DNA from: an uncultured Chloroflexia bacterium
GTDB lineage: Bacteria; Chloroflexota; Limnocylindria; Limnocylindrales; CSP1-4
Assembly: GCA_963748625.1 (NCBI GenBank)
Contig: CAVVJT010000007.1
Span: forward strand, 576,001-640,000
Length of the DNA: 64,000 nucleotides
Direction: 5' to 3'
Each line of letters opens with the position of its first letter. Positions within the stretch are counted from its first letter, which is position 1. The notes beneath the pieces are model-generated. The model was not told where the DNA came from, did not search any database, and saw only the letters and a list, made by a program, of their open reading frames with translations. This document shows positions 1-64,000 of this stretch, one piece after another. The position numbers and the translations under genes are program-made.

Positions 1-258
1 ACGCTCCGCGTGGAGATCACCTGCGAGCGGCGGGGCTCGGAGCTGCGCGTGGACGTCACGGCGGAGGCGGACGCAGTGCACGTCCACACGTATCTCGACG
101 GCGTGCAGGCGATCGATCGCACGTACAAGGCGGCGCGCCTGACGGACGTGGACCTGCTGGGCGAGGCGATGGACGGGATTGCGCGCGACGCCGTGTCGCT
201 CGGGACGATACGGATGGCGGCGGCCCTGGGCGGACCGCGGGTGGCGGAGGGGGCGTGA
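1..258 (+). CDS. C-terminal part of a protein upstream of pgl, possibly OpcA (G6PDH assembly protein)
   Basis: ORF runs in from the window edge and overlaps the pgl start; position fits a zwf-opcA-pgl operon (inference). Confidence 0.45.
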   Translation, partial: TLRVEITCERRGSELRVDVTAEADAVHVHTYLDGVQAIDRTYKAARLTDVDLLGEAMDGIARDAVSLGTIRMAAALGGPRVAEGA

Positions 259-1028
259 TGGTTGCGCGGCCCAACCTGCGTGTCGTCCCGACCGAGACCC
301 TCGCAACCGAGGCCGGGCGCTGCATCGCTGAGGCGCTGGCGGGCGCCGTCGCGGCGCGGGGCGTGGCGCACTGGGCCACCACCGGCGGCTCGTCCGCCCC
401 CGCGATCTACCGCGCGCTCGCCGCGGAGCCGCTGGCATCGGCGGTGCCGTGGTCCCGGGTGCACACCTGGTGGGGCGATGACCGCTTCGTCCGCCACGAC
501 GATCCCCTGTCCAACGTGCTCCCGATCACCGCGTTGCTCGCGGGCGGAGGGCTGCCAGCGGCGGCCCGGGCCAACCTCCACCCGATCCCGACCGATCCGG
601 CGCTCGCCGGCGGGTTCGGCGCCGGCTGGGCCGCGGCGCGATACGCCGATGAGCTGGCCTCACTGGTGCCGGCCGGACCCGACGGCGTGCCCGTTCTCGA
701 CCTCGTCATCCTCGGGGTCGGGCCGGACGGGCACATCCTGTCGGTGTTCCCGGGGTCCGCCGTGTGGGAGTCATCGGCGTCGGTCTGCGCCGTGCCCGCG
801 CCGACCCACATCGAGCCGCACGTCGAGCGCGTGACCATGCACCCCCGGCTGGTCGCCGCCGCACGCGCCGTCCTCGTCACGACCACCGGCGCCGCCAAGG
901 CCGCGAAACTCGCCCGCGCCTGGTCCGGTGGCGCCGATCTCCGCCAGGTTCCGGTGGCGGCCGCGATGCTCCCCACGGCCACCTGGCTGCTCGATGCCGC
1001 GGCCGCATCGGAGCTGCACGAGGGCTGA
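255..1028 (+). CDS. pgl: 6-phosphogluconolactonase
   Basis: TGGSS, WWGDDRFV, LGVGPDGHILSVFPG and RVTM motifs of the Pgl/DevB family. Confidence 0.9.
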   Translation: MMVARPNLRVVPTETLATEAGRCIAEALAGAVAARGVAHWATTGGSSAPAIYRALAAEPLASAVPWSRVHTWWGDDRFVRHDDPLSNVLPITALLAGGGLPAAARANLHPIPTDPALAGGFGAGWAAARYADELASLVPAGPDGVPVLDLVILGVGPDGHILSVFPGSAVWESSASVCAVPAPTHIEPHVERVTMHPRLVAAARAVLVTTTGAAKAAKLARAWSGGADLRQVPVAAAMLPTATWLLDAAAASELHEG

Positions 1029-1136
1029 TCGCGCCGGGACCTCCCGTCCGCACGCACTTGGGCGGAAGCACTCCGACATCTGCATTGACACACCGGGCAT
1101 CACGCGGCACTGAGTGCGGGTTCGCCGGCCGGCGCA

Positions 1137-1247
1137 GACTCCACCCGGAGTCGGGAACGCCCTGGCTGAGCGTGGCGCGAACCGCGAAGTCGACCTTTCG
1201 TGCACGGCCCACGCACGAGCAGCCCGCTCTTGACTCCCGGCGGAGTC
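1137..1247 (-). repeat. 111-bp intergenic element, variant with GACTCC-N4-GGAGTC dyads
   Basis: 16-bp dyads at 1137-1152 and 1232-1247; the reverse-complemented 79-bp core aligns without gaps to the family-B core (AAA, CGACTTC, CCACGCTCAG at identical offsets). Confidence 0.8.
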
Positions 1248-1326
1248 GGGCCCGCTCCCGGTAGATGCAGCCCGCTCAAGGTGGAGGCAGCCCGAGGCTG
1301 GGCGGGGCCGGCACCAGGAGAAGACC

Positions 1327-2163
1327 CTACCGCGCGACCTCGAGCTTCTTGAAGGCCTCCACCTGGCCGCGGATCGCTCGCTCGGTGGGCAGCCGCTCCA
1401 CCGACGAAGCCCCGAAGAACCCATGGATCCCGGGCATCCGCAGCAGCGCCTCGGCCACCTGGGCCGGCTCGTCGAACGGGCCGCCGTGGCAGAGCACGAT
1501 GATGTCGCGCCGGACGGACCTCCCGGCGTCGGCCATGGCCATGACCCGCTCGATCGCCTCGTCCAGCGTGAACGCGACGCCCGCCCCGATCGAGCCCGCG
1601 GTCGTCAGGCCCACGTGGCAGACGAGCTGGTCGGCGCCCGCCTCGACCATCGCGCGCGCCTGGTCGGGGTCGAACACGTAGGGCGAGGTGAACATGTCCT
1701 GGGCGTGGGCCTCGGCGATGGCCGCTACCTCCTTGTCGTAGCCCATCCCGGTGGCCTCGAGGTTGCGCCGGAAGTCGCCGTCGATCAGGCCCACCGTCGG
1801 GAAGTTCTGGACGCCGTCGAAGCCGAGGTCGCGCAGCTGGCGCAGGAACACCCGCATGATCCGGAACGGGTCGGTGCCGTTGATGCCGGCGAGAACGGCC
1901 ATGCGCGAGACGACTGGCAGCACCTCGGCGGCCATCTCGACGACGATGCCGTTCGCATCGCCGTAGGCCAGCATGCCTGCCAGTGACCCGCGGCCCGCCA
2001 TCCGGTAGCGGCCCGAGTTGTAGATGATCGCCATGTCGGCGCCACCGGCCTCGGCCATCTTGGCGCTGATGCCGGTGCCGGCGCCTGCGCCGACGATGGG
2101 GATGCCGGCGTCGATCGTGGAGCGGAGGCGGGCCAAGAGCTCGGCGCGGGGGATGAAGGGCAT
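1327..2163 (-). CDS. TIM-barrel signal transduction / PEP-hydrolase-like protein
   Basis: [48 protein letters not shown] and GASSVERLP motifs. Confidence 0.9.
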
Positions 2164-2187
2164 GGCTTGGACTCCTTGCGCAGGCTG

Positions 2188-3393
2188 TCAGCCGGCGAGC
2201 ATCGCGAGCAGGCGGTCGGCGATCGCGTCGGCGAAGGCTTCGTCGTTGATGTGCAGGTCGAGGTCGTGGAACTCCACGACCTCCGGGTCGATCCCCGACG
2301 AGATCGCGTTGTAGAGCCCGGCCATGGCCATCGTGTCGAAGAACGGCTGGCCCTTCGCATCGAGCATGGAGACGCCGTTGCACGGGATGAAGACCGCGCA
2401 CGGCGCGGTGGCCGCGTTCAGCTTCCGGGCCAGGATCTCCCCCAGTTCGATGCACTCCTCGTCGGTGGTGCGCATGAGCGTGACCTGCGGGTTGTGGTGG
2501 TAGAAGAGGCGTCCCGCGAAGCGCGCCGGCACCGTCTCGGGCGGCCCGAAGTTGCACATGTCGAGCGCGCCCACGCTCACCACCTGCGGGATCCCCGCCC
2601 GCGCCGCGGCCCCCAGCCGGTCCGGGCCCGCGGAGAGCACCCCGCCGATCAGCTCGTCGGCAAGCTCGGTCGTCGTGATGTCGGCGACGCCCACGATGAA
2701 GCCGGCGTCGATCAGGGCCTCCATCGCGCGCCCGCCGGAGCCGGTCGCATGGAACACGAGGACCTCGAACCCGGCCGCCTCCAGGCGCTCGCGGACGCGG
2801 GTGACGCACGGGGTGGTCACGCCGAACATGGTGGCGGCGATCAGCGGCCGGTCCTCGACGGGCGGGATCTCCTGCTCGGCCATGCCGCACACGGCACCCG
2901 CGGCGTTGGCAAGGATGCGCCGCGACAGCCGGTTGAGGCCGGAGACATCGACCACGGAGTACATCATCGTGATGTCGGTGACGCCCACGTACGGCCCGAC
3001 ATCGCCCGAGGCCATGGTCGACACCATCACCTTCGGGAGGCCGACAGGCAGGGCGCGCATGCCAGCGGTCGCGATGGCCGTGCCCCCCGAGCCACCGAGG
3101 CCGATGACGCCGTCCACGTGTTCAGTCTCGAGGAGCTCGGGCGCGAGGGCCGCCACGCCTGCGCACATGACCTCGAGCGCGTGTGCGCGGTCCCCTTCCG
3201 CGCGGAGTGATTCGAGGTCGGCGCCCCCGGCGCGGGCAACGCGGGAGGCGTCGATGTCGGACTGGATCGCAGGGGCCTGGACGCCCGCGTCGAGGACCAC
3301 GGCGAGGTGCCCGCGCGCGGTGATGAGGTCGCGCACGTAGGCGACCTCGGCGCCTTTCGTGTCGAGGGTTCCGATGACCAGGATCGTCGCCAT
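2188..3393 (-). CDS. Tm-1-like ATP-binding domain protein (UPF0261)
   Basis: GTLDTKG, GGSGGT, LPVGLPKVMVST, MFGVTTPCV, FHATGSGG and HIND motifs; GGAGG RBS before ATG 3393. Confidence 0.9.
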   Translation of the reverse strand: MATILVIGTLDTKGAEVAYVRDLITARGHLAVVLDAGVQAPAIQSDIDASRVARAGGADLESLRAEGDRAHALEVMCAGVAALAPELLETEHVDGVIGLGGSGGTAIATAGMRALPVGLPKVMVSTMASGDVGPYVGVTDITMMYSVVDVSGLNRLSRRILANAAGAVCGMAEQEIPPVEDRPLIAATMFGVTTPCVTRVRERLEAAGFEVLVFHATGSGGRAMEALIDAGFIVGVADITTTELADELIGGVLSAGPDRLGAAARAGIPQVVSVGALDMCNFGPPETVPARFAGRLFYHHNPQVTLMRTTDEECIELGEILARKLNAATAPCAVFIPCNGVSMLDAKGQPFFDTMAMAGLYNAISSGIDPEVVEFHDLDLHINDEAFADAIADRLLAMLAG

Positions 3394-3436
3394 GCCGCCT
3401 CCGTCGCGGTCGCTGCGAGGGGTACGCTTCGCGTCC

Positions 3437-4270
3437 ATGGTCGCACCGTTCGGGGATGCTCCGCATGCCGTCGTGCAGTCCCGGGACGGCACGCCGATCG
3501 CCGTGTTCGCCGGAGGGTCCGGCCCCGGGGCACCCGTGCTGCTGGTCCATGGCACGGGCTCGGATCACACGACGTGGCGGGTGCTGGCGCCGCTCCTGGC
3601 CGACGGCCGCCGGGTGTACTCCCTTGACCGGCGGGGGCGAGGCGCGTCTGGCGATGGTCCGGCGTACTCCGCACAGCTCGAGGCCGAGGACGTGGCCGCC
3701 GTCGCGGAGCTGATGGCTGCGGTCGAAGGGCGCGGGATCGCCGTGGTCGGGCACTCGTTGGGCGGTCGGCTCGCGCTGGCGGCGGCCCGGCTGAGCAGCG
3801 CGATCGAGAAGGTGGCCGCCTACGAGGGTGCGCCGACCGTGCCGGCCGCGGGCGGTGCCGACGAGCGCCTGCTTGCCGAGCTGGCCGCCCACCTTGGGGC
3901 CGGCGACCACGACGCTGTCCTCGAGGTCTTCCTGCGCGAGGCCGCCAGCCTGCCCGAGGACCAGCTGGCCGACTTCCGGGCCTCGGACCTGTGGGCCGTC
4001 CGCGCCAGGACCGCGCCGCAGATCGTCCGCGAGCTGGACGCGGCGCTGCACGACGCGGCCATCGGCCTCGAGGCCCTTGCCAACGTCGAGGTCCCGGTGC
4101 TCCAGCTCGCCGGCTCCGAGTCGCCGGCCCGGTTCCGCGACGGCGTCCTCGCCCTCGACCGGCAGCTCGCGCGCGGAACGGTGGAATTCGTGGCCGGAGC
4201 CCGCCACAACGCGCACCATTCGCACGCGCGCGCCCTTGCGGGTGCGGTCATCGGATTCCTCGGGGCCTGA
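3437..4270 (+). CDS. alpha/beta hydrolase
   Basis: LLVHG, DRRGRGAS, GHSLGG nucleophile elbow, C-terminal His. Confidence 0.85.
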   Translation: MVAPFGDAPHAVVQSRDGTPIAVFAGGSGPGAPVLLVHGTGSDHTTWRVLAPLLADGRRVYSLDRRGRGASGDGPAYSAQLEAEDVAAVAELMAAVEGRGIAVVGHSLGGRLALAAARLSSAIEKVAAYEGAPTVPAAGGADERLLAELAAHLGAGDHDAVLEVFLREAASLPEDQLADFRASDLWAVRARTAPQIVRELDAALHDAAIGLEALANVEVPVLQLAGSESPARFRDGVLALDRQLARGTVEFVAGARHNAHHSHARALAGAVIGFLGA

Positions 4271-4360
4271 ACACAGGCTGGCGTCCCGGTGCGCCATTCG
4301 GCCCCTCCGACTGCGCCGTGCGGCACCTCACGCCCGGTTTGGGGGGACTACCATCCCTCC

Positions 4361-5476
4361 ATGACTGAGCCTGTCCTCGCTCCCGACTATCCCCGTCCCT
4401 ACTCCCCCGGTCTCGAGGGGGTCATCGCCGGCGAGACCTCGCTGTCGTTCATCGACGGTGAGAACGGCCGCCTGCTGTACCGCGGCTACCCGATCGGCCA
4501 GCTGGTGAAGGGCGGCTCCTACGCTGCCGTCGCCGAGCTGCTCTGGACCGGCGAATGGACGCCGGATAGCAAGCTCCCGTGCCAGCCGGTCCCGGATGCG
4601 GTCATGACCGCGCTGCGTGCCCTGCCTGCGACGGCCAAGCCGATGGACGCCCTCCGGACCGCGGTGTCCGTGTGGGGCGCTGTCACCAACCCGGGCTGGC
4701 CGGCCTCGGCCGATGAGGCCCGTGCGCTGACCGCGTTCTCGCCGTCGGCGCTGGCCGCGTTCGCCCGCCTCCGCCAGGGCCTCGAGCCGGTCGCGCCCGA
4801 TCCCGATCTCGACCTGGTCGCAGGGTTCCTGTACCAGCTCAACGGCGAGGTGCCCACGGCAGAGGCGGCGCGCGCGCTCGACGCCTACTTCATCGTCGGT
4901 GCGGAGCACGGCTTCAACGCCTCCACGTTCACTGCCCGCGTGATCACCGCCACCCGCTCGGACATCGCGTCCGCCGTGTGCGGCGCGATCGGCGCGATGA
5001 AGGGCCCGCTCCACGGCGGCGCCCCGTCCGAGGTGGTGGAGCAGATCCACCAGGTCGGCACGCCCGAGCACGCCGAGCAGTGGGTCCGCGAGGCGATCGA
5101 CAACAAGACCCGCCTGATGGGCTTCGGCCACCGCGTGTACCGCGCCTACGATCCCCGCGCCGCGGCCCTGCGCGAGGTCGCCGAGTCGATGGCGAACAAG
5201 CCGGACTGGCTCGAGCTTGCGATCGCCATCGAGGATGTCGCGCTGCGCGTGCTCGCCGAGAAGTACCCGGATCGCCCGCTCAAGACCAACGTCGAGTTCT
5301 ACGCGGCGCCGGTCCTGATGGGTGTCGGGCTCACCCCGGACCTGTTCCCAGCCACCTTCGCCCTGGCCCGGCACGCCGGCTGGACCGCGCACACGGTCGA
5401 GCAGGGCGCGAACAACCGGCTCATCCGCCCGGACGTGAAGTACATCGGCTACCTGGAGCGCGACCTCCCCGCCTGA
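4361..5476 (+). CDS. citrate synthase / methylcitrate synthase
   Basis: GLEGV, LLYRGY, EHGFNAST, GPLHGGA, MGFGHRVY and NVEFY motifs. Confidence 0.92.
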   Translation: MTEPVLAPDYPRPYSPGLEGVIAGETSLSFIDGENGRLLYRGYPIGQLVKGGSYAAVAELLWTGEWTPDSKLPCQPVPDAVMTALRALPATAKPMDALRTAVSVWGAVTNPGWPASADEARALTAFSPSALAAFARLRQGLEPVAPDPDLDLVAGFLYQLNGEVPTAEAARALDAYFIVGAEHGFNASTFTARVITATRSDIASAVCGAIGAMKGPLHGGAPSEVVEQIHQVGTPEHAEQWVREAIDNKTRLMGFGHRVYRAYDPRAAALREVAESMANKPDWLELAIAIEDVALRVLAEKYPDRPLKTNVEFYAAPVLMGVGLTPDLFPATFALARHAGWTAHTVEQGANNRLIRPDVKYIGYLERDLPA

Positions 5477-5545
5477 CGGCCTGATCGCCGCGCGCGGTCC
5501 ACACCGCTCCGTCCACGGGCGTCGGAGCGATCCGGCGCCCGTCGT

Positions 5546-5716
5546 GATTCCATCCGCACGAGGATGGTTTGCCGACTCTATCCGCGCAGGGATGGAATCC
5601 GTGGAGTCCGTGCAGGCCTCGGACCCTGAACGCGGGGGTCGGTACGTGACCCCTGCACGCACGACCCCGAAGTCACCACGGGGATTGTTGGCCGAATCGA
5701 TCCGCGCAGGAATGAA
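5546..5716. repeat. family-A intergenic element with ATCC-N6-GGAT boxes
   Basis: Matches the reverse complement of 12761-12936 (e.g. TCACCACGGGGATTGTTGGCCGA(A/T)TCGATCCGCGCAGGAATG); boxes at 5552, 5580 and 5700. Confidence 0.8.
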
Positions 5717-5806
5717 ACCGGCGCGGCTCGGGGCCTGGCGCCGCTCGGGGCCTGGGCGCGGTTCGGCACGCCCGGAATGCGCGACCGGCGCGCCCGCACC
5801 GCGCGC

Positions 5807-6340
5807 CTAGTGCAGCACCAGCACCTTGAGCACCACGATCACGCATCCGAGCAGGCAGTCCACCGACGCCACGAGCAGCGTCACCGGCCAGCCCTTTCCC
5901 AGGCGCCGCCCGACCGCCAGCCCGAACAGGAACAGCTGCACGATGCAGGCGACCAGGGCGACGTCGAGCGCCACCTGGACCGGCACAGCCTCGAGGATGC
6001 CGAAGGTGACGATCGCGGCCGGCAGCAGGGCCGCCGTCAGCATCGGGCTTTCGATGCGCGCAATGGAGAGGACGTCGGACCATGCGATCGGGCCGCGCAT
6101 CCGCAGCGCCACGATGCCGGTCCAGACGTCGGCCAGCCAGAACACGGCGACCCCGATGAGGACCGTGAGCGTCACGAACTCCGGGGAGGAGTCCGAGCGG
6201 GCCTGCACGGCGACCAGGCTCGTGACCAGCAGCGTGCCGTAGACGGCCCCTGAGAGGTCCTTTGGCGGATGGGTGCGGCCAACGCCCGGCACCCGCTCCT
6301 CGACCTCATCCACCATGATCTCCCGGTCGACTGCGTCCAC
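5807..6340 (-). CDS. hypothetical membrane protein
   Basis: Several hydrophobic segments, GAVYGTLLV motif; downstream of corA. Confidence 0.7.
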   Translation of the reverse strand: MDAVDREIMVDEVEERVPGVGRTHPPKDLSGAVYGTLLVTSLVAVQARSDSSPEFVTLTVLIGVAVFWLADVWTGIVALRMRGPIAWSDVLSIARIESPMLTAALLPAAIVTFGILEAVPVQVALDVALVACIVQLFLFGLAVGRRLGKGWPVTLLVASVDCLLGCVIVVLKVLVLH

Positions 6341-6343
6341 CGC

Positions 6344-7339
6344 CTAGAGGTAGCCCTTGCGCCGGAAGTAGATGAGGATGGTCGCGAGGATGGTGACCAT
6401 CGTGGCGATGATCAGCCAGAACTCGTTGATGCTCTCGTCGCCTGGCAGGTCCACGTTCATGCCACCGATCGAGGCGATCAGCGTGAGCGGCAGCAGCGCC
6501 ACGCTGAATGCGGTGAGGACGCGGACTCCTTCGTTCAAGCGGTGCGACAGGACGGACTCGTTGGAGGACTCGAGCGCCTCGGCGACCTCCTTGTAGTTCT
6601 CGAGGACGTCCCAGATCCGCTCGGCGGCATCGGTGATGTCGTCGAAGTAGATGTCGAGGTCCTCGGTCAGGTAGCGCTGCTTGGTGCGCTCGAGGTCGCG
6701 CAGCACGGCGCGCATCGGCCGCACGACGCGCCGGAAGTTGATGATCTCCTGCTTCGCGTTGGAGAGCTCCTGGACGATCTTGGCCGAGCGGCCCTCGAAG
6801 ATGTCGTCCTCGAGCTTGTCGAGCTTCGCGCCCATCTTGCGGAGCATCGGGAACGAGGCGTCCACGCAGGTGTCCACGATCCGGTAGAGCAGGTAGCCGG
6901 TGCCCTTGCTGAAGACGTCCGCCCGGACGGACTCGCGATCGGTGTAGCGCTCGAACATCGCCGTGAGCGGCGGCAGGTTCTGGTCGGGCAGGGTGATCAG
7001 GAAGTCCGGCCCGACGAAGATGTCCACCTCCGCCGTGAGCAGTCGGTCCTGGGTCTTGTCGAACACGGGGAAGTGGAGAACGATGAACAGGTAGTCGTCG
7101 TAGGCGTCCAGCTTGGGGCGCTGGTTGCGCGACGCGACGTCCTCGATGGCCAGGGGGTGGAAGCCGAACTCCCGCTCCAGCCACTCGCGATCGGCCTCAC
7201 GGGGCCGCTCGAGGTTCAGCCAGCGGACGCCGGCCGACTCGATGACATCGGGCTCGGGCGAATCAGGCCCGGCGGCGCTCGGCGGCAGGGTCCCCGACCT
7301 GGCCGTGCGCAACCGCGGTCGCGACAGCAGGTTCGGCAC
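6344..7339 (-). CDS. corA: CorA-family Mg2+/Co2+ transporter
   Basis: FHPLAIED, QRPK, GMN signature and two C-terminal TM helices. Confidence 0.92.
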   Translation of the reverse strand: MPNLLSRPRLRTARSGTLPPSAAGPDSPEPDVIESAGVRWLNLERPREADREWLEREFGFHPLAIEDVASRNQRPKLDAYDDYLFIVLHFPVFDKTQDRLLTAEVDIFVGPDFLITLPDQNLPPLTAMFERYTDRESVRADVFSKGTGYLLYRIVDTCVDASFPMLRKMGAKLDKLEDDIFEGRSAKIVQELSNAKQEIINFRRVVRPMRAVLRDLERTKQRYLTEDLDIYFDDITDAAERIWDVLENYKEVAEALESSNESVLSHRLNEGVRVLTAFSVALLPLTLIASIGGMNVDLPGDESINEFWLIIATMVTILATILIYFRRKGYL

Positions 7340-7496
7340 TTGGGGGGACTCCGGTTCGCATGGGCGGATCGTACCTCACCACGGGCCGGACGCACCGTCC
7401 GAACGGCTGGGCATCGTGAGCCACCCGTCCTCTGCGCCCTCAGGCACCCCGTTCTTTGCCCCGAGGCGGCCCGGCGACGGCGGTCGGCCTGTGCCC

Positions 7497-8714
7497 TCAG
7501 CCGGCCCGGCGACGGCGGCCGGCCACCACAGCGGCGCCCCCCAGGAACACCAGCGCCCCCAGCACGAACGGCAGTCGCGTGCCGCCCACGGCGGCCACGG
7601 CGGACCCCGTGGCCGGGCCGATGACGCCCGCGATGTAGAGCGGGAGGTAGACGAGGTTCAGCGTGGCCGACCGGCGGGCCGGCGGCACCTCGGTGGCGAG
7701 GAGCGAGAACACCATCGCGCCCGTCGTGGCCACGGCGGCCCCCAGCAGCACCGATGCCGCCGCGAGCAGCGCGAGACCGGGCGCGGCGGGCATCAGCAGG
7801 CTGGCCACCCCACCCCCGACGAGTGCCGTGACCAGCACCGGCTTGAAGCCCAGCCGGTCACCCGCCCAGCCCGAGACCGGCGCCATGAGCGCGCCGACCA
7901 GCGACGCCGTCCCCATGACCAGCCCGATCGCGCTGGCAAGGCCCGGGCCCACCCCCGTGATCTCCTCGACCAGCAGTGGCGTGTACGGACGCGACACCTG
8001 GTTGGCCAGGAACACGACCCCGTACACGAAGAAGAGTCGCCGCACATCAGGATCACCCAGCACGTTGCGGACGGCCGCATAGGCAAGACGAAGCGTCGGT
8101 CCCACCGGCACCACCGGCGGTCGCACCTCGCGCATCGCCAGCGTGACAAGCAGCGCCGTTCCGAGCGAGAACGCCGCGCCCAGCGCGTAGACGCCCGAGA
8201 TCGACCACCCTGCCCCGTCGATCAGGATCCCGGCCAGCAGCGGGCCCACCGCGAACCCGACCGGGCCCGCCGCCCCGAACAGCCCGATCGCGATGCCCAC
8301 TCGGCCGATCGGGGTCACGTCGCGGATCCAGGCCAGCATCACCCCCGTGTTGCCCAGCTGCATGCCGATCAGCATCACGGCGACCGCCATCTGCCACGGC
8401 TCGCGGGCGAGCGCCGCCACGCCCATCACACCCACCATCACCAGCGACGAGCGCACGATCACGGCCTTGCGGCTGTACTTGTCCGCCCACACGCCCCACA
8501 GCGGCACCAGCGGCAGGCCCAGCACGAACACGAGCGAGCTGTACAGGCCGACGAACGGGATCCGGTCCGACTCGGCCACGCCCATGAGGCGCAGGTACGA
8601 GGGCAGCAGCGCGTAGACCTGGCTCACGCCCATCGTCTCGATGAGCTGGGTGACCCAGAAGACGGCGAGGACGAGCCTCCAGTCCTGGAGCCGGCGGGGG
8701 GCGGGAGGTGTCAC
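7497..8714 (-). CDS. MFS transporter
   Basis: About 12 TM segments; WGVWADKYSRK and GWAGDRLGFK motif-A loops. Confidence 0.85.
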   Translation of the reverse strand: MTPPAPRRLQDWRLVLAVFWVTQLIETMGVSQVYALLPSYLRLMGVAESDRIPFVGLYSSLVFVLGLPLVPLWGVWADKYSRKAVIVRSSLVMVGVMGVAALAREPWQMAVAVMLIGMQLGNTGVMLAWIRDVTPIGRVGIAIGLFGAAGPVGFAVGPLLAGILIDGAGWSISGVYALGAAFSLGTALLVTLAMREVRPPVVPVGPTLRLAYAAVRNVLGDPDVRRLFFVYGVVFLANQVSRPYTPLLVEEITGVGPGLASAIGLVMGTASLVGALMAPVSGWAGDRLGFKPVLVTALVGGGVASLLMPAAPGLALLAAASVLLGAAVATTGAMVFSLLATEVPPARRSATLNLVYLPLYIAGVIGPATGSAVAAVGGTRLPFVLGALVFLGGAAVVAGRRRRAG

Positions 8715-8818
8715 GCCTCCACGCTACCGGTCGCGGGGCCGCATCGCAGGACGCGTTGGGGGGTGGCTACTGGGCGCCCGTGTGCGCGAACCGGCGCTCC
8801 TCCCGGGTGTTGCGCATG

Positions 8819-8950
8819 AGTCCACGAGAACCCGCAAACGAGCCCCTGCAAGGCGTGGATACCGCCCGTTTCCGCGGTTTCGTTGACCGACGCGCATCAG
8901 GAGGCAGATCGCGACTGCCCGACGACGTCGTTTGCGGGGTTTCGTGGACT
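8819..8950. repeat. 132-bp element with 22-bp terminal inverted repeats (MITE-like)
   Basis: AGTCCACGAGAACCCGCAAACG ... CGTTTGCGGGGTTTCGTGGACT (20 of 22 complementary). Confidence 0.65.
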
Positions 8951-9067
8951 GGCAGACAACTGGGCCGCCGGCGGACGGGCGCGACCGGGACCGCCGGCGA
9001 AGGTCGTGTCTGGGTCCCACGGTCATGCAGTTGCGGGAATCCGGTGGTCGGGCGATCCTTCCGCACG

Positions 9068-10717
9068 ATGTCCGATCCAAGCACGGAGCACCCTGAGCCC
9101 GCCGAGCCGTCGCACCCGGCAGGCCGCACCCAGGCCGCCTCGACCCTGCTCCTCCTCAACGCGATCTTCCCGGGCCTCGGCCACCTAGTCGCCGGCCGTC
9201 GGGCATGGGCGGTCGTCCTGGCCGCGCCCGTGCTGATCGCGCTCGTGATCCTCGCGTTCGCCGCGCTCACCGGCGGCGCCACCTCGCTCGCGGCCCGCTT
9301 CCTCGATCCAGGCCTTCTGGGCATCCTGCTGCTCGCGGAGGGAGCCTTCCTCCTGTGGCACCTGTTCTCCCTCGGCGCCGTGCGGGTGGTCACCCCGATC
9401 CGGGCCTCCGCCGTCAACATCGTTGCGGTCGTGGTCGCCGTCGCCATCGTCGTCGGTCCGCAGATCGTGGCCGGCAGCGTGACCGCCGACGCCCGCGATG
9501 CCGCGGTGGCCATCTTCGAACCCGTCGCGGAGGGCGGCGCGTGGGTGCCGGACGCGACGCCGCCGCCGGTCACCGCCAACGACCCGGACTTCGAGATCAC
9601 CCCGTCGGAGGCGCCCTCGATCGACCCCTCCGCGGATCCGTCGGCAAGCGCCTCGACGGAGCCATCGGTCTCGCCCACCCCGGACGTCCCCCGGGTCAAT
9701 GTGCTGCTGATCGGGGTCGACTCGGGCGCGGGCCGCAACACGGCACTCACGGACACGATGATCGTCGCCTCGCTGGACCCCGTCGGGAAGACCGTGTCGA
9801 TGGTGTCGATACCCCGTGACATGGTGGACGTGCCCCTGCCGGACGGCCGGTCCTACCGCGGCAAGATCAACTCCCTCGCGTCGTTCGTGCGCTGGAACCC
9901 CAAGAAGTTCCCGGGCGCCAAGGACGGGCAGTCGGTCCTGGCCGCGGCCATCGGGGAGCTCCTCCACCTCGACATCAGCATGTGGGCCCAGGTCAACCTG
10001 GGCGGCTTCGTGTACCTGGTCGACTCCGTCGGCGGCGTGAACGTCACGGTGACTGACGGCTTCTGCGACCCGCGCTACAAGGAGTACGGGATCAGGGGCT
10101 TCAGCATCTCGCCAGGCCGCTACCACTTCGACGGCGAGCAGGCCCTCGCCTACGCCCGGGTGCGCAAGGCGGCGGGCGAGTCCGACTTCACGCGGGCTGC
10201 CCGCCAGCAGGAGGTGATCGGGGCCCTGCGCGACAAGATCGTCAAGGGCGCGTTCCTCGAGAACCCGGGCAAGTTCCTCAAGTCGCTCGGCCAGACCATC
10301 CAGACCAACATCAAGCCCTCGTTCATCGCTGACTGGATCAGCGTCGCCTCGGAGGTCCGCCGCAAGGACACCTTCCGGGCCGTGATCCAGCGCCCGCTCG
10401 TGCGCGGCGAGTACGACCAGCGCGGATCCATCCAGGTCCCGAACCTCAAGAAGATCCGGGCCCTTGCGACGCGCTTGTTCACCCCGGCCGGCGTGCGGCC
10501 GGAGGGCTTTGAGACGATGCCCGCCGCAGGGTCGGGACCCGCCAGGTCGGCCGGCAAGTCCTCCACCTGCGGCATTGCCCCCAAGCCGAAGCCGACGCCC
10601 AAGGCCACGCCGAAGCCGACACCCAAGGCCAGCGCCAAGCCGACGCCCGCACCGACGCCCGAGCCGACCGCGGAGCCCACGCCCGAGCTCACCCCGGAAC
10701 CGACGCCCGAGCCCTGA
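9068..10717 (+). CDS. LCP (LytR-CpsA-Psr) family protein
   Basis: N-terminal TMs; NVLLIGVDS, TDTMIV, SIPRD, KIN, ALAYARVRK and SDFTRAARQQ motifs; Pro/Thr tail. Confidence 0.9.
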   Translation: MSDPSTEHPEPAEPSHPAGRTQAASTLLLLNAIFPGLGHLVAGRRAWAVVLAAPVLIALVILAFAALTGGATSLAARFLDPGLLGILLLAEGAFLLWHLFSLGAVRVVTPIRASAVNIVAVVVAVAIVVGPQIVAGSVTADARDAAVAIFEPVAEGGAWVPDATPPPVTANDPDFEITPSEAPSIDPSADPSASASTEPSVSPTPDVPRVNVLLIGVDSGAGRNTALTDTMIVASLDPVGKTVSMVSIPRDMVDVPLPDGRSYRGKINSLASFVRWNPKKFPGAKDGQSVLAAAIGELLHLDISMWAQVNLGGFVYLVDSVGGVNVTVTDGFCDPRYKEYGIRGFSISPGRYHFDGEQALAYARVRKAAGESDFTRAARQQEVIGALRDKIVKGAFLENPGKFLKSLGQTIQTNIKPSFIADWISVASEVRRKDTFRAVIQRPLVRGEYDQRGSIQVPNLKKIRALATRLFTPAGVRPEGFETMPAAGSGPARSAGKSSTCGIAPKPKPTPKATPKPTPKASAKPTPAPTPEPTAEPTPELTPEPTPEP

Positions 10718-10745
10718 TCGCTGGACGCAAGGCGTCCGGGTCCGG

Positions 10746-12162
10746 TCAGCCCGCGCCCGCGGCCGCCTTCGTCGCTGCGTAGACGGTCAGCGCCCGTTCT
10801 CGCGCCAGCGCGTGCTCCACGATCGGCTCCGGGTACTCCCGGCCCAGGCGGACGCCAGCGGCCGCCAGCTCCACCGGTCCAAGGGTCCACGGCTCGTGGA
10901 TCGCATCACCGGTGATGCCGCGCAGCTCCGGCACCCAGCGCCGCACGTACTCGCCCGCCGGGTCGAAGCGCTTGCCCTGCAGGATCGGGTTGAAGACGCG
11001 GAAGTACGGCTGCGGGTCCGTGCCCGTGCTCGCGGTCCACTGCCAGCCCCCGTTGTTGCTGGCGAGGTCGCCGTCCACCAGGTGCGCCATGAACTCCGCC
11101 TCGCCGAGGCGCCAGTCCAGGAGCAGGTGCTTGGTCAGGAATGAGGCCGCGATCATCCTCGCCCGGTTGTGGACGAACCCGCTCGCACGCAGCTGGCGCA
11201 TCGCGGCGTCCACCACCGGGTAGCCCGTCCGGCCCTCCGCCCAGGCCCGGAGGCCGTCGGCGTCGTCACGCCAGGGGAGCTGGTCGAAGACCCGCTGGTA
11301 GGCCTCCGTCGTCACCCGCGGGTTGTGCCAGAGGACATGCCCGTAGAACTCGCGCCAGACCACCTCGCTGACAAACACCCGCCGCCCGTCACCGGGGCCC
11401 TCGGCACGCTCCACCACCTCGAGGGGTGACAGGAGCCCGAAGCGCAGGTCCGCCGACAGCCGCGAGGTCCCATCGAGATCCAGACGGTTGCGGTCCTCGG
11501 CGTAGGCGTCGAGCGCCCGGCCTTCGAGCCAGCGGTCCAGGCGCACACGGGCGGCCGCCTCCCCGGGGACGGGGAGGAGGGCAGGGTCCGCGGTGGGCGG
11601 GGCGACGTCCGGGACGGGGTCCGGGTGCTCGCGGCCGGGCGCGCCAGGGATCCGCGCCGGCGCCGGCAGGAGGGATCGTCGCGGGCGGCCCTCCCACGTG
11701 CGCCGGAACGGGCCGAAGACCGAGTAGGGGCGACCGTCGGCGGTGAGCACCTCGTCGGGCTCGTGGACGTAGAGGCCGCGCTTCGCGTGGACCGTCACCC
11801 CCAACGGAGCCAGGGCCTCCGCGACCGCGCGGTCACGGCGCCGGCCGTACGGCGTGGCATCGCGGGCCAGGTACAGCGAGGTTGCGCCCGGCCTCGCGGA
11901 CCAGCGCCGGCAGCACGTCCGCTGGTCGACCGGTCAGGACGCGGAGGCCGGCGCCACGTTCTGCGAGCGCGGTCGCCAGCTCCACCACGCTCTCGCGCAT
12001 GAACCACACCCGGTTGGGCGCGGGCCAGCGCCCCTGGAGGAGCGCCTCGTCGAAGACGAAGACGGGGACCACGATGTCCGCCTCGGCGATGGCCGCGGCC
12101 AGGGCGGGGTTGTCGGTGACGCGCAGGTCGCGGCGGAACCAGACGATGGCGGTGCTCGGCAT
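10746..12162 (-). CDS. phrB: deoxyribodipyrimidine photolyase (class I CPD), frameshifted near 11800-11900
   Basis: WFRRDLRVTDNPAL N-terminus; TSRLSADLRFG, WREFY, GRTGYPVVDA, HNRARM and NNGGWQW in another frame. Confidence 0.9.
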
Positions 12163-12219
12163 GCCCTTCTTTCGCTGCAGCGGCGGGTGCGGACGTCCCC
12201 GACGTTCCATGATGCGCTC

Positions 12220-12747
12220 GTGACCGTCCTCGAGCTGCCCGATCCGTGCCTGGTGCTCATGGTGGGAGCCGCGGGCGCCGGCAAGTCCACCCTCGCGGCG
12301 CGCCTCTTCGCGCCTGACGACGTGCTGGCGTCGGACGCGTACCGCGAGCGGATCACCGGTGACGCCGCCGACCAGGCCGCGACTCGGGCGGCCTTCGCCG
12401 CGCTCCACCGCGATCTCCGGGCGCGTCTCCGGGCGGGGCGGACGACGGCGGTGGACGCGACCAGCGTGCACGAGCACGCCCGCAGATCGCTCCTGCGGGT
12501 GGCCGCCGAGGCGGGCGTGCCGGTGGTGGCGATCGTGCTGGACCTTCCCGACGACCTGGTCCTCGAGCGGAATGCCGCCCGTGACCGGGTCGTGCCGGAG
12601 GAGGCCGTGCGCCGCCAGCTGGCCGCCCTGCGCCGTGCCCTGGGGCCGCGGCAGCTGCCCGCCGAGGGGTACGCGCGGCTCATCGTGCTGCGCTCGCCGG
12701 CCGAGGTGGACGCGCTGGTCGTCGAGCGGAGGCCGCGTCCAGGCTGA
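12220..12747 (+). CDS. AAA_33 P-loop kinase (Pnkp kinase-module-like)
   Basis: GAAGAGKST Walker A, SDAYR, VDATS and RNAARDRVVPE motifs. Confidence 0.8.
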   Translation: MTVLELPDPCLVLMVGAAGAGKSTLAARLFAPDDVLASDAYRERITGDAADQAATRAAFAALHRDLRARLRAGRTTAVDATSVHEHARRSLLRVAAEAGVPVVAIVLDLPDDLVLERNAARDRVVPEEAVRRQLAALRRALGPRQLPAEGYARLIVLRSPAEVDALVVERRPRPG

Positions 12748-12760
12748 CCGCCCGACACGC

Positions 12761-12936
12761 GATTCCATCCCTCCGCGGATCGATTCCCCGATCCATTCCT
12801 GCGCGGATCGAATCGGCCAACAATCCCCGTGGTGAGATCCGACCCGGCCGTACGGGCCTGACCCGTGCATGCACCGTCTCGATTCGATCCCTGCAAGGAT
12901 GGACCTGGCCAAGTCATCCGCGAGCGGATGGAATCC
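12761..12936. repeat. family-A element, full length, TIR GATTCCATCC...GGATGGAATC
   Basis: Four ATCC-N6-GGAT-type boxes at 12767, 12795, 12887 and 12916; between convergent genes. Confidence 0.8.
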
Positions 12937-12993
12937 GTCGCTGGCGCTCAACCGACGCTCAGCCTGCGTCGGCCCCGGCGTCGCTCCTGGCGC

Positions 12994-13308
12994 TCAGCCG
13001 GCCTCCGACGCGAGCCTGACCCGCCCGAACGGCTTCGCCCGGAGCTCCACCCAGACACCGTTCTGCATGTAGACGTCCTGGCGGGCGATGTCGAGCGCGG
13101 CCTGCTCCGAGTCCGCGCGGACGAGCAGCATCGACAACGACACGTCGGTGTATGCGCCGGCCTCCACCACCACGCCTGCAGCCCTGAGCTCGGCGATGCG
13201 CGCGAGATGAGTGGCCCGGAACGGCGTCCTGGTCTCGGCGGCATCAGGTGCGTACGTCGCCTGGATCAGCCAGACGGTCTCAAGGGAGTAGGCGGGCGTC
13301 TCGGTCAT
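12994..13308 (-). CDS. YciI-family protein
   Basis: RTPFRATHLARI, EAGA and DVYMQNGVW motifs; about 104 aa; AGGAG RBS. Confidence 0.75.
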   Translation of the reverse strand: MTETPAYSLETVWLIQATYAPDAAETRTPFRATHLARIAELRAAGVVVEAGAYTDVSLSMLLVRADSEQAALDIARQDVYMQNGVWVELRAKPFGRVRLASEAG

Positions 13309-13419
13309 CGGGCTCTTCTGCTCCTCGGGATGACGAGCGCACCCGTGTGCGCGGCGTCCGAAGCGTACAGGCAGAACAGGCCATTCGGGCGCTTGCACAT
13401 CCCGGTCCCGGCGTGCTAA

Positions 13420-13458
13420 GTTCACTTTATCGACCGACAAAGCCTATAAACCGACAAC
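13420..13458 (+). promoter_or_regulatory. AT-rich promoter/operator region of the sulfonate ABC operon
   Basis: TTTATCGACCGACAAAGCCTATAAA imperfect dyad with two ACCGACAA direct repeats. Confidence 0.35.
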
Positions 13459-13495
13459 CACTCGCTCAGCCGTTGTCTCCAGTGTGAGGGTCTCC

Positions 13496-14597
13496 ATGCA
13501 GCGCTCCCCCGTCCGGCTCCTCGCCGCGTTCGCCGTCACCGCCTCCGTCCGTCGTCGCTGCGTGCGGCGGTGCATCGGGCTCTGCGGCCCCTGCGGCCAC
13601 CTCGGCCCCGGCGGCCAGCGAAGGCGGCGTCCCGGGCCCCCTGACCGAGGACGTCACCGTCCGCTTCGGTGTCTTCCCGAACATCACCCACGCGCCCGGC
13701 CTCGTGGAGCTCGCCGACGGCGGCCAGCTCTCCAAGCTCCTGCCCAACGCGACGATCAAGGTGGAGCCGTTCAACTCGGGCACCACGGCCGTCGAGGCGA
13801 TGTTCAGCGACGCGATCGACATCACCTTCATCGGCCCCAACCCGGCCATCAACGCCTACGCCAAGTCGAAGGGCGACGCCGTTCGCGTCATCTCCGGCTC
13901 CACGTCGGGCGGCGCGTTCCTCGTGGTCCGTCCGGAGATCAAGAGCGCGGCCGACCTCAAGGGCAAGAAGATCGCCTCACCGTCGCTCGGCAACACGCAG
14001 GATGTCGCGCTCCGCGCCTGGCTGAAGAGCCAGGGTCTTGCAGCAGACACGGCGGGCGGCGGCGACGTGTCGATCACCCCGCAGGAGAATTCCCAGACGC
14101 TCGAGACCTTCCTTGCGGGCACCATCGACGGCGCGTGGGTCCCCGAGCCGTGGGCGACCCGCCTCATCAAGGAGGGCGGCGCCACCGTCCTCGTCGACGA
14201 GCGTGACCTGTGGCCGGAGGGCAAGTACGTCACCACCCACCTGATGGTCGCCAGGAAGTTCCTCGACGAGAACCCTGAGGTCGTGAAGCGCATCCTGCTC
14301 GCCACCGTCCAGGCCGTCGACTTCGTGAACGAGAACCCGGCCGAGGCCCAGAAGATCGTCAACAACGAGATCGAGAAGTACACGACCAAGAAGCTGTCGG
14401 ACGACCTCCTGACCAGCGCCTGGAAGAACCTCACGTTCACAGTCGACCCGGTTGCGTCGTCGCTCAAGAAGTCCGCGGAGGACGCCATCGGCCAGGGCCT
14501 GCTCAAGGACCCGGGCGACCTCGCCGGCTTGTACGACCTGGCCGCGCTCAACGAGATCCTCAAGGCCCTCGGCAAGCCGGAGGTCAGCGGTCTGTGA
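13496..14597 (+). CDS. ssuA: aliphatic sulfonate/nitrate-type ABC substrate-binding lipoprotein (frameshift near 13548)
   Basis: Lipobox VAAC; FPNITHAP, IGPNPAIN, PSLGNTQDVALR and WVPEPW motifs. Confidence 0.8.
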
Positions 14598-15409
14598 GAC
14601 TCCTGCCGGCGATCGAGCCGGACGGTGATCGGATCATCAGCCCCGTGGAGCCTGACAGCGCCACGGGGCGGATTACCGTCCTCATCGACAACGTCTCGAA
14701 GATCTTCGGCACCGGCAACGGCACCGTCACCGCCCTCGACGACATCTCCCTGACTGTCCATGAGGGCGAGTTCGTCTCGATCCTGGGCGCCTCGGGCTGC
14801 GGCAAGTCCACGCTGCTCAACCTGGTCGCCGGGCTCGACACGCCCACCCGCGGCACCGTCCACCGCGCGGGCCAGCCGTCGTTCATGTTCCAGGAGGCCG
14901 CGCTCTTCCCGTGGCTGTCCGTGGAGCGCAACGTGGAGCTGCCGCTGAAGCTGCGCAAGGTCGGCAAGAAGGAGCGCCAGGAGCGGGTTGCCGAGCTCCT
15001 TGACATGGTCCAGCTCACGGCGTTCGCCAAGCGCCAGCCCCATGAGCTCTCCGGTGGCATGCGCCAGCGGGCCGCACTCGCCCGGGCCCTGGCGCAGGAC
15101 TCCGAGGTCCTCCTGATGGACGAGCCCTTCGGTGCCCTCGACGCGATGACCCGCGACATCCTGCACGACGAGGTGGAGCGGATCTGGCAGCAGACCGGGC
15201 GGACGATCCTCTTCGTCACCCACAACGTGCGCGAGGCGGCCCGCCTGGGCGACCGGATCGTCCTGCTGACCAGCCGGCCCGGTCGCGTCGCCGAGGAGTT
15301 CCGGGTGGACATCCCGCGTCCGCGGCGCATCGAGGATCCCGACGTGTCGGCCCTGGCCAAGGTCGTGACCGCCCGCCTGCGCGAGGAGGTCGCCCGCCAT
15401 GGCCGCTGA
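14594..15409 (+). CDS. ssuB: ABC ATP-binding subunit (NitT/TauT family)
   Basis: GASGCGKST, LSGGMRQR, LLMDEPF and VTH motifs. Confidence 0.85.
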   Translation: MRLLPAIEPDGDRIISPVEPDSATGRITVLIDNVSKIFGTGNGTVTALDDISLTVHEGEFVSILGASGCGKSTLLNLVAGLDTPTRGTVHRAGQPSFMFQEAALFPWLSVERNVELPLKLRKVGKKERQERVAELLDMVQLTAFAKRQPHELSGGMRQRAALARALAQDSEVLLMDEPFGALDAMTRDILHDEVERIWQQTGRTILFVTHNVREAARLGDRIVLLTSRPGRVAEEFRVDIPRPRRIEDPDVSALAKVVTARLREEVARHGR

Positions 15410-16386
15410 CGTCCGGCGCATCATCCGCCGCGACGGCGGCGCCGCAGGTGGTGGCGGCGGCGGCACCGGCGGCGGGCCGGGCGACAGGCGCGGTCAGGAC
15501 GCCCGGGCCGAGGTCGCCGGCCTCGACGCCCTCGACACGCCCGTCGGTGGCGCACGAGCGTCGCTCGCCCACCGCGTCTGGTCCGGCACCTGGCCGAAGC
15601 TCATGGCCATCGGGATCGTGCTCCTCCTCTGGCAGGCGGTCGTCATGACCGGGTGGCGCCCCACCTACGTGCTCCCGGGGCCAGGCGAGGTCCTTGCCCG
15701 CCTGTGGGCCGATTTCCAGACCGTGGAGCTCTGGCAGGCCATCGCGATCACCATGCGCCGCGGCATCTGGGGCTTCACCCTGGCCGTCATCATCGGCGTG
15801 GGCGTGGGTGCGCTCGTCTCGCGGTTCGCCATCATGCGGGCCGCGATCGGGTCGCTGATCACCGGTCTGCAGACCATGCCGTCGATCGCGTGGTTCCCGC
15901 TTGCGATCCTGCTGTTCAAGCTCTCCGAGGAGGCGATCACGTTCGTGGTGATCCTCGGCGCGGCGCCGTCGATCGCGAACGGCCTGATCCACGGCATCGA
16001 CCACATCCCGCCGGTGCTGACCCGTGCCGGGCCGCGTCATGGGGGCGCGCGGGCTCGACGCGTACCGGCACGTGATCATCCCGGCGGCGATGCCGTCGTT
16101 CGTGGCGGGCCTCAAGGGCGGCTGGGCGTTCGCCTGGCGCTCGCTGATGGCCGGCGAGCTGCTGGTGGTGATCGCCTACCAGACGTCGCTCGGGTTCCTG
16201 CTCCAGATCAACCGCGAACTGTCGGATTCCACAGGACTCCTGGCGATCATGCTCGTGATCCTGATCATCGGCATCCTGCTCGACTCGCTCGTGTTCGGGC
16301 AGCTGGAGCGGCGGATCCGGGCGAAGCGCGGGCTGCTGCCGGCCGAGACGGTGCGGGTCAAGGTGGTCCAGGGGGACCCGTTCTGA
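15399..16386 (+). CDS. ssuC: ABC permease (NitT/TauT family), frameshift near 16030
   Basis: LQTMPSIAWFP, then GWAFAWRSLMAGELL in the second frame. Confidence 0.8.
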
Positions 16387-16661
16387 GACCCGTCCTCGGT
16401 CGGGCGGGGCAGGCGGGGTGGCGCGGCGGAGTGCCCAGTCCGGTCCGATGCATCCAGAGCAATACTCTCGATCCCGGCTGCTGCCTCGTTGCCGGCCGGG
16501 CAACGGGACGACGTGATCACGGCGGCGGTGTTCCCGATTCACTGCGCCGCGTTGCGGCGAGAGCATCGTAGGAGCATGGCGGGGCGAATCTATTGCCTCG
16601 TGCGCACGCCGGCGAGGACGGCGGCGGGACGGCGGCGGGCACGCGCCCGGAACAGCCCGGT

Positions 16662-17122
16662 TCAGTGCGGGACGAGCGCGTCCGGGTCCTCGAGCAGCAC
16701 GGCCACATCCGGGCTCGATCGTTCCGGCACCACGTCCGCGATCGAGACCCGCTCCAGCACCTGGCGCAGGCTCACTCGCGTCGCCAGCCAGACGTCGCGC
16801 AGGTGCGTGGCCGTGCCCTTGAAGACGAGGCTCTCGGGGCGCATGCCCGCGCACGTCGGCCAATGGCCCCTCGACCGCCCGGATGACGTCGGCGATGGTG
16901 ATGTCGGACGCGGGCTTCGCCATCCGGTAGCCGCCCACCTGGCCGCGCATCGAGCGCACGAAGCCCGCCCGGCGCAGGTCCACCAGGATGTTCTCGAGAT
17001 AGGAGAGCGGGATCTCCTGGGCGGACGCGATCTGCTCGGCCTTCAGCGGCGCCGTCGCCCTCGTACGCGGCGAGCTCGCACATCGCCCGCACGGCGTAGT
17101 CGACCTTGGCGGAGATCCTCAT
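16662..17122 (-). CDS. Rrf2-family transcriptional regulator (frameshifted)
   Basis: MRISAKVDYAVRA, RGQVGGYRMAKP and ITIADVIRAVEGPL spread over three frames; no Fe-S Cys triad. Confidence 0.85.
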
Positions 17123-17131
17123 GCCGCCATG

Positions 17132-18050
17132 CTACCTAGGGCAGGCCCCGCCGCCCACCGGGCTCGACTCGTCACGGGTCTCGGAGGCGGCCGTGCCGCT
17201 CGCGATCATCGCGATCGCGAGCCCGTGAGCACGATCCCGACCATGTGGCTCCGCGACAGGCGCTCGCGCAGGATGACGATCGCGAGCAGGACCGTCGTCA
17301 CCGGGTAGAGCGACGAGAGGACCGCGGCGATCGCGAGCATCCCCGTCTGCGTGGCGAGGATGAAGAACGCGTTGCCGGCCATGTCGAGCAGGCCGATCAG
17401 GATGAGCCACCGAACACGCCCGCCGGGCAGCCGCCATGGCTGGCGCCAGAGCACGATGACGATCGGCCACAGGACCGCCTGGGTGATCCGCATGACCACG
17501 AGCGAGCCGAAGGCGACCTCGCCCGAGAGCCCCGCGATGCACAGGTTGAACCCGCCGATCGCCAGCCCCGCTGCCAGCGCCCACCCGATTCCCGACGGGT
17601 GATCCGCCTGGGCTCGCCGGGCGCCCGTGTCACGAGCACCACGGAGACGCATCGCCAGCACGATGCCCACAATGACGACGGGCGGCGGTGACGCCCTCGA
17701 CCGCGAAGCCCACCACCACCGGGATGGCGGCCCCGACGACGCCGGTGGTCGGCGCGACCACGCCCATCCGGCCGACGGCGAGGCCCCGGTACAGGAACGC
17801 GATCCCGGCCATGCCGAAGACCCCCGCGCCCGCGGCGAAGGCGATGTCGGCAAGCGGCGGGAATGGCTCCCGCAGGAGGAGCGCGATGGCGAGGGCCCCG
17901 AGGATCCCGACCGCCTGGGTGATCCAGACAACCGTGAGCAGCGGTGCCCGGCGCGAGAGCAGACCTCCCCCGAAGTCACCGGCACCCCAGGTGATCGCGG
18001 AGAGCAGGCCGAACAGGACGACGGCCAGCCCCGGCGCGAGCTCAGCCAGC
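17132..18050 (-). CDS. EamA/DMT transporter (frameshifted)
   Basis: WGAGDFGGG, LYRGLAVGRMGVVAP and SSLYPVTTVLLA motifs. Confidence 0.8.
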
Positions 18051-20203
18051 GACAGGCTCCTCGGCAGCGTCGCCGGAGTCGGACGCAGTGGGTCCGTCAA
18101 GCACCACCACCGCGTCGGCAAGCGTGTCGTAGCGGTCCGACGTGGTGAGGTAGACCACCTGGGTGTCCGTGGCGAGATCCCTGACCACGGCGAGGGCCCG
18201 TGCGGCGCGATCGGCGTCCAGCGTGACGAACGGGTCGTCGAGCAGGAGCGGCGGGCGGCGCCCACCGGTCGCGAACCGCACGAGGGCGATGCGTGCCGCG
18301 AGGTACACGGCATCGAGCGTCCCGCGCGACAGGCTGGTCACGCCGACCCAGTCACCGCGCTCCGGGGCGAACACCGCGATCGAGAGGTCCTCGTCGGAGA
18401 TGCGGACACGGCGGTAGCGACCGTCGGTGATGCGTGCGACATCGCCGGCCATGCGCCGCTCCAGGAACCGGGTGGCTCGCTCGACGGTCGACTGCTCGGC
18501 TGCGTCGAGCTCGGCGAGGGTCCGGCTCCAGGTGCGCTCACGACGGCGGAGCACGGCCAGCTGGGCGCTCCAGGCGGCGTGCCGCTCGGCGAGGCCGGCG
18601 ACCTCCTCGGCGTCGGCAGGGCTCTGCTCGACGCGGGCGCGAGCGCTTGCCTCCTCGTCACGTGCCCGGCCCAGCGTGGTCTCGGCATCGGCGACCTCCA
18701 CCTCGAGGCGCTCGCGGGCGTTGGGCTCCTTGCCGATGGGGCCGAGGGCGTCAAGGGCAAGCGTCCGCTGCTCGATCTCCAGGGCCGCGGTGTCGCGTTT
18801 GAGGTCCAGGCTCTCACGCGGCTCGTCGCCCACGAGCACGACCCAGGCGGGTGCGTCGCTGGTCGATCTCGGCCACGTGCGCCTCCTCGGCCGCGAGGCG
18901 CTCCTCGGCGTCCGCGGATCCGGTCACAGCCGAGGTCGGCAAGCGCGATCTCGCGGTCGGCCTGGCAGCGCTTGAGCTCGGCCTCCATGTCGGAGCGGCC
19001 GCGCAGCCGCCGGTCGATCTCGACGTCCCGGAGCTGGCGCTCCATGCGGTTCGAGCGGCGGCGGACGATGCCGACGGCCGCGAGCACGAGCCCGGTGCCC
19101 GCGACCAGCGCCCCCAAGATCGGCACGATGGGCCAGAGGGCGGTGAGGCCCGCCTGGTTGAGGACGAACCCTCCGAGGGCGAGGACCACCCCGATGATCA
19201 CAAGCACCAGCGACAGGCGGGACAGCGGACGCCACTTGACCTCCGGGCCAACCTCGAAGTCCACCTTGACCTCGCCCGCCAGCTGTTCCTCGAGGTGTGC
19301 GATGCGGGACTCGAGCGAGCGCAGGCGCTCCACGCCGGTGCGCAGGACAGGCAGCGGGATGGTGGACGGATGCCGCCCGTCCAGGTCCTCGATCTCCTGG
19401 CGCAGGACGACGGCTTCCTTGTAGCGCTCGTAGCGCTCATGGGCGGCCGCTCGCTCGGCCGTGAGCACCTCGGCCTGGCGGGCCTTCTCGAGCATCACCT
19501 TGCGTTCGGCGAGCGAGGTCTCCGCCTCTGCCCGGCGCTCCCGGGTCCGCAGATGCGTGTCCCGATCGCGGGCAAGGCGGACGAGGCCCTCCTCGGCGTG
19601 CGCGAGGCGGGTGGCCGCATCGGCCACGGCATCTTCGGCGACCTTGAGGCGGCCCGGGCTTGCGCCGTTCGCCTGGAGCCCGGCGAGGGCCGCGGCGAGA
19701 CGGCGGCGGGCCGCGCGCGAGTCCCGGTCGGAACCACTGATGGAGCCGCGGAGGCGCTCGCCGAACGCTTCGTCACCAGTGGTGAGATCGTCAAGCTCGT
19801 GATGGCGGACGGACGCAGTGGATCGCAGGAACGCGGCGGACGGGATGCCGCTGATGGCGGCAAGCTCGCTCGCGATCCTGGCCTGGTCCTCGATCAGCCC
19901 GCCGTCGAGCGCAAGGCGGGCGGCGCCACCGAGCTCGCGGGCGATGAGCCCGCTGTGGAGGACGCGCTCGTCGTCCTCCCAGGTGAACGCGAGCTCCACC
20001 GCCGCCGGTGCGCCGGGCTCGGCGCTCCAGGCGCGCAGACCCGACGTCATCCTTCCCTCCGGTGAGGGCTGCCTCGATCGCGTGCTGGACGTGGACTTGC
20101 CGGCCTCGTTGGGACCGCGGACCACGGTGAGGCCCGGGGCGAGCTCGATGGTCGTCGCGGTGAAGCGGCGCACGTTGCGCATGGTGACCGACGAGATCCT
20201 CAT
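18042..20203 (-). CDS. SMC/Rad50-like ATPase (YhaN/SbcC-like) with a central TM hairpin, frameshifted
   Basis: GPNEAGKST Walker A, coiled coil, LSRGT signature, LLLDDPFV Walker B. Confidence 0.85.
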
Positions 20204-21370
20204 GCCCGGATCTCCTCGCCCGCAAGCAGGCGACGACCAAGACGGAGGACGTCGCGCAGCTCAGCGGCCTCTGCCTGGGCATCGGGATCATCGGTGGCCT
20301 CGAGGTCGGCGATCCCGCCCTCGACGCTGCGGATGAATGCCCCGGCGACGGTGTCGGCAGGGGGCAGCTCACCCGATGGTGAGCGCGGACTGTGAGCCGT
20401 CGTGGATGCGGACCAGCAGGTAGTCGCCTTCGCAGGGCGTCCTCGACCTCCAGCGGGTCGAGGGCGAGACTGTCGACCCAGGATGCCGGTGAGGCGCACG
20501 TCGAGGACCTGGTCCGGGCTGGCAGTCACGCGCATCTGCTCGACGAGCGCCGCCTGGGACTCGACCGTGCCCACGTCAATGTCCTGCATTGCGTGCGTCG
20601 TGCGGCCGGTGGTGTGCGCCTCGACGCTCACGGCCTTCGCCCCAGCACGCAGTCTCCATCGTCACGATGAGCACGCCGACCGGGCTCCGGCTGGTCGACC
20701 ACGACCTGCTCGGGCGATCCCGGCACGCCCCATGCCACGGGCCCGGCCTTGCCGGTTGCCCCGGTATGGACGTGACCCAGCGCGAGGTAGTCCAGCCCGG
20801 TGGCGGCGATCGCAGCGGCCGTGAGCTGACCCCCGGCCTCCTCGGGTGCAGCATGGACAAGCCCGACCCGCCAGGTGGCCGCCGGGGCCGACGAGGCAGC
20901 GGCCGCGAGATCGGCCAGGGACGGCGCCGCGGCGCCGTGCGCCCGGATGCGGGGTGCCGGCCACGACAAGGTCGAGCGACGGACAGGTGGGCTGCCGGAG
21001 CTGCGGTCGAGAGCACGGTCACCAGGTCATCCCCCTCGCGGGCGCCGGCCAGGCGGCGAGGTCATAGGCGCGGTACACGGAGGCGCGATCGTCGGGATCG
21101 TGCTCACCCGGCAGGATGACGGTCCGGATGCGGGCACGCACAAGCCGGCCGATCTCTCCGGCGACGCGCTCCACGGTGCGGCGGCGCCGCGACGCCCGAG
21201 TCGAACAGGTCACCGGCGACCAGGACCACTTCGACCTTCTCCGCAATGGCGAGGTCCACGGCGGTCGCCAGAGCGGCGAACTGGCGCTCGCGCTGGGCTG
21301 CGGCGGCATCGCCGAGATCGGGATGGCGGGCCCCGAGATGGACATCGGCCAGGTGCAGCAGCCGGAGCAT
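20200..21370 (-). CDS. Mre11/SbcD-like metallophosphoesterase exonuclease, multiply frameshifted
   Basis: HLADVHLG, AGDLFD, PGEHD, DYLALGHVH and PGSPE motifs in successive frames. Confidence 0.8.
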
Positions 21371-21603
21371 CTGGTGCGCAGCCTCCTATTCAAGACACCC
21401 GGGCCACCATCGGCGGGCGCCCGGACCCAGGTCTCGGCCGAACGACAACCAGGCCCCACGAGCGGCCGCACGTCGTTGGCCCGCCATGCGTCCGTGGGGA
21501 GACGCCGGTTCGGGCCGGGTACGCCGGTCACCCGCAGGACCCGGTGGCGATCCGGGCGCCCCCATCGCTCCCGTCTCACCGGCCCGAGCCTCGGTGGCCA
21601 TTG

Positions 21604-21620
21604 TGACAGGTTGCCTGTCA
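21604..21620. promoter_or_regulatory. perfect dyad TGACAGG-TTG-CCTGTCA (candidate operator)
   Basis: 7-3-7 inverted repeat between divergent genes. Confidence 0.35.
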
Positions 21621-21903
21621 ATCCCGACGTCTGACCCACCTCGATGTCGGCGTGGTCGGGCACTCGCCATCGCACCACCTGCGATGCCGGCGCACCACGT
21701 TGCAACGAACGTGTAATGCGGAGGATGCCGAGCCCGGCGTTAGGCTCAGACGCACTGAGCCGCGTGCTCGAGCCGGGGACCGGATCCCGGGAAGGCACGG
21801 TGGACGGGTCTCCGCAGCTCCTCCTGCCGCTGTCGCCCGTCCCTCGCGTGGGACGCGGCCCCAAGTACCAGCTGGACACCGCGCCAGGAGGAACCGAGGC
21901 TTC

Positions 21904-22239
21904 GTGACCTACGTCGACCACTCCCTGACCTGCGTCGACTGCGGGGTGGAGTTCATCCACTCCGGGGCCGACCAGGAGTACTACGCCCAGAAGGGCTTCA
22001 CCACCGAGCCCAAGCGCTGCGCCTCATGCCGGGCCTACCGCCGGACCACGCGCGACAGCGGGTCCGATGCGCGGACCATCGGCGGGCCGCGCGGCTACGA
22101 GCGCTCCGAGGGCGGGGCTCGCGAGTACTTCGTGGCGGTCTGCTCCTCGTGTGGCAACCAGGCGCAGGTGCCGTTCAAGCCGCGCACGGACAAGCCCGTC
22201 TACTGTTCGGACTGCTTCCGCCAGATCAAGCCTGACTGA
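21904..22239 (+). CDS. zinc-ribbon / CxxC-x17-CxxC domain protein
   Basis: LTCVDCG...KGFTTEPKRCASCR and CSSCG...PVYCSDCF; AGGAGG RBS. Confidence 0.88.
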   Translation: MTYVDHSLTCVDCGVEFIHSGADQEYYAQKGFTTEPKRCASCRAYRRTTRDSGSDARTIGGPRGYERSEGGAREYFVAVCSSCGNQAQVPFKPRTDKPVYCSDCFRQIKPD

Positions 22240-22358
22240 CCGGCGACCATCCACCGCTTCCCCTTGTCGGTGCCCTCGGATCCCCCCTCCCGGGGGCACC
22301 GTCATGTCCCGGACGTACCAGGCCCGGGGCCGGCGCCGGGCGGTGCCTGCCAGGCTCC

Positions 22359-23081
22359 TCAGATGCGGAAGGCGTCCCCGGAGCGGTAGCGCTCGCGATG
22401 GCGGCCGTGCCAGAGGGTCACCCGGCCCGCGCCGTGGACCTGCCAGGTGCCGTTGCGGCCGATGATCGCCGTGTCCTCGTCGATCCCCAGGACGGCCAGG
22501 CGCCGCGGCGCCTGCAGCACCACGAGCGCCGAGAAGGTCTCCGGGAAGGCGTCGTAGTGCGGGATCACGGTCACGCCGGGGACGAGATCCAGCCCGTCCA
22601 CCCAGCGCAGCGGCCACAGCACCGGCAGCGGCAGCCTCCCAACGCGCCGCGGCGCCATCGTCCGCGTGGCCATGGCCATCGCCCCCGCGGAGCAGCCCGC
22701 GATCACCGCCCCGCGCGCGCCCGCCTCCACGAGCGCCGACCCGAGGGGCGACTCGAGCAGCACGACGGCGAGATGGGCCGGATGCCCGCCCGACATGTAG
22801 ACGAGGTCGGCCTCACCGATGGCCTGGAGGGCAGCGGGATCGGCACCATCCTCCACCGTGCGGACGAGCACCGGCTCCACCTCGGCACCCAGCGCGGTGA
22901 AGTGCGCGACCCCCATGTCGGCCCAGCCGTCGAAGGTGTCGTCGCCATCGGGGGCGGACGCGGTCGGCAGGATCACCACCCTCGGGCGGGGACGGCCGGT
23001 GGCAGCCAGGAGGGCGCGGTCGACCGCCACCATCTGGGGCAGGAACTCACCGGCGCCGACGAGCGCCACGGGCGCGACCAT
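22359..23081 (-). CDS. peptidase S51 / cyanophycinase-like protein
   Basis: LPTAS, SGG, GCSAGA, IPHYD and GIDEDTA motifs. Confidence 0.85.
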   Translation of the reverse strand: MVAPVALVGAGEFLPQMVAVDRALLAATGRPRPRVVILPTASAPDGDDTFDGWADMGVAHFTALGAEVEPVLVRTVEDGADPAALQAIGEADLVYMSGGHPAHLAVVLLESPLGSALVEAGARGAVIAGCSAGAMAMATRTMAPRRVGRLPLPVLWPLRWVDGLDLVPGVTVIPHYDAFPETFSALVVLQAPRRLAVLGIDEDTAIIGRNGTWQVHGAGRVTLWHGRHRERYRSGDAFRI

Positions 23082-23125
23082 CGGCGGCAGTCTAGTGCAG
23101 GTGCGCGTGGGAGGCGTCCCGGGGG

Positions 23126-23674
23126 TCAGCCGCGGACGCGGAAGGCCGGGCCGTGCCCCGGGATGACGATGTCGGCGGCCCCGAGGACCCGCGCACGACC
23201 CCGCACGATGGCGGCCTGGTCCACACCGAGCGGGTCCACCTCGGGCGTGCGGTCCTCGCGCCACCAGAGGTGCGTCATCGCATAGACGGCGTCGTCGGCC
23301 TCCACCACCAGGGTCGCGTCCTCCTCGGTGTGGCCGGGCGTCACCCAGAGCTGGGCCGTCGGGGAGAGGTGGTAGCCGTCGCCGTCGTGGTCGAGCCAGA
23401 GGTCGTCCTTGTAGCGGGCCCAGAAGTCGACCACCTCGGCGTTGGGGAACAGCGCGATGTTCACCGTGTGATCGGGGTGGTGGTGACTCAGGAAGACGTG
23501 GGTCACGGCCTCTGGGGCCACGCCAAGGTCCTTGAGCGGGTCCAGGATCAGTGAGCGCCGGGCGACCATCCCGGGGTCGACCACGATCAGGGCATCCGCG
23601 TCGCGGACGAGGACGATGGAGGAGCCCACGCGATCGTGGGCATAGCCGGCGTGGAGCAGGTGGACGGACGTCAT
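23126..23674 (-). CDS. metallo-beta-lactamase-fold hydrolase
   Basis: SHHHPDH, TPGHT and IPGHG motifs. Confidence 0.85.
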   Translation of the reverse strand: MTSVHLLHAGYAHDRVGSSIVLVRDADALIVVDPGMVARRSLILDPLKDLGVAPEAVTHVFLSHHHPDHTVNIALFPNAEVVDFWARYKDDLWLDHDGDGYHLSPTAQLWVTPGHTEEDATLVVEADDAVYAMTHLWWREDRTPEVDPLGVDQAAIVRGRARVLGAADIVIPGHGPAFRVRG

Positions 23675-23760
23675 GGGCGCAGGGTAACCGGACGGGCAAG
23701 GTCGGGCCGCTCCGCGGGACGGTCGCGACACGGCAACCGCGACGCGTCAGACTCCGCGCC

Positions 23761-25407
23761 ATGTCGAATGATGCGCACGCCGACCTCGTCCTGACCGGGG
23801 GACGGATCTTCACCGCAGATGCCGCACGGACGTGGGCCGAGGCGATGGCCGTCCGGGACGGGCGCATCGTGGCGCTCGGCGGTGACAACGCCGTCAAGCT
23901 GCTCGTGGGCCCACGTACCCGCGTCATCGCCCTACGGGGCCGCACCGTCACGCCGGGCTTCGGCGACAGCCACGTCCACCCGCCGATGGGCGGCCTCGCC
24001 CGGATCCAGTGCGAGCTCCACGATGCGCGCGGTCTCGACGAATACCTGGGGATCGTCAAGGCCTACGCCGATGCCAACCCCGACGCCGGGTGGATCCTGG
24101 GCGGCGGCTGGAACCTGGCGGACTTCCCCGGCGGCATCGCCCGTCGCGAGGACCTCGACCGCGTCGTCCCGGACCGCCCCGTCTACCTGCCCAACCGCGA
24201 CGGCCACGACGCCTGGGTCAACACCCGGGCCCTCGAGCTTGCGCGGATCGACAGGGACACCCCCGACCCGGTGTCCGGCCGGATCGCCCGGGACGAGGGC
24301 GGCACCCCGTCGGGCACCCTTCACGAGGGTGCGATGACGCTGGTCGAGGCGCTGGTCCCGGCCCCGGACGCCGCGCTCATCCGGCGGGCGATCCTGGAGA
24401 GCCAGCGCTGGCTCCACGGCCTGGGCATCACCAACTGGCAGGATGCCTGGGTCACCCCTGACATGGAGGGCGTCTACATCGACCTCGCGGCAGCCGGCGA
24501 GCTCACCGCGCGGGTCGTCGGGGGCATGTGGTGGGAGCGCGACCAGGGCCTCGACCAGATCGAGGGATTCGTCGAGCGGCGCGCCAAGGGCGTGGTCGGC
24601 CGGTTCGCGGCCACCTCGGTCAAGCTCATGTGCGACGGCATCGTCGAGAACCAGACGGCGTCGATGACGGAGCCGTACTTCGACGTCCACGGGCACCAGA
24701 CCGCCAACCGGGGCATGGACTTCATCGGCCCCGAGGTGCTCAAGGAGGCGGTGACCAGGATCGACGCGCTCGGGCTCCAGCCGCACTTCCACGCCCTGGG
24801 CGACCGGGCCGTCCGCCAGGCGCTCGACGCCGTCGAGGCCGCGCGGCGCGCCAACGGCTGGTCCGACACCCGCCCGCACCTCGCCCACCTCCAGGTCGTC
24901 CACCCCGACGACATGCCGCGCTTCCGGCAGCTCGGCGCGATGGCCAACGCGCAGCCGCTGTGGGCGGTGCTCGAGGACCAGATGGAGGAGCTCACCCTGC
25001 CGGTCCTGGGGCCGGTGGTGTCAGCCCGCCAGTACCCGTTCCGATCGCTGCGTCGCCACGGCGCGACGCTGGTGATGGGCTCGGACTGGAGCGTGTCCAC
25101 GCCCGATCCGTTCCTCCAGATGGAGGTCGCCGTCACCCGGGTCAGCCCCGACAACCGCACGGCCGAGCCGTTCCTGCCCGAGGAGCGCCTCGAGCTGGTG
25201 GACATCCTCACGGCCGCGACGGCCGGCTCCGCGTACGTGAACCATCTCGATGAGGCAGGCTGGCTGGAGGTGGGCCGCCTGGCCGACTTCGCGGTGCTGG
25301 ACCGCGACCTGTTCGACGCAGGGTCGGGCCCCATCGGCGAGACGCACGTCACGGGCACCTTCATCGAGGGGGTAGCCGTGCACGAGATGGCCGACCTGGG
25401 CGGGTAG
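23761..25407 (+). CDS. amidohydrolase 3 (YtcJ-like)
   Basis: PGFGDSHVH, DGHDAWVN, KLMCDG, HALGDRA and GSDW motifs. Confidence 0.88.
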   Translation: MSNDAHADLVLTGGRIFTADAARTWAEAMAVRDGRIVALGGDNAVKLLVGPRTRVIALRGRTVTPGFGDSHVHPPMGGLARIQCELHDARGLDEYLGIVKAYADANPDAGWILGGGWNLADFPGGIARREDLDRVVPDRPVYLPNRDGHDAWVNTRALELARIDRDTPDPVSGRIARDEGGTPSGTLHEGAMTLVEALVPAPDAALIRRAILESQRWLHGLGITNWQDAWVTPDMEGVYIDLAAAGELTARVVGGMWWERDQGLDQIEGFVERRAKGVVGRFAATSVKLMCDGIVENQTASMTEPYFDVHGHQTANRGMDFIGPEVLKEAVTRIDALGLQPHFHALGDRAVRQALDAVEAARRANGWSDTRPHLAHLQVVHPDDMPRFRQLGAMANAQPLWAVLEDQMEELTLPVLGPVVSARQYPFRSLRRHGATLVMGSDWSVSTPDPFLQMEVAVTRVSPDNRTAEPFLPEERLELVDILTAATAGSAYVNHLDEAGWLEVGRLADFAVLDRDLFDAGSGPIGETHVTGTFIEGVAVHEMADLGG

Positions 25408-25455
25408 CCAGGCGGGTAGCCAGCCGGGGGTCCTCACAACCTCACCCGACGCGGC

Positions 25456-25566
25456 GCCCCACGTGTGGGGCGAATCCGGACCCCGCACGCACGCGCCGGG
25501 CACGAAACCCTCACGTTCGCGCCCGGACCACGCTCACGACCCGCCGAAATGCCCCCCAGGTGGGGC
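25456..25566 (+). repeat. family-B 111-bp element, copy 1
   Basis: GCCCCAC-GT-GTGGGGC + 79-bp core (CCCGGACCACGCTCA) + GCCCCCC-AG-GTGGGGC. Confidence 0.9.
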
Positions 25567-25596
25567 AGAGTGCGCGCCCGTCACACGGCGCCGGGC

Positions 25597-27150
25597 TCAG
25601 CCGCCGCAGCAGGGCTGCTCGAAGAGGAATCGCTCCTCCCAGGTGGCGCCGTCGGGCGTGTACAGGAGTCGCCACAGGAAGTCGTCATCGTTGTCCCTGG
25701 CGACGACGAAACCGCCCGCGGGCCCAAGTACATCCGCTGCCAGCACCGCCGTGGAACGTGCAACGGGCGATGTCCAAGTGCGCCCACCATCGGCGGTCTC
25801 CAGCCACGGCCGCCCACGACTCCACAGCCAGCCGGTGCCGTCGGGCCGCAGGTCGAGGGCCGCATCCAGGCCAACCAGCGGTCCTGGCAGGGTGCTCCAG
25901 GTCACACCGCCGTCGTCCGACCTGAGCACGAGTGATGGCACCTCCACCTCGCCCTCCACGCTGACGCAGAGCATCACGATGGTGTCGCCGTTCGGGCGGG
26001 TCACCGACCGAGGGACGAAGGCGTCGTCCGGGCACCGCGCCCCATTCGTCGTCCACGCGTCGCCGCCGTCATCGGTCAGGCGGAGCTCAGGCGGCCTGTT
26101 GACCGAGCGCTTGAACAGGCCGGCGCCTGTCCGGTCATCCGCGAAGGAGAGGCTCACCGGCCAGTCCTTCCCGATCTGGGTCCACATGCCCTCGTCGTAG
26201 ACGAGGAGCCCGGGCGTGCACCCCTCGAGGCCCTCCGGGCAGGAGCGGCCGGCGTAGACGTGGCCTGGGGTCCCGGACACCACGCCCAGCGCGGACACCT
26301 CACCCAGGCCCAGGCCGGTGACCCTCCAGGTCGCGCCGCCGTCGCTGGTCATGAGCACGACCGCGTCGTCCGTCGGCGCGCGTCCGCCGACGAACCCCTC
26401 CAGCGGCCCGAACCACGCCATCGGCCCCGGGCGCACATCCGTCGGCAGGATGCGCGTGCTCGTGATGGCACCCGTGAAGTCCGATGGATCCACGGGACGA
26501 TCGAACCGGACGTCCACCGCCCACCCGACGCCCATTGCATCACACGACGGGCGGGGCGCCAGCTCGAGCGTGAAGGTCCGGCCGTCGGGCTCCAAGGTCA
26601 GCCACCCTCGCTTATCACAGGCGAACGTGACCCAGGCCAGGCGGAGGGTCCGCTCGTCAGAGCCCTGTGCGATGGCGATAGCGCTGGCGCCATCCGGCAC
26701 CTCGCCGTTTGCTGGAGCCTCGACGACATCCACGATGCCGCCCGCCTCATCGAAGGCGAACAGCTCGAACGACCCGGTCTCCACGTCGGCACCGAGGCGG
26801 AGCTGCCAGTTCCCGTAGATCTCCGGGGCCTCGCCCTCAGGTGTCTGCGACGGCGCAGGCGATGTGGTCGCGACGGCCGAGGGCGATGGCGATGCCGGGG
26901 TGGGCTCAGCCGACGCGGCCGGTGTATCCGTGGGGGCCGGGTTGGACCCTGCGATCCAGGCAGCGGACACGACGAGGAGGATGGCCCCCGCCGCAGCCAG
27001 GGCGCCCGCCGCAGGCCACCAGTGGGACCGTCGCCCGGGCCGCTCGGTCTGAAGCCGGCTGACCACGTCCGCGGCCAGTCCCGGCGGCACCGGCGCTGAG
27101 CCGAGATCGTCCAGGAAGACGTCGACCGGGTCCTGCTGCTGCCCGCTCAC
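25597..27150 (-). CDS. putative anti-sigma factor with TM helix and extracellular BNR/Asp-box domain
   Basis: Short cytoplasmic N-terminus, TM helix, repeated SDGGxTW Asp-boxes; overlaps the ECF sigma gene. Confidence 0.65.
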   Translation of the reverse strand: MSGQQQDPVDVFLDDLGSAPVPPGLAADVVSRLQTERPGRRSHWWPAAGALAAAGAILLVVSAAWIAGSNPAPTDTPAASAEPTPASPSPSAVATTSPAPSQTPEGEAPEIYGNWQLRLGADVETGSFELFAFDEAGGIVDVVEAPANGEVPDGASAIAIAQGSDERTLRLAWVTFACDKRGWLTLEPDGRTFTLELAPRPSCDAMGVGWAVDVRFDRPVDPSDFTGAITSTRILPTDVRPGPMAWFGPLEGFVGGRAPTDDAVVLMTSDGGATWRVTGLGLGEVSALGVVSGTPGHVYAGRSCPEGLEGCTPGLLVYDEGMWTQIGKDWPVSLSFADDRTGAGLFKRSVNRPPELRLTDDGGDAWTTNGARCPDDAFVPRSVTRPNGDTIVMLCVSVEGEVEVPSLVLRSDDGGVTWSTLPGPLVGLDAALDLRPDGTGWLWSRGRPWLETADGGRTWTSPVARSTAVLAADVLGPAGGFVVARDNDDDFLWRLLYTPDGATWEERFLFEQPCCGG

Positions 27151-27671
27151 GGCCGGTGCCTCCCCACGTCGCGCCGCAGCGTTTCGAGTGCGGCGTTCAA
27201 CCGGGACTTCGCGGTGCCATCGGCGATGCCCAGCGCGTCCGCCACCTCATGGATCGAGAGGCCCGCCGCGTAGTGGAGGGAGATGACCGCCCGATGGTCG
27301 TCGGCGAGCGCGCGGAAGGCCGACCCCACCAGCACCCTGGCCTCGACGGCGCCGAAATGGTCGGCGGGTTCGCGAAGGCCGTCGGCAACGGCCGGCTCCA
27401 TGGCGATCTCGCGCACGCGACCCCGCGCCCGTCCCGCGGACCGCGCCCGGTTGAGCGCGATCCGGTGCAGCCACGGTCCGAACCGGGCCGGCTCGCGGAG
27501 GCCGGGAAGCGCCTTCCAGGCGGAAGCGAAGACCTCCTGGGTGACGTCCTCCGCCGAGGCGTCGCCGACATAGGCACGGGCCAGCCGGTACACGGATGCC
27601 GTCTGCGCCGTGACCAGCTGTCCGAACGCGTCCATGTCGCCCTTCTGCGCCCGCCGAACGAGGTCGTCCAT
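27147..27671 (-). CDS. ECF RNA polymerase sigma factor
   Basis: LVRRAQKGD, AEDVTQEVF, WLHRIALN and GTAKSRL (region 2/4) motifs. Confidence 0.9.
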   Translation of the reverse strand: MDDLVRRAQKGDMDAFGQLVTAQTASVYRLARAYVGDASAEDVTQEVFASAWKALPGLREPARFGPWLHRIALNRARSAGRARGRVREIAMEPAVADGLREPADHFGAVEARVLVGSAFRALADDHRAVISLHYAAGLSIHEVADALGIADGTAKSRLNAALETLRRDVGRHRP

Positions 27672-27752
27672 CACCCCTCCACTGTTGCAGACGCCGTGGA
27701 AGGCCGAAGTGTTCGGAGACGTTCGCGGCGCTCCCGTCGTTCCCGACGCTAC

Positions 27753-27863
27753 GGCCCACGTGGGGGGCGAATCCGCGCGACTCACGCACGGACTGGGGGC
27801 GAAACCCCGACTTCCGTGCGCGGTCCACGCTCAACAGTCGCCGCAACGGCCCACACGTGGGGC
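27753..27863 (+). repeat. family-B 111-bp element, copy 2
   Basis: Same dyads and core (ACGCACGG...AAACCCCGACTT...CCACGCTCA). Confidence 0.9.
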
Positions 27864-27901
27864 AAGACGCTGGTGGCCGGCCGGCGTGGGCGAGGGCGCG
27901 G

Positions 27902-28506
27902 TCAGACGAGATCGGCGGGGGTGTCGATGTCACGCAGGGTGGCGGCGCCCGGATCGAGCGCGCGCCAGACGGGCTCGGGCACGGCGGCGGACGGGGCCGC
28001 GGCAAGCATGGCGCGCAGGCTGCGCTTCCCAAGGCCGCCGAGGATCGCGGTGCAGGCGGCGAGGACGGGTCCGACCCGCACGGCCATCGGCAGGATCGAG
28101 GGGGGATCGGCGTCGAGCGTCGCCGTGGCGAGCGCGGGGTCGGCGTCGAGCGTGGCCGCCAGCAACCCCAGGACGCCCGGCACCAGTGACGGCATATCCC
28201 CTCCGATGACGAGGGCGATCTCCGCATCGGGAGCGGCAGAGCGGAGCGCGGCCAGGCCGGCGGCAAGCCCGACGAGCGGGCCACCGAACGGCTCCGGGTC
28301 CCGGGCGATGACGAGCGGCCGCGCGCCGTCACCGGCCCAGTCCGGCACCGGGGCATCGGGTGCCAGCACGAGCACCACCGGCGAGGCGGTCGCCGCGACG
28401 GCTGCGACCGTGTGCGCGAGGACCGGACGGCCGCCAAGGTCCGCCGCAAGCTTGTCGGACCCGAAGCGGGACGACGACCCGCCGGCGAGGACGATCCCCG
28501 CGGGCC

Positions 28507-28510
<4 letters not shown>
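27902..28510 (-). CDS. mobA: molybdenum cofactor guanylyltransferase
   Basis: LAGGSSSRFGSDK, GPLVGL, GDMP and DIDTPADL motifs. Confidence 0.88.
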
Positions 28511-30402
<1,892 letters not shown>

Positions 30403-30424
30403 GCGCTCACCGATGCTGACATGC

Positions 30425-31816
30425 TCACCCGCGCCGTGCGACCTCTGCCAGGCGGCGCACGAGCACCGCGTCATCGATCCGTGCCACCGTCCGAAGGTCC
30501 ACCACCAGCTCGCCGTCCTCCACCCGAGCGAGCACCCGATCCGGGCTCTTGCGCAAGCGCGCGGCCGCCGTCGTCGCGTTCGCCACCGTCACCGCCACCC
30601 CGGCCGAGCGCAGTACCTGGCCCGGCAGCGAGCCGCCGCCGACGGGCGAGGCCAGGTCCACCACGCGCACCGCGCCGTCTGCGTCCGGCCGGGCCATCAC
30701 GACCGCGGCAACGATCGCCACCGCCCGCTCCCGCAGCTCGTCGGGAGTCCGCGCGATCGTCCGCCAGACCGGGATGTCCCGCACGGCGCGCCCGGCGCGA
30801 TACAGCCCGAGCGTCGCTGCGACCCCGGCGAGGATCGCCTTGTCGGGGCGGACCGCCCGCGCCAGCGGGTCACGCCGCATCCGCGTCACGAGGTCCCGCC
30901 GGCCCACGATCAGCCCAGCCTGAGGCCCGCCGACCAGCTTGTCGCCGCTGAACAGCACGATGTCGGCGCCCGCCGCCAGGCGCTCGGACGGCGTCGGCTC
31001 GTGGGCCAGGCCGAAGGCGGCCGTGTCGAGCAGTGCACCTGACCCCAGGTCGTCAATCACGAGGGCCCCGTGCGCCCGGGCCACCTCCGCAACGGAGGCG
31101 AGGTCCGCGCTCTCGGTGAACCCGGTCATCGCGAAGTTGGACGGGTGAACCCGCAGCACGGCGGCCGCCCGCCCGTCGGCCAGCGCCGCCTCGAAGTCCG
31201 CCGGGCGCGTCCGATTCGTCGTGCCCACCTCCACCAGGCGCGCACCCGCCCGGGCGACCATGTCGGGGATCCGCACGCCGCCGCCGATCTCCACCAGCTC
31301 GCCGCGTGAGACGGCGATCCCGGCACGGCGCCCGACCAGCCCGCAGGCCAGCAGCAGGGCGGCCGCGTTGTTCGTCACCACCAGGGCATCCTCGGCGCCG
31401 GTGAGGGCGACCAGGTGCTCCTCCGCGGCGCGGAAGCGGGCGCCGCGCCTGCCGGAGACCTCGTCCAGCTCCAGGTAGCCGTACTCGGCTGCGGCCCCCA
31501 ACGCAGCCAGGCGGGCCGCCCGCGGCCATGGGGCACGGCCGAGGTTGGTGTGCAGGACCACGCCCGTCGCGTTCACGACGTGCGGCGGCAGCGAGCCTGC
31601 GGGATCTGCGAACCCGTCAAGCCGCGCAACCACCGCGTCCGCGAGCTCATCGGCCACAAGCGCCGGCATCCCGGCGGCCAGGCGCTCGCGCTCCGCATCC
31701 ACCACGGCCCGGGCCGCCGCCGTGAGGGCGCCGGGCTCCGAGGCCTCGACCTCGCGCCGGACGAGCGCCAAGACGGCCTCGACGCTGGGTGGGTGGGGGC
31801 GGGCCTGCTGGTTCAT
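30425..31816 (-). CDS. selA: L-seryl-tRNA(Sec) selenium transferase
   Basis: [37 protein letters not shown] and [13 protein letters not shown] motifs. Confidence 0.95.
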
Positions 31817-32033
31817 GCCCGCAGCGTACAGGCGGGCCGACGCGGATGGCACGCCTGCCGGGACGACCCCTTGCCGCGGGCGCTCATGGCGGGGAGGCTC
31901 TTGGCACCCCTTTCGAGGGGCATTCCGGCACGTCGTCCCTCGCGCCCGTCCTGCCAATGTGGCGGGCACATCTGGCGGTTCCAAACGTCCGCGGCTCCAC
32001 CGACGGGCGCCACGTGGGGAAGGTCAGCCGTTG

Positions 32034-33170
32034 GTGACACCGGTCCGCGAAACGACCGCCGGCGCGGCGCGGGAGGCGGCGGACGTCCGCCTGGAGGACC
32101 TCCGCAAGCGCTTCGGCGATGTCGATGCTGTCGATGGGGTCTCGCTGGAGATCCACGCCGGCGAGTTCTTCTCGCTGCTGGGACCATCGGGCTGCGGCAA
32201 GACCACCACCCTGCGGATGATCGGCGGGTTCGAGCTCCCGACATCCGGACGGATCCTGCTGCGCGGCAAGGACATCACCAGTGCCCCGCCCGAGAAGCGG
32301 CCGGTCAACATGGTGTTCCAGAGCTACGCGCTGTTTCCGCACCTGTCGGTCTTCGAGAATGTCGCCTTCGGCCTCAAGCGGCGCCGGACCGAGGCCTCCG
32401 AGATCACCCGCCGCGTGGGGGAGGCGCTCGAGCTGGTGCGCCTCGGCGGGTTCGGGACGCGCAAGCCCGACCAGCTCTCGGGCGGCCAGCAGCAGCGCGT
32501 CGCGCTGGCCCGGGCGCTGGTCTGCGAACCCACCGTGCTCCTGCTGGACGAGCCGCTCGGCGCGCTCGACCTCAAGCTGCGCCGCCAGCTCCAGGTGGAG
32601 CTCAAACGGGTCCAGCTCGAGGTGGGCATCACGTTCATCTACGTGACCCACGACCAGGAGGAGGCCCTCGCCCTCTCCGACCGGATCGCCGTCATGAACC
32701 AGGGGCGCGTGGAGCAGCTGGGCACGCCCGAGGACCTGTACGACAACCCGAGCACCCTGTTCGTCGCGGGCTTCATCGGCTCCACCAACCTGCTGCCGGG
32801 CACGGTGGAGGCCGTCGCCGACGGGATCGCCACCGTGCTGCTCGCAGACGGCTCGCGGTGCCATGCCCGCACCACCGGGCCCGGGCCTGGCGCTGCCGTC
32901 GATGTTGCCGTGCGTCCGGAGGCCATCACGGTCGTCGGCGAACGTGACGGCACACGACCCCTGGTCGAGGCGACGGTCCTCCAGAGCGCCTACCTCGGCA
33001 CGTCCGTGAGCCACCAGGTGCGCACCACCCCCGGATCCCTGATCACCGTCCTCACACCCCGCACCGGCGAGCGGCCGGCCATCGGCGACACGGTCCACCT
33101 TGCGTGGCGCCCCGCTGATGCCCTGGCCATCGCCCGGTCCACCGGCCCCGACCAGGAGGAGTCGAAGTGA
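32034..33170 (+). CDS. potA: polyamine-type ABC ATP-binding protein
   Basis: [27 protein letters not shown] motifs; TOBE-type C-terminus. Confidence 0.85.
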
Positions 33171-34366
33171 GCGAGCTGCACCGTTCCCGTCCGCCCCGGT
33201 ACCCGCTGTCCCGCCGCGCCCTGCTGCGAGGCATGGCCGCCGGTGGCGCCGCCCTGGGGCTCGGCGCCGTGGCCGCAGCATGTGGAGGGGCTGCCGCGCC
33301 GACCGCCGCTCCGGCCACCCAGCCGCCCGCGACCGCCGGCGGCGCCACCCCGGCCCCGGGCGGCGAGGCCACCCCCGTCCCGGCGACGCCCGTCCCGGAG
33401 CCCGAGGGCGAGCTCTACATCTACAACTGGGCCGACTACATCGGCGAGGACACGATCTCGCGCTTCGAGGACGCGACGGGGATCAAGGTCACCTACGACT
33501 TCTTTGACAACATCGACACGATGCTGGCCAAGGTGGGCAACGGCAACAGCGGCTACGACGTGACGTTCCCCACCAGCATCAACGTGGGCCCGATGCAGGC
33601 GCGCAACCTCCTCGAGCCCCTGGACCACTCGCTCCTGCCCAACCTCGCGAACCTCGCGCCGGAGTGGCAGAACCCGTCCTACGACCCGGGCAACGCCATG
33701 TCCGCGCCCTACATGTGGTGGACCACGGGACTCGCCTACGACACCGAGAAGGTCGCGTCCGAGCTGACCTCCTGGGCCGCGCTCTGGGATCCCCAGTACA
33801 AGGGCAAGATGGCGATGCTCGACGACTACCGCGAGGTGTTCAGCGCCGCCCTCATCCGGCTCGGGTACGACATCAACACCGTCGACGACGGCCAGCTCGA
33901 CGAGGCGCTCGCGCTCCTCCAGGAGCAGAAGCCGCTCCTGCGCACCTACACGACCGACGACATCGGGGCGCTCTCCTCGGGCGATGTCCACGTCATGCAC
34001 GCCTGGAGCGGCGACGTCTACCAGGTGACCCCGGATCGCCCGTCCGTCGTCTACACGATCCCCACCGAGGGCGGCGTCCGGGGCTCGGACACCATGGTCA
34101 TCCTGGCCAACGCCCCCCACCCGGTTGCCGCGCACGCGTTCATCAACTTCATGCTCGACGGCGAGGTCGCCGCGGGCAACACGAACTACATCGGCTACAT
34201 GGGGCCCAACGAGGCCGCCAAGCAGTACATCGACCCGGCGATCCTGGCGGACCCGACCGTCAACCCGCCCGCCGACGTCATCGCCACGCTGGACGAGATC
34301 CTGGACCTCGGGCCGGACGAGGTGAAGTACACCGAGCGCTGGACGAAGCTCCGGGCAGGCGCGTAG
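33167..34366 (+). CDS. potD: PotD/PotF-type substrate-binding protein (Tat lipoprotein)
   Basis: SRRALL Tat motif, AAAC lipobox, YNWADYI, PYMWWTTG and AWSGD motifs. Confidence 0.82.
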   Translation: MSELHRSRPPRYPLSRRALLRGMAAGGAALGLGAVAAACGGAAAPTAAPATQPPATAGGATPAPGGEATPVPATPVPEPEGELYIYNWADYIGEDTISRFEDATGIKVTYDFFDNIDTMLAKVGNGNSGYDVTFPTSINVGPMQARNLLEPLDHSLLPNLANLAPEWQNPSYDPGNAMSAPYMWWTTGLAYDTEKVASELTSWAALWDPQYKGKMAMLDDYREVFSAALIRLGYDINTVDDGQLDEALALLQEQKPLLRTYTTDDIGALSSGDVHVMHAWSGDVYQVTPDRPSVVYTIPTEGGVRGSDTMVILANAPHPVAAHAFINFMLDGEVAAGNTNYIGYMGPNEAAKQYIDPAILADPTVNPPADVIATLDEILDLGPDEVKYTERWTKLRAGA

Positions 34367-34417
34367 CGGCGCGGCCAGGCGGCGCGGACGGCGCACGACA
34401 CGGCGGGAGGCGGCGGC

Positions 34418-35260
34418 ATGCAGCGCAGCCGGCGGGGCGACGCGGCCCTGGTGGTGCCCGGGCTCGGGTGGCTGCTGGTCTTCTTCGCCCTGCCGCTCGC
34501 GATCATCTTCGTCGTCAGCCTGGGCCAGCGTGACCAGTACGGCGGCGTCCTGTTCGACAACCTCTCCCTCCAGGCCTACCTGCGGGCGCTGGAGCCGGAC
34601 TTCCTGCCCACCGTCCTCAACTCGTTCAAGTACGCGTTCGCCACCACGGTCCTCGCGATCCTGGTGTCCTACCCGATGGCGTACTGGATCAGCCGCTACG
34701 GCGGCCGCCACAAGGCCCTGCTGCTGGTCCTCGTGATGCTGCCGTTCTGGACGAGCTGGGTCATCCGGACCTACGCGTGGATGATCCTGCTGCGCGACAA
34801 CGGCGTGGTGAACGGGGTCCTGGGCCTCGTCGGGATCGGGCCGTTCCAGATGCTGAACACGGACATGTCCGTGATCTTCGGCATGACGTACGGGTTCCTG
34901 CCCTTCACGATCCTGCCGCTGTACGTCGCCATCGACCGCGTGGACACGAACCTGGTGGCCGCCGCGCGCGACCTGTACGCGAGCGGGCGCCAGGCGTTCA
35001 TCCACGTGACGCTGCCGCTCACCAGGCCGGGCATCGTGGCCGCCGCCATCCTGACCTTCATCCCCACCCTGGGCGACTACGTGACCCCGGACCTGCTCGG
35101 CGGTGCCCAGACCACGACGGTGGCCAAGGTCATCCAGAGCCTGTTCCTCTCGTCGAAGGACTGGCCGTTCGGGGCGGCCCTAGGCTTCCTGATGATCGTG
35201 CTCACCGTCGTGGGCACCGTGGCCGGCCTGCGCTTCCTGCGCCAGGAGGTGCTGGGCTGA
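34418..35260 (+). CDS. potB: polyamine-type ABC permease
   Basis: LPFWTSWVIRTYAW and LPFTILPLY motifs; EAA-like loop. Confidence 0.82.
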   Translation: MQRSRRGDAALVVPGLGWLLVFFALPLAIIFVVSLGQRDQYGGVLFDNLSLQAYLRALEPDFLPTVLNSFKYAFATTVLAILVSYPMAYWISRYGGRHKALLLVLVMLPFWTSWVIRTYAWMILLRDNGVVNGVLGLVGIGPFQMLNTDMSVIFGMTYGFLPFTILPLYVAIDRVDTNLVAAARDLYASGRQAFIHVTLPLTRPGIVAAAILTFIPTLGDYVTPDLLGGAQTTTVAKVIQSLFLSSKDWPFGAALGFLMIVLTVVGTVAGLRFLRQEVLG

Positions 35261-36072
35261 TGCAGTCCCGCGGCTCCCCGTTCCTGCGCCTGTACGCCTG
35301 GATCGTCTACATCGTCCTGTTCGCGCCGATCGTGGTGCTGATCCTGTTCAGCTTCAACGACTCCAAGCGCAACTTCGTCTGGCGCGGCTTCACGCTCAAG
35401 TGGTACCCGACCCTGTTCGAGAACGACGCCCTGCTTGCGGCCCTCGGGGTCACGCTGCAGGTCGCGCTGATCTCGGTCGTCCTCACCACGATCATCGGGA
35501 CGCTCCTGGGGCTGGGCCTCGCCCGGCTGCGGCAGACCCGGGCATCAGGCGCTGCCGACACCCTGATCCTGCTCCCGATGGTGACACCCGAGATCGTCAT
35601 GGGCGTGAGCCTGCTGCTGTTCTTCGCGCTCGTGTTCAACGCGAACGGCTCGCTGCTCCAGATCGCGGTGTCCCACGTCGCGTTCTCGATCAGCTACGTG
35701 ACGATCGTGGTCCGCTCGAGGGCCGTATCGCTCGACCCGCGGATGGAGGAGGCCGCCCGGGACCTGGGCGCCTCGCCGATCGCGACGTTCCGGTTCGTCA
35801 CGCTGCCGCTGATCGCGCCGGCGGTCGTATCGGGGGCGATCCTCGCGTTCGCCCTCTCGTTCGACGACCTGATCATCACGTCCTTCAACGCGGGGGTCGG
35901 ATCATCCACGCTGCCGCTCTACATCTACTCCCGGATCAAGTTCGGCGTGACCCCGGAGATCAACGCGATCTCCACGATCGTGGTCGTCGCCACGACGATC
36001 GCGGTCCTCGTGGCCACGCGCACCAACGCCCGCCGCGCGCGGAGCAAGCCGCTGGAGGAGAGACCACGATGA
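35260..36072 (+). CDS. potC: polyamine-type ABC permease
   Basis: FSFN, EEAARDLGA, SFDD and GVTPEINA motifs. Confidence 0.82.
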   Translation: MQSRGSPFLRLYAWIVYIVLFAPIVVLILFSFNDSKRNFVWRGFTLKWYPTLFENDALLAALGVTLQVALISVVLTTIIGTLLGLGLARLRQTRASGAADTLILLPMVTPEIVMGVSLLLFFALVFNANGSLLQIAVSHVAFSISYVTIVVRSRAVSLDPRMEEAARDLGASPIATFRFVTLPLIAPAVVSGAILAFALSFDDLIITSFNAGVGSSTLPLYIYSRIKFGVTPEINAISTIVVVATTIAVLVATRTNARRARSKPLEERPR

Positions 36073-37535
36073 CCGAGGCGACCGCTCCCTGGAGCACGAC
36101 GCCACCGCTTGAGCCGATCCGCACGACGCGCCGTGTGCGCTTCCTCGAGGACGAGCAGTTGGACCGGCTGCGCGAGGCGACGCTCCACGTCCTCGAGACC
36201 GTGGGCGTGAAGTTCCCCAACGAGCGGTCGCTGGAGATCCTCGCCTCGGGCGGCTGCCACGTGGACCGGGCCACCCAGGTCGTCAGGTTCCCGCGCGACG
36301 TCGTGATGCGCGCGATGGCAACGGTGCCTCGAACGTTCACGATGGCCGCCCGCAACCCCGACTTCGACCTCCACCTCGAGGAGGGCACGTCCTACTACAC
36401 GCTCGACGGGTGCGGCGTCGCGGCGATCGACCCGGAGACCCGCGAGGAGCGCCCGTCGCGCAAGTCCGACCTGGAGGCGCAGGCGCGCGTCGCCGACTGG
36501 CTGCCCGGCATCGGCTTCGTCTGGCCCACGGTCTCCGCCCAGGACTACGGGCGGACAAGCCAGCTCCACGAGATCGACGCGGTCTACAACAACTCGGTCA
36601 AGCACTTCCAGGCCATGGTCATGGGTGAGGAGGCGGCGCGATTCGCCGTCGAGATGGCCACCGTCGTGGCAGGTTCGGCCGAGGCCTTGCGCGCCCGCCC
36701 CGTGCTGTCCAACTTGGTGTGCTCGGTCGCGCCGCTGGCCCAGGACCACGCGGGCCTCGAGTCGGCCCTGGTCATGGCCGAGGCCGGGATCCCGGTGGGC
36801 ATCCTGTCCATGCCGACCCTGGGCACGACGGCGCCCGCGACGTCGGCGGGGGCACTGGTCGTGGGCGACGCCGAGTGCATCTCGGGGATCGTGCTGCTCC
36901 AGCTCGCCTACCCGGGCACGCCGGTCTTCCACTCGATCATGAAGGCCTACGCGGACCCGCGCACCGGGATCTACGTGGGCTATTCGCTGAACTCCGGGAC
37001 CGCCCGCTACGCGCCCACCGAGATCGCGCACCACTGGGGCGTGCCGTCGATGGCGGCATGCTTCGGGACCGACTCCCCGCTGCCGGGGACGTGGCTGGCA
37101 GCCTCCGACGTCGCCCATGACCCCGTGCTGGGCGGGCTCTCCGGGGCAGAGCTGGTCACCGGGATCGGGCTCGACCGGACGTACACGCTGCTCACGCCCG
37201 AGGGCATCTTCCTCGACTACGAGCTCTACCAGCGCGCCCGGTACGCGCTCCAGGCCCTCGACGTGTCCGACGAGACGCTGGCGCTCGACGTCATCGCGGA
37301 CGTGGGTCCCGCCAACCACTATCTCGCCGAGGAGCACACCCGCAAGCACATGAAGCACGCGCTGGTGCGCGGGCTCGAGCACGATCTCGTGGGCAGCAAG
37401 TACCGCGACCCGATCGAGGTGGCCCGCGAGCGGGCGGCCTGGGTGCGCGCGAACCACCGCCCCGAGCCGCTGGGCGCGGCGGAGCAGGCCGAGCTGGGCC
37501 GGATCCTGGAGGTCGCGCGGGCCGCGCTGGGGTAG
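36069..37535 (+). CDS. trimethylamine methyltransferase (MttB) family protein, non-pyrrolysine
   Basis: LETVGV, ARNP, GTTAPATSAG, PGTPV and VIADVGP...YL...HTRKH motifs; no in-frame TAG. Confidence 0.85.
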   Translation: MTEATAPWSTTPPLEPIRTTRRVRFLEDEQLDRLREATLHVLETVGVKFPNERSLEILASGGCHVDRATQVVRFPRDVVMRAMATVPRTFTMAARNPDFDLHLEEGTSYYTLDGCGVAAIDPETREERPSRKSDLEAQARVADWLPGIGFVWPTVSAQDYGRTSQLHEIDAVYNNSVKHFQAMVMGEEAARFAVEMATVVAGSAEALRARPVLSNLVCSVAPLAQDHAGLESALVMAEAGIPVGILSMPTLGTTAPATSAGALVVGDAECISGIVLLQLAYPGTPVFHSIMKAYADPRTGIYVGYSLNSGTARYAPTEIAHHWGVPSMAACFGTDSPLPGTWLAASDVAHDPVLGGLSGAELVTGIGLDRTYTLLTPEGIFLDYELYQRARYALQALDVSDETLALDVIADVGPANHYLAEEHTRKHMKHALVRGLEHDLVGSKYRDPIEVARERAAWVRANHRPEPLGAAEQAELGRILEVARAALG

Positions 37536-37671
37536 GGTCTCGTTCGGGGTAGGGCCTCGTTCGGCGGGTCGTCGTTCCGCGACGGCGGCCCTCGTTCCGC
37601 CATGCCCCGGCGCGAACCGAGAGAACCAGCGGCGTTGCGCTGATCGTTGCGCCGATCGTTGCGCGGTGGAG

Positions 37672-37769
37672 TGGCGGGAGCGCATGGGAGTCGAACCCAC
37701 CGCGCGACGCCGGGCGCCGCGCCGGACGGTTTTGAAGACCGCGAGGGGCACCGGCCCCTACCCGCTCCC
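37672..37769 (-). tRNA. selC: tRNA-Sec (anticodon UCA)
   Basis: 6-bp D stem with 4-nt loop, anticodon loop CTTCAAA, long variable arm, GTTCGA T-loop, G discriminator plus CCA; divergent from selD. Confidence 0.95.
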
Positions 37770-37845
37770 CCGTGCAGATGGCGACGATACCGCGCGGACT
37801 GCGAACGCGGGCCGTGCCGCGGGCCTGACCCGTATGATCCCGGCC

Positions 37846-38961
37846 ATGACGACGCGCCCCGACGGTCCCGACCTCGCCGACATCCCGCCCATCCGCCTGA
37901 CCGAGATGACCGAGTGCGGCGGCTGTGCCGCGAAGCTGGGCGCCGACCTCCTGGCCGCAGCGCTCGCGGGGATCGGCGCGGCCGGGGGCGGCGCGGATGG
38001 CGGGGCGGCGGGTGGTGGCGTGCCCGACCCGGACCTGATCGCCGGGCTCGACCCGCCCGACGATGCGGCGGCGTATCGCGTGGCCCCGGATCTCGCGGTG
38101 ATCGGGACGCTGGACTTCTTCCCGCCCCTGGTGGACGACCCGGTCGCCTACGGCGAGATCGCCGCGGCGAACGCCCTGTCCGACGTGTTCGCGATGGGCG
38201 GACGGGTCCTCTTCGCGCTCTCGATCGCGGCGTTCCCGGAGGACTTCCCGAGCGATGCGCTTGCCGCGGTCTTCGGGGCAGCCGCGGCGAAGGTCCGCGA
38301 GGCGGGCGGCGTGCTGGCGGGCGGCCACACGATCCGCGATCCCGAGCCGAAGTACGGCCTCGCCGTGATCGGAGTGGCCCACCCCGATCGTCTGTTCCGC
38401 AAGGGCGGCGCCCGTCCCGGCGACGTGCTGCTGCTGACCAAGCGGCTCGGGACAGGGTTCCTGGTGAGCGGCCGCCGCTCGGGGAAGACGACGGATGCGC
38501 AGCTCGACGCCGCGATCGCGCAGATGCGGACGCTCAACCGCGCCGCGGCCGAGGTGCTTGCGGGGCACGATGTCCGCGGAGCGACCGACGTGACGGGGTT
38601 CGGGCTGCTGGGCCACGGCCTCGAGATGGCCCGCGCGTCCGGTGCGCGGCTCGTGTTCCACGCAGCCGATCTGCCGGCGCTCGACGGTGCTCTCGACCTG
38701 GCGCGGGCCGGCGTGGAGACCGGCGGCGCAGGGCACAACCGGCGGTTCACCGCACCGGCGCTCGCGGTTGGCGCCGGGGTGGCACCGGAGCTGGTGGCGC
38801 TCGCCCACGATCCGCAGACGTCGGGCGGGCTCCTCGCCGCCGTCCCTGCCGCCGATGCACGGAGTGTCATCGCGGACCTGGGTGCGGCAGGCGTGGAAGC
38901 GTGGCAGATCGGGCACGTCGAGGATGCGCTCAACGGCGTGCCCGGCGTGGCCCTCAGCTAG
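37846..38961 (+). CDS. selD: selenide, water dikinase (Cys form)
   Basis: RLTEMTECGGCAAK, DDAA, DFFPP, ANALSDVFAMGG, TDVTGFGLLGH and DPQTSGGLL motifs. Confidence 0.95.
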   Translation: MTTRPDGPDLADIPPIRLTEMTECGGCAAKLGADLLAAALAGIGAAGGGADGGAAGGGVPDPDLIAGLDPPDDAAAYRVAPDLAVIGTLDFFPPLVDDPVAYGEIAAANALSDVFAMGGRVLFALSIAAFPEDFPSDALAAVFGAAAAKVREAGGVLAGGHTIRDPEPKYGLAVIGVAHPDRLFRKGGARPGDVLLLTKRLGTGFLVSGRRSGKTTDAQLDAAIAQMRTLNRAAAEVLAGHDVRGATDVTGFGLLGHGLEMARASGARLVFHAADLPALDGALDLARAGVETGGAGHNRRFTAPALAVGAGVAPELVALAHDPQTSGGLLAAVPAADARSVIADLGAAGVEAWQIGHVEDALNGVPGVALS

Positions 38962-38975
38962 CCCTGCACCCTCGG

Positions 38976-39269
38976 TCAGCCCTGCTCGAAGGTCCCGTCC
39001 ATCCAGTCCGGATCGTCGACAAGGAGGGCCCGTAGCGCGAGGTACCGCTGGTGCTGCTCCGGGCTGTCCGCGTTGGCCCGGTAGCTCGCGGCATCGGCGA
39101 AGACCGCCACCAGGAAGGCGGTCTCCTTCCCGTAGGGATCCTGGTCGGGCTTGAACAGGTAGCTGGCGAGGAACCCCGGGACCTGGAATTCGCTGAAGTG
39201 CTCGCCGTAGGCCACGAGCTCCTCGTAGCGGCCGGGCTGGGGATGGAGTCGAGCGATCGAGCCGTACAT
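38976..39269 (-). CDS. small dimeric alpha/beta-barrel (ABM-like) protein
   Basis: 97 aa, PGF and YRANADSPEQ motifs; AAGGAGG RBS. Confidence 0.6.
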   Translation of the reverse strand: MYGSIARLHPQPGRYEELVAYGEHFSEFQVPGFLASYLFKPDQDPYGKETAFLVAVFADAASYRANADSPEQHQRYLALRALLVDDPDWMDGTFEQG

Positions 39270-39405
39270 GGTGGGACGCACCTCCTTGGCCGCGCAGCCT
39301 GCGCCGATCCACACGCCGCCACAAGCGACAAACGACGGCCCGCCAGGCTCCCACCGGGTCCGCCCGCGCGGCCCCGCGCGCGCTGGGCCACGGCCGGCCG
39401 GACCC

Positions 39406-39450
39406 CTATCCGGACAAGGATGGAATCGCCGATCAATCCGCGGAGGGACA
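39406..39450. repeat. family-A half element
   Basis: ATCC-N6-GGAT-type boxes at 39408 and 39436 (28-bp spacing) with GGATGGAATC. Confidence 0.65.
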
Positions 39451-39478
39451 GCTCCCGGGACTGGGCCAGGACCGGGGT

Positions 39479-40936
39479 CTACCCCTCCTGCAGCTCCGCG
39501 TCGGCGCGGGCGAGGATCGCCTCGATCGCGGCCAGCACGGACGGGTCCACGGGATCCACCACCGGCCCGTCGAGGATCGCCTTCACCCGCTCCCGGGCCC
39601 GCTCATACATTGACGGACGTCCCGCCGCGGCCCACGCGTCGTACGGCTGGCGCCCGACCAGGGAGGGCTCGTAGAACTCCCCGCTGCGCGACGCCGTCCG
39701 CGTGGACGGCTGGGCCAGGAAGTTGCCGCCCGGCCCCACCTCGGCGATGTCCTCGAACAGCTCAGCGCCGGCGCGCCCATCAACCCCGGCCGCGAGCCGG
39801 AGCGCCAGGTGCGCGAGCTCGTTGTCCACCAGGATCTGCTCCAGCACGAGCGTCTGGTCCCCGTCGAGCTCCCCGTACCCAACGATGATGTCGGCGCCCG
39901 CGGAGATGGACGGCAGCATCGTGAGCAGCTTCTCGATGCACGCCTCTGGCCCGATGTCGTGCGCATCCGTCGCGCACCCGGCCGCCATCGTCGGCAGCCC
40001 GTAGAACCGGCCCATCGTCGTGAGCGCTGCCGACTGGATCCCCATCTCGGGCGTGCCGGCCAGGAACGCGCCGGACCGGAAGTCCATCGAGCCCACGGCG
40101 GATCCGTACTGGATCGGCCGCCCCGGGTGGGCCAGCTGGAAGAGCACCACCGACGACAGCGCCTCGGCGTTCGCGAGCGCGATATTGCCCAGCAGGGAGC
40201 CCGGCCCCGTCGTCCCGGGCACGGGCATCGGCAGCACCGTCACCGGCACGTCCCACTCGCCAAGCTCGAGGTACGCGTCGAGCATCTCGCCGTCGTGCAC
40301 CAGCGGCGCCACCGGGCAGTACACCACCGACGCCAGGTGCCGCTCCCGGGCCGCCTCGCGCCCGCCCGCCAGCGCCTCCAGGATGGCCCCCAGGTACGAG
40401 GCCTGGTCGCGCCGGTGGAGCTCGTGCTGGCCGTGCTTCGAGAGCGTCGTGAGCATGGCCGCGAACTCGTGGAGCGGCCGCGAGGCGACGGGACGGTCGT
40501 TGGCCGCGACCGGCGGCCAGCCCATCACGGTGAGATCGCAGGCCTGGAAGACGCGCATCGCATCGACCGTGTCCTGCCTAGCCCATACCGGCGCTCGCCC
40601 GTCTCGAAGTCGCGCATGAAGGCCGCGGTGCCGTCCATGGCGAAGCGGGTGACGCCCGATGGCACCGGCGTAGTCGTACGCCGGATTGCGGGCGCCGAAC
40701 GTGAACGACCGCGGCGCCGACGCCACCGACCGCTCCACCAGCCGATCCGGCATTCGCACGAGCGCACCGGACGCCCCGCCTTCGGCCCTGGTCTCCACGA
40801 GCGCCCCCGCCTCCACCAGCATCGGCAGGGCCAGCTCGCCATGGACCCGGACCCCCACCTCCTCGAGGATCCGCAGCGACGCCTCGTGGACGCGCCCGAT
40901 CTCCGCCTGGGACAGGAACGCCGCCTCGTAGCGCAT
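39479..40936 (-). CDS. MttB-family methyltransferase, non-pyrrolysine (frameshifted near 40580-40680)
   Basis: HEASLRILEEVGV, CPVAPL, PGTTGP, DFRSG, FYGLP and EVGPGGNFL motifs. Confidence 0.85.
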   Translation of the reverse strand: MRYEAAFLSQAEIGRVHEASLRILEEVGVRVHGELALPMLVEAGALVETRAEGGASGALVRMPDRLVERSVASAPRSFTFGARNPAYDYAGAIGRHPLRHGRHRGLHARLRDGRAPVWARQDTVDAMRVFQACDLTVMGWPPVAANDRPVASRPLHEFAAMLTTLSKHGQHELHRRDQASYLGAILEALAGGREAARERHLASVVYCPVAPLVHDGEMLDAYLELGEWDVPVTVLPMPVPGTTGPGSLLGNIALANAEALSSVVLFQLAHPGRPIQYGSAVGSMDFRSGAFLAGTPEMGIQSAALTTMGRFYGLPTMAAGCATDAHDIGPEACIEKLLTMLPSISAGADIIVGYGELDGDQTLVLEQILVDNELAHLALRLAAGVDGRAGAELFEDIAEVGPGGNFLAQPSTRTASRSGEFYEPSLVGRQPYDAWAAAGRPSMYERARERVKAILDGPVVDPVDPSVLAAIEAILARADAELQEG

Positions 40937-40940
40937 CGGA

Positions 40941-42388
40941 TCAGGCCTCCATCGACGCGTAGGCCGCCTGCTCGAGCCGGAGCAGCTCCTCCTCGACGCC
41001 GTCGGCGAAGGGCAGCGGCTCGTGCCCGTCGATCGCCGCGGCACACCTTCGAGCGGCACTCCTCGAGGATGTCCGGCCGGCCGGCCGCTTCGAACCGGTC
41101 CCAGGTCGAGTGCCAGCCGATGCCCGGGCAGCAGCCATTCACCGCCGCGCACGGCCGAGCGGGTCTCCACCCGCGAGAGGAAGTCGCCCACCGGACCCAC
41201 CTCCTCGAGCGCCGCCACCGGGTCCGTCTCGCCGGCCCCCAGCCCGATGCCCCGGTACAGCCGACGGCAGGAGCGGTAGATCTCCACGTCGAGCAGGTAG
41301 CTCTCCAGGCACAGCGTGGACGCGCCGCCCAGCGATCCCGGACCGATGACGATGTCCGGCCACGAGAGCACCGGCAGCATCCAGTTGATCGTGCGCTCGT
41401 AGGAGGCCTGGATCCCGGGCACGAAGTGGTCCGTGCCGCCGTTGGACGAGGTCACCGGCAGCCCGTAGAAGCGGCCCATCTCCGTGGCGGCCGCACCCAG
41501 CAGCGCGTGCTCCGGTCCGCCGCCCGCCCATCGACCCGACCGCGGTTCCATCGCGGCCAGCGCTGGACCGTAGATGACCGGTGTCCCGGGTTGCGCGGCC
41601 TGCACGAGGCAGATGGCGCCCAGGACCTCCGCGTTGCCCGACACGATCGTGGAGCGCAGGCCCGTCGGCGCCGAGGTGCCCATCATCGGCATCGGCATGA
41701 TGCAGATCGGGATGTCGTAGCCGACGGTGGCCAGGTAGGCGTCGGTGTGCTCCTGCTCCATCGCGAGCGGGCTGACCGGGCAGAACAGGACGCTGTACGG
41801 GTGCAGCTCGCGGATGCGCTCCTTCGAGCCGTAGATCGTCTCGAGCACCTGGATCAGCCAGGCGCCGTCGGCGGCGGTCGCGATCTCGTCCTGGATGTGC
41901 TTGCTGAAGAGGCCGTGGGCCTCCCGCCAATGGCGGACCGACGGGCCGGGGCCGCCCTCGCCGTCGACGCCGGAGGTCACCATGCGCCAGTAGGCGCCGA
42001 TGTCATCGATGGTGTCGGCCAGCCGTGTCGCGTTCGCCCAGTCGTCCCAGGTTGGCGCGCGGCGCTCGCCGGTCACCGGGTCGTAGACCATGGTGGTCTC
42101 GCCGTCCGGCATGAGCGTGCACTCGCCCTGGTTGAGGCGGACCGCGAAACCCTCGCGACGCGCCCCGAGGCTGAACTGCTTGGGCGAGGCGGCCAGCGAT
42201 GCCTCCACGAGCGAGCGCGGGAACCGGACGCGGCGCTCGCCCTCGTCCACCGTGGCGCCGGCGTCGCCAAGGATCCGCCGGGCCTGCTCTGAGTCGACGC
42301 GCATGCCCACGCGCTCGAGCGCCTGGAGCGACTGCTCGTGGATGCCGGCGATCTCGTCGTCGGTGAGGACTCGCAGCTGGGTCGGCAT
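40941..42388 (-). CDS. MttB-family methyltransferase, non-pyrrolysine (frameshifted near 41040-41130)
   Basis: HEQSLQALERVG, CPVSPL, GTSAP, PGTPVIYG, FYGLP and EEVGP motifs. Confidence 0.85.
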
Positions 42389-42536
42389 CGGGGCGGCTCC
42401 ACGGGGGTGGCTGGTGGCCATGGCAGGCGACGGACCGGACGCGCGCCGAGGCTAACATCGCGACCGGGGCGTCAGACGGCGCCGGACCGCTTGGTGAACC
42501 GGGCAATGCGTTGCCCGGGCTGGTGGCGGGACCCGG

Positions 42537-42574
42537 CTTGCGCTGGGTCCGACAACTTGCGCTGGGTCGGACAA
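42537..42574 (+). repeat. 19-bp direct repeat x2 upstream of a lipoprotein gene
   Basis: CTTGCGCTGGGTC(C/G)GACAA twice in tandem. Confidence 0.6.
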
Positions 42575-42618
42575 TTGGATCGTGCGTCCCGCTGGCGACA
42601 GCCCCTGGAGGTCCAGCG

Positions 42619-43365
42619 ATGCAGTTCGACTGGCGCGCAGACGCGCTCCTCGTGGTTGCTGCAGCCGTGATGGGCTGCGGGCAACCATCGGCGGTGGGCT
42701 CTCCCGCCTCAATAGGCTCCCCGGAGGCGCCGGTGATGGCGGCATCAATCCCGCCCAGTGCGCGACCAGTTCCCGCGGTGCCCGACGTGTCGCCTGCACC
42801 ATCGGCCCCCACCGCGTCATCGACCCCTACCGCGTCGGCGGCAGCGGTGCCACCGGCATCGGTGGTACCGGCGTCCGGCGGGACAACGTTCACGTTCGAT
42901 GCCATCACGGTGACCCTGCCGGCGGGGTACGTGGCGGACAGCGAGGTGGACGAGGGCCTCGGCTTCCGTCCTGAGGCCCCCCTTCTCACCGCGCGGACGG
43001 CCGAGGCCAACCCCTCCGCCTTCCGACTGGGGCACCTGATGCCCAGTTGGGACGAGGGCGATCCGGAGGCCATTGGGACCAGCGTCGTCCAGGACTACTT
43101 CGCGCCCCTCCTCGGCAACGTCGGCATTCTGGGCTTCACCGGTCGCGAACTCGAGGTCGCGGGCGCATCGGCCTACGAAACCGTGCTGGTCTCCAACCGG
43201 TCCACGGATGGGGAGTTCCTGATCGTCGACATCGTGGTCGTCGATACCGACGCGGCCGGACTCTATCTCGAGCTCATGAAGGCGTATCCGGCCGATGCGG
43301 ACGTGCCCGAAGGCGTGTTCCTGCCGGACCTCCGCACCATCGCGGAGTCCGTGGCGCTCCCCTGA
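42619..43365 (+). CDS. hypothetical lipoprotein
   Basis: GGAGG RBS, signal peptide with VMGC, Pro/Ser linker. Confidence 0.6.
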   Translation: MQFDWRADALLVVAAAVMGCGQPSAVGSPASIGSPEAPVMAASIPPSARPVPAVPDVSPAPSAPTASSTPTASAAAVPPASVVPASGGTTFTFDAITVTLPAGYVADSEVDEGLGFRPEAPLLTARTAEANPSAFRLGHLMPSWDEGDPEAIGTSVVQDYFAPLLGNVGILGFTGRELEVAGASAYETVLVSNRSTDGEFLIVDIVVVDTDAAGLYLELMKAYPADADVPEGVFLPDLRTIAESVALP

Positions 43366-43486
43366 GGTGCCAGCCGGGAGCGCACCGAGTGCTCCGGCAG
43401 GCGGCAAGCGGACATCGCTCGCCAGGCTGTCGCCCACCATAGGGTGTCGCCCGACTTGACAGTCTCCGGTAGCCTTACCGGGCATC

Positions 43487-44086
43487 GTGCGAACCAGGAT
43501 CATCGTCGCGCTCGCAGCCCTCATGGCCGCCTCCGCCCTGGTCGCCGCACCCGGTCCGGCTGGCTCACAGGGCACGAGCGACGCCGCGGGGATCGACCAA
43601 GGGTCACTGACTCGGATCTCGATCGCGCTACCTGTTGGCGCTGCGACGACGGCGAGCTACGAACAAATCACCTCGATGGCTTCAGCCAACCGGCTCGGGC
43701 CGGCCGCGGCATTTGTCGAACCGGCCCCGTCGACCGCCGCCCCCGTGAAGCCCGCGATCAGCCAGCCGAACCCGAAAGGCACGAAGGTGCCCAAGAACTA
43801 CTGGCGGTTCGATCCCGACATCAGCTGGTACGGGCCACACTTCTACGGCTCGGGCACGGCGTGCGGCCAGAAGTACACCCGCGAGATCATGGGCGTCGCC
43901 CATCGCTCGCTGCCCTGCGGCACGCTCGTCACGTTCCGCAACCCGAAGAACGGACGCCAGGTCACCGTCCCCGTGATCGACCGCGGACCGTACGTGGCCG
44001 GGCGGACCTGGGACATGTCGAAGGGCCTGTGCGACTACCTTGATCACTGCTACACCGGGTCGATCGAGTGGCGCTGGGGCCGCTGA
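43487..44086 (+). CDS. RlpA-like double-psi beta-barrel secreted protein
   Basis: SWYGP, TACG, AHRSLPCGT and VIDRGPY motifs. Confidence 0.85.
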   Translation: MRTRIIVALAALMAASALVAAPGPAGSQGTSDAAGIDQGSLTRISIALPVGAATTASYEQITSMASANRLGPAAAFVEPAPSTAAPVKPAISQPNPKGTKVPKNYWRFDPDISWYGPHFYGSGTACGQKYTREIMGVAHRSLPCGTLVTFRNPKNGRQVTVPVIDRGPYVAGRTWDMSKGLCDYLDHCYTGSIEWRWGR

Positions 44087-44115
44087 CGGCCTGAGGCATC
44101 GCTAGGGAGCCTGGC

Positions 44116-44880
44116 ATGCGACTGCTGCACATGGTGGCACTCGGCGGTGCACTGCTGATCGCCGCCGCCTGCGGGTCATCGACGCCGACCGGGCCGGCAG
44201 ATGGGGCGACAGGCGAGCCGACTGCAGGGCCGACACTCCCGACCGCCGATGCAAGCGCGCTCCGCTACACTTGCGACAGCCGATTCCCGTTCACCGCTGA
44301 CCTGCTGACCCGCCCTGGTGGCGACGAGCTGGCGGCCACCCCGCTGGCGGCCGCGCTGCGTGCCCACCTCGCGAAGCAGGACCTGGACATCGACTGGCTG
44401 CCCGACTCCGGGTGGACGCTGCTGGGCGAGGACGAGACTGGCGCCGCGTTCATCGCGCCCGGCGGCGACACCGGGCTGCTCACCGTCTCGCTCGACCACG
44501 TCGGTCGTGTCTGGGCCGTGAACGGCTGGGGTGACTGCCAGCCGATGCGGGTCCTTCCGCCGGGCCTGGGTGATGCGACGTGGGCCTTGCCGCCCGAGGC
44601 GGCGATCGGGCCTGCCACCACTGAGTTCGTCGCGCTCGTCACGGAGCGGGACTGTGCGTCCGGCAGCCCGTCGGTGGGTCGCGTCGTGGGTCCCGACATC
44701 CTGCTGCTCGAGGACCGGGTCCTGGTCACGTTCGGCGTGCGCCCGCTCGGCGGGGACGCCCAGACCTGCCAGGGCAACCCGGCCACGCCGGTCAGCGTGG
44801 TGCTGCCCGAGCCGCTCGGCGACCGCAAGCTGCTCGACGGGTCCACGCTGCCCCCGCGGGACCCCACCGCCGAGCCGTAA
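44116..44880 (+). CDS. hypothetical lipoprotein
   Basis: AAAC lipobox; TCQGNP...LPEPLGDRKLLDG. Confidence 0.65.
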   Translation: MRLLHMVALGGALLIAAACGSSTPTGPADGATGEPTAGPTLPTADASALRYTCDSRFPFTADLLTRPGGDELAATPLAAALRAHLAKQDLDIDWLPDSGWTLLGEDETGAAFIAPGGDTGLLTVSLDHVGRVWAVNGWGDCQPMRVLPPGLGDATWALPPEAAIGPATTEFVALVTERDCASGSPSVGRVVGPDILLLEDRVLVTFGVRPLGGDAQTCQGNPATPVSVVLPEPLGDRKLLDGSTLPPRDPTAEP

Positions 44881-44907
44881 CGGCTGCGGCGCCCGTTCCC
44901 ACAGGTT

Positions 44908-45019
44908 GCCCCACCTGGGGGGCGTTTCGGGGCCGTCCACGCACGGCCTGCGTCGCAAACCCCGAGTTGCGCGCCCGGACCACGCTCACGACCCCCGGAT
45001 CTGGCCCCGCACGTGGGGC
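44908..45019 (+). repeat. family-B element, copy 3 (112 bp, arm-swapped subtype)
   Basis: Same dyads and core; inner arms CGTTTCGG / CCGGATCT. Confidence 0.9.
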
Positions 45020-45057
45020 GGCGTGCAGGAACCCGCCCGGCGACGCACCCCGGTGGC

Positions 45058-45309
45058 TCAGCCCTCGGCGATGGGCTCGTTCGTGCGGTCCACGAGAAAG
45101 CGCCAGTCCACCGGTCCCTGTTCCAGCCAGGTCCAGGCGAACCGCCCCGGATGCTCGGCGGCCAGCCGCACCGACAGCCCGGACGAGTCGTGGTCGTTCG
45201 TGACCTCCATCGACTCGCCCGGCTGGAGCCCGAACAACGTGGCGAACAGCAGCTCGTGGCGGGGATCCATGGGCATGCCGCGCAGGTCGATGCGCGTGGG
45301 CTCGGACAT
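45058..45309 (-). CDS. DUF2249 domain protein
   Basis: IDLRGM..PRHE, L.PGE, NDHD and LEQGP.DW motifs. Confidence 0.8.
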   Translation of the reverse strand: MSEPTRIDLRGMPMDPRHELLFATLFGLQPGESMEVTNDHDSSGLSVRLAAEHPGRFAWTWLEQGPVDWRFLVDRTNEPIAEG

Positions 45310-45388
45310 GAGTGCGGACTCCTTGACGACTGGCGGCGGGACGCAACGGGCTTGAAATGTACGGTAGACGACGTGTAAAATGCAAGCC

Positions 45389-46051
45389 ATGCAGGCCATA
45401 CCGCCGCTCGACCGCCATGCCGCCCTCGCAGACCCGTCCCGGCGGGCGCTGCTGGACGCGCTCCGGCACGCGGACGGGAAGCCCCAGGACGTGCGGACGC
45501 TGGCGGCCGCGGTCGGCCTCCACCCCAACAGCGCCCGGGAGCAGCTCGCCCGCCTCGCGGATGCGGGCCTGGTGCGCGTCGCGACGGCGGCCCCTGCCGG
45601 ACGCGGCCGTCCGGGCCTGCGCTACCAGGCCGTGCCTGAGTCGACCAGCGACCCCTTCCGCGTCCTCGCCTCGGCCCTCGCCGAAGGACTCGCCAGCGTC
45701 CCTGGTGGGGCTGCGCTGAGCACCGCCGCCGGTGAGCGCTGGGGCCGCGAGGCCGCGGCCACCCTCCCCCCGACCGACCGCGCGAACGCGCTCCACGCGG
45801 TTGTCGCGCTCATGCACGAGGCCGGGTTCGCGCCCGAGCCCGTCGCCGCGGGCGACACCGAGGTCCGCCTCCACGCCTGTCCGTTCCTGCCCCTCGACCC
45901 GCGTCACCTCGACGTCGTCTGCGGCGTCCACCTCGGCTTCATGCGCGGCGCGCTCCGCGAGCTCGAGGCCCCTGTCGACGCCACCTCCATCCACCCGTTC
46001 AGCGAGCCCGGCGCCTGCAGCGCCCGCCTGGAGACCCGCCCCGATGCATGA
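45389..46051 (+). CDS. ArsR/SufR-like HTH transcriptional regulator
   Basis: ALADPSR, GLHPNSAREQL, GRGRP and CPF...VCGVH motifs. Confidence 0.8.
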   Translation: MQAIPPLDRHAALADPSRRALLDALRHADGKPQDVRTLAAAVGLHPNSAREQLARLADAGLVRVATAAPAGRGRPGLRYQAVPESTSDPFRVLASALAEGLASVPGGAALSTAAGERWGREAAATLPPTDRANALHAVVALMHEAGFAPEPVAAGDTEVRLHACPFLPLDPRHLDVVCGVHLGFMRGALRELEAPVDATSIHPFSEPGACSARLETRPDA

Positions 46052-46364
46052 GACCGCCGACGCCGACATCGCCCCGATCCTGGAGGCACTGCGCTCCGTG
46101 ATGGATCCCGAGCTCGGCGTGAACATCGTGGATCTCGGTCTGGTCTACAGTGTCCAGCAGTATGACGACGGCGATGTCTACGTGACGATGACAGTGACCA
46201 CGCCCGCCTGCCCCATCGGGAGCTTCCTCGAGCAGCAGGTCCGCTGGGCCGTCATGTCCATTCCGGACGTGGGGGCTGTCGAGGTTGAGGTCGTGCATAC
46301 CCCGCCCTGGTCGCCTGCCCTGATGACCGACACCGCCCGCGCGACCCTCGGGTGGTCGTCATGA
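46044..46364 (+). CDS. SufT/PaaD-like (DUF59) metal-sulfur cluster assembly protein
   Basis: DPELGVNIVDLGLVY, TTPACP and PPW motifs. Confidence 0.88.
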   Translation: MHETADADIAPILEALRSVMDPELGVNIVDLGLVYSVQQYDDGDVYVTMTVTTPACPIGSFLEQQVRWAVMSIPDVGAVEVEVVHTPPWSPALMTDTARATLGWSS

Positions 46365-47545
46365 CCACGGACGCCGCCCCTTCGGCCCCTTCGGCTCCAT
46401 CGGTCCGGCCCGCCCGGACCCGACCGCGAGCCGAGGTGCCGCGACCCTCGCTCCGCCGCGTGGCTCTGCTGATGCTGGCAGCCGTGTCGCTGATCGCGGC
46501 ACTCCTGGGTGCGCTCGCGCTCCTCGGCGTGCCGTCCACCCCTGCCGGTCCGCGGTTCGCGGGTTCCCACGGCCTGCTGATGACCCTTGGCTTCCTGGCG
46601 ACGCTCGTCGCGCTGGAGCGCGCGGTGGCGCTCGACCGGGCGTGGGCGTACCTGGCGCCGGCCGCATCAGGCGTCGCCGGCCTCCTGCTGGTGGGCGGCG
46701 GCTGGCGCGAGGCCGCGCTGGTCCTCATGCTTCTCGCGGCGCTCCTCTACCTCGCGGTCTACGTGGAGCTCCTCCGCCTCGACCCGTCCCTGCACACGTT
46801 CGTCCAGGCGTCGGGTGGCCTCGGCTGGCTCCTCGCAGCGTCGCTCCTCGTCCTCGGCAGGCCTGTCGCCGACGCAACGCCGGGCCTCTCCGCGTTCCTC
46901 GTGCTCACGGTGGTCGGCGAGCGGCTGGAGCTCGCGCGCCTCGGCAACCTCACCGCAGGCAAGAAGCGCCTGTTCGTCGTCGCAGCATCGCTGTTCGGTG
47001 CAGGCGTCGCCCTTGCCGTCATCCAGCCGAACCTCGGACTGCGGCTCGGCGGCGTCGGCCTGATCGCCCTTGCCGCGTGGCTCGCCCGCTTCGACATCGC
47101 CCGGCGCACCGTGCGCATCCCGGGCGTCACCCGGTTCATCGCCCTGTGCCTGCTCGCGGGCTACGTCTGGCTCGCCGTCGGCGGGGCCGCCTGGCTGGCG
47201 TGGGGCATCGACGCGACGCCCCTCCAGCGCGACGCGATGCTGCACGCGATCTTCCTGGGCTTCGTGATCTCGATGGTCTTCGGCCACGCGCCGGTGATCC
47301 TGCCCGCCGTCCTGAAGGTGCCACTGCCGTACCACCCCTGGTTCTACGGGCACTTCCTGCTGCTCCAGGCCGGACTCCTGGTGCGTGTGATCGGCGGCGA
47401 TGTCTTCGACCAGACCTGGGCCTGGCAGGCCGGCGGCGTCATGACGGTGTCCGCGGTGCTGCTGTTCCTGGTGGCGTCGGTGACATCCGCGGCCGGGGCG
47501 ATGTGGTCGATGCGGTCCCCCCGCCCGAGCCGCCCGACCGGCTAG
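46361..47545 (+). CDS. NnrS-like polytopic membrane protein
   Basis: HGLLMTLGF..LERAVA, ERLELAR and HAIFLGFVISMVFGHAPVILP motifs. Confidence 0.6.
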   Translation: MTTDAAPSAPSAPSVRPARTRPRAEVPRPSLRRVALLMLAAVSLIAALLGALALLGVPSTPAGPRFAGSHGLLMTLGFLATLVALERAVALDRAWAYLAPAASGVAGLLLVGGGWREAALVLMLLAALLYLAVYVELLRLDPSLHTFVQASGGLGWLLAASLLVLGRPVADATPGLSAFLVLTVVGERLELARLGNLTAGKKRLFVVAASLFGAGVALAVIQPNLGLRLGGVGLIALAAWLARFDIARRTVRIPGVTRFIALCLLAGYVWLAVGGAAWLAWGIDATPLQRDAMLHAIFLGFVISMVFGHAPVILPAVLKVPLPYHPWFYGHFLLLQAGLLVRVIGGDVFDQTWAWQAGGVMTVSAVLLFLVASVTSAAGAMWSMRSPRPSRPTG

Positions 47546-47586
47546 CCCGGCGCGGTTCAGGCCGTAGCCCCCCGGCCGCGCCCGAT

Positions 47587-47700
47587 CAATTCACCAGAGA
47601 CTCGATTCCGCCCTCGGCGTGCGGAGGTGGACGGCCGCACCTCGACCAAGAAGGCACGAGCCACGCTCGCGGATGCGCGATCGGGTGCGCAGGTGAATTG
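47587..47700 (+). repeat. 114-bp element with CAATTCACC TIR and a family-B-like core
   Basis: CAATTCACC...GGTGAATTG; CGAC-N14-CCACGCTC at nearly the same offset as in family B. Confidence 0.55.
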
Positions 47701-47798
47701 CCCGACGGCTGAAGTCGATGCGGGGGCTCGGGGGCGTGACGGCCCGGTCCGGAGCCCCGGGGCGCGGCTCAGGCCGCCGGGGCGCGGCTCAGGCCGTC

Positions 47799-48245
47799 CT
47801 AGCGCGACGCCCGCAGGTGCTCCACCAGCGCATCCAGCCCCAGCACATACCCGGCCGGCCCCAGTCCCTTGAACGTCGCGACCGCCACGTCGTGCAGGTA
47901 GTTCACCCGCCGGAACGGCTCGCGCTGGTCCGGATCGGAGAGGTGGACCTCCACGAACGGCCGCGCCACCCCCAGCAGCGCGTCCCGCAGGGCGACGCTC
48001 GTGTGGGTCAGGCCGCCGGCGTTGATCACGACGCCGTCGAAATTCCGCTCATGGAGCCGGTCGATGATCCGGCCCTCGTGGTTCGACTGGAAGAAGGCGA
48101 GGCTGACATCGACAAGCTCCACCGCGCGCGCCCGCACCCGGTCGTGGATCTGGTCGAGCGTCTCCGAGCCGTAGATCGAGGGCTCGCGCGTGCCCACCAG
48201 GTTCAGGTTCGGCCCGTCGACCACCAGGACCCGGAGCGTGTTCAC
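47799..48245 (-). CDS. aroQ: type II 3-dehydroquinate dehydratase
   Basis: GPNLNLVGTREPSIYG, QSNHEG, THTSVALRDA and EVHLS motifs. Confidence 0.93.
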   Translation of the reverse strand: MNTLRVLVVDGPNLNLVGTREPSIYGSETLDQIHDRVRARAVELVDVSLAFFQSNHEGRIIDRLHERNFDGVVINAGGLTHTSVALRDALLGVARPFVEVHLSDPDQREPFRRVNYLHDVAVATFKGLGPAGYVLGLDALVEHLRASR

Positions 48246-48246
48246 C

Positions 48247-49626
48247 CTACGACCCCAGCGGCTCGAACGTGGCCGTGAAGTGCCGCAGCTGCGCCGGCTG
48301 CTTCGCGATCCGGTACCCGCGCAGGGACGCGGAGCGCTTGGCCACGTCCTGGGCCACCTCGATCACGTAGTCGATGTGGCTCTGCGTGTACGTCCGGCGC
48401 GGGATCGCCAGGCGGACGAGGTCCATCGGCCCCTCCACCTCGGTGCCGTCGGGGCGCTTCCCGAACATGACCGTCCCGATCTCGCACCCGCGGATGCCGC
48501 CGGCCCGGTACAGCTCCACCGCGAGCGACTGGCCCGGGTACTGGAGCGGCGGGATGTGCGGCAGCAGCGCCCGCGCGTCGAGGTACACCGCGTGCCCGCC
48601 GAACGGCATCACGCAGGGGATCCCCGCCTCCACCAGCGCGTTGCCCAGGTACTCGGTCGACTTGATCCGGTAGCGCAGGTAGTCCTCGTCGACGACCTCC
48701 TTCAGCCCCTGGGCCATCGCCTCGAGGTCGCGGCCGGCCAGGCCGCCGTAGGTCGGGAAGCCCTCGGTCAGGATCAGCAGGTTGCGGCACTGCTCGGCGA
48801 GCGCGTCGTCGTTCATCGCCAGCCAGCCGCCGATGTTGACCAGCGCGTCCTTCTTGGCCGACATCGTCATGCCGTCCACGAGGGACCCGATCTCCCGCAC
48901 GATCTCCTTGACCGACCGATCGCCCTGGCCCGGCTCGCGGGTCTTGATGAACCACGCGTTCTCGGCGAACCGGCAGCCGTCAAGGAAGAGGGGTTTGCCG
49001 AACCGGTCGCAGACCTCGCGCACCGCGCGCAGGTTCGCCAGGCTCACCGGCTGGCCGCCGCCCGAGTTGTTGGTGATGGTGATCACGACCAGCGGGATCG
49101 CGTCGCCCCGCTCCTCGAGCAGCCGCGCCAGGGCCTCGGTGTCCATGTTCCCCTTGAAGGGGTGGATCAGCGCGGGCTGGCGGCCTTCGGCGATGACCAG
49201 GTCGATGGCCTCGGCGCCCGTGAACTCGACGTTGGCGCGGGTGGTGTCGAAGTGGGTGTTGTTCGGGACCACCTTGCCCGGGCCGCCGACCGCGGTGTAC
49301 AGGATCTTCTCGGCGGCGCGGCCCTGGTGGGTAGGGATGACGTGCTTGAACGGGAAGAGGTCCTGGATCGCCTCCAGGAAGACGAACCACGACGGGGAGC
49401 CTGCGTACGACTCGTCACCGTGCTGGATCGCGGCCCACTGGTCGCGGCTCATGGCGCCGGTGCCGGAGTCGGTCAGGAGGTCGATGAGGACGTCGTTCGC
49501 GTGGAGGCTGAAGAGGTTCCAGCCGGCCCGCTCGAGGGCGGCCTCGCGCTCGGCCTCGGTGGTGAGCCGGATCGGCTCGACGGCGTGGATGCGGAAGGGC
49601 TCGATGATGGTCTGCCAGCGGTCCAT
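48247..49626 (-). CDS. tnaA: tryptophanase
   Basis: DLLTDSGT, HQGRAAE, MSAKKD, GFPTYGG and RLAIPRR motifs; LRHFTA (His typical of Tnase rather than TPL). Confidence 0.85.
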   Translation of the reverse strand: MDRWQTIIEPFRIHAVEPIRLTTEAEREAALERAGWNLFSLHANDVLIDLLTDSGTGAMSRDQWAAIQHGDESYAGSPSWFVFLEAIQDLFPFKHVIPTHQGRAAEKILYTAVGGPGKVVPNNTHFDTTRANVEFTGAEAIDLVIAEGRQPALIHPFKGNMDTEALARLLEERGDAIPLVVITITNNSGGGQPVSLANLRAVREVCDRFGKPLFLDGCRFAENAWFIKTREPGQGDRSVKEIVREIGSLVDGMTMSAKKDALVNIGGWLAMNDDALAEQCRNLLILTEGFPTYGGLAGRDLEAMAQGLKEVVDEDYLRYRIKSTEYLGNALVEAGIPCVMPFGGHAVYLDARALLPHIPPLQYPGQSLAVELYRAGGIRGCEIGTVMFGKRPDGTEVEGPMDLVRLAIPRRTYTQSHIDYVIEVAQDVAKRSASLRGYRIAKQPAQLRHFTATFEPLGS

Positions 49627-49789
49627 GACGGCGAGGATACGCCGCACACCGATCCCGGAACGCCGGATTCCGACGGGCCCCGGCGACGGGGGCGCAGGCG
49701 GTGACGGCGCAGGCGCAGGGCGGGGCGGTCGCGGGTTTCCGCGCCGCGGCTCACGGTTTCTGCGGCGCGGCCCGCACCTTCAGCGCCTC

Positions 49790-49900
49790 GGCCCACGTGG
49801 GGGGCGAAATCGCGCCAGCCACGCACGGTCTGCGTGACAAACCCCGACTTCCGCACCCGGACCACGCTCAGGACGCGCCGAAACGGCCCCCACGTGGGGC
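49790..49900 (+). repeat. family-B 111-bp element, copy 4
   Basis: Same dyads and core. Confidence 0.92.
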
Positions 49901-50099
49901 AAACCGCCCCTTCCAGGCTCGACGCCGTCGGTATCCAGCCTCGACGCTGTCCGCATCCGAGCGCGACGCCGTCCGCCACGCGGCCGAGCGCGACACCACG
50001 CGTGCCCGGGCACGAATGCCCGAAAGGGCATGCGCGGGGGCTGGTGGCCCCACAGGTCGCGCAGTATCGTGTTGCTGCGTCCACGCGCCACGTTCGAGG

Positions 50100-51902
50100 A
50101 TGACCGTGTCAGACTCGTCCCTGCTCAGGGTCGGCTCCCGCGATCCACGCCGGCCGACGGGTACCGGCGTCCGCACGGCGTCGCCCGCCAAGCCAGGAGC
50201 CGGCGCCCGCACGGCAACGCCAGCCGATGACCTGCGCGAGGTTGCACCGCTGCTCGGGGCAGAACCGCGAGACCCGTCCGCCTCGTCCCTGGCCGCGCTC
50301 CAGCGGTTGGCCGGCAATGCCGCCGTCGGCTCGGTCATGAGGACCGTCCAGCGGTCCGTTCCCGAGGGGCTCGCCACCAGCCCGGCCACCGAGCGGCTCG
50401 CCACCCAGCTTGACGACGAGGACGAGGAAGGCGCCATCGCCACCTTCGAGGCACTGGGCGAGGACGAGACGGACACGGTCCTACGCAGCCGCGTCTGGCA
50501 GGACATGGGCACGTCCGCGTTCGGCAACGAGACGATGCACCGGGCGATGGTCGCCACCGGGTCGCGCGGGCTGCTGTTCAGCAAGCTCCTGTGGGAGTTC
50601 GACGAGGGCACGGACTTTGGGCAGGTGCGCGAGCTTGTCAACACGGCCCCAGAGCCGCAGCGGCGCCAGGTCATCACCGAGCCGTGGTTCCGCGACGAGT
50701 TCACCAGCATCTGCGACAACGAGACCATGGGCATCGCCGTGCGCCTGCTGGGCCCGCCGCTCGTCAACCAGCTCGACTGGATGATCGAGGAGGGCGTCGA
50801 CGAGCCGGAGTTCGTGCGCCTGATCGAGCAGTCCGCCCCCGACGACCTCCACGAGGCTGCCCGTGATGAGCCGCTCATGAGCCGGCTCCGCGACGAGGTC
50901 CCCGCGGAGTCGCGCGTGTTCACCGCGCTCGTCTCGGCCGGCTCCGTCTCGCCGGAGGGGGAGACGGCGGCGGCAGGCCGCTGGACCGAGGCCGATGCCG
51001 CGATGCTTCGGGCGGCGACGAGGCGGCTGGGCGTCATCGGCGCCCGCGCTGCCGCGCGCGTGCCGGCCGCCGTCAACGCCCTGGACGAGACGTCCTACGA
51101 GGCATTCCGCACCACGCTCGGGGCCGCCGGATCGGACACGGAGCGGGCGTACATCTGCAAGGGCCTCGCCGCGGGGCACACCATCACGGAGCTCGAGGAG
51201 TTCGCCCTCCTGATCCGGGGCATGAGCGACGACTGGCTCCTCCTCAACCTCAACGTCGTCCGGGTCACCACCACCGGCGACACCAGCAGCGGCGCCGGCA
51301 TCATCCAGCAGTTCCACAACAGCTGCGGCCCCACCTCGGTGCAGACGGTCGTGGCCCAGTCCGATCCCGTGTACGCCCTCACCCTCAACTCGTCCGGGCC
51401 CATCGGCGCGGCCCCGGACTTCGCCCTCTCCAGCCCCGAGACGGTCCAGAACGACCTTGCGGCGGCGGAGCAGGGTGCCATCCTGAACGCCCACGCCATG
51501 GGCAACTCGGGCAATGCCCCGGAGGACCGGGAGCTGGGCGGGACCCAGACCAGGGGCGGCGCGTGGGTCGAGGACGACATGAACGCCCGCAGGGCCGCGA
51601 CGGGGGTCACCTACGAGCGGAAGAACGTGCCGGGACAGATCGGGGTCGAGGAGCTCCTGGCCATCCTCACCGTCAATCTCGGGATGGGGATCGAGGTTCC
51701 CATCATCGTCGGGCAGACGCCCGGTGCCTACTCGCACTACGTCGTGGTGATCCGCAAGGAGGGCGACCGGTACCAGATCCACGACGTCTGGGCGGGCCAG
51801 ACCGTGTGGCGCACGTCCGAGGCATTCCGCTCCGGAACCCTCAACCTGCCCAGCAACCACCTCATGGTCACGGCCGTCGCCGAGCCGACACTCGCGGCCT
51901 AG
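50100..51902 (+). CDS. putative eCIS/polymorphic-toxin effector with C-terminal papain-like (C39-like) domain
   Basis: LQRLAGNAAV and VQR N-terminal motifs; GTD/GVDE helical repeats; QQFHNSCGPTS, SHYVVV and IHDVW catalytic-like motifs. Confidence 0.6.
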   Translation: MTVSDSSLLRVGSRDPRRPTGTGVRTASPAKPGAGARTATPADDLREVAPLLGAEPRDPSASSLAALQRLAGNAAVGSVMRTVQRSVPEGLATSPATERLATQLDDEDEEGAIATFEALGEDETDTVLRSRVWQDMGTSAFGNETMHRAMVATGSRGLLFSKLLWEFDEGTDFGQVRELVNTAPEPQRRQVITEPWFRDEFTSICDNETMGIAVRLLGPPLVNQLDWMIEEGVDEPEFVRLIEQSAPDDLHEAARDEPLMSRLRDEVPAESRVFTALVSAGSVSPEGETAAAGRWTEADAAMLRAATRRLGVIGARAAARVPAAVNALDETSYEAFRTTLGAAGSDTERAYICKGLAAGHTITELEEFALLIRGMSDDWLLLNLNVVRVTTTGDTSSGAGIIQQFHNSCGPTSVQTVVAQSDPVYALTLNSSGPIGAAPDFALSSPETVQNDLAAAEQGAILNAHAMGNSGNAPEDRELGGTQTRGGAWVEDDMNARRAATGVTYERKNVPGQIGVEELLAILTVNLGMGIEVPIIVGQTPGAYSHYVVVIRKEGDRYQIHDVWAGQTVWRTSEAFRSGTLNLPSNHLMVTAVAEPTLAA

Positions 51903-51917
51903 GAGAGGACCACGGCG

Positions 51918-52397
51918 ATGGACTCGGCGATGACCGGCACCCAGGAGCATGACGACCGGGACCAGTCGCGCGACGAGCTCCTCGCCGTGGACGTGCCGGC
52001 GATCCTCGCCGCCGGGATCTCCGACGGCAGCGGCGCCATGCGGGGCCCCGTGCAGGGGACGGCGTCCGCTGCGGCGGCGGTCCAGCTCGGGGAGGACGGG
52101 CTCCCGGTTGAGATGCTCGGGCGGATCCTGACGATGATCCATCGCCACACCCTCGCCGCTGCCCGAGCGAACCAGGACGTGATCGTGGAGGAGCCGGCGA
52201 AGCGCGGGTTCCCGCGCGCGGCCGCCATCGTGCGGGCAGGGATCGAGGCCTGCCGGGACGATGCCGACTACGTCCTCTTCGCGCGCTGGCTCGCGAACGT
52301 GTACGGGATCCTCGCCCTGCGCGCGGCCGATCCCGCGGCCGATCCCGGGCCCGCCATCGGCGCAGCGGATGCAGACCCCGCCATGCCGGGCAGCTGA
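51918..52397 (+). CDS. hypothetical protein (possible immunity/chaperone)
   Basis: AGGAGAGG RBS directly after the effector stop; helical protein. Confidence 0.55.
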   Translation: MDSAMTGTQEHDDRDQSRDELLAVDVPAILAAGISDGSGAMRGPVQGTASAAAAVQLGEDGLPVEMLGRILTMIHRHTLAAARANQDVIVEEPAKRGFPRAAAIVRAGIEACRDDADYVLFARWLANVYGILALRAADPAADPGPAIGAADADPAMPGS

Positions 52398-52526
52398 CCG
52401 CGCCACACGGCTGACCGTGCCACAATTCGGCATCCGTCGCGCACCGTCGCGCGACTGGGATCCGGCAGCGACGTCCCGCGCCGCCCACCTCCGAGCAATG
52501 ACGACAGCGACGTAGGAGCACCACGC

Positions 52527-54212
52527 GTGCAGCAGGCAACCGGCGCCGACGGCGCCATGCACACCGAGGGACGCGGCCGGTGGCTTGGGCTCGCCACCCT
52601 GAGCCTGGGCGTGTCGATGATCATCGTGGACGCCACGATCGTGAACGTGGCCGTCCCCTCGATCATCTCGGACCTCCAGATCGACTCGACCACCGCCGAG
52701 TGGATCAACACGATCTACGCCCTGGTCTTCGCCGCGCTGCTCATCACGCTCGGCCGCGTCGGTGACGTCTTCGGCCGGCGGCGGCTCTACCTGTTGGGCC
52801 TGGTGATCTTCGCCCTCGCCTCAATGCTCGCGGGCGCGGCGCCCACGGGTGAGCTGCTGATCCTCGCCAGGGTCTTCCAGGGCGTCGGCGGCGCGATGAT
52901 CCTGCCGGCCACCCAGTCGATCTTGAACACGAACTTCCGCGGCCGCGACCGCGCCATCGCCTTCGGCATCTGGGGCGCCACGATCGGCGGCATGGCGGCG
53001 ATCGGCCCGCTGATCGGCGGCTGGCTCACGACCAACCTGAGCTGGCGCTGGGCGTTCTACATCAACATCCCGGTCGCGATCATCGCGTTCTGGGGGACCA
53101 TGCGGTACATCGGCGAGTCGCGGGACGAGGGCGCGAAACCCGGGCTCGACCCGTTCGGCTTCCTGCTGATCACCTTCGGTCTGGGCGCCTTCGTCTTCGG
53201 CCTGATCGAGGGCCGCACGTACGGCTGGTGGGCCCCGACCGCGACCTTCTCGATCCTGGGCTGGACGTGGCCGTTCGAGGCCATCTCGATCATCCCGATC
53301 GCGATCGGGTTCGGCATCGTGGCCATCTTCCTGTTCCTCGCGGTCGAGCGGCGGCGTGCCCGGCAGGGCAAGTTCTTCCTGTTCGACGTGGAGCTGTGGT
53401 CGTTCCCGGCCTTCCGCTACGGCAACCTCGCCGGCACGATCGTGTCGCTGGGCGAGTTCGGGCTGCTGTTCGCGCTGCCCCTGTTCCTGCAAGCCGTGGT
53501 CGGGTACTCCGCGTTCGAGACGGGCCTCGTCTTCCTGGCGCTCGCCGTGGGCTCGTTCTTCGCGGCACCCCTGGCGGCCAAGGCGGCCAACGCGTGGGGT
53601 CCCAGGCGCGTGGTGACGCTGGGCATGTCGCTCGAGGCCATCGGCATCATCGCCACGACGCTGCTGATATCCACCGAAGTCACGGGCCTGATGCTGGCGA
53701 TCCCGCTGTTCGTGTACGGCCTTGGGGTGGGCTTCGCGACGGCGCAGCTGACCTCGATCGTGCTCTCCGACATCCCGCCGCACCGGTCGGGCCTGGCATC
53801 GGGCGCCAACTCGACGATGCGCCAGGTCGGCTCGGCGCTGGGCATCGCGATCCTGGGCACGGTGCTGTTCGTGTCGCTCTCGAACGGGGTCGAGCGCAAC
53901 CTTGCCGAGGTTCCGGGCCTGCCGCCCGAGGCAGCCGAGGGCATCGCCGTGGCGATGGAGCAGTCAGCCGGCCAAGCGCTGACGGGGATCAAGGAGGATC
54001 CCGCATACGCTGCGGTCGTCCCGGGGATCGAGGACGCGTTCGTCGATGCGACGAAGCTGGCCGGGTTCGTCGCCACCGGGTTCGTGCTGGTGGGCGTGGT
54101 CCTGAGCCTGCTCCTGCCGAAGGGTGCGGCCCAGCACGGGGCGATGCACGAGCAGGTTGAGCCGGCGAAGCTCGATCCGGACGCTGAGGTGGCGACCGCG
54201 CCTGCGGTGTAG
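52527..54212 (+). CDS. DHA2 (EmrB/QacA) MFS efflux transporter
   Basis: DATIVNVAVPSI, GRVGDVFGRRR and WRWAFYINIP motifs; about 14 TM. Confidence 0.9.
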   Translation: MQQATGADGAMHTEGRGRWLGLATLSLGVSMIIVDATIVNVAVPSIISDLQIDSTTAEWINTIYALVFAALLITLGRVGDVFGRRRLYLLGLVIFALASMLAGAAPTGELLILARVFQGVGGAMILPATQSILNTNFRGRDRAIAFGIWGATIGGMAAIGPLIGGWLTTNLSWRWAFYINIPVAIIAFWGTMRYIGESRDEGAKPGLDPFGFLLITFGLGAFVFGLIEGRTYGWWAPTATFSILGWTWPFEAISIIPIAIGFGIVAIFLFLAVERRRARQGKFFLFDVELWSFPAFRYGNLAGTIVSLGEFGLLFALPLFLQAVVGYSAFETGLVFLALAVGSFFAAPLAAKAANAWGPRRVVTLGMSLEAIGIIATTLLISTEVTGLMLAIPLFVYGLGVGFATAQLTSIVLSDIPPHRSGLASGANSTMRQVGSALGIAILGTVLFVSLSNGVERNLAEVPGLPPEAAEGIAVAMEQSAGQALTGIKEDPAYAAVVPGIEDAFVDATKLAGFVATGFVLVGVVLSLLLPKGAAQHGAMHEQVEPAKLDPDAEVATAPAV

Positions 54213-54245
54213 CTCCGGCCGTCGTCCCCGCGGGGCACTCGCGCC

Positions 54246-54334
54246 GCGGGGCGCCGCCACTTCTGCGCCGCGGTCAGCGGGGCGCCGCCACTTCTGCGCC
54301 GCGGTCAGCGGGGCGCCGCCACTTCTGCGCCGCG
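54246..54334 (+). repeat. 31-bp tandem repeat (~2.9 copies) abutting element B5
   Basis: GCGGGGCGCCGCCACTTCTGCGCCGCGGTCA repeated. Confidence 0.9.
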
Positions 54335-54444
54335 CCCCAGCTGGGGGGCGAAATCGCCCCGGTCACGCACGGTCTGCGTCACAAACCCCGACTTTCGCGC
54401 CCAGACCACGCTCAGGACGCGCCGAAACGGCCCCCACGGGGGGC
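54334..54444 (+). repeat. family-B 111-bp element, copy 5
   Basis: Same dyads and core. Confidence 0.92.
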
Positions 54445-54491
54445 AGAGCGCAGGGACGGTGGGCCAGAGCGCACTCCGCTACTCTGCCCGC

Positions 54492-54794
54492 ATGTGTCGC
54501 AGCATCCGCCAGCTCCGTCGCGCGCCTGAGGCCGGCCCCGCCACCACCGGGGAGGCCCACGCCGCTGCCCTGCAGTACGTCCGCAAGGTCAGCGGGTATC
54601 GGACCCCGTCGGCCCGCAACGCACCCGCGTTCGACGCCGCGGTCGCCGAGATCGCCGCCATCACCGAGCGCCTCATCGCCGCAACCGGCACCGACATCGC
54701 CGAGGGCCCCGACCCGTTCGCCGACCCGGTGACGCGACGCGCGCTGATCGCAGCCCGCGACGCGGGGAAGCCGCCTCGGACGGCGACCCGGTGA
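54492..54794 (+). CDS. DUF2277 family protein
   Basis: MCRSI...AAALQYVRKVSG...N..AFDAAV. Confidence 0.85.
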   Translation: MCRSIRQLRRAPEAGPATTGEAHAAALQYVRKVSGYRTPSARNAPAFDAAVAEIAAITERLIAATGTDIAEGPDPFADPVTRRALIAARDAGKPPRTATR

Positions 54795-56183
54795 CCGACG
54801 GCAACCCGTTGACCGACCGCACCCCGGAGACGAGCCCGGCGACCGCTCTTGCCCCGCGCCCGAACGCCGCCAGCTCGCTCACCGGCCCCGCCGGCACCTG
54901 GGCCGCCCCCACCTGGTGGCGCCGCCCGAGCCTGGACGCCATCGACGGCCGCCTCGTCATGAACGGCACCGACCTGGAGTCGCTCGTCCGCGAGCTCGGC
55001 GCCCCGCTATTCGTGTACGACCTCGGCGCCCCCGTCGAGAACATGCGCCGCCTCCAGGCCGCGCTCGCGAGGACCGGCCTCCCGTACATCACCCGCTTCG
55101 CGCTCAAGTCCTGCCCGGACCCGCGCATCCTCGCGGTCCTGCGGGCCATGGGCGCCCCCGGCGCAGTCCTCCGCAGCGTGGGCGCACCCGGCGCACCCGG
55201 CGCACCCGGCGAGCCCGGCGCGCCCGAGAGCGTCGGCATCGACGCGTGCTCCCCCGGCGAGGTCACCCACGCCCTCGCCCACGGCTGGGAGCCCCACGAG
55301 ATCAGCCACACCGGCACCAATGTCTCGGAGCGCGACCTCGACGTCCTCCTCGCCCGCCCGATCCACATCAACCTCGACGGCGTGTCGCAGGTGGAGCGGC
55401 TCGGGCGGCGCGCACCGGGCCGGACCATCGGCCTGCGCGTGAACCCCGGCGCCGGCGCGGGCTACACGGACCAGCTCTCGTACGCGGGCGACCGGCCGAC
55501 CAAGTTCGGCATCACGCCCGACCGCCTCGACGATGCGCTCGCGGCTGCCGCCCGCCACGACCTGCCGATCGACACGATGCACTTCCACGCGGGCTCGGGC
55601 TGGCTGGGCGACCAGCTCGACATGTTCGAAGCGGCGCTCCGCAACGCGACCCGCCTGCTCGACCGGATCCTGGCCGCCGGGCACGCCGTCTCCGAGGTGA
55701 ATGTGGGCGGCGGTCTGGGCGGGGTCGCGCGCGACGAGGAGGTCCCCATCGACCTCGACGCCTACGCGCAGGTGGTCGCCGATCACCTCCGGCCCTACGG
55801 CGTCACCGCCGCGTTCGAGCCCGGCGATCTACGTCATGAAGAACGCGGCCGTGCTGCTGGGCGAGGTCGTCACGGTGGAGCGCCGCGGCGGGGTGACGTT
55901 CGTGGGCCTCGACGTCGGCTGGAACGTGGACTGCTCGTACTTCATCTACAAGTACGCGAAGGAGATCCTGACCACGCGCGACCCGCTCCGGCCGCGCACG
56001 CAGCTGGTCACGGTCGCGGGGCACATCAACGAGGCCGGCGACGTGTTCGCCGAGGACTACCCGTTCCCCGACGTCGCAGAGGGCGAGACCGTCGCGCTCC
56101 TCAATGCCGGCGGCTACCTCCAGGCGATGTCGATGACGCATTGCCTGCGCCCACTGGCCCAGGCCGTCTACCTGGAGCGCTAG
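54791..56183 (+). CDS. LysA/ODC-fold PLP decarboxylase (frameshift near 55825)
   Basis: FALK PLP lysine; GLRVNP, TKFG, HFHAGS, NVGGG and EPG motifs; C-terminal GHINEAGD. Confidence 0.78.
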
Positions 56184-56217
56184 GGCGCGCGCACGCCGGA
56201 ACCTGGAGCGCGCGCAC

Positions 56218-56267
56218 CCCGAGCCCCGTTTGCCCCAGCGTGCCCGAGCCCCGTTTGCCGCAGCGTG
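56218..56267 (+). repeat. 25-bp tandem duplication abutting element B6
   Basis: CCCGAGCCCCGTTTGCC(C/G)CAGCGTG x2. Confidence 0.88.
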
Positions 56268-56377
56268 CCCCACGTCGGGGGCGAATCCGCGCTGCCCACG
56301 CACGGTCTGCGTGCCAAACCCCGACTTTCGTGCCCGGACCACGCTCCGGACGCGCCAAAATGGCCCCCACGTGGGGC
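56267..56377 (+). repeat. family-B 111-bp element, copy 6
   Basis: Same dyads and core. Confidence 0.92.
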
Positions 56378-56518
56378 GAGATGCAGGATCTGGGCAACGG
56401 CCGCGGCACGCCGCGCCCGACCGCCGATCGCGCCCCGTACAAACAGCGACGGCCGCCGCGGGGGTCCCGCGCCGGCCGTCTCCCGTCCGCCGGATCGGCG
56501 GACTACGTGTTCAGCGAT

Positions 56519-57471
56519 CTACTTGTCGTGGCACTGCTGGCAGGTGCCCCGGTTGTCGATCCGGAGCAGGTTGCTGTCGGTGCCGCGAGCGGTCGACGTG
56601 CCCGGCCACGGAACGGCCTGGCTGTTCGTGCCCATGCTCGCGTTCGAGCCGTGCGAGACGTGGCACTTGACGCACTGCAGGCCGGGGCCGTTCGTGGTCG
56701 CATGCCGGAACGTGAAGATCGCGTCGCCGGAGTTGGTGTGGCCGGCGCCGCCCGGGGCGTTGTACCGCGTGTGGCAGGTGGAGCACCACGCCGTCACGTT
56801 GTTGAGGTACTGCGGGGCGAACGTGTCGCCCGGCTGCCAGTAGTCCAGCGTCGTGTAGAGGTAGTTGGCAGCGACATCGGGGATCGTGACGCCGCGTCGC
56901 CGCACCGCTCTCCTCCGGGATCGGCTTGAGGATCCGGTAGTTCCCGTTGCCGTGCGGATCATGGCAGGAGCCGCACGTCATCGGAGATCGTCGGGCCGGC
57001 GCCGGCGGTGCCGAGGGCCCCGTTGCCCCAGGCCGTGCCGGTTCCGCTGACGGCATGCGCGGACGTCGTGGTCGCCGGCGTGCCGAGAACCCCGACACCG
57101 GTGCCGATCGTCGTCGGTGCGGTGTTGATGACGGCATGGTCGAAGCCACCGCCGCGGAGGCCGCCCTCGACCGTGGTGCCGCGGGTGACCGTGGTCACCT
57201 TGGCCAGCGACGCCGGCACGTACTGCTGGCCGTCCTGCACGTTGGTCGTGGCGCCGGTGCCCGAGGTGCCGTGGCAGGTGTAGCAGAGGGACGTCTGCGA
57301 GGGTTGACGAGTAGATTCGCCGCGCGGGCGGTGTGTGCGCGGTGGCAGCCGGAGCAGCTGTCGGTCGTGGCCGAAGCGCCCGCAACGATGCGGACCGTTG
57401 TCGGCGAACACCGGGGCGGCGAGCAGCAGCCAGACGGCAGCGCCTGCGAACAGGAGCGCCAGTCGCTTCAA
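56519..57471 (-). CDS. secreted multiheme c-type cytochrome (~6 CxxCH), frameshifted
   Basis: Signal peptide; CSGCH, CYTCH, CGSCH, CSTCH, CVKCH and CQQCH across frames. Confidence 0.8.
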
Positions 57472-57572
57472 GGCTGGTACCTCCAGTGTCTCTCATGGAA
57501 CTCGGACGAATCTGGGCACGTCCCTTGCCCTGACCTCGAGCGTTGCAGGCTTCCACCTCCATCTCCCAGGGC

Positions 57573-58778
57573 CTAGTAGCCCCACACCTGGACACGATTG
57601 TTCTCGCGGTCCGTGACGTAGACCCGCGCGCGGTCATCTGCCGCCACGCCATTGGGGAATTCGAATTGGCCGTCGGCAATCCCTTCGACGCCGAAGTCGG
57701 CGAGGAAGATCGGCCGCAGGTCACCGCCGGAGCCGGTCCGGTAGAGGTGCACGGTGTGGCCGGTCGCGTCGACGACGTACAGGTGCCCGGTGTCGTCGAT
57801 GGCGACACCGCGCGGCAGGCCCAGGGAGCCGGCAGCCGCCCCGCGGTCAGCCCGGACAGCTCCGCGCCCGTCTCCGGGTCGAGGATCACCAGCCGGCCGC
57901 TGTTGCTGCTGGTCACGTAGGCGTGGCCCTCGGCATCGAACGCGATCATGTTGGGGAAGTCGAACTGGCCTTCACGGCCAAGCGTGCGTTTGAGCGACCC
58001 GTCGAGGCCGAACACCTCGATGCGGTGGTAGGGCGCACTGAGGTCGGTGACCCAGAGATCGCCATCGGGCCCGAAGGCGATGCCGAGCGGCTGCCAGTTC
58101 GGGATCGGCTCCGCGGGCAGGAAGCGTGCGCAGGTAGCTCCCGTCGGCGGCGTAGATGTAGATCTCGCCCGAGGAACGGTCCGTCACCCACACCTCGCCC
58201 GTGTCCGGGTGGACCGCGAGGTAGACCGGGGTGTGGCTCTTGCCGTCGGCGGGCGGCTGGAGGACCGCGACCTCGCGCCCGAGCCGGTCGAACAGCCGGG
58301 TCGTCCTGGCGCCACCGGCCTCGGTCACGTAGATGCGGTCGCCGGTCGAGTCCACGGCGACACCCATCGGCTGCTCGGCCCCGTACACGCTGTAGAGGTA
58401 GTGCGGCGGCGCATCCTCGCCGATGGGCGGCACGAGTCGTGTTGATCGGCTGGCGGAACAGCAGATACCAGGCGGTCAGGAATCCCGATCAGGAGCATGA
58501 AAGCGAGGAGCAGGAACAGCAGGATGAGGAGCCGGCGCCTGCGCTTGCGCTCCTCCTCTTCCTCGTCGAGGCCGGGGACGACGGGCGGCACGTCCGGCCC
58601 GGCGGCGGCAGCTCCGGCTGCGACGGCGGCTGCGGCTCCGGCTGCGACGGCGGCGGCTTCCGGGGCGGCGGCGGCGTCGGGCGGCGGCGGCCTCAGCGGT
58701 CGCGCCTTCGGCAGCGACGGGTGCGGAGTCCGGGGCGGCGTCCGGCTGCGGGATCGGATCGGGTTCCATGTCAGCCAT
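57573..58778 (-). CDS. membrane-anchored NHL-repeat beta-propeller protein, frameshifted
   Basis: TM segment, PMGVAVD, FDFPNMIAFD, PRGVAID; ends NNRVQVWGY. Confidence 0.75.
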
Positions 58779-59735
58779 TGCTGCTCGATGGATCAGTGCT
58801 CGGGGCGGGGCTCTCCTGCTCGCCCGCATCGGCGACGCCGAGCCGGCTGAGGCCCCAGCTGGCCGCGATGCTCTCGGGATCGAGCTCGAGCGCCTTCCGA
58901 TACCAGCCGACCGCTGCCTCCTGGTCGCCCTCGTTCTCCGCGACCAGCCCCAGGCCGACCGTCGCGTCAGCCGCAGCGGCTCCCTCGGCCAGCGGGAGGA
59001 GGAGCTCCCTGGCAGCGGCGAACTCCTTCGCGACCAGGGCGACCATGCCCCGCGCGTACTCGCGCCTGTTCGGGCTGGCCCAGGGCCTCGTAGGCATCGG
59101 CCATGGCGGCGTACGGGTCCGGCCACTCGGTGGGGATGAACGTCACGGCCTGCCGCTGCGCCTGGACCGCCTGCGCCGGCGACCCCGCACCCATCTGCGC
59201 GAGGCCCAGCTGGTACCACGACGTCGGCGTCGGTGCGATCGATGCGCACCGCGGACTCGAGGGCCGCGACGGCGTCGTCGAACCGCTCCTGCTGCACCGC
59301 GATGACGCCAAGCCCGTAGTAGGCCTGCTCAAGGTCCGCATCGACCTTCGCGAACTCGCCGTCCTTGCGCACCGTCACGATCTGCCGGTAGACCGGCTCC
59401 GCCTTGTCGAGCTCGCCGCCAAGCTGGAGGACCGTCGCCTTGCCGAGGAGCGCCGCGACGTGGTCCGGCTCGATGGCGAGCACCTCGTCGTACTGGCCGA
59501 TCGCGTCCTGGTCCCGGCCGACAGCAACGTAGGTGGCAGCCAGGTTGAGGCGCAGGACGATCTCGTCGGGGTGCTCGCGAACCGCCGCCTCCGCTTCGGC
59601 CAGCTTGCGTTCCGCGAGGGTGGGCCCCGGGTCCCGGTTCTGGTCGAGCACGTAGCCGATCACCAGGAGCGGCGTGACCACCACGATCACGAGGGCCATG
59701 AGCCTGACGAGGCGTCGGAGGGTTGTGCTCGACAT
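58771..59735 (-). CDS. TPR-repeat membrane-anchored protein, frameshifted
   Basis: N-terminal TM; TPR patterns (AYYGLG, ALELDPE). Confidence 0.75.
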
Positions 59736-59929
59736 GGGGATGGGCGTTGGGCTCTTCGTTGCTCGTTCGTTTTTCACGCTTGACCAGGCCAGCACAAGCA
59801 AGGCTGGTGGCCCGCATCCATCATGGCACCGTGGCGGGCCGGTTCCCATAGGCCGGGGGATAGAGAAGGCCGGGCGGAGAGGCCCGTGGTCCTGTATCCA
59901 CCGGCGTCCCGGGCCGGCTTCCCGCACTT

Positions 59930-60040
59930 GCCCCACCTGTGGGGCATTTCGCCACCGTCCCAGCACGGTCTGCGTCGCAAACCCCGACTTTCGCACCCGG
60001 ACCACGCTCACGACCCCCGGATTTGGCCCCCACGTGGGGC
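59930..60040 (+). repeat. family-B 111-bp element, copy 7 (arm-swapped subtype)
   Basis: Same dyads and core; about 55 bp from the 3' end of the nuclease gene. Confidence 0.92.
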
Positions 60041-60073
60041 GGACTGCGCGCTGGGAGCCGGGGCGGACCGCGC

Positions 60074-60114
60074 ACCGGGAGCCGAACCGGGAGCCTAACC
60101 GGGAGCCCAACCGG
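60074..60114 (+). repeat. 12-bp tandem repeat x3
   Basis: ACCGGGAGCCNA repeated; overlaps the nuclease stop codon. Confidence 0.8.
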
Positions 60115-60941
60115 ACCGCGACCTCTCCCCTGACCGGGCGCGCACCACCGAAGCTGCCGCCGCGTACCCCTCGTAGGCAGGCGCCCGACGACGACGGGTC
60201 AACGCGGTCCCGCGCAGCCACGATCGGTCGCGCGATGCCGGGTCGGCTGCTGCGAGACACCAGCCGGTCGGGGCAGGCGCGTCCAGCTCCGCCACCAGTC
60301 GCGCCAAAGACACCGACATCCCCCGGGAACGCGACCGCGAGCAGGTCCCGCGCGCCCGCGATCCTCGCCGCGACATCGGCCGAGTCGAGCACCACGCACA
60401 GCACCACCACCCGCCGCACCTTCCAGCCGAGCTCCTGCGCCGCCCGCCGCGCCTCCCGCACGTAGAACGAGAGGCTTCGCTGCAGCCCGCCGATATCGGG
60501 CAGGTCGGTCTTGGTCTCCTCGACGATCAGCGTCCCATCGGCCTCCCGGAAGGCAAGCAGGTCGATCCAGCCGCGTGGGCCGCCGTCGCCGATCAGCACC
60601 TCGGTCGCCACCTCCCAGCCGCCCCGGCGCAGGCGTCGCGCAACGTACCCGTTCAGCCAGGCGTGCACGGCGTCGAGCTGCCGCTCCCGATCCAGAAAGT
60701 GCCGCCCATCCAGCTCGAGCGTCGCGCGCAGCCCCAGCGCCGTGAGCAGCGACTCGACGACAAGGAGATCGAGCACCTGCGCCTGCCCGGATTCGAGGCG
60801 CCAGGTCGTCCCCTTCGACGTGCCGGCGCGCTCGGCGAGCTCCGCCTGGGACCAGCCGGCCAGGTGCCGGGCGTCGACGATGGCCTGGGCGAAGGCCGAC
60901 CTGGCGGTTGTCGTCGTGAGCGCGATGCGGGTGATGGGCAT
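60095..60941 (-). CDS. XRE HTH + PD-(D/E)XK-like nuclease fusion (frameshift near 60320)
   Basis: WSQAELAERAGTS...RLESG HTH; ATEV..GWIDLL..LIVEETKT (D...ExK); C-terminus continues in ORF 60095..60376. Confidence 0.75.
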
Positions 60942-61062
60942 GGCACCTTGATACCCGGCCGGACTCACGTAGCACTCATTTCGCACGTATCCGCCGCTTA
61001 CGGCGCCGCCCACAGAACCGCCGACAGACGCCGACGCCGCGACCGGGTAGCATCGCCAGCGC

Positions 61063-62002
61063 ATGACGAACCCGAATTCCGACGCCGAACCGAACGCCGA
61101 CGCTGACGCCGACCCCGACGCCGCACACAACCCCGACCCCGACGCTGCCCACAACCCCGGGCCCTCCCTCGAGCGCCAGGCCACCCGTACCCGCATCGTC
61201 GCGGTCCGGGGCGCACGCGTCGAGATCAGGGACGACCGCCTCGCCGGCGAGGAGCCCATGGTCATCCGCGCGGCAGGACCGGGCCAGGCAGCCCATCGAC
61301 GTCGCGGTCACCATGCGCACACCCGGCCACGAGCAGGACCTGGCGGCGGGCTTCCTCTACACCGAGGGCCTGATCACCTCCGCCGACGACATCGATGCCA
61401 TCGACACCGGCGACCCCGCCACCCGCTCGAACCCCGACGACGAGGTCCTCGTCCACCTCACGAGCCCGCTCGACACGTCGCGCATCGCCGAGCGCAACTT
61501 CGTCGCCACCGCGTCGTGCGGCATCTGCGGCAAGGCCTCACTCGATGCGGTCGAAGTCCGCTGCGACCCCCTCCCCGACGGCTTCGCGGTCGCCAGCGAG
61601 ACCATCCTCGCCCTCCCCGACCGCCTCCGTGAGGCCCAGCGCGCATTCGACGCCACCGGCGGCATCCACGCGGCGGGCCTCTTCACGGCGGCCGGCGAGC
61701 TGATCGCGATGCGCGAGGATGTCGGCCGGCACAACGCGCTTGACAAGCTCATCGGCTCGCAGCTCCTGGCTGGGCGGACCCCCCTGCACGACACGATCCT
61801 CCTGGTCAGCGGCCGGGCCGGGTTCGAGCTCGTCCAGAAGGCCGCGGTCGCCGGGATCCCGGTGATGGCCGCGGTGTCGGCGCCGAGCGACCTGGCGGTC
61901 GAACTGGCGGAGCGCCTCGGCCTCACGCTGGTCGGGTTCCTGCGGGGCGACGGCTACAACATCTACGCCCGGGCGGACCGGATCAGGATCGAAGGCGCGT
62001 AG
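61063..62002 (+). CDS. fdhD: formate dehydrogenase accessory sulfurtransferase (frameshift near 61290)
   Basis: EEP, MRTPG, SCGICG, TGGIHAA, EDVGRHNALDK and SAPS motifs. Confidence 0.92.
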
Positions 62003-62092
62003 GCCCGGGGCCGAACCGGCCGCGCCGCGCCGGCCGCGCACCCGAACCGCGCCGGCCGCGCCGACCGCCGCGTCGCCGGTTTCCCGCATGTC

Positions 62093-62203
62093 GCCCCACC
62101 TGTGGGCCAAATCCGGACCGCGCACGCACGGACTGCGTGACAAACCCGGACTTTCGCGCCCGGACCACGCTCAGGACGGTCCGAAACGGCCCCCACGTGG
62201 GGC
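62093..62203 (+). repeat. family-B 111-bp element, copy 8
   Basis: Same dyads and core. Confidence 0.92.
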
Positions 62204-62229
62204 AGAGCGCGCCCTACGGAACCGGGACC

Positions 62230-64000
62230 TCAGTCGTCCGCGCCAGAACCCGAACCCGCCGCGCCAGAACCCGCCGCGCCAGAACCCGCCGCGCCAGAAC
62301 CAGAACCCGCCGCGCCAGAACCCGCCGCGCCAGAACCCGAACCCGCCGCGCCAGAACCACCAGCCGCCGCCGCAGCACCCGCCGCCGACGTGTGCGGGTT
62401 CAGCGGCCATGTCACACCCTCGGGCGCCTGCTCGCCGGACTCCGAGCCGGACCCCGACGTGGGCTGCCCGAACGCCGGCGACGTGACCGGCAGCACCTGC
62501 TCCTTGTGGCAGCGCGCGCAGTACACCGGCTGGTGGCAGTACGCGCAGGACTGGTTGCCCTGCTCGCGGATCACTGCAGCGTGGTTCGTCGCCATCTCGT
62601 CATGCCCGATCGAGATCGCGCCCGTCGAGTGGCAGTTCACGCAGTAGTCCTGCGCATGGCACTCCACGCACGTCGTCTGCGCCGGGTCGATCGAGGTCGC
62701 CACGTTCGCATGGTTGAACACCCAGAGATCGTCCTGGTGCGTGCTCGGCGGCTGGCCCAACGGCAGAGAGGCAACCGCCGGCCCGATCTGCGGGAACGTG
62801 TGGCACGTGTTGCAGGTGGACGGGATCGATTCCTTGGTCGCAACCCCATCCTCCACCCGGAAGTGCCCGCCGTCGTGGCAGCGGAAGCAGCCCGGGTAGT
62901 CCTGGTGCCCCTTCTGGTTCGGCGTAGGTCGCGGGGGTCACCTGCATCGCCGGCAGCGCCGTCTGCGGATACAGGTCCTTCAGCGCCACGATGGCGCCGC
63001 GGATCTGGGCCAGCTTCGTGGCGTAGATGTCCGGGTAGTTCACCTGGTACCACGCCTCCAGCGCATCGATCTCCGCGAACGCGGCCGCCTCATCGGGGTA
63101 CGCGGCCCACAGGATGCGCATCGACTCGCGCTTGATGAACGGCAGGGAGTCGTCGATCGTCCCCACCTGGAGCATGTAGTCCACGGCGTCGCGCGGGTTC
63201 GTGATGTCGTGGCCGACGCGGTTGTGGCAGTCGTAGCAGCTGACCTCGGTCAGCTCCCCGAGCGCCTTGATCGCCTCGATCTCGGGCTCGACGTTCTCAA
63301 CGTCGACGATGTGGGACTGCGCAGATGTACTCGACCTCCGAGCCATCGGCGCGCGTCGCCACCACGTAGTCGATCGAGGCGCCGTTGAGGCCGGTCCCCG
63401 CGTACTCCATGGGCAGCGCGACGTGGTTGTGCACGCTCCGGTCAACGTCGAACGGATCGCCGCCCGTGGGCCGGACCATCAGCCCGACGAACTCGCGGCT
63501 GTTCTCGGAGTCCTCGGAGAACGACTCCTTGGAGCGCACGCTCGCGAAGGAGCGCTGCTCCAGCGAGTGGCATTCCCGGCACGTGTCCTCCGTGGTGGGG
63601 AGCGCGGTGTGCTCGGGCGGGTGGATCGGCGTGGGGTACGTGCCCAGCACCGTGTCGATCAGCTGGCGCGTGCCGTTCATCTTGGCCTTGACCCAGCCGG
63701 CGATGCCTGGCTCCACGTGGCACTCGCCACAGGTGACGTTCCGGTGCGGGCCCGAGGAATAGGCCTGGAGCTCCGGGGCCATCGTGTGGCAGCGGCCGCA
63801 GAAGTCGGCGGACTCCGTCCAGGAGATGACGGTGACGCCGGCGTAGATCCCCACGAAGCCCACGGCACTGAGCACCAGCAGGAGGGCAAAGAGGCCACCG
63901 CGCGATTTCGGCAGCCGGATGCGGAGCCGCCGGCCGCGCAGGTAGAACGGGCTCCTGCGCTTGGCCGGGGCGCCCGAATTGGACTCCGAAGCCGAAGCCT
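62230..64000 (-). CDS. NapC/NirT-domain multiheme cytochrome c (10 CxxCH visible), frameshifted, start at or beyond the window edge
   Basis: TM helix followed by CGRCH, CGECH, CRECH, CYDCH, CFRCH, CNTCH, CVECH, CVNCH, CAYCH and CARCH; GSGAA repeat tail. Confidence 0.85.

Follow-up and report, generated by a model that had tools for sequence, protein, structure and literature searches.

Small intergenic palindromes of the MITE-like kind form mosaic arrays, occur as partial copies and are targets of IS insertion. It is common for XRE-HTH proteins to bind palindromic operators that lie upstream of the genes encoding them, and XRE repressors of the HipB/C-protein type bind 5-N-5 palindromic operators (TATCC-N8-GGATA). 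In REPIN-RAYT systems (REPtrons), as outlined in the portions of the literature used here, REP doublets are accompanied by a single-copy Y1 HUH transposase that is flanked by its own REPs (PMC3116915, PMC3337134, PMC2817692, PMC3733652). We analysed a window of 64,000 nt (the whole stretch of DNA under study) from a 4.63-Mb genome assembly, G000, in which a first-pass annotation had noted eight similar intergenic repeats. With a probability of roughly 0.55, these repeats belong, as dispersed non-coding elements, to a REPIN/REPtron-like system that has a non-HUH partner, by which they would be mobilised.

A repeat search of the window returned the repeats, here called subfamily A, as a single family of eight copies (family D1), in register with those annotated earlier, and the lengths reported for them, 111 bp in seven and 112 bp in one, were confirmed. 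The first-pass annotation missed the partner gene and the other subfamilies, of which the window holds at least two copies and one degenerate copy (Table 1); its observation of eight copies stands. Housekeeping genes lie between most of the eight. The ends of the subfamily C copy are direct repeats (5557-5597 and 5677-5717, repeat family D6). The degenerate stretch yields two weak half-matches only to the nhmmer profile (E 0.1-0.18), and at its site a close relative, G057, holds a full copy (G057:C6:12764-12894). A 15/21-nt tandem repeat (62223-62396) is found 3' of copy 62093.

Table 1. Element copies and partner gene in the 64-kb window (window coordinates)
Feature	Position	Strand	Details
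Element copy, subfamily B	1127-1257	-	dyads GACTCC-N5-GGAGTC; nhmmer 29.3 bits, covariance model R2 83.6 bits; 131-nt model match including ~10 nt of flank on each side
Element copy, subfamily C	5569-5699	-	dyad ATCC-N6-GGAT; nhmmer 22.7-22.9 bits
Element copy, subfamily A	25456-25566	+	111 nt; dyads GCCCCAC-GT-GTGGGGC
Element copy, subfamily A	27753-27863	+	111 nt
Element copy, subfamily A	44908-45019	+	112 nt; one extra base in right dyad
Degenerate element-like stretch	47586-47705		AATTCAC-type ends, CCACGCTCG box, both noted on reading the sequence
Element copy, subfamily A	49790-49900	+	111 nt; reference copy of family D1
Element copy, subfamily A	54334-54444	+	111 nt
Element copy, subfamily A	56267-56377	+	111 nt; clearest filled site
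Element copy, subfamily A	59930-60040	+	111 nt; just downstream of the minus-strand partner gene
Partner gene, XRE-HTH + PD-(D/E)XK nuclease paralogue	60135-60947	-	two frames; frameshift near 60280-60318
Element copy, subfamily A	62093-62203	+	111 nt

An nhmmer profile built from the eight window copies and run on the 4.63-Mb assembly identified 49 subfamily A loci, and a 19-base spaced core pattern had 19 matches in the genome, all of them (19/19) inside elements. Among the 46 full-length copies, arranged in a 133-column alignment, 44 were 111 nt long, one was 112 nt and one was 110 nt, while pairwise identity averaged only 68% (range 52-97%); the fixed length is thus a stronger feature than was first claimed. 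The profile and covariance-model scans proposed earlier also recovered further subfamilies. A broader profile found 106 loci of all subfamilies in this 4.6-Mb genome; the 57 additional loci were assigned by eye to subfamilies B (23), C (26), D (4) and E (3), and one was A-like, while the covariance model R2 independently picked up copies of A, B, C and D. Subfamily A is one of at least five subfamilies that have the same architecture and differ mainly in their terminal 7-2-7 dyads. Measured with their 10-nt flanks, 55 copies taken from 14 further genomes of the genus were 131 nt long (36 copies), 130 (14), 132 (3), 133 (1) and 127 (1). Copy numbers vary widely between species. G005 shows a burst of elements: it carries 16 similar copies, of which the 13 with a length of 131 nt average 88% identity; these 13 have flanks unrelated to one another, and a dyad type that matches the elements adjoining an intact partner paralogue.

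Each element has at either end the 16-bp dyad noted earlier, of the form 7-2-7 (5-bp outer arms flanking a 6-bp spacer), one end being the inverted copy of the other. The conserved core between them comprises two direct-repeat boxes and an A/T-marked apex. The 79-bp core had been described as asymmetric; it is largely palindromic, and the whole element is one imperfect palindrome (columns i+j = 132/133 of the 46-copy alignment) with fixed mismatches, namely A.A at 28-29/103-104, AC/CA at 46-47/85-86 and C.C at 54/78. These mismatches are either retained or switched over block by block (A.A to T.T, C.C to G.G); in copy 44908, the A/T tracts are flipped (TTT/TCT). Beyond the dyads, the terminal similarity TTCCCGCA/TGCAGGAA is present and as weak as stated, pair 5/128 being C-G in just 24 of the 46 copies. 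By arithmetic on the alignment, the dyad centres are 95 bp apart (9.0 helical turns) and the core boxes 42 bp (4.0 turns). The geometric constraint suggested earlier is therefore plausible, given this phasing and a dimer-type HTH protein that is genetically tied to the elements. An IS30-family IS is inserted in the apex of one element copy, and mosaic arrays and partial copies occur.

The dyad arms covary across subfamilies and species, and so do the left and right ends. Within dyads, 87.6% of cells are paired, with a covariation of 0.269 versus 0.157 after shuffling (0/500 shuffles as high); between left and right ends, 80.8% are paired, with 120 double-change cells versus 50.5 in shuffles and a covariation of 0.372 versus 0.180 (0/500 as high). 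Within one genome, no compensatory change was detected in the palindrome pairs (0.075 versus 0.094 shuffled; 498/500 shuffles equal to or above the observed value), and the stability of the interior hairpin is modest (z -3.0 and -1.2); the data therefore do not call for a hairpin intermediate. The ends cannot pair in the D-type copies or in one C-type copy, where they are direct repeats.

All eight window copies share one orientation, as had been claimed, and so do 10 of 10 elements in C7:601-660 kb; across the genome, however, subfamily A divides into 33 plus and 16 minus copies. Orientation has no link to GC skew, the 100-kb intervals of positive skew holding 19/33 plus and 8/16 minus copies. 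The view that the element is not a simple terminator was borne out: on crude gene calls, the 49 loci are convergent in 12 cases, divergent in 11 and tandem in 26, with no 3'-end preference. Presence/absence polymorphism, on which the idea of a mobile repeat had been made to depend, was seen between the close relatives G000 and G057. At copy 56267, the intergenic gap measures 319 bp in G000 versus 91 bp in G057, the latter too short for an element; at copy 54334, the orthologous gap is of equal length and contains an element of a different dyad type (G057:C6:8612-8735); and some copies in G057 are without counterpart in G000. Neither a target-site duplication nor a clean insertion boundary was readable at the compared filled and empty sites. 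Five of the eight copies are no more than 150 bp away from an edge of one of four segments that are G000-specific relative to G057: copies 25456 and 27753 are 50 bp from the left and 44 bp from the right edge of 25406-27907, copy 44908 is carried by the right edge of 44093-45050, copy 49790 by the left edge of 49645-52398, and segment 59906-61025 consists of copy 59930 and the partner gene. Six other G000-specific segments of at least 500 bp in the window carry no element.

The partner gene is low-copy and diverged, and occupies a syntenic place in several species. The window paralogue aligns by tblastn over residues 2-211 in frame -1 (60944-60318, 61% identity) and 224-262 in frame -2 (60280-60164), and its long ORF matches Pfam HTH_31; it is either a pseudogene or affected by an assembly error. 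Homologues are present in 67 of 70 genomes of the genus. Elements were found near the gene at 21 of the 30 best loci (genus-wide, ~3.8 kb each): 12 had them on both sides, 4 had them only upstream and 5 only downstream, and none was found in the ~3.8 kb of the other nine; the 30 loci hold 37 element matches versus ~2.6 expected from genome-wide density. Three additional partner loci likewise carry elements, and in another genus a ~110-nt palindrome with a CCACGCTGAG box is situated 3' of the partner gene. G000 has several diverged paralogues alongside its several subfamilies, and all of the close ones (4/4) adjoin an element, of types A, B, D and E; for subfamily C (26 copies), no partner gene was found in G000. 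The 58.6 kb around the A-type gene contain 10 of 48 subfamily A elements, where 0.6 are expected.

Dyad 18-mers on either side of one gene differ on average at 1.5 positions (16 pairs), whereas the closest pairs between loci are 6.7 positions apart (190 pairs). Judged by these sequence comparisons, dyad type is locus-specific, the elements beside each paralogue carrying their own type. Protein distance and dyad distance are correlated (Spearman 0.26, permutation p 0.03), a weak Mantel signal from 20 loci that are mutually related. It should be noted that the likeness of two flanking copies could stem from duplication rather than from protein recognition. At two G000 loci, 49-91 bp separate the end of the upstream element from the partner start codon; given the habit of XRE-HTH proteins of binding their own operators, part of the gene-element linkage could be plain autoregulation. 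Nor is bracketing by elements specific to the partner: in G000, three toxin-antitoxin modules and other small modules are bracketed too. This association does not hold up elsewhere, however, elements being seen at 0/4 vapBC homologue loci.

The partner protein (~270 aa) joins an N-terminal XRE-type helix-turn-helix, for which HTH_3/HTH_31 pass Pfam cut-offs, to a C-terminal PD-(D/E)XK nuclease fold, in which D128, E143 and K145 (D…ExK) are invariant in 33 sequences and in 5/5 G000 paralogues. In the AF2 model (pLDDT 90.3), the C-terminal domain resembles the R2 endonuclease domain, NucS, SduA and restriction enzymes (Foldseek). It also matches XisH-like 2okf (Z 8.2), AF1548 (8.1), NucS (7.7) and Can2 (7.7), Z scores that are middling by the comparison tool's own note, and it is not a member of any Pfam, NCBIfam or PADLOC family. 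For the N-terminal domain, the alignment is to HipB (8ezt: Z 10.5, rmsd 2.1 A, 69 residues). A homodimer is predicted with a score of 0.49 versus 0.00 for the best control; in calibration, 20/30 solved pairs and 1/23 single chains reached the pass mark. The runs have at least 93% of contacts in common (pLDDT at least 84), and the predicted contacts pass through the HipB-like region. The homodimer pass may reflect likeness to solved HipB-type dimers.

Under the REPtron-like reading, a dimer of the partner protein would bind the palindromic dyad through its HTH domains. The same site would be present both in the linear duplex and, where a hairpin or cruciform is extruded, at its base, because the dyads are self-complementary and the ends are inverted copies. 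Two dimers on the phased ends (95 bp, ~9 turns) might then assemble into a complex, with cutting by the nuclease domain and copying or movement of the element to follow; strict element length would reflect the geometry of this complex.

The elements could instead be operators or architectural sites: paired binding sites that ordinary recombination has dispersed and that persist for their role in regulation or DNA organisation, the protein being a regulator or nucleoid-type protein that mobilises nothing and its nuclease-like domain a sensor or oligomerisation module. An XRE/HipB-like HTH in a predicted dimer suits palindromic operators, as do elements ending shortly before a start codon; integral-turn spacing of dyads and boxes fits binding to duplex DNA, and copies within the genome keep their length while showing no structural covariation. 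Still, we regard this account as unlikely, since the invariant catalytic residues argue for an active nuclease, elements occur in all gene contexts with no positional rule, and the wide copy-number differences among species, the G005 burst and the filled versus empty sites between close relatives speak against it. Very unlikely, in our view, are cassette boundaries or recombination sites akin to integron attC, at which a site-specific recombinase inserts, excises or inverts accessory modules. No integron integrase was found (TIGR02249 gave four partial matches, 0 over cut-off, and control genomes give such matches too), GTTRRRY/RYYYAAC boxes were not seen on reading the copies, most copies are separated by housekeeping genes, and the homologues of one 'cassette' gene have elements nearby in 0/7 loci, in line with the vapBC count. 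The copies at segment edges would fit such sites, but the six segments that lack an element would not; also in their favour are vapBC and other 0.8-1.2 kb modules bracketed by copies, an array of four elements and three modules (C7:656750-661281), and one bracketed vapBC that is inverted in G069.

We assign very little probability to a structured RNA (small RNA, 3'-UTR stabiliser or terminator) with the hairpin as its functional form. In its favour, the sequence is a long imperfect palindrome with GC-rich terminal stems, and cross-species covariation of the ends would fit an RNA helix as well; however, the Rfam search gave no match, in agreement with the first-pass annotation, compensatory change within the genome is absent, and some copies have direct-repeat ends that cannot pair. 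Divergent (promoter-side) and convergent contexts are equally common (11 versus 12 of 49), and block-wise kept or flipped mismatches are expected of DNA palindromes. The suggestion of a classical REP/REPIN-RAYT or IS200/IS605-derived PATE element, moved as ssDNA by a Y1 HUH transposase with a lagging-strand bias, fails on the enzyme: PF01797, detected in 6/14 known genomes as a control, was found in 0/6 element-bearing genomes (0/1 for G000, 98.3% complete, and 0/5 for relatives). Two inverted palindromic units forming a hairpin are REPIN-like, and the local co-orientation at C7:601-660 kb would suit a strand bias, yet orientation is independent of GC skew, and no conserved GTAG or CGTC tag of the kind described in the portion of PMC3733652 used here was found beside the dyads. 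This explanation is extremely improbable.

Compared with known systems, the elements share with ERIC/IRU (127 bp), Correia/NEMIS, RUP and BIME, as far as the cited accounts go, the form of imperfect intergenic palindromes of ~100-150 bp in both orientations (PMC3184786, PMC2759123, PMC2229807). They differ from these, sequences having been compared through Rfam, in several respects: we found no parental DDE insertion sequence that shares their ends, no target duplication was readable, the partner gene is dedicated and non-DDE, and length constancy is much stricter. The mosaic arrays, partial copies and IS insertion seen here are familiar from such palindromes. HipB offers a similar N-terminal fold and dimer region, and the dyads have comparable 5-bp outer arms around a 6-bp spacer; unlike HipB, which is paired with a kinase toxin, the partner carries its HTH in one chain with a nuclease-fold domain, and the sites are phased pairs inside a 111-bp repeat with ~100 genome copies. 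With PD-(D/E)XK nucleases of DNA mobility or rearrangement (R2, the XisH-like fdxN excision factor, NucS, Shedu SduA, Can2), the partner shares the fold and the D…ExK motif, although the Z scores are middling (7.7-8.2) and its domain lies outside the Pfam, NCBIfam and PADLOC families; we know of none of these nucleases that is tied to a REP-like repeat. Measured against REPIN-RAYT systems as the cited sources present them, the partner is an XRE-HTH plus PD-(D/E)XK nuclease in place of a Y1 HUH protein (PF01797 was not found), the GTAG or CGTC tag is missing, the interior is conserved and the ends are variable, and the 111-bp unit has a structured core. What these systems have in common with ours, within the same accounts, is that (i) two inverted palindromic units make up one fixed-size, hairpin-capable element; (ii) tens of copies are dispersed between genes; (iii) several subfamilies coexist in a genome, each with its own partner paralogue; and (iv) the partner gene, low-copy and diverged, is bordered by repeats of its own and is syntenic in several species.

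The eight window copies listed in the first-pass annotation were recovered as a single family (D1) in a repeat search, with 65-100% identity to the reference copy and a nearly gap-free alignment. Using an nhmmer profile built from these copies, we detected 49 subfamily-A loci in the genome under study (G000; 4.63 Mb in 10 contigs, 71% G+C, 98.3% complete), in which the window occupies C7:576001-640000. Of these loci, 46 span the full element, an insertion sequence interrupts one, and another is truncated; this count and the orientations come from the oriented seed profile, not from a strand-mixed, symmetric one. The fixed length claimed for the window copies holds across the genome: 44 of 46 copies are 111 nt long, one is 112 nt and one is 110 nt, despite a mean pairwise identity of 68% (52-97%). 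A spaced pattern of 19 core bases has 19 matches in the genome, every one of them inside an element.

Features of the repeat family and of the associated genes and segments (window, position in the 64,000-nt stretch; G000, genome under study; G005, a genome of the same genus; C, contig; L, extracted locus)
Feature	Location	Strand	Remark
Subfamily-A element	window 25456-25566
Subfamily-A element	window 27753-27863
Subfamily-A element	window 44908-45019		112 nt
Subfamily-A element	window 49790-49900
Subfamily-A element	window 54334-54444
Subfamily-A element	window 56267-56377
Subfamily-A element	window 59930-60040
Subfamily-A element	window 62093-62203
Partner-gene paralogue	window 60135-60947	-	beside copy 59930; read in two frames
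G000-specific segment	window 25406-27907		copies at both edges
G000-specific segment	window 44093-45050		element near edge
G000-specific segment	window 49645-52398		element near edge
G000-specific segment	window about 59905-61026		element near edge; equals element 59930 plus partner gene
RHH + PIN-like module	G000 C7:12176-12810		between elements
VapB + PIN module	G000 C7:659121-659815		between elements
Toxin-antitoxin-like pair	G000 C10:370776-371404		between elements
Tandem repeats beside element	window 62223-62396
Tandem repeats beside element	G000 C5:94612-
Tandem repeats beside element	G000 C7:636041-
Tandem repeats beside element	G000 C10:1111139-
Tandem repeats beside elements	G005 L080, L082, L090, L096

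The proposed arrangement of an asymmetric core between two dyads was not borne out. In the alignment of subfamily-A copies, partner columns sum to 132 or 133, and the whole element is instead one long imperfect palindrome, with the apex CCCCGAC flanked by AAA and TTT. Mismatches are retained at columns 28-29/103-104 (A.A), 46-47/85-86 (AC/CA) and 54/78 (C.C); in a minority of copies, they switch blockwise to T.T, G.G or perfect pairs, and mutual information is dominated by neighbouring columns, i.e., by block flips, which is the behaviour of DNA palindromes. The 28 best pairs within the genome are 87.5% paired, and no compensatory change was found at them (covariation 0.075 vs 0.094 in shuffled alignments, 498 of 500 shuffles being at least as high). 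Two copies folded as single-stranded DNA gave -35.6 and -30.5 kcal/mol (z of -3.0 and -1.2 compared to shuffles), with a strong stem at the element ends only. The two most conserved core boxes, C.CGCACGG (columns 41-49) and CCACGCTCAG (columns 83-92), are direct, not inverted, repeats spaced 42 nt apart, and the centres of the terminal dyads are 95 nt apart; by our own arithmetic, these distances equal 4.0 and 9.0 turns of B-DNA.

Several features were observed at individual copies. An IS30-family insertion sequence splits one subfamily-A element exactly in the apical loop (C7:657750-658997, positions 751-1998 of the extracted locus L029); it has a 392-aa ORF with HTH_38 and rve domains, inverted ends of ~23 bp, and CCCG on either side. 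Short tandem repeats with units of 13-25 nt often begin at or inside a terminal dyad and extend outward from the element (see the table), those of G005 being G-rich and GGGGATGRGGCCC-like, and the left end (dyad plus box) is also found as partial tandem copies. Two near-identical copies (C10:846975-847105 and C10:874599-874729) have the same flanks over ~45 nt to the left and ~25 nt to the right, which points to segmental duplication rather than two insertions.

According to gene calls from a crude GC3-based script, nearly all of the 49 loci fall between genes, with 12 in convergent, 11 in divergent and 26 in tandem gene contexts; thus, 3' ends are not preferred, and the earlier view that the element is not a simple terminator is supported. 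The co-orientation noted for the window copies holds regionally, all 10 elements at C7:601-660 kb pointing the same way, and does not extend to the whole genome (33 plus vs 16 minus). As to the suggested replication-strand bias, 100-kb windows with positive GC skew hold 19 of 33 plus and 8 of 16 minus copies, and, because skew is weak in this genome, the contigs are unordered, and orientation shows no relation to skew, a replication-strand rule is unsupported. A 12-nt tandem repeat (GGC/GCT-rich; window 58591-58740) falls within a long ORF of low score (58476-61265). This ORF merges element 59930 with a TPR-like gene and with the frameshifted partner gene described below, and is probably not one real gene. 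The window also contains a selenocysteine toolkit (37676-37769 and 28507-31852 on the minus strand, 61313-62002 on the plus strand) comprising genes for tRNA-Sec (Rfam match, 66.5 bits), SelB and SelA, with FdhD nearby.

A BLAST search with a single copy gave matches in 3 of 41 genomes, G000 itself included; since it was nearly blank in relatives, covariance and profile models were needed. A covariance model built from 46 copies (R1) found full-length matches of 130-131 nt, a length that includes ~10 nt of flank on each side of the 111-nt unit, in at least 13 of 69 further genomes from the genus; at most 48 candidates were scored in each genome, the counts being lower bounds. Element lengths in relatives are 131 nt (36 copies), 130 nt (14), 132 nt (3), 133 nt (1) and 127 nt (1). 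These copies retain the core boxes and differ in their terminal dyads, which include GACTCAC/GTGAGTC, GATCCAC/GTGGATC, GACCCAG/CTGGGTC, GGCAC../..GTGCC and others. A profile made from all of these copies identified 106 loci in G000, and the 57 new ones were assigned to subfamilies by eye: 23 copies to B (dyad GACTCC-N5-GGAGTC), 26 to C (ATCC-N6-GGAT), 4 to D (GAGTCAC-N4-GCATC) and 3 to E (GCCCCAA..TGGGGC), the remaining one being A-like with the dyad of subfamily A. Two of them, at 1127-1257 and 5569-5699, are inside the window. Copies of types A, B, C and D were also retrieved independently by a second covariance model (R2).

In an alignment of 46 diverse copies, the dyad arms covary (87.6% of cells paired; 0.269 vs 0.157 shuffled; none of 500 shuffles as high), and so do the left and right ends including the 6-nt spacer (80.8% paired; covariation 0.372 vs 0.180; none of 500), with 120 cells changed on both sides vs 50.5 in shuffles. 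Given that kin sequences can beat shuffles without any structure, we take the end covariation to mean that the element ends are inverted copies of one palindromic site, and not to prove a hairpin. In D-type copies (positions 11750-11879 and 16152-16281 of the extracted locus L118), the terminal ~18-40 nt are direct rather than inverted repeats, and the same is true of the ends of the C-type copy in the window (5557-5597 and 5677-5717), so that an end-to-end hairpin is impossible there.

Inspection of the contents between closely spaced copies revealed toxin-antitoxin modules (see the table) plus a 272-aa protein, hereafter the partner protein. It is encoded at five loci in G000 (tblastn), three of which are within 300 bp of an element, and a profile search returned four close paralogues plus distant ones. 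The two reading frames of the paralogue in the window imply either a frameshift or an assembly error. Homologues are present in 67 of 70 genomes of the genus, with 1-9 matches each. We searched the best 30 loci by nhmmer, each comprising the gene and ~1.5 kb on either side, and found elements at 21 of them (both sides, 12; upstream only, 4; downstream only, 5); the 37 element hits at these 30 loci compare to ~2.6 predicted from the genome-wide density. Elements also occur at three further partner loci, including the fourth close G000 paralogue with its E-type element, and an inverted-repeat search at one locus from a different genus of this family found a palindrome of ~110 nt with a CCACGCTGAG box after the partner gene. 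Conversely, elements are absent from all four loci with vapBC homologues and from all seven loci with homologues of gene 44116-44880, which indicates that the linkage is specific to the partner gene. Distant partner homologues from other families of the class had elements at 0 of 10 loci in the nhmmer search.

The association extends to the sequence of the element ends. Across 16 pairs, the dyads flanking one gene differ at a mean of 1.5 of 18 positions, and the closest dyad pairs from different loci differ at 6.7 of 18 (190 pairs); protein and dyad distances correlate weakly (Spearman 0.26, permutation p 0.03, for 20 non-independent loci). The four close paralogues of G000 adjoin A, B, D and E elements, respectively, and subfamily C has no partner gene in this genome. 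The B-type paralogue, at C10:1357579-1358397, is intact. The D-type unit is syntenic in G000 and G069, another genome of the genus.

The three toxin-antitoxin modules are each bracketed by two elements ~0.8 kb apart (C7:11978-13021, C7:658935-659996 and C10:370610-371666). The two copies around the RHH + PIN-like module are more alike than random pairs, and the G069 homologue of the VapB + PIN module, which lacks elements, is inverted with respect to its neighbours. An array at C7:656750-662184 (L118:11750-17184) contains, in order, a D element, a gene for a 223-aa membrane protein, an A element (with the IS30 insertion), vapBC, another A element, genes for a Rieske protein and a 129-aa protein, a D element, and the partner gene.

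The partner protein matches Pfam only by HTH_3/HTH_31 at residues ~20-75 (HTH_3 at 30.1 and 34.4 bits vs a cut-off of 23); by sequence, its N-terminal domain is classified above the curated cut-off as an XRE-family HTH. Nothing in Pfam, NCBIfam or PADLOC matched the C-terminal domain, and the hits of a sequence search against PDB were confined to the HTH domain. Residues D128, E143 and K145, within GWID…VEETK, are invariant in 33 aligned homologues and conserved in each of the five G000 paralogues. Confidence in the AlphaFold2 model is high (mean pLDDT 90.3, pTM 0.75); its N-terminal domain aligns structurally with repressors of the HipB and C-protein kinds (Z up to 10.5), and residues ~92-246 match PD-(D/E)XK nucleases by Foldseek, namely the R2 retrotransposon endonuclease domain, NucS, SduA and type II restriction enzymes. 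In VIA-align, the C-terminal matches were the XisH-like excision factor 2okf (Z 8.2, 120 residues aligned), AF1548 (Z 8.1), NucS (Z 7.7) and Can2 (Z 7.7); these scores are middling, and the motif therefore carries much of the weight for the nuclease assignment. As modelled, the C-terminal domain combines the core fold with the D…(D/E)xK motif and is assigned to the PD-(D/E)XK nucleases. A homodimer is also predicted (0.49 vs 0.00 for the best control; in the calibration, the pass mark was reached by 20 of the 30 solved pairs and by 1 of the 23 single chains), with at least 93% of contacts common to the runs, pLDDT of at least 84, and an interface made up of the HTH domain and a strand spanning residues 69-83; since HipB-type dimers have been solved, this result may merely reflect that likeness.

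That the repeats should differ in presence between relatives was confirmed by comparison with the closest genome, G057, whose contig C6 is colinear with the window at 78-90% identity. Copy 56267 lies in a 319-bp gap in G000 that measures 91 bp in G057, a genuine difference between a filled and an empty site. G057 also carries copies at C6:24137-24267, along with ~1.8 kb of additional DNA by the tRNA-Sec site, and at C6:12764-12894, where the corresponding G000 site holds only a degenerate remnant; at the site of copy 54334, both genomes have an element, with unlike dyad types. Five of the eight window copies are within 150 bp of the edges of four segments that are specific to G000 compared to G057 (see the table), and six other such segments of at least 500 bp in the window have no element. 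The latter include 8734-10741, 21620-23727, 31946-36033 and 42410-43452, and one of them is a 4.1-kb block of four genes (32031-36072). No target-site duplications are readable at the filled and empty sites of these two genomes, the boundaries being too diverged because the intergenic DNA does not align. The place taken in G000 by element 59930 and the partner gene is occupied in G057 by an unrelated inverted repeat of 19 bp whose loop measures 17 nt (GATGACCGTATGGGCATCA…; C6:3273-3486, extracted locus L106).

Of 151 genomes sampled from the phylum, nine (G000 counted) are matched by the partner protein profile, all from one class, and there was no match in the other families sampled among these 151; the source names of homologues point to Candidatus Limnocylindrales (Chloroflexota). 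Under strict filters and with at most 83 candidates scored per genome, R2 detected elements in at least 2 of 12 further genomes from the family and, among the matches scored, in none of 28 genomes belonging to the other families of the class.

In several species, a low-copy, diverged partner gene occupies a syntenic site with palindromic repeats of its own on its flanks, and the same repeat types also populate intergenic DNA. By analogy, these data fit the logic of REPINs and their RAYT enzymes, with several enzyme-repeat pairs in one genome. We propose that the elements may be long-lived intragenomic replicators of a previously undescribed class, i.e., REPIN-like 111-bp hairpin elements moved or copied by a dedicated HTH-PD-(D/E)XK nuclease and not by an HUH transposase, each paralogue having co-evolved with the dyad of its own subfamily, and, among the genomes searched, confined to one Limnocylindria-type family of Chloroflexota; we assign this reading a tentative probability of about 0.4. 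An HTH dimer would read the 7-2-7 dyad, two phased sites per element would assemble a defined complex, and the nuclease domain would do the cutting. In the main rival explanation, the protein would bind the elements without moving them, the elements being paired operators or architectural sites. The signs of activity come from two cases and are suggestive at best. In G005, there are 16 copies of one type, 13 of them of 131 nt at 88% mean identity (82-96%), with flanks unrelated to one another and with the dyad type of the elements by an intact paralogue (on contig C26). In G000, subfamily A has the lower identity given above and a frameshifted neighbouring partner gene, and is old; 10 of 48 subfamily-A elements lie within 58.6 kb around the A-type gene, where 0.6 are expected.

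The readings of the elements as RNAs, cassette boundaries, or classical REP or PATE repeats each failed at least one direct test. In accord with the initial impression that the repeat resembles no recognised family, the elements have no match in Rfam, the window giving only tRNA-Sec at gathering scores; with an E-value threshold, the sole match of copy 49790 is hya, at 16 bits vs 56.8. The Y1 HUH transposase profile PF01797 has no match in G000 or in five element-bearing relatives, and the control search was positive in 6 of 14 known genomes. An IS200/IS605 PATE is disfavoured by orientation (33 plus, 16 minus), for which a tie to the replication strand found no support in the GC-skew windows. 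As to a MITE of a DDE insertion sequence, the sole insertion sequence seen at a copy is of the IS30 family, and its ends are unrelated to the dyads; none with ends like those of the elements was encountered. For an integron attC-type cassette, the integrase model TIGR02249 gave four partial matches in G000 (best 83 bits vs a cut-off of 265), similar partial matches occur in all 14 control genomes, and the homologues of gene 44116-44880 and of vapBC are found without the element.

In the part of the literature that was covered, we found no PD-(D/E)XK/HTH protein tied to REP-like repeats and nothing on repeats in Limnocylindria. We regard the repeat itself as an object of a common kind; what we rate as new is its partner enzyme, the specificity of the ends for each paralogue, and the exact geometry of 111 bp. 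To our knowledge, REP/REPIN sequences with RAYT are the only well-described non-autonomous bacterial repeats that have long been maintained by a single-copy, vertically inherited enzyme. If the proposed replicator reading is correct, a REPIN-like lifestyle evolved more than once, the second time with an unrelated HTH plus restriction-endonuclease-like enzyme; there would be a new DNA-recognition and cleavage module, with specificity that is readable because paralogue and dyad come in pairs; and part of the variability of intergenic DNA and gene content would be explained in an abundant, uncultured lineage of soil and freshwater. If the elements are paired operator sites instead, the strict 111-bp spacing would make them a clean model for phased protein-DNA assemblies.

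Like REPINs, these elements consist of two inverted palindromic units that are able to form one hairpin. REPs carry a GTAG or CGTC tag, as described in the part of PMC3733652 on which this comparison draws; compared to that description, the tag has no counterpart here, the columns flanking the dyad being 30-55% conserved with no fixed tetranucleotide. The partner of the REP/REPIN system is a Y1 HUH enzyme, whereas that of the present elements is predicted to be an HTH-PD-(D/E)XK nuclease. Thus, the low-copy, vertically inherited gene with its own repeats that characterizes REP/REPIN-RAYT is matched here by analogy only, with a different protein.
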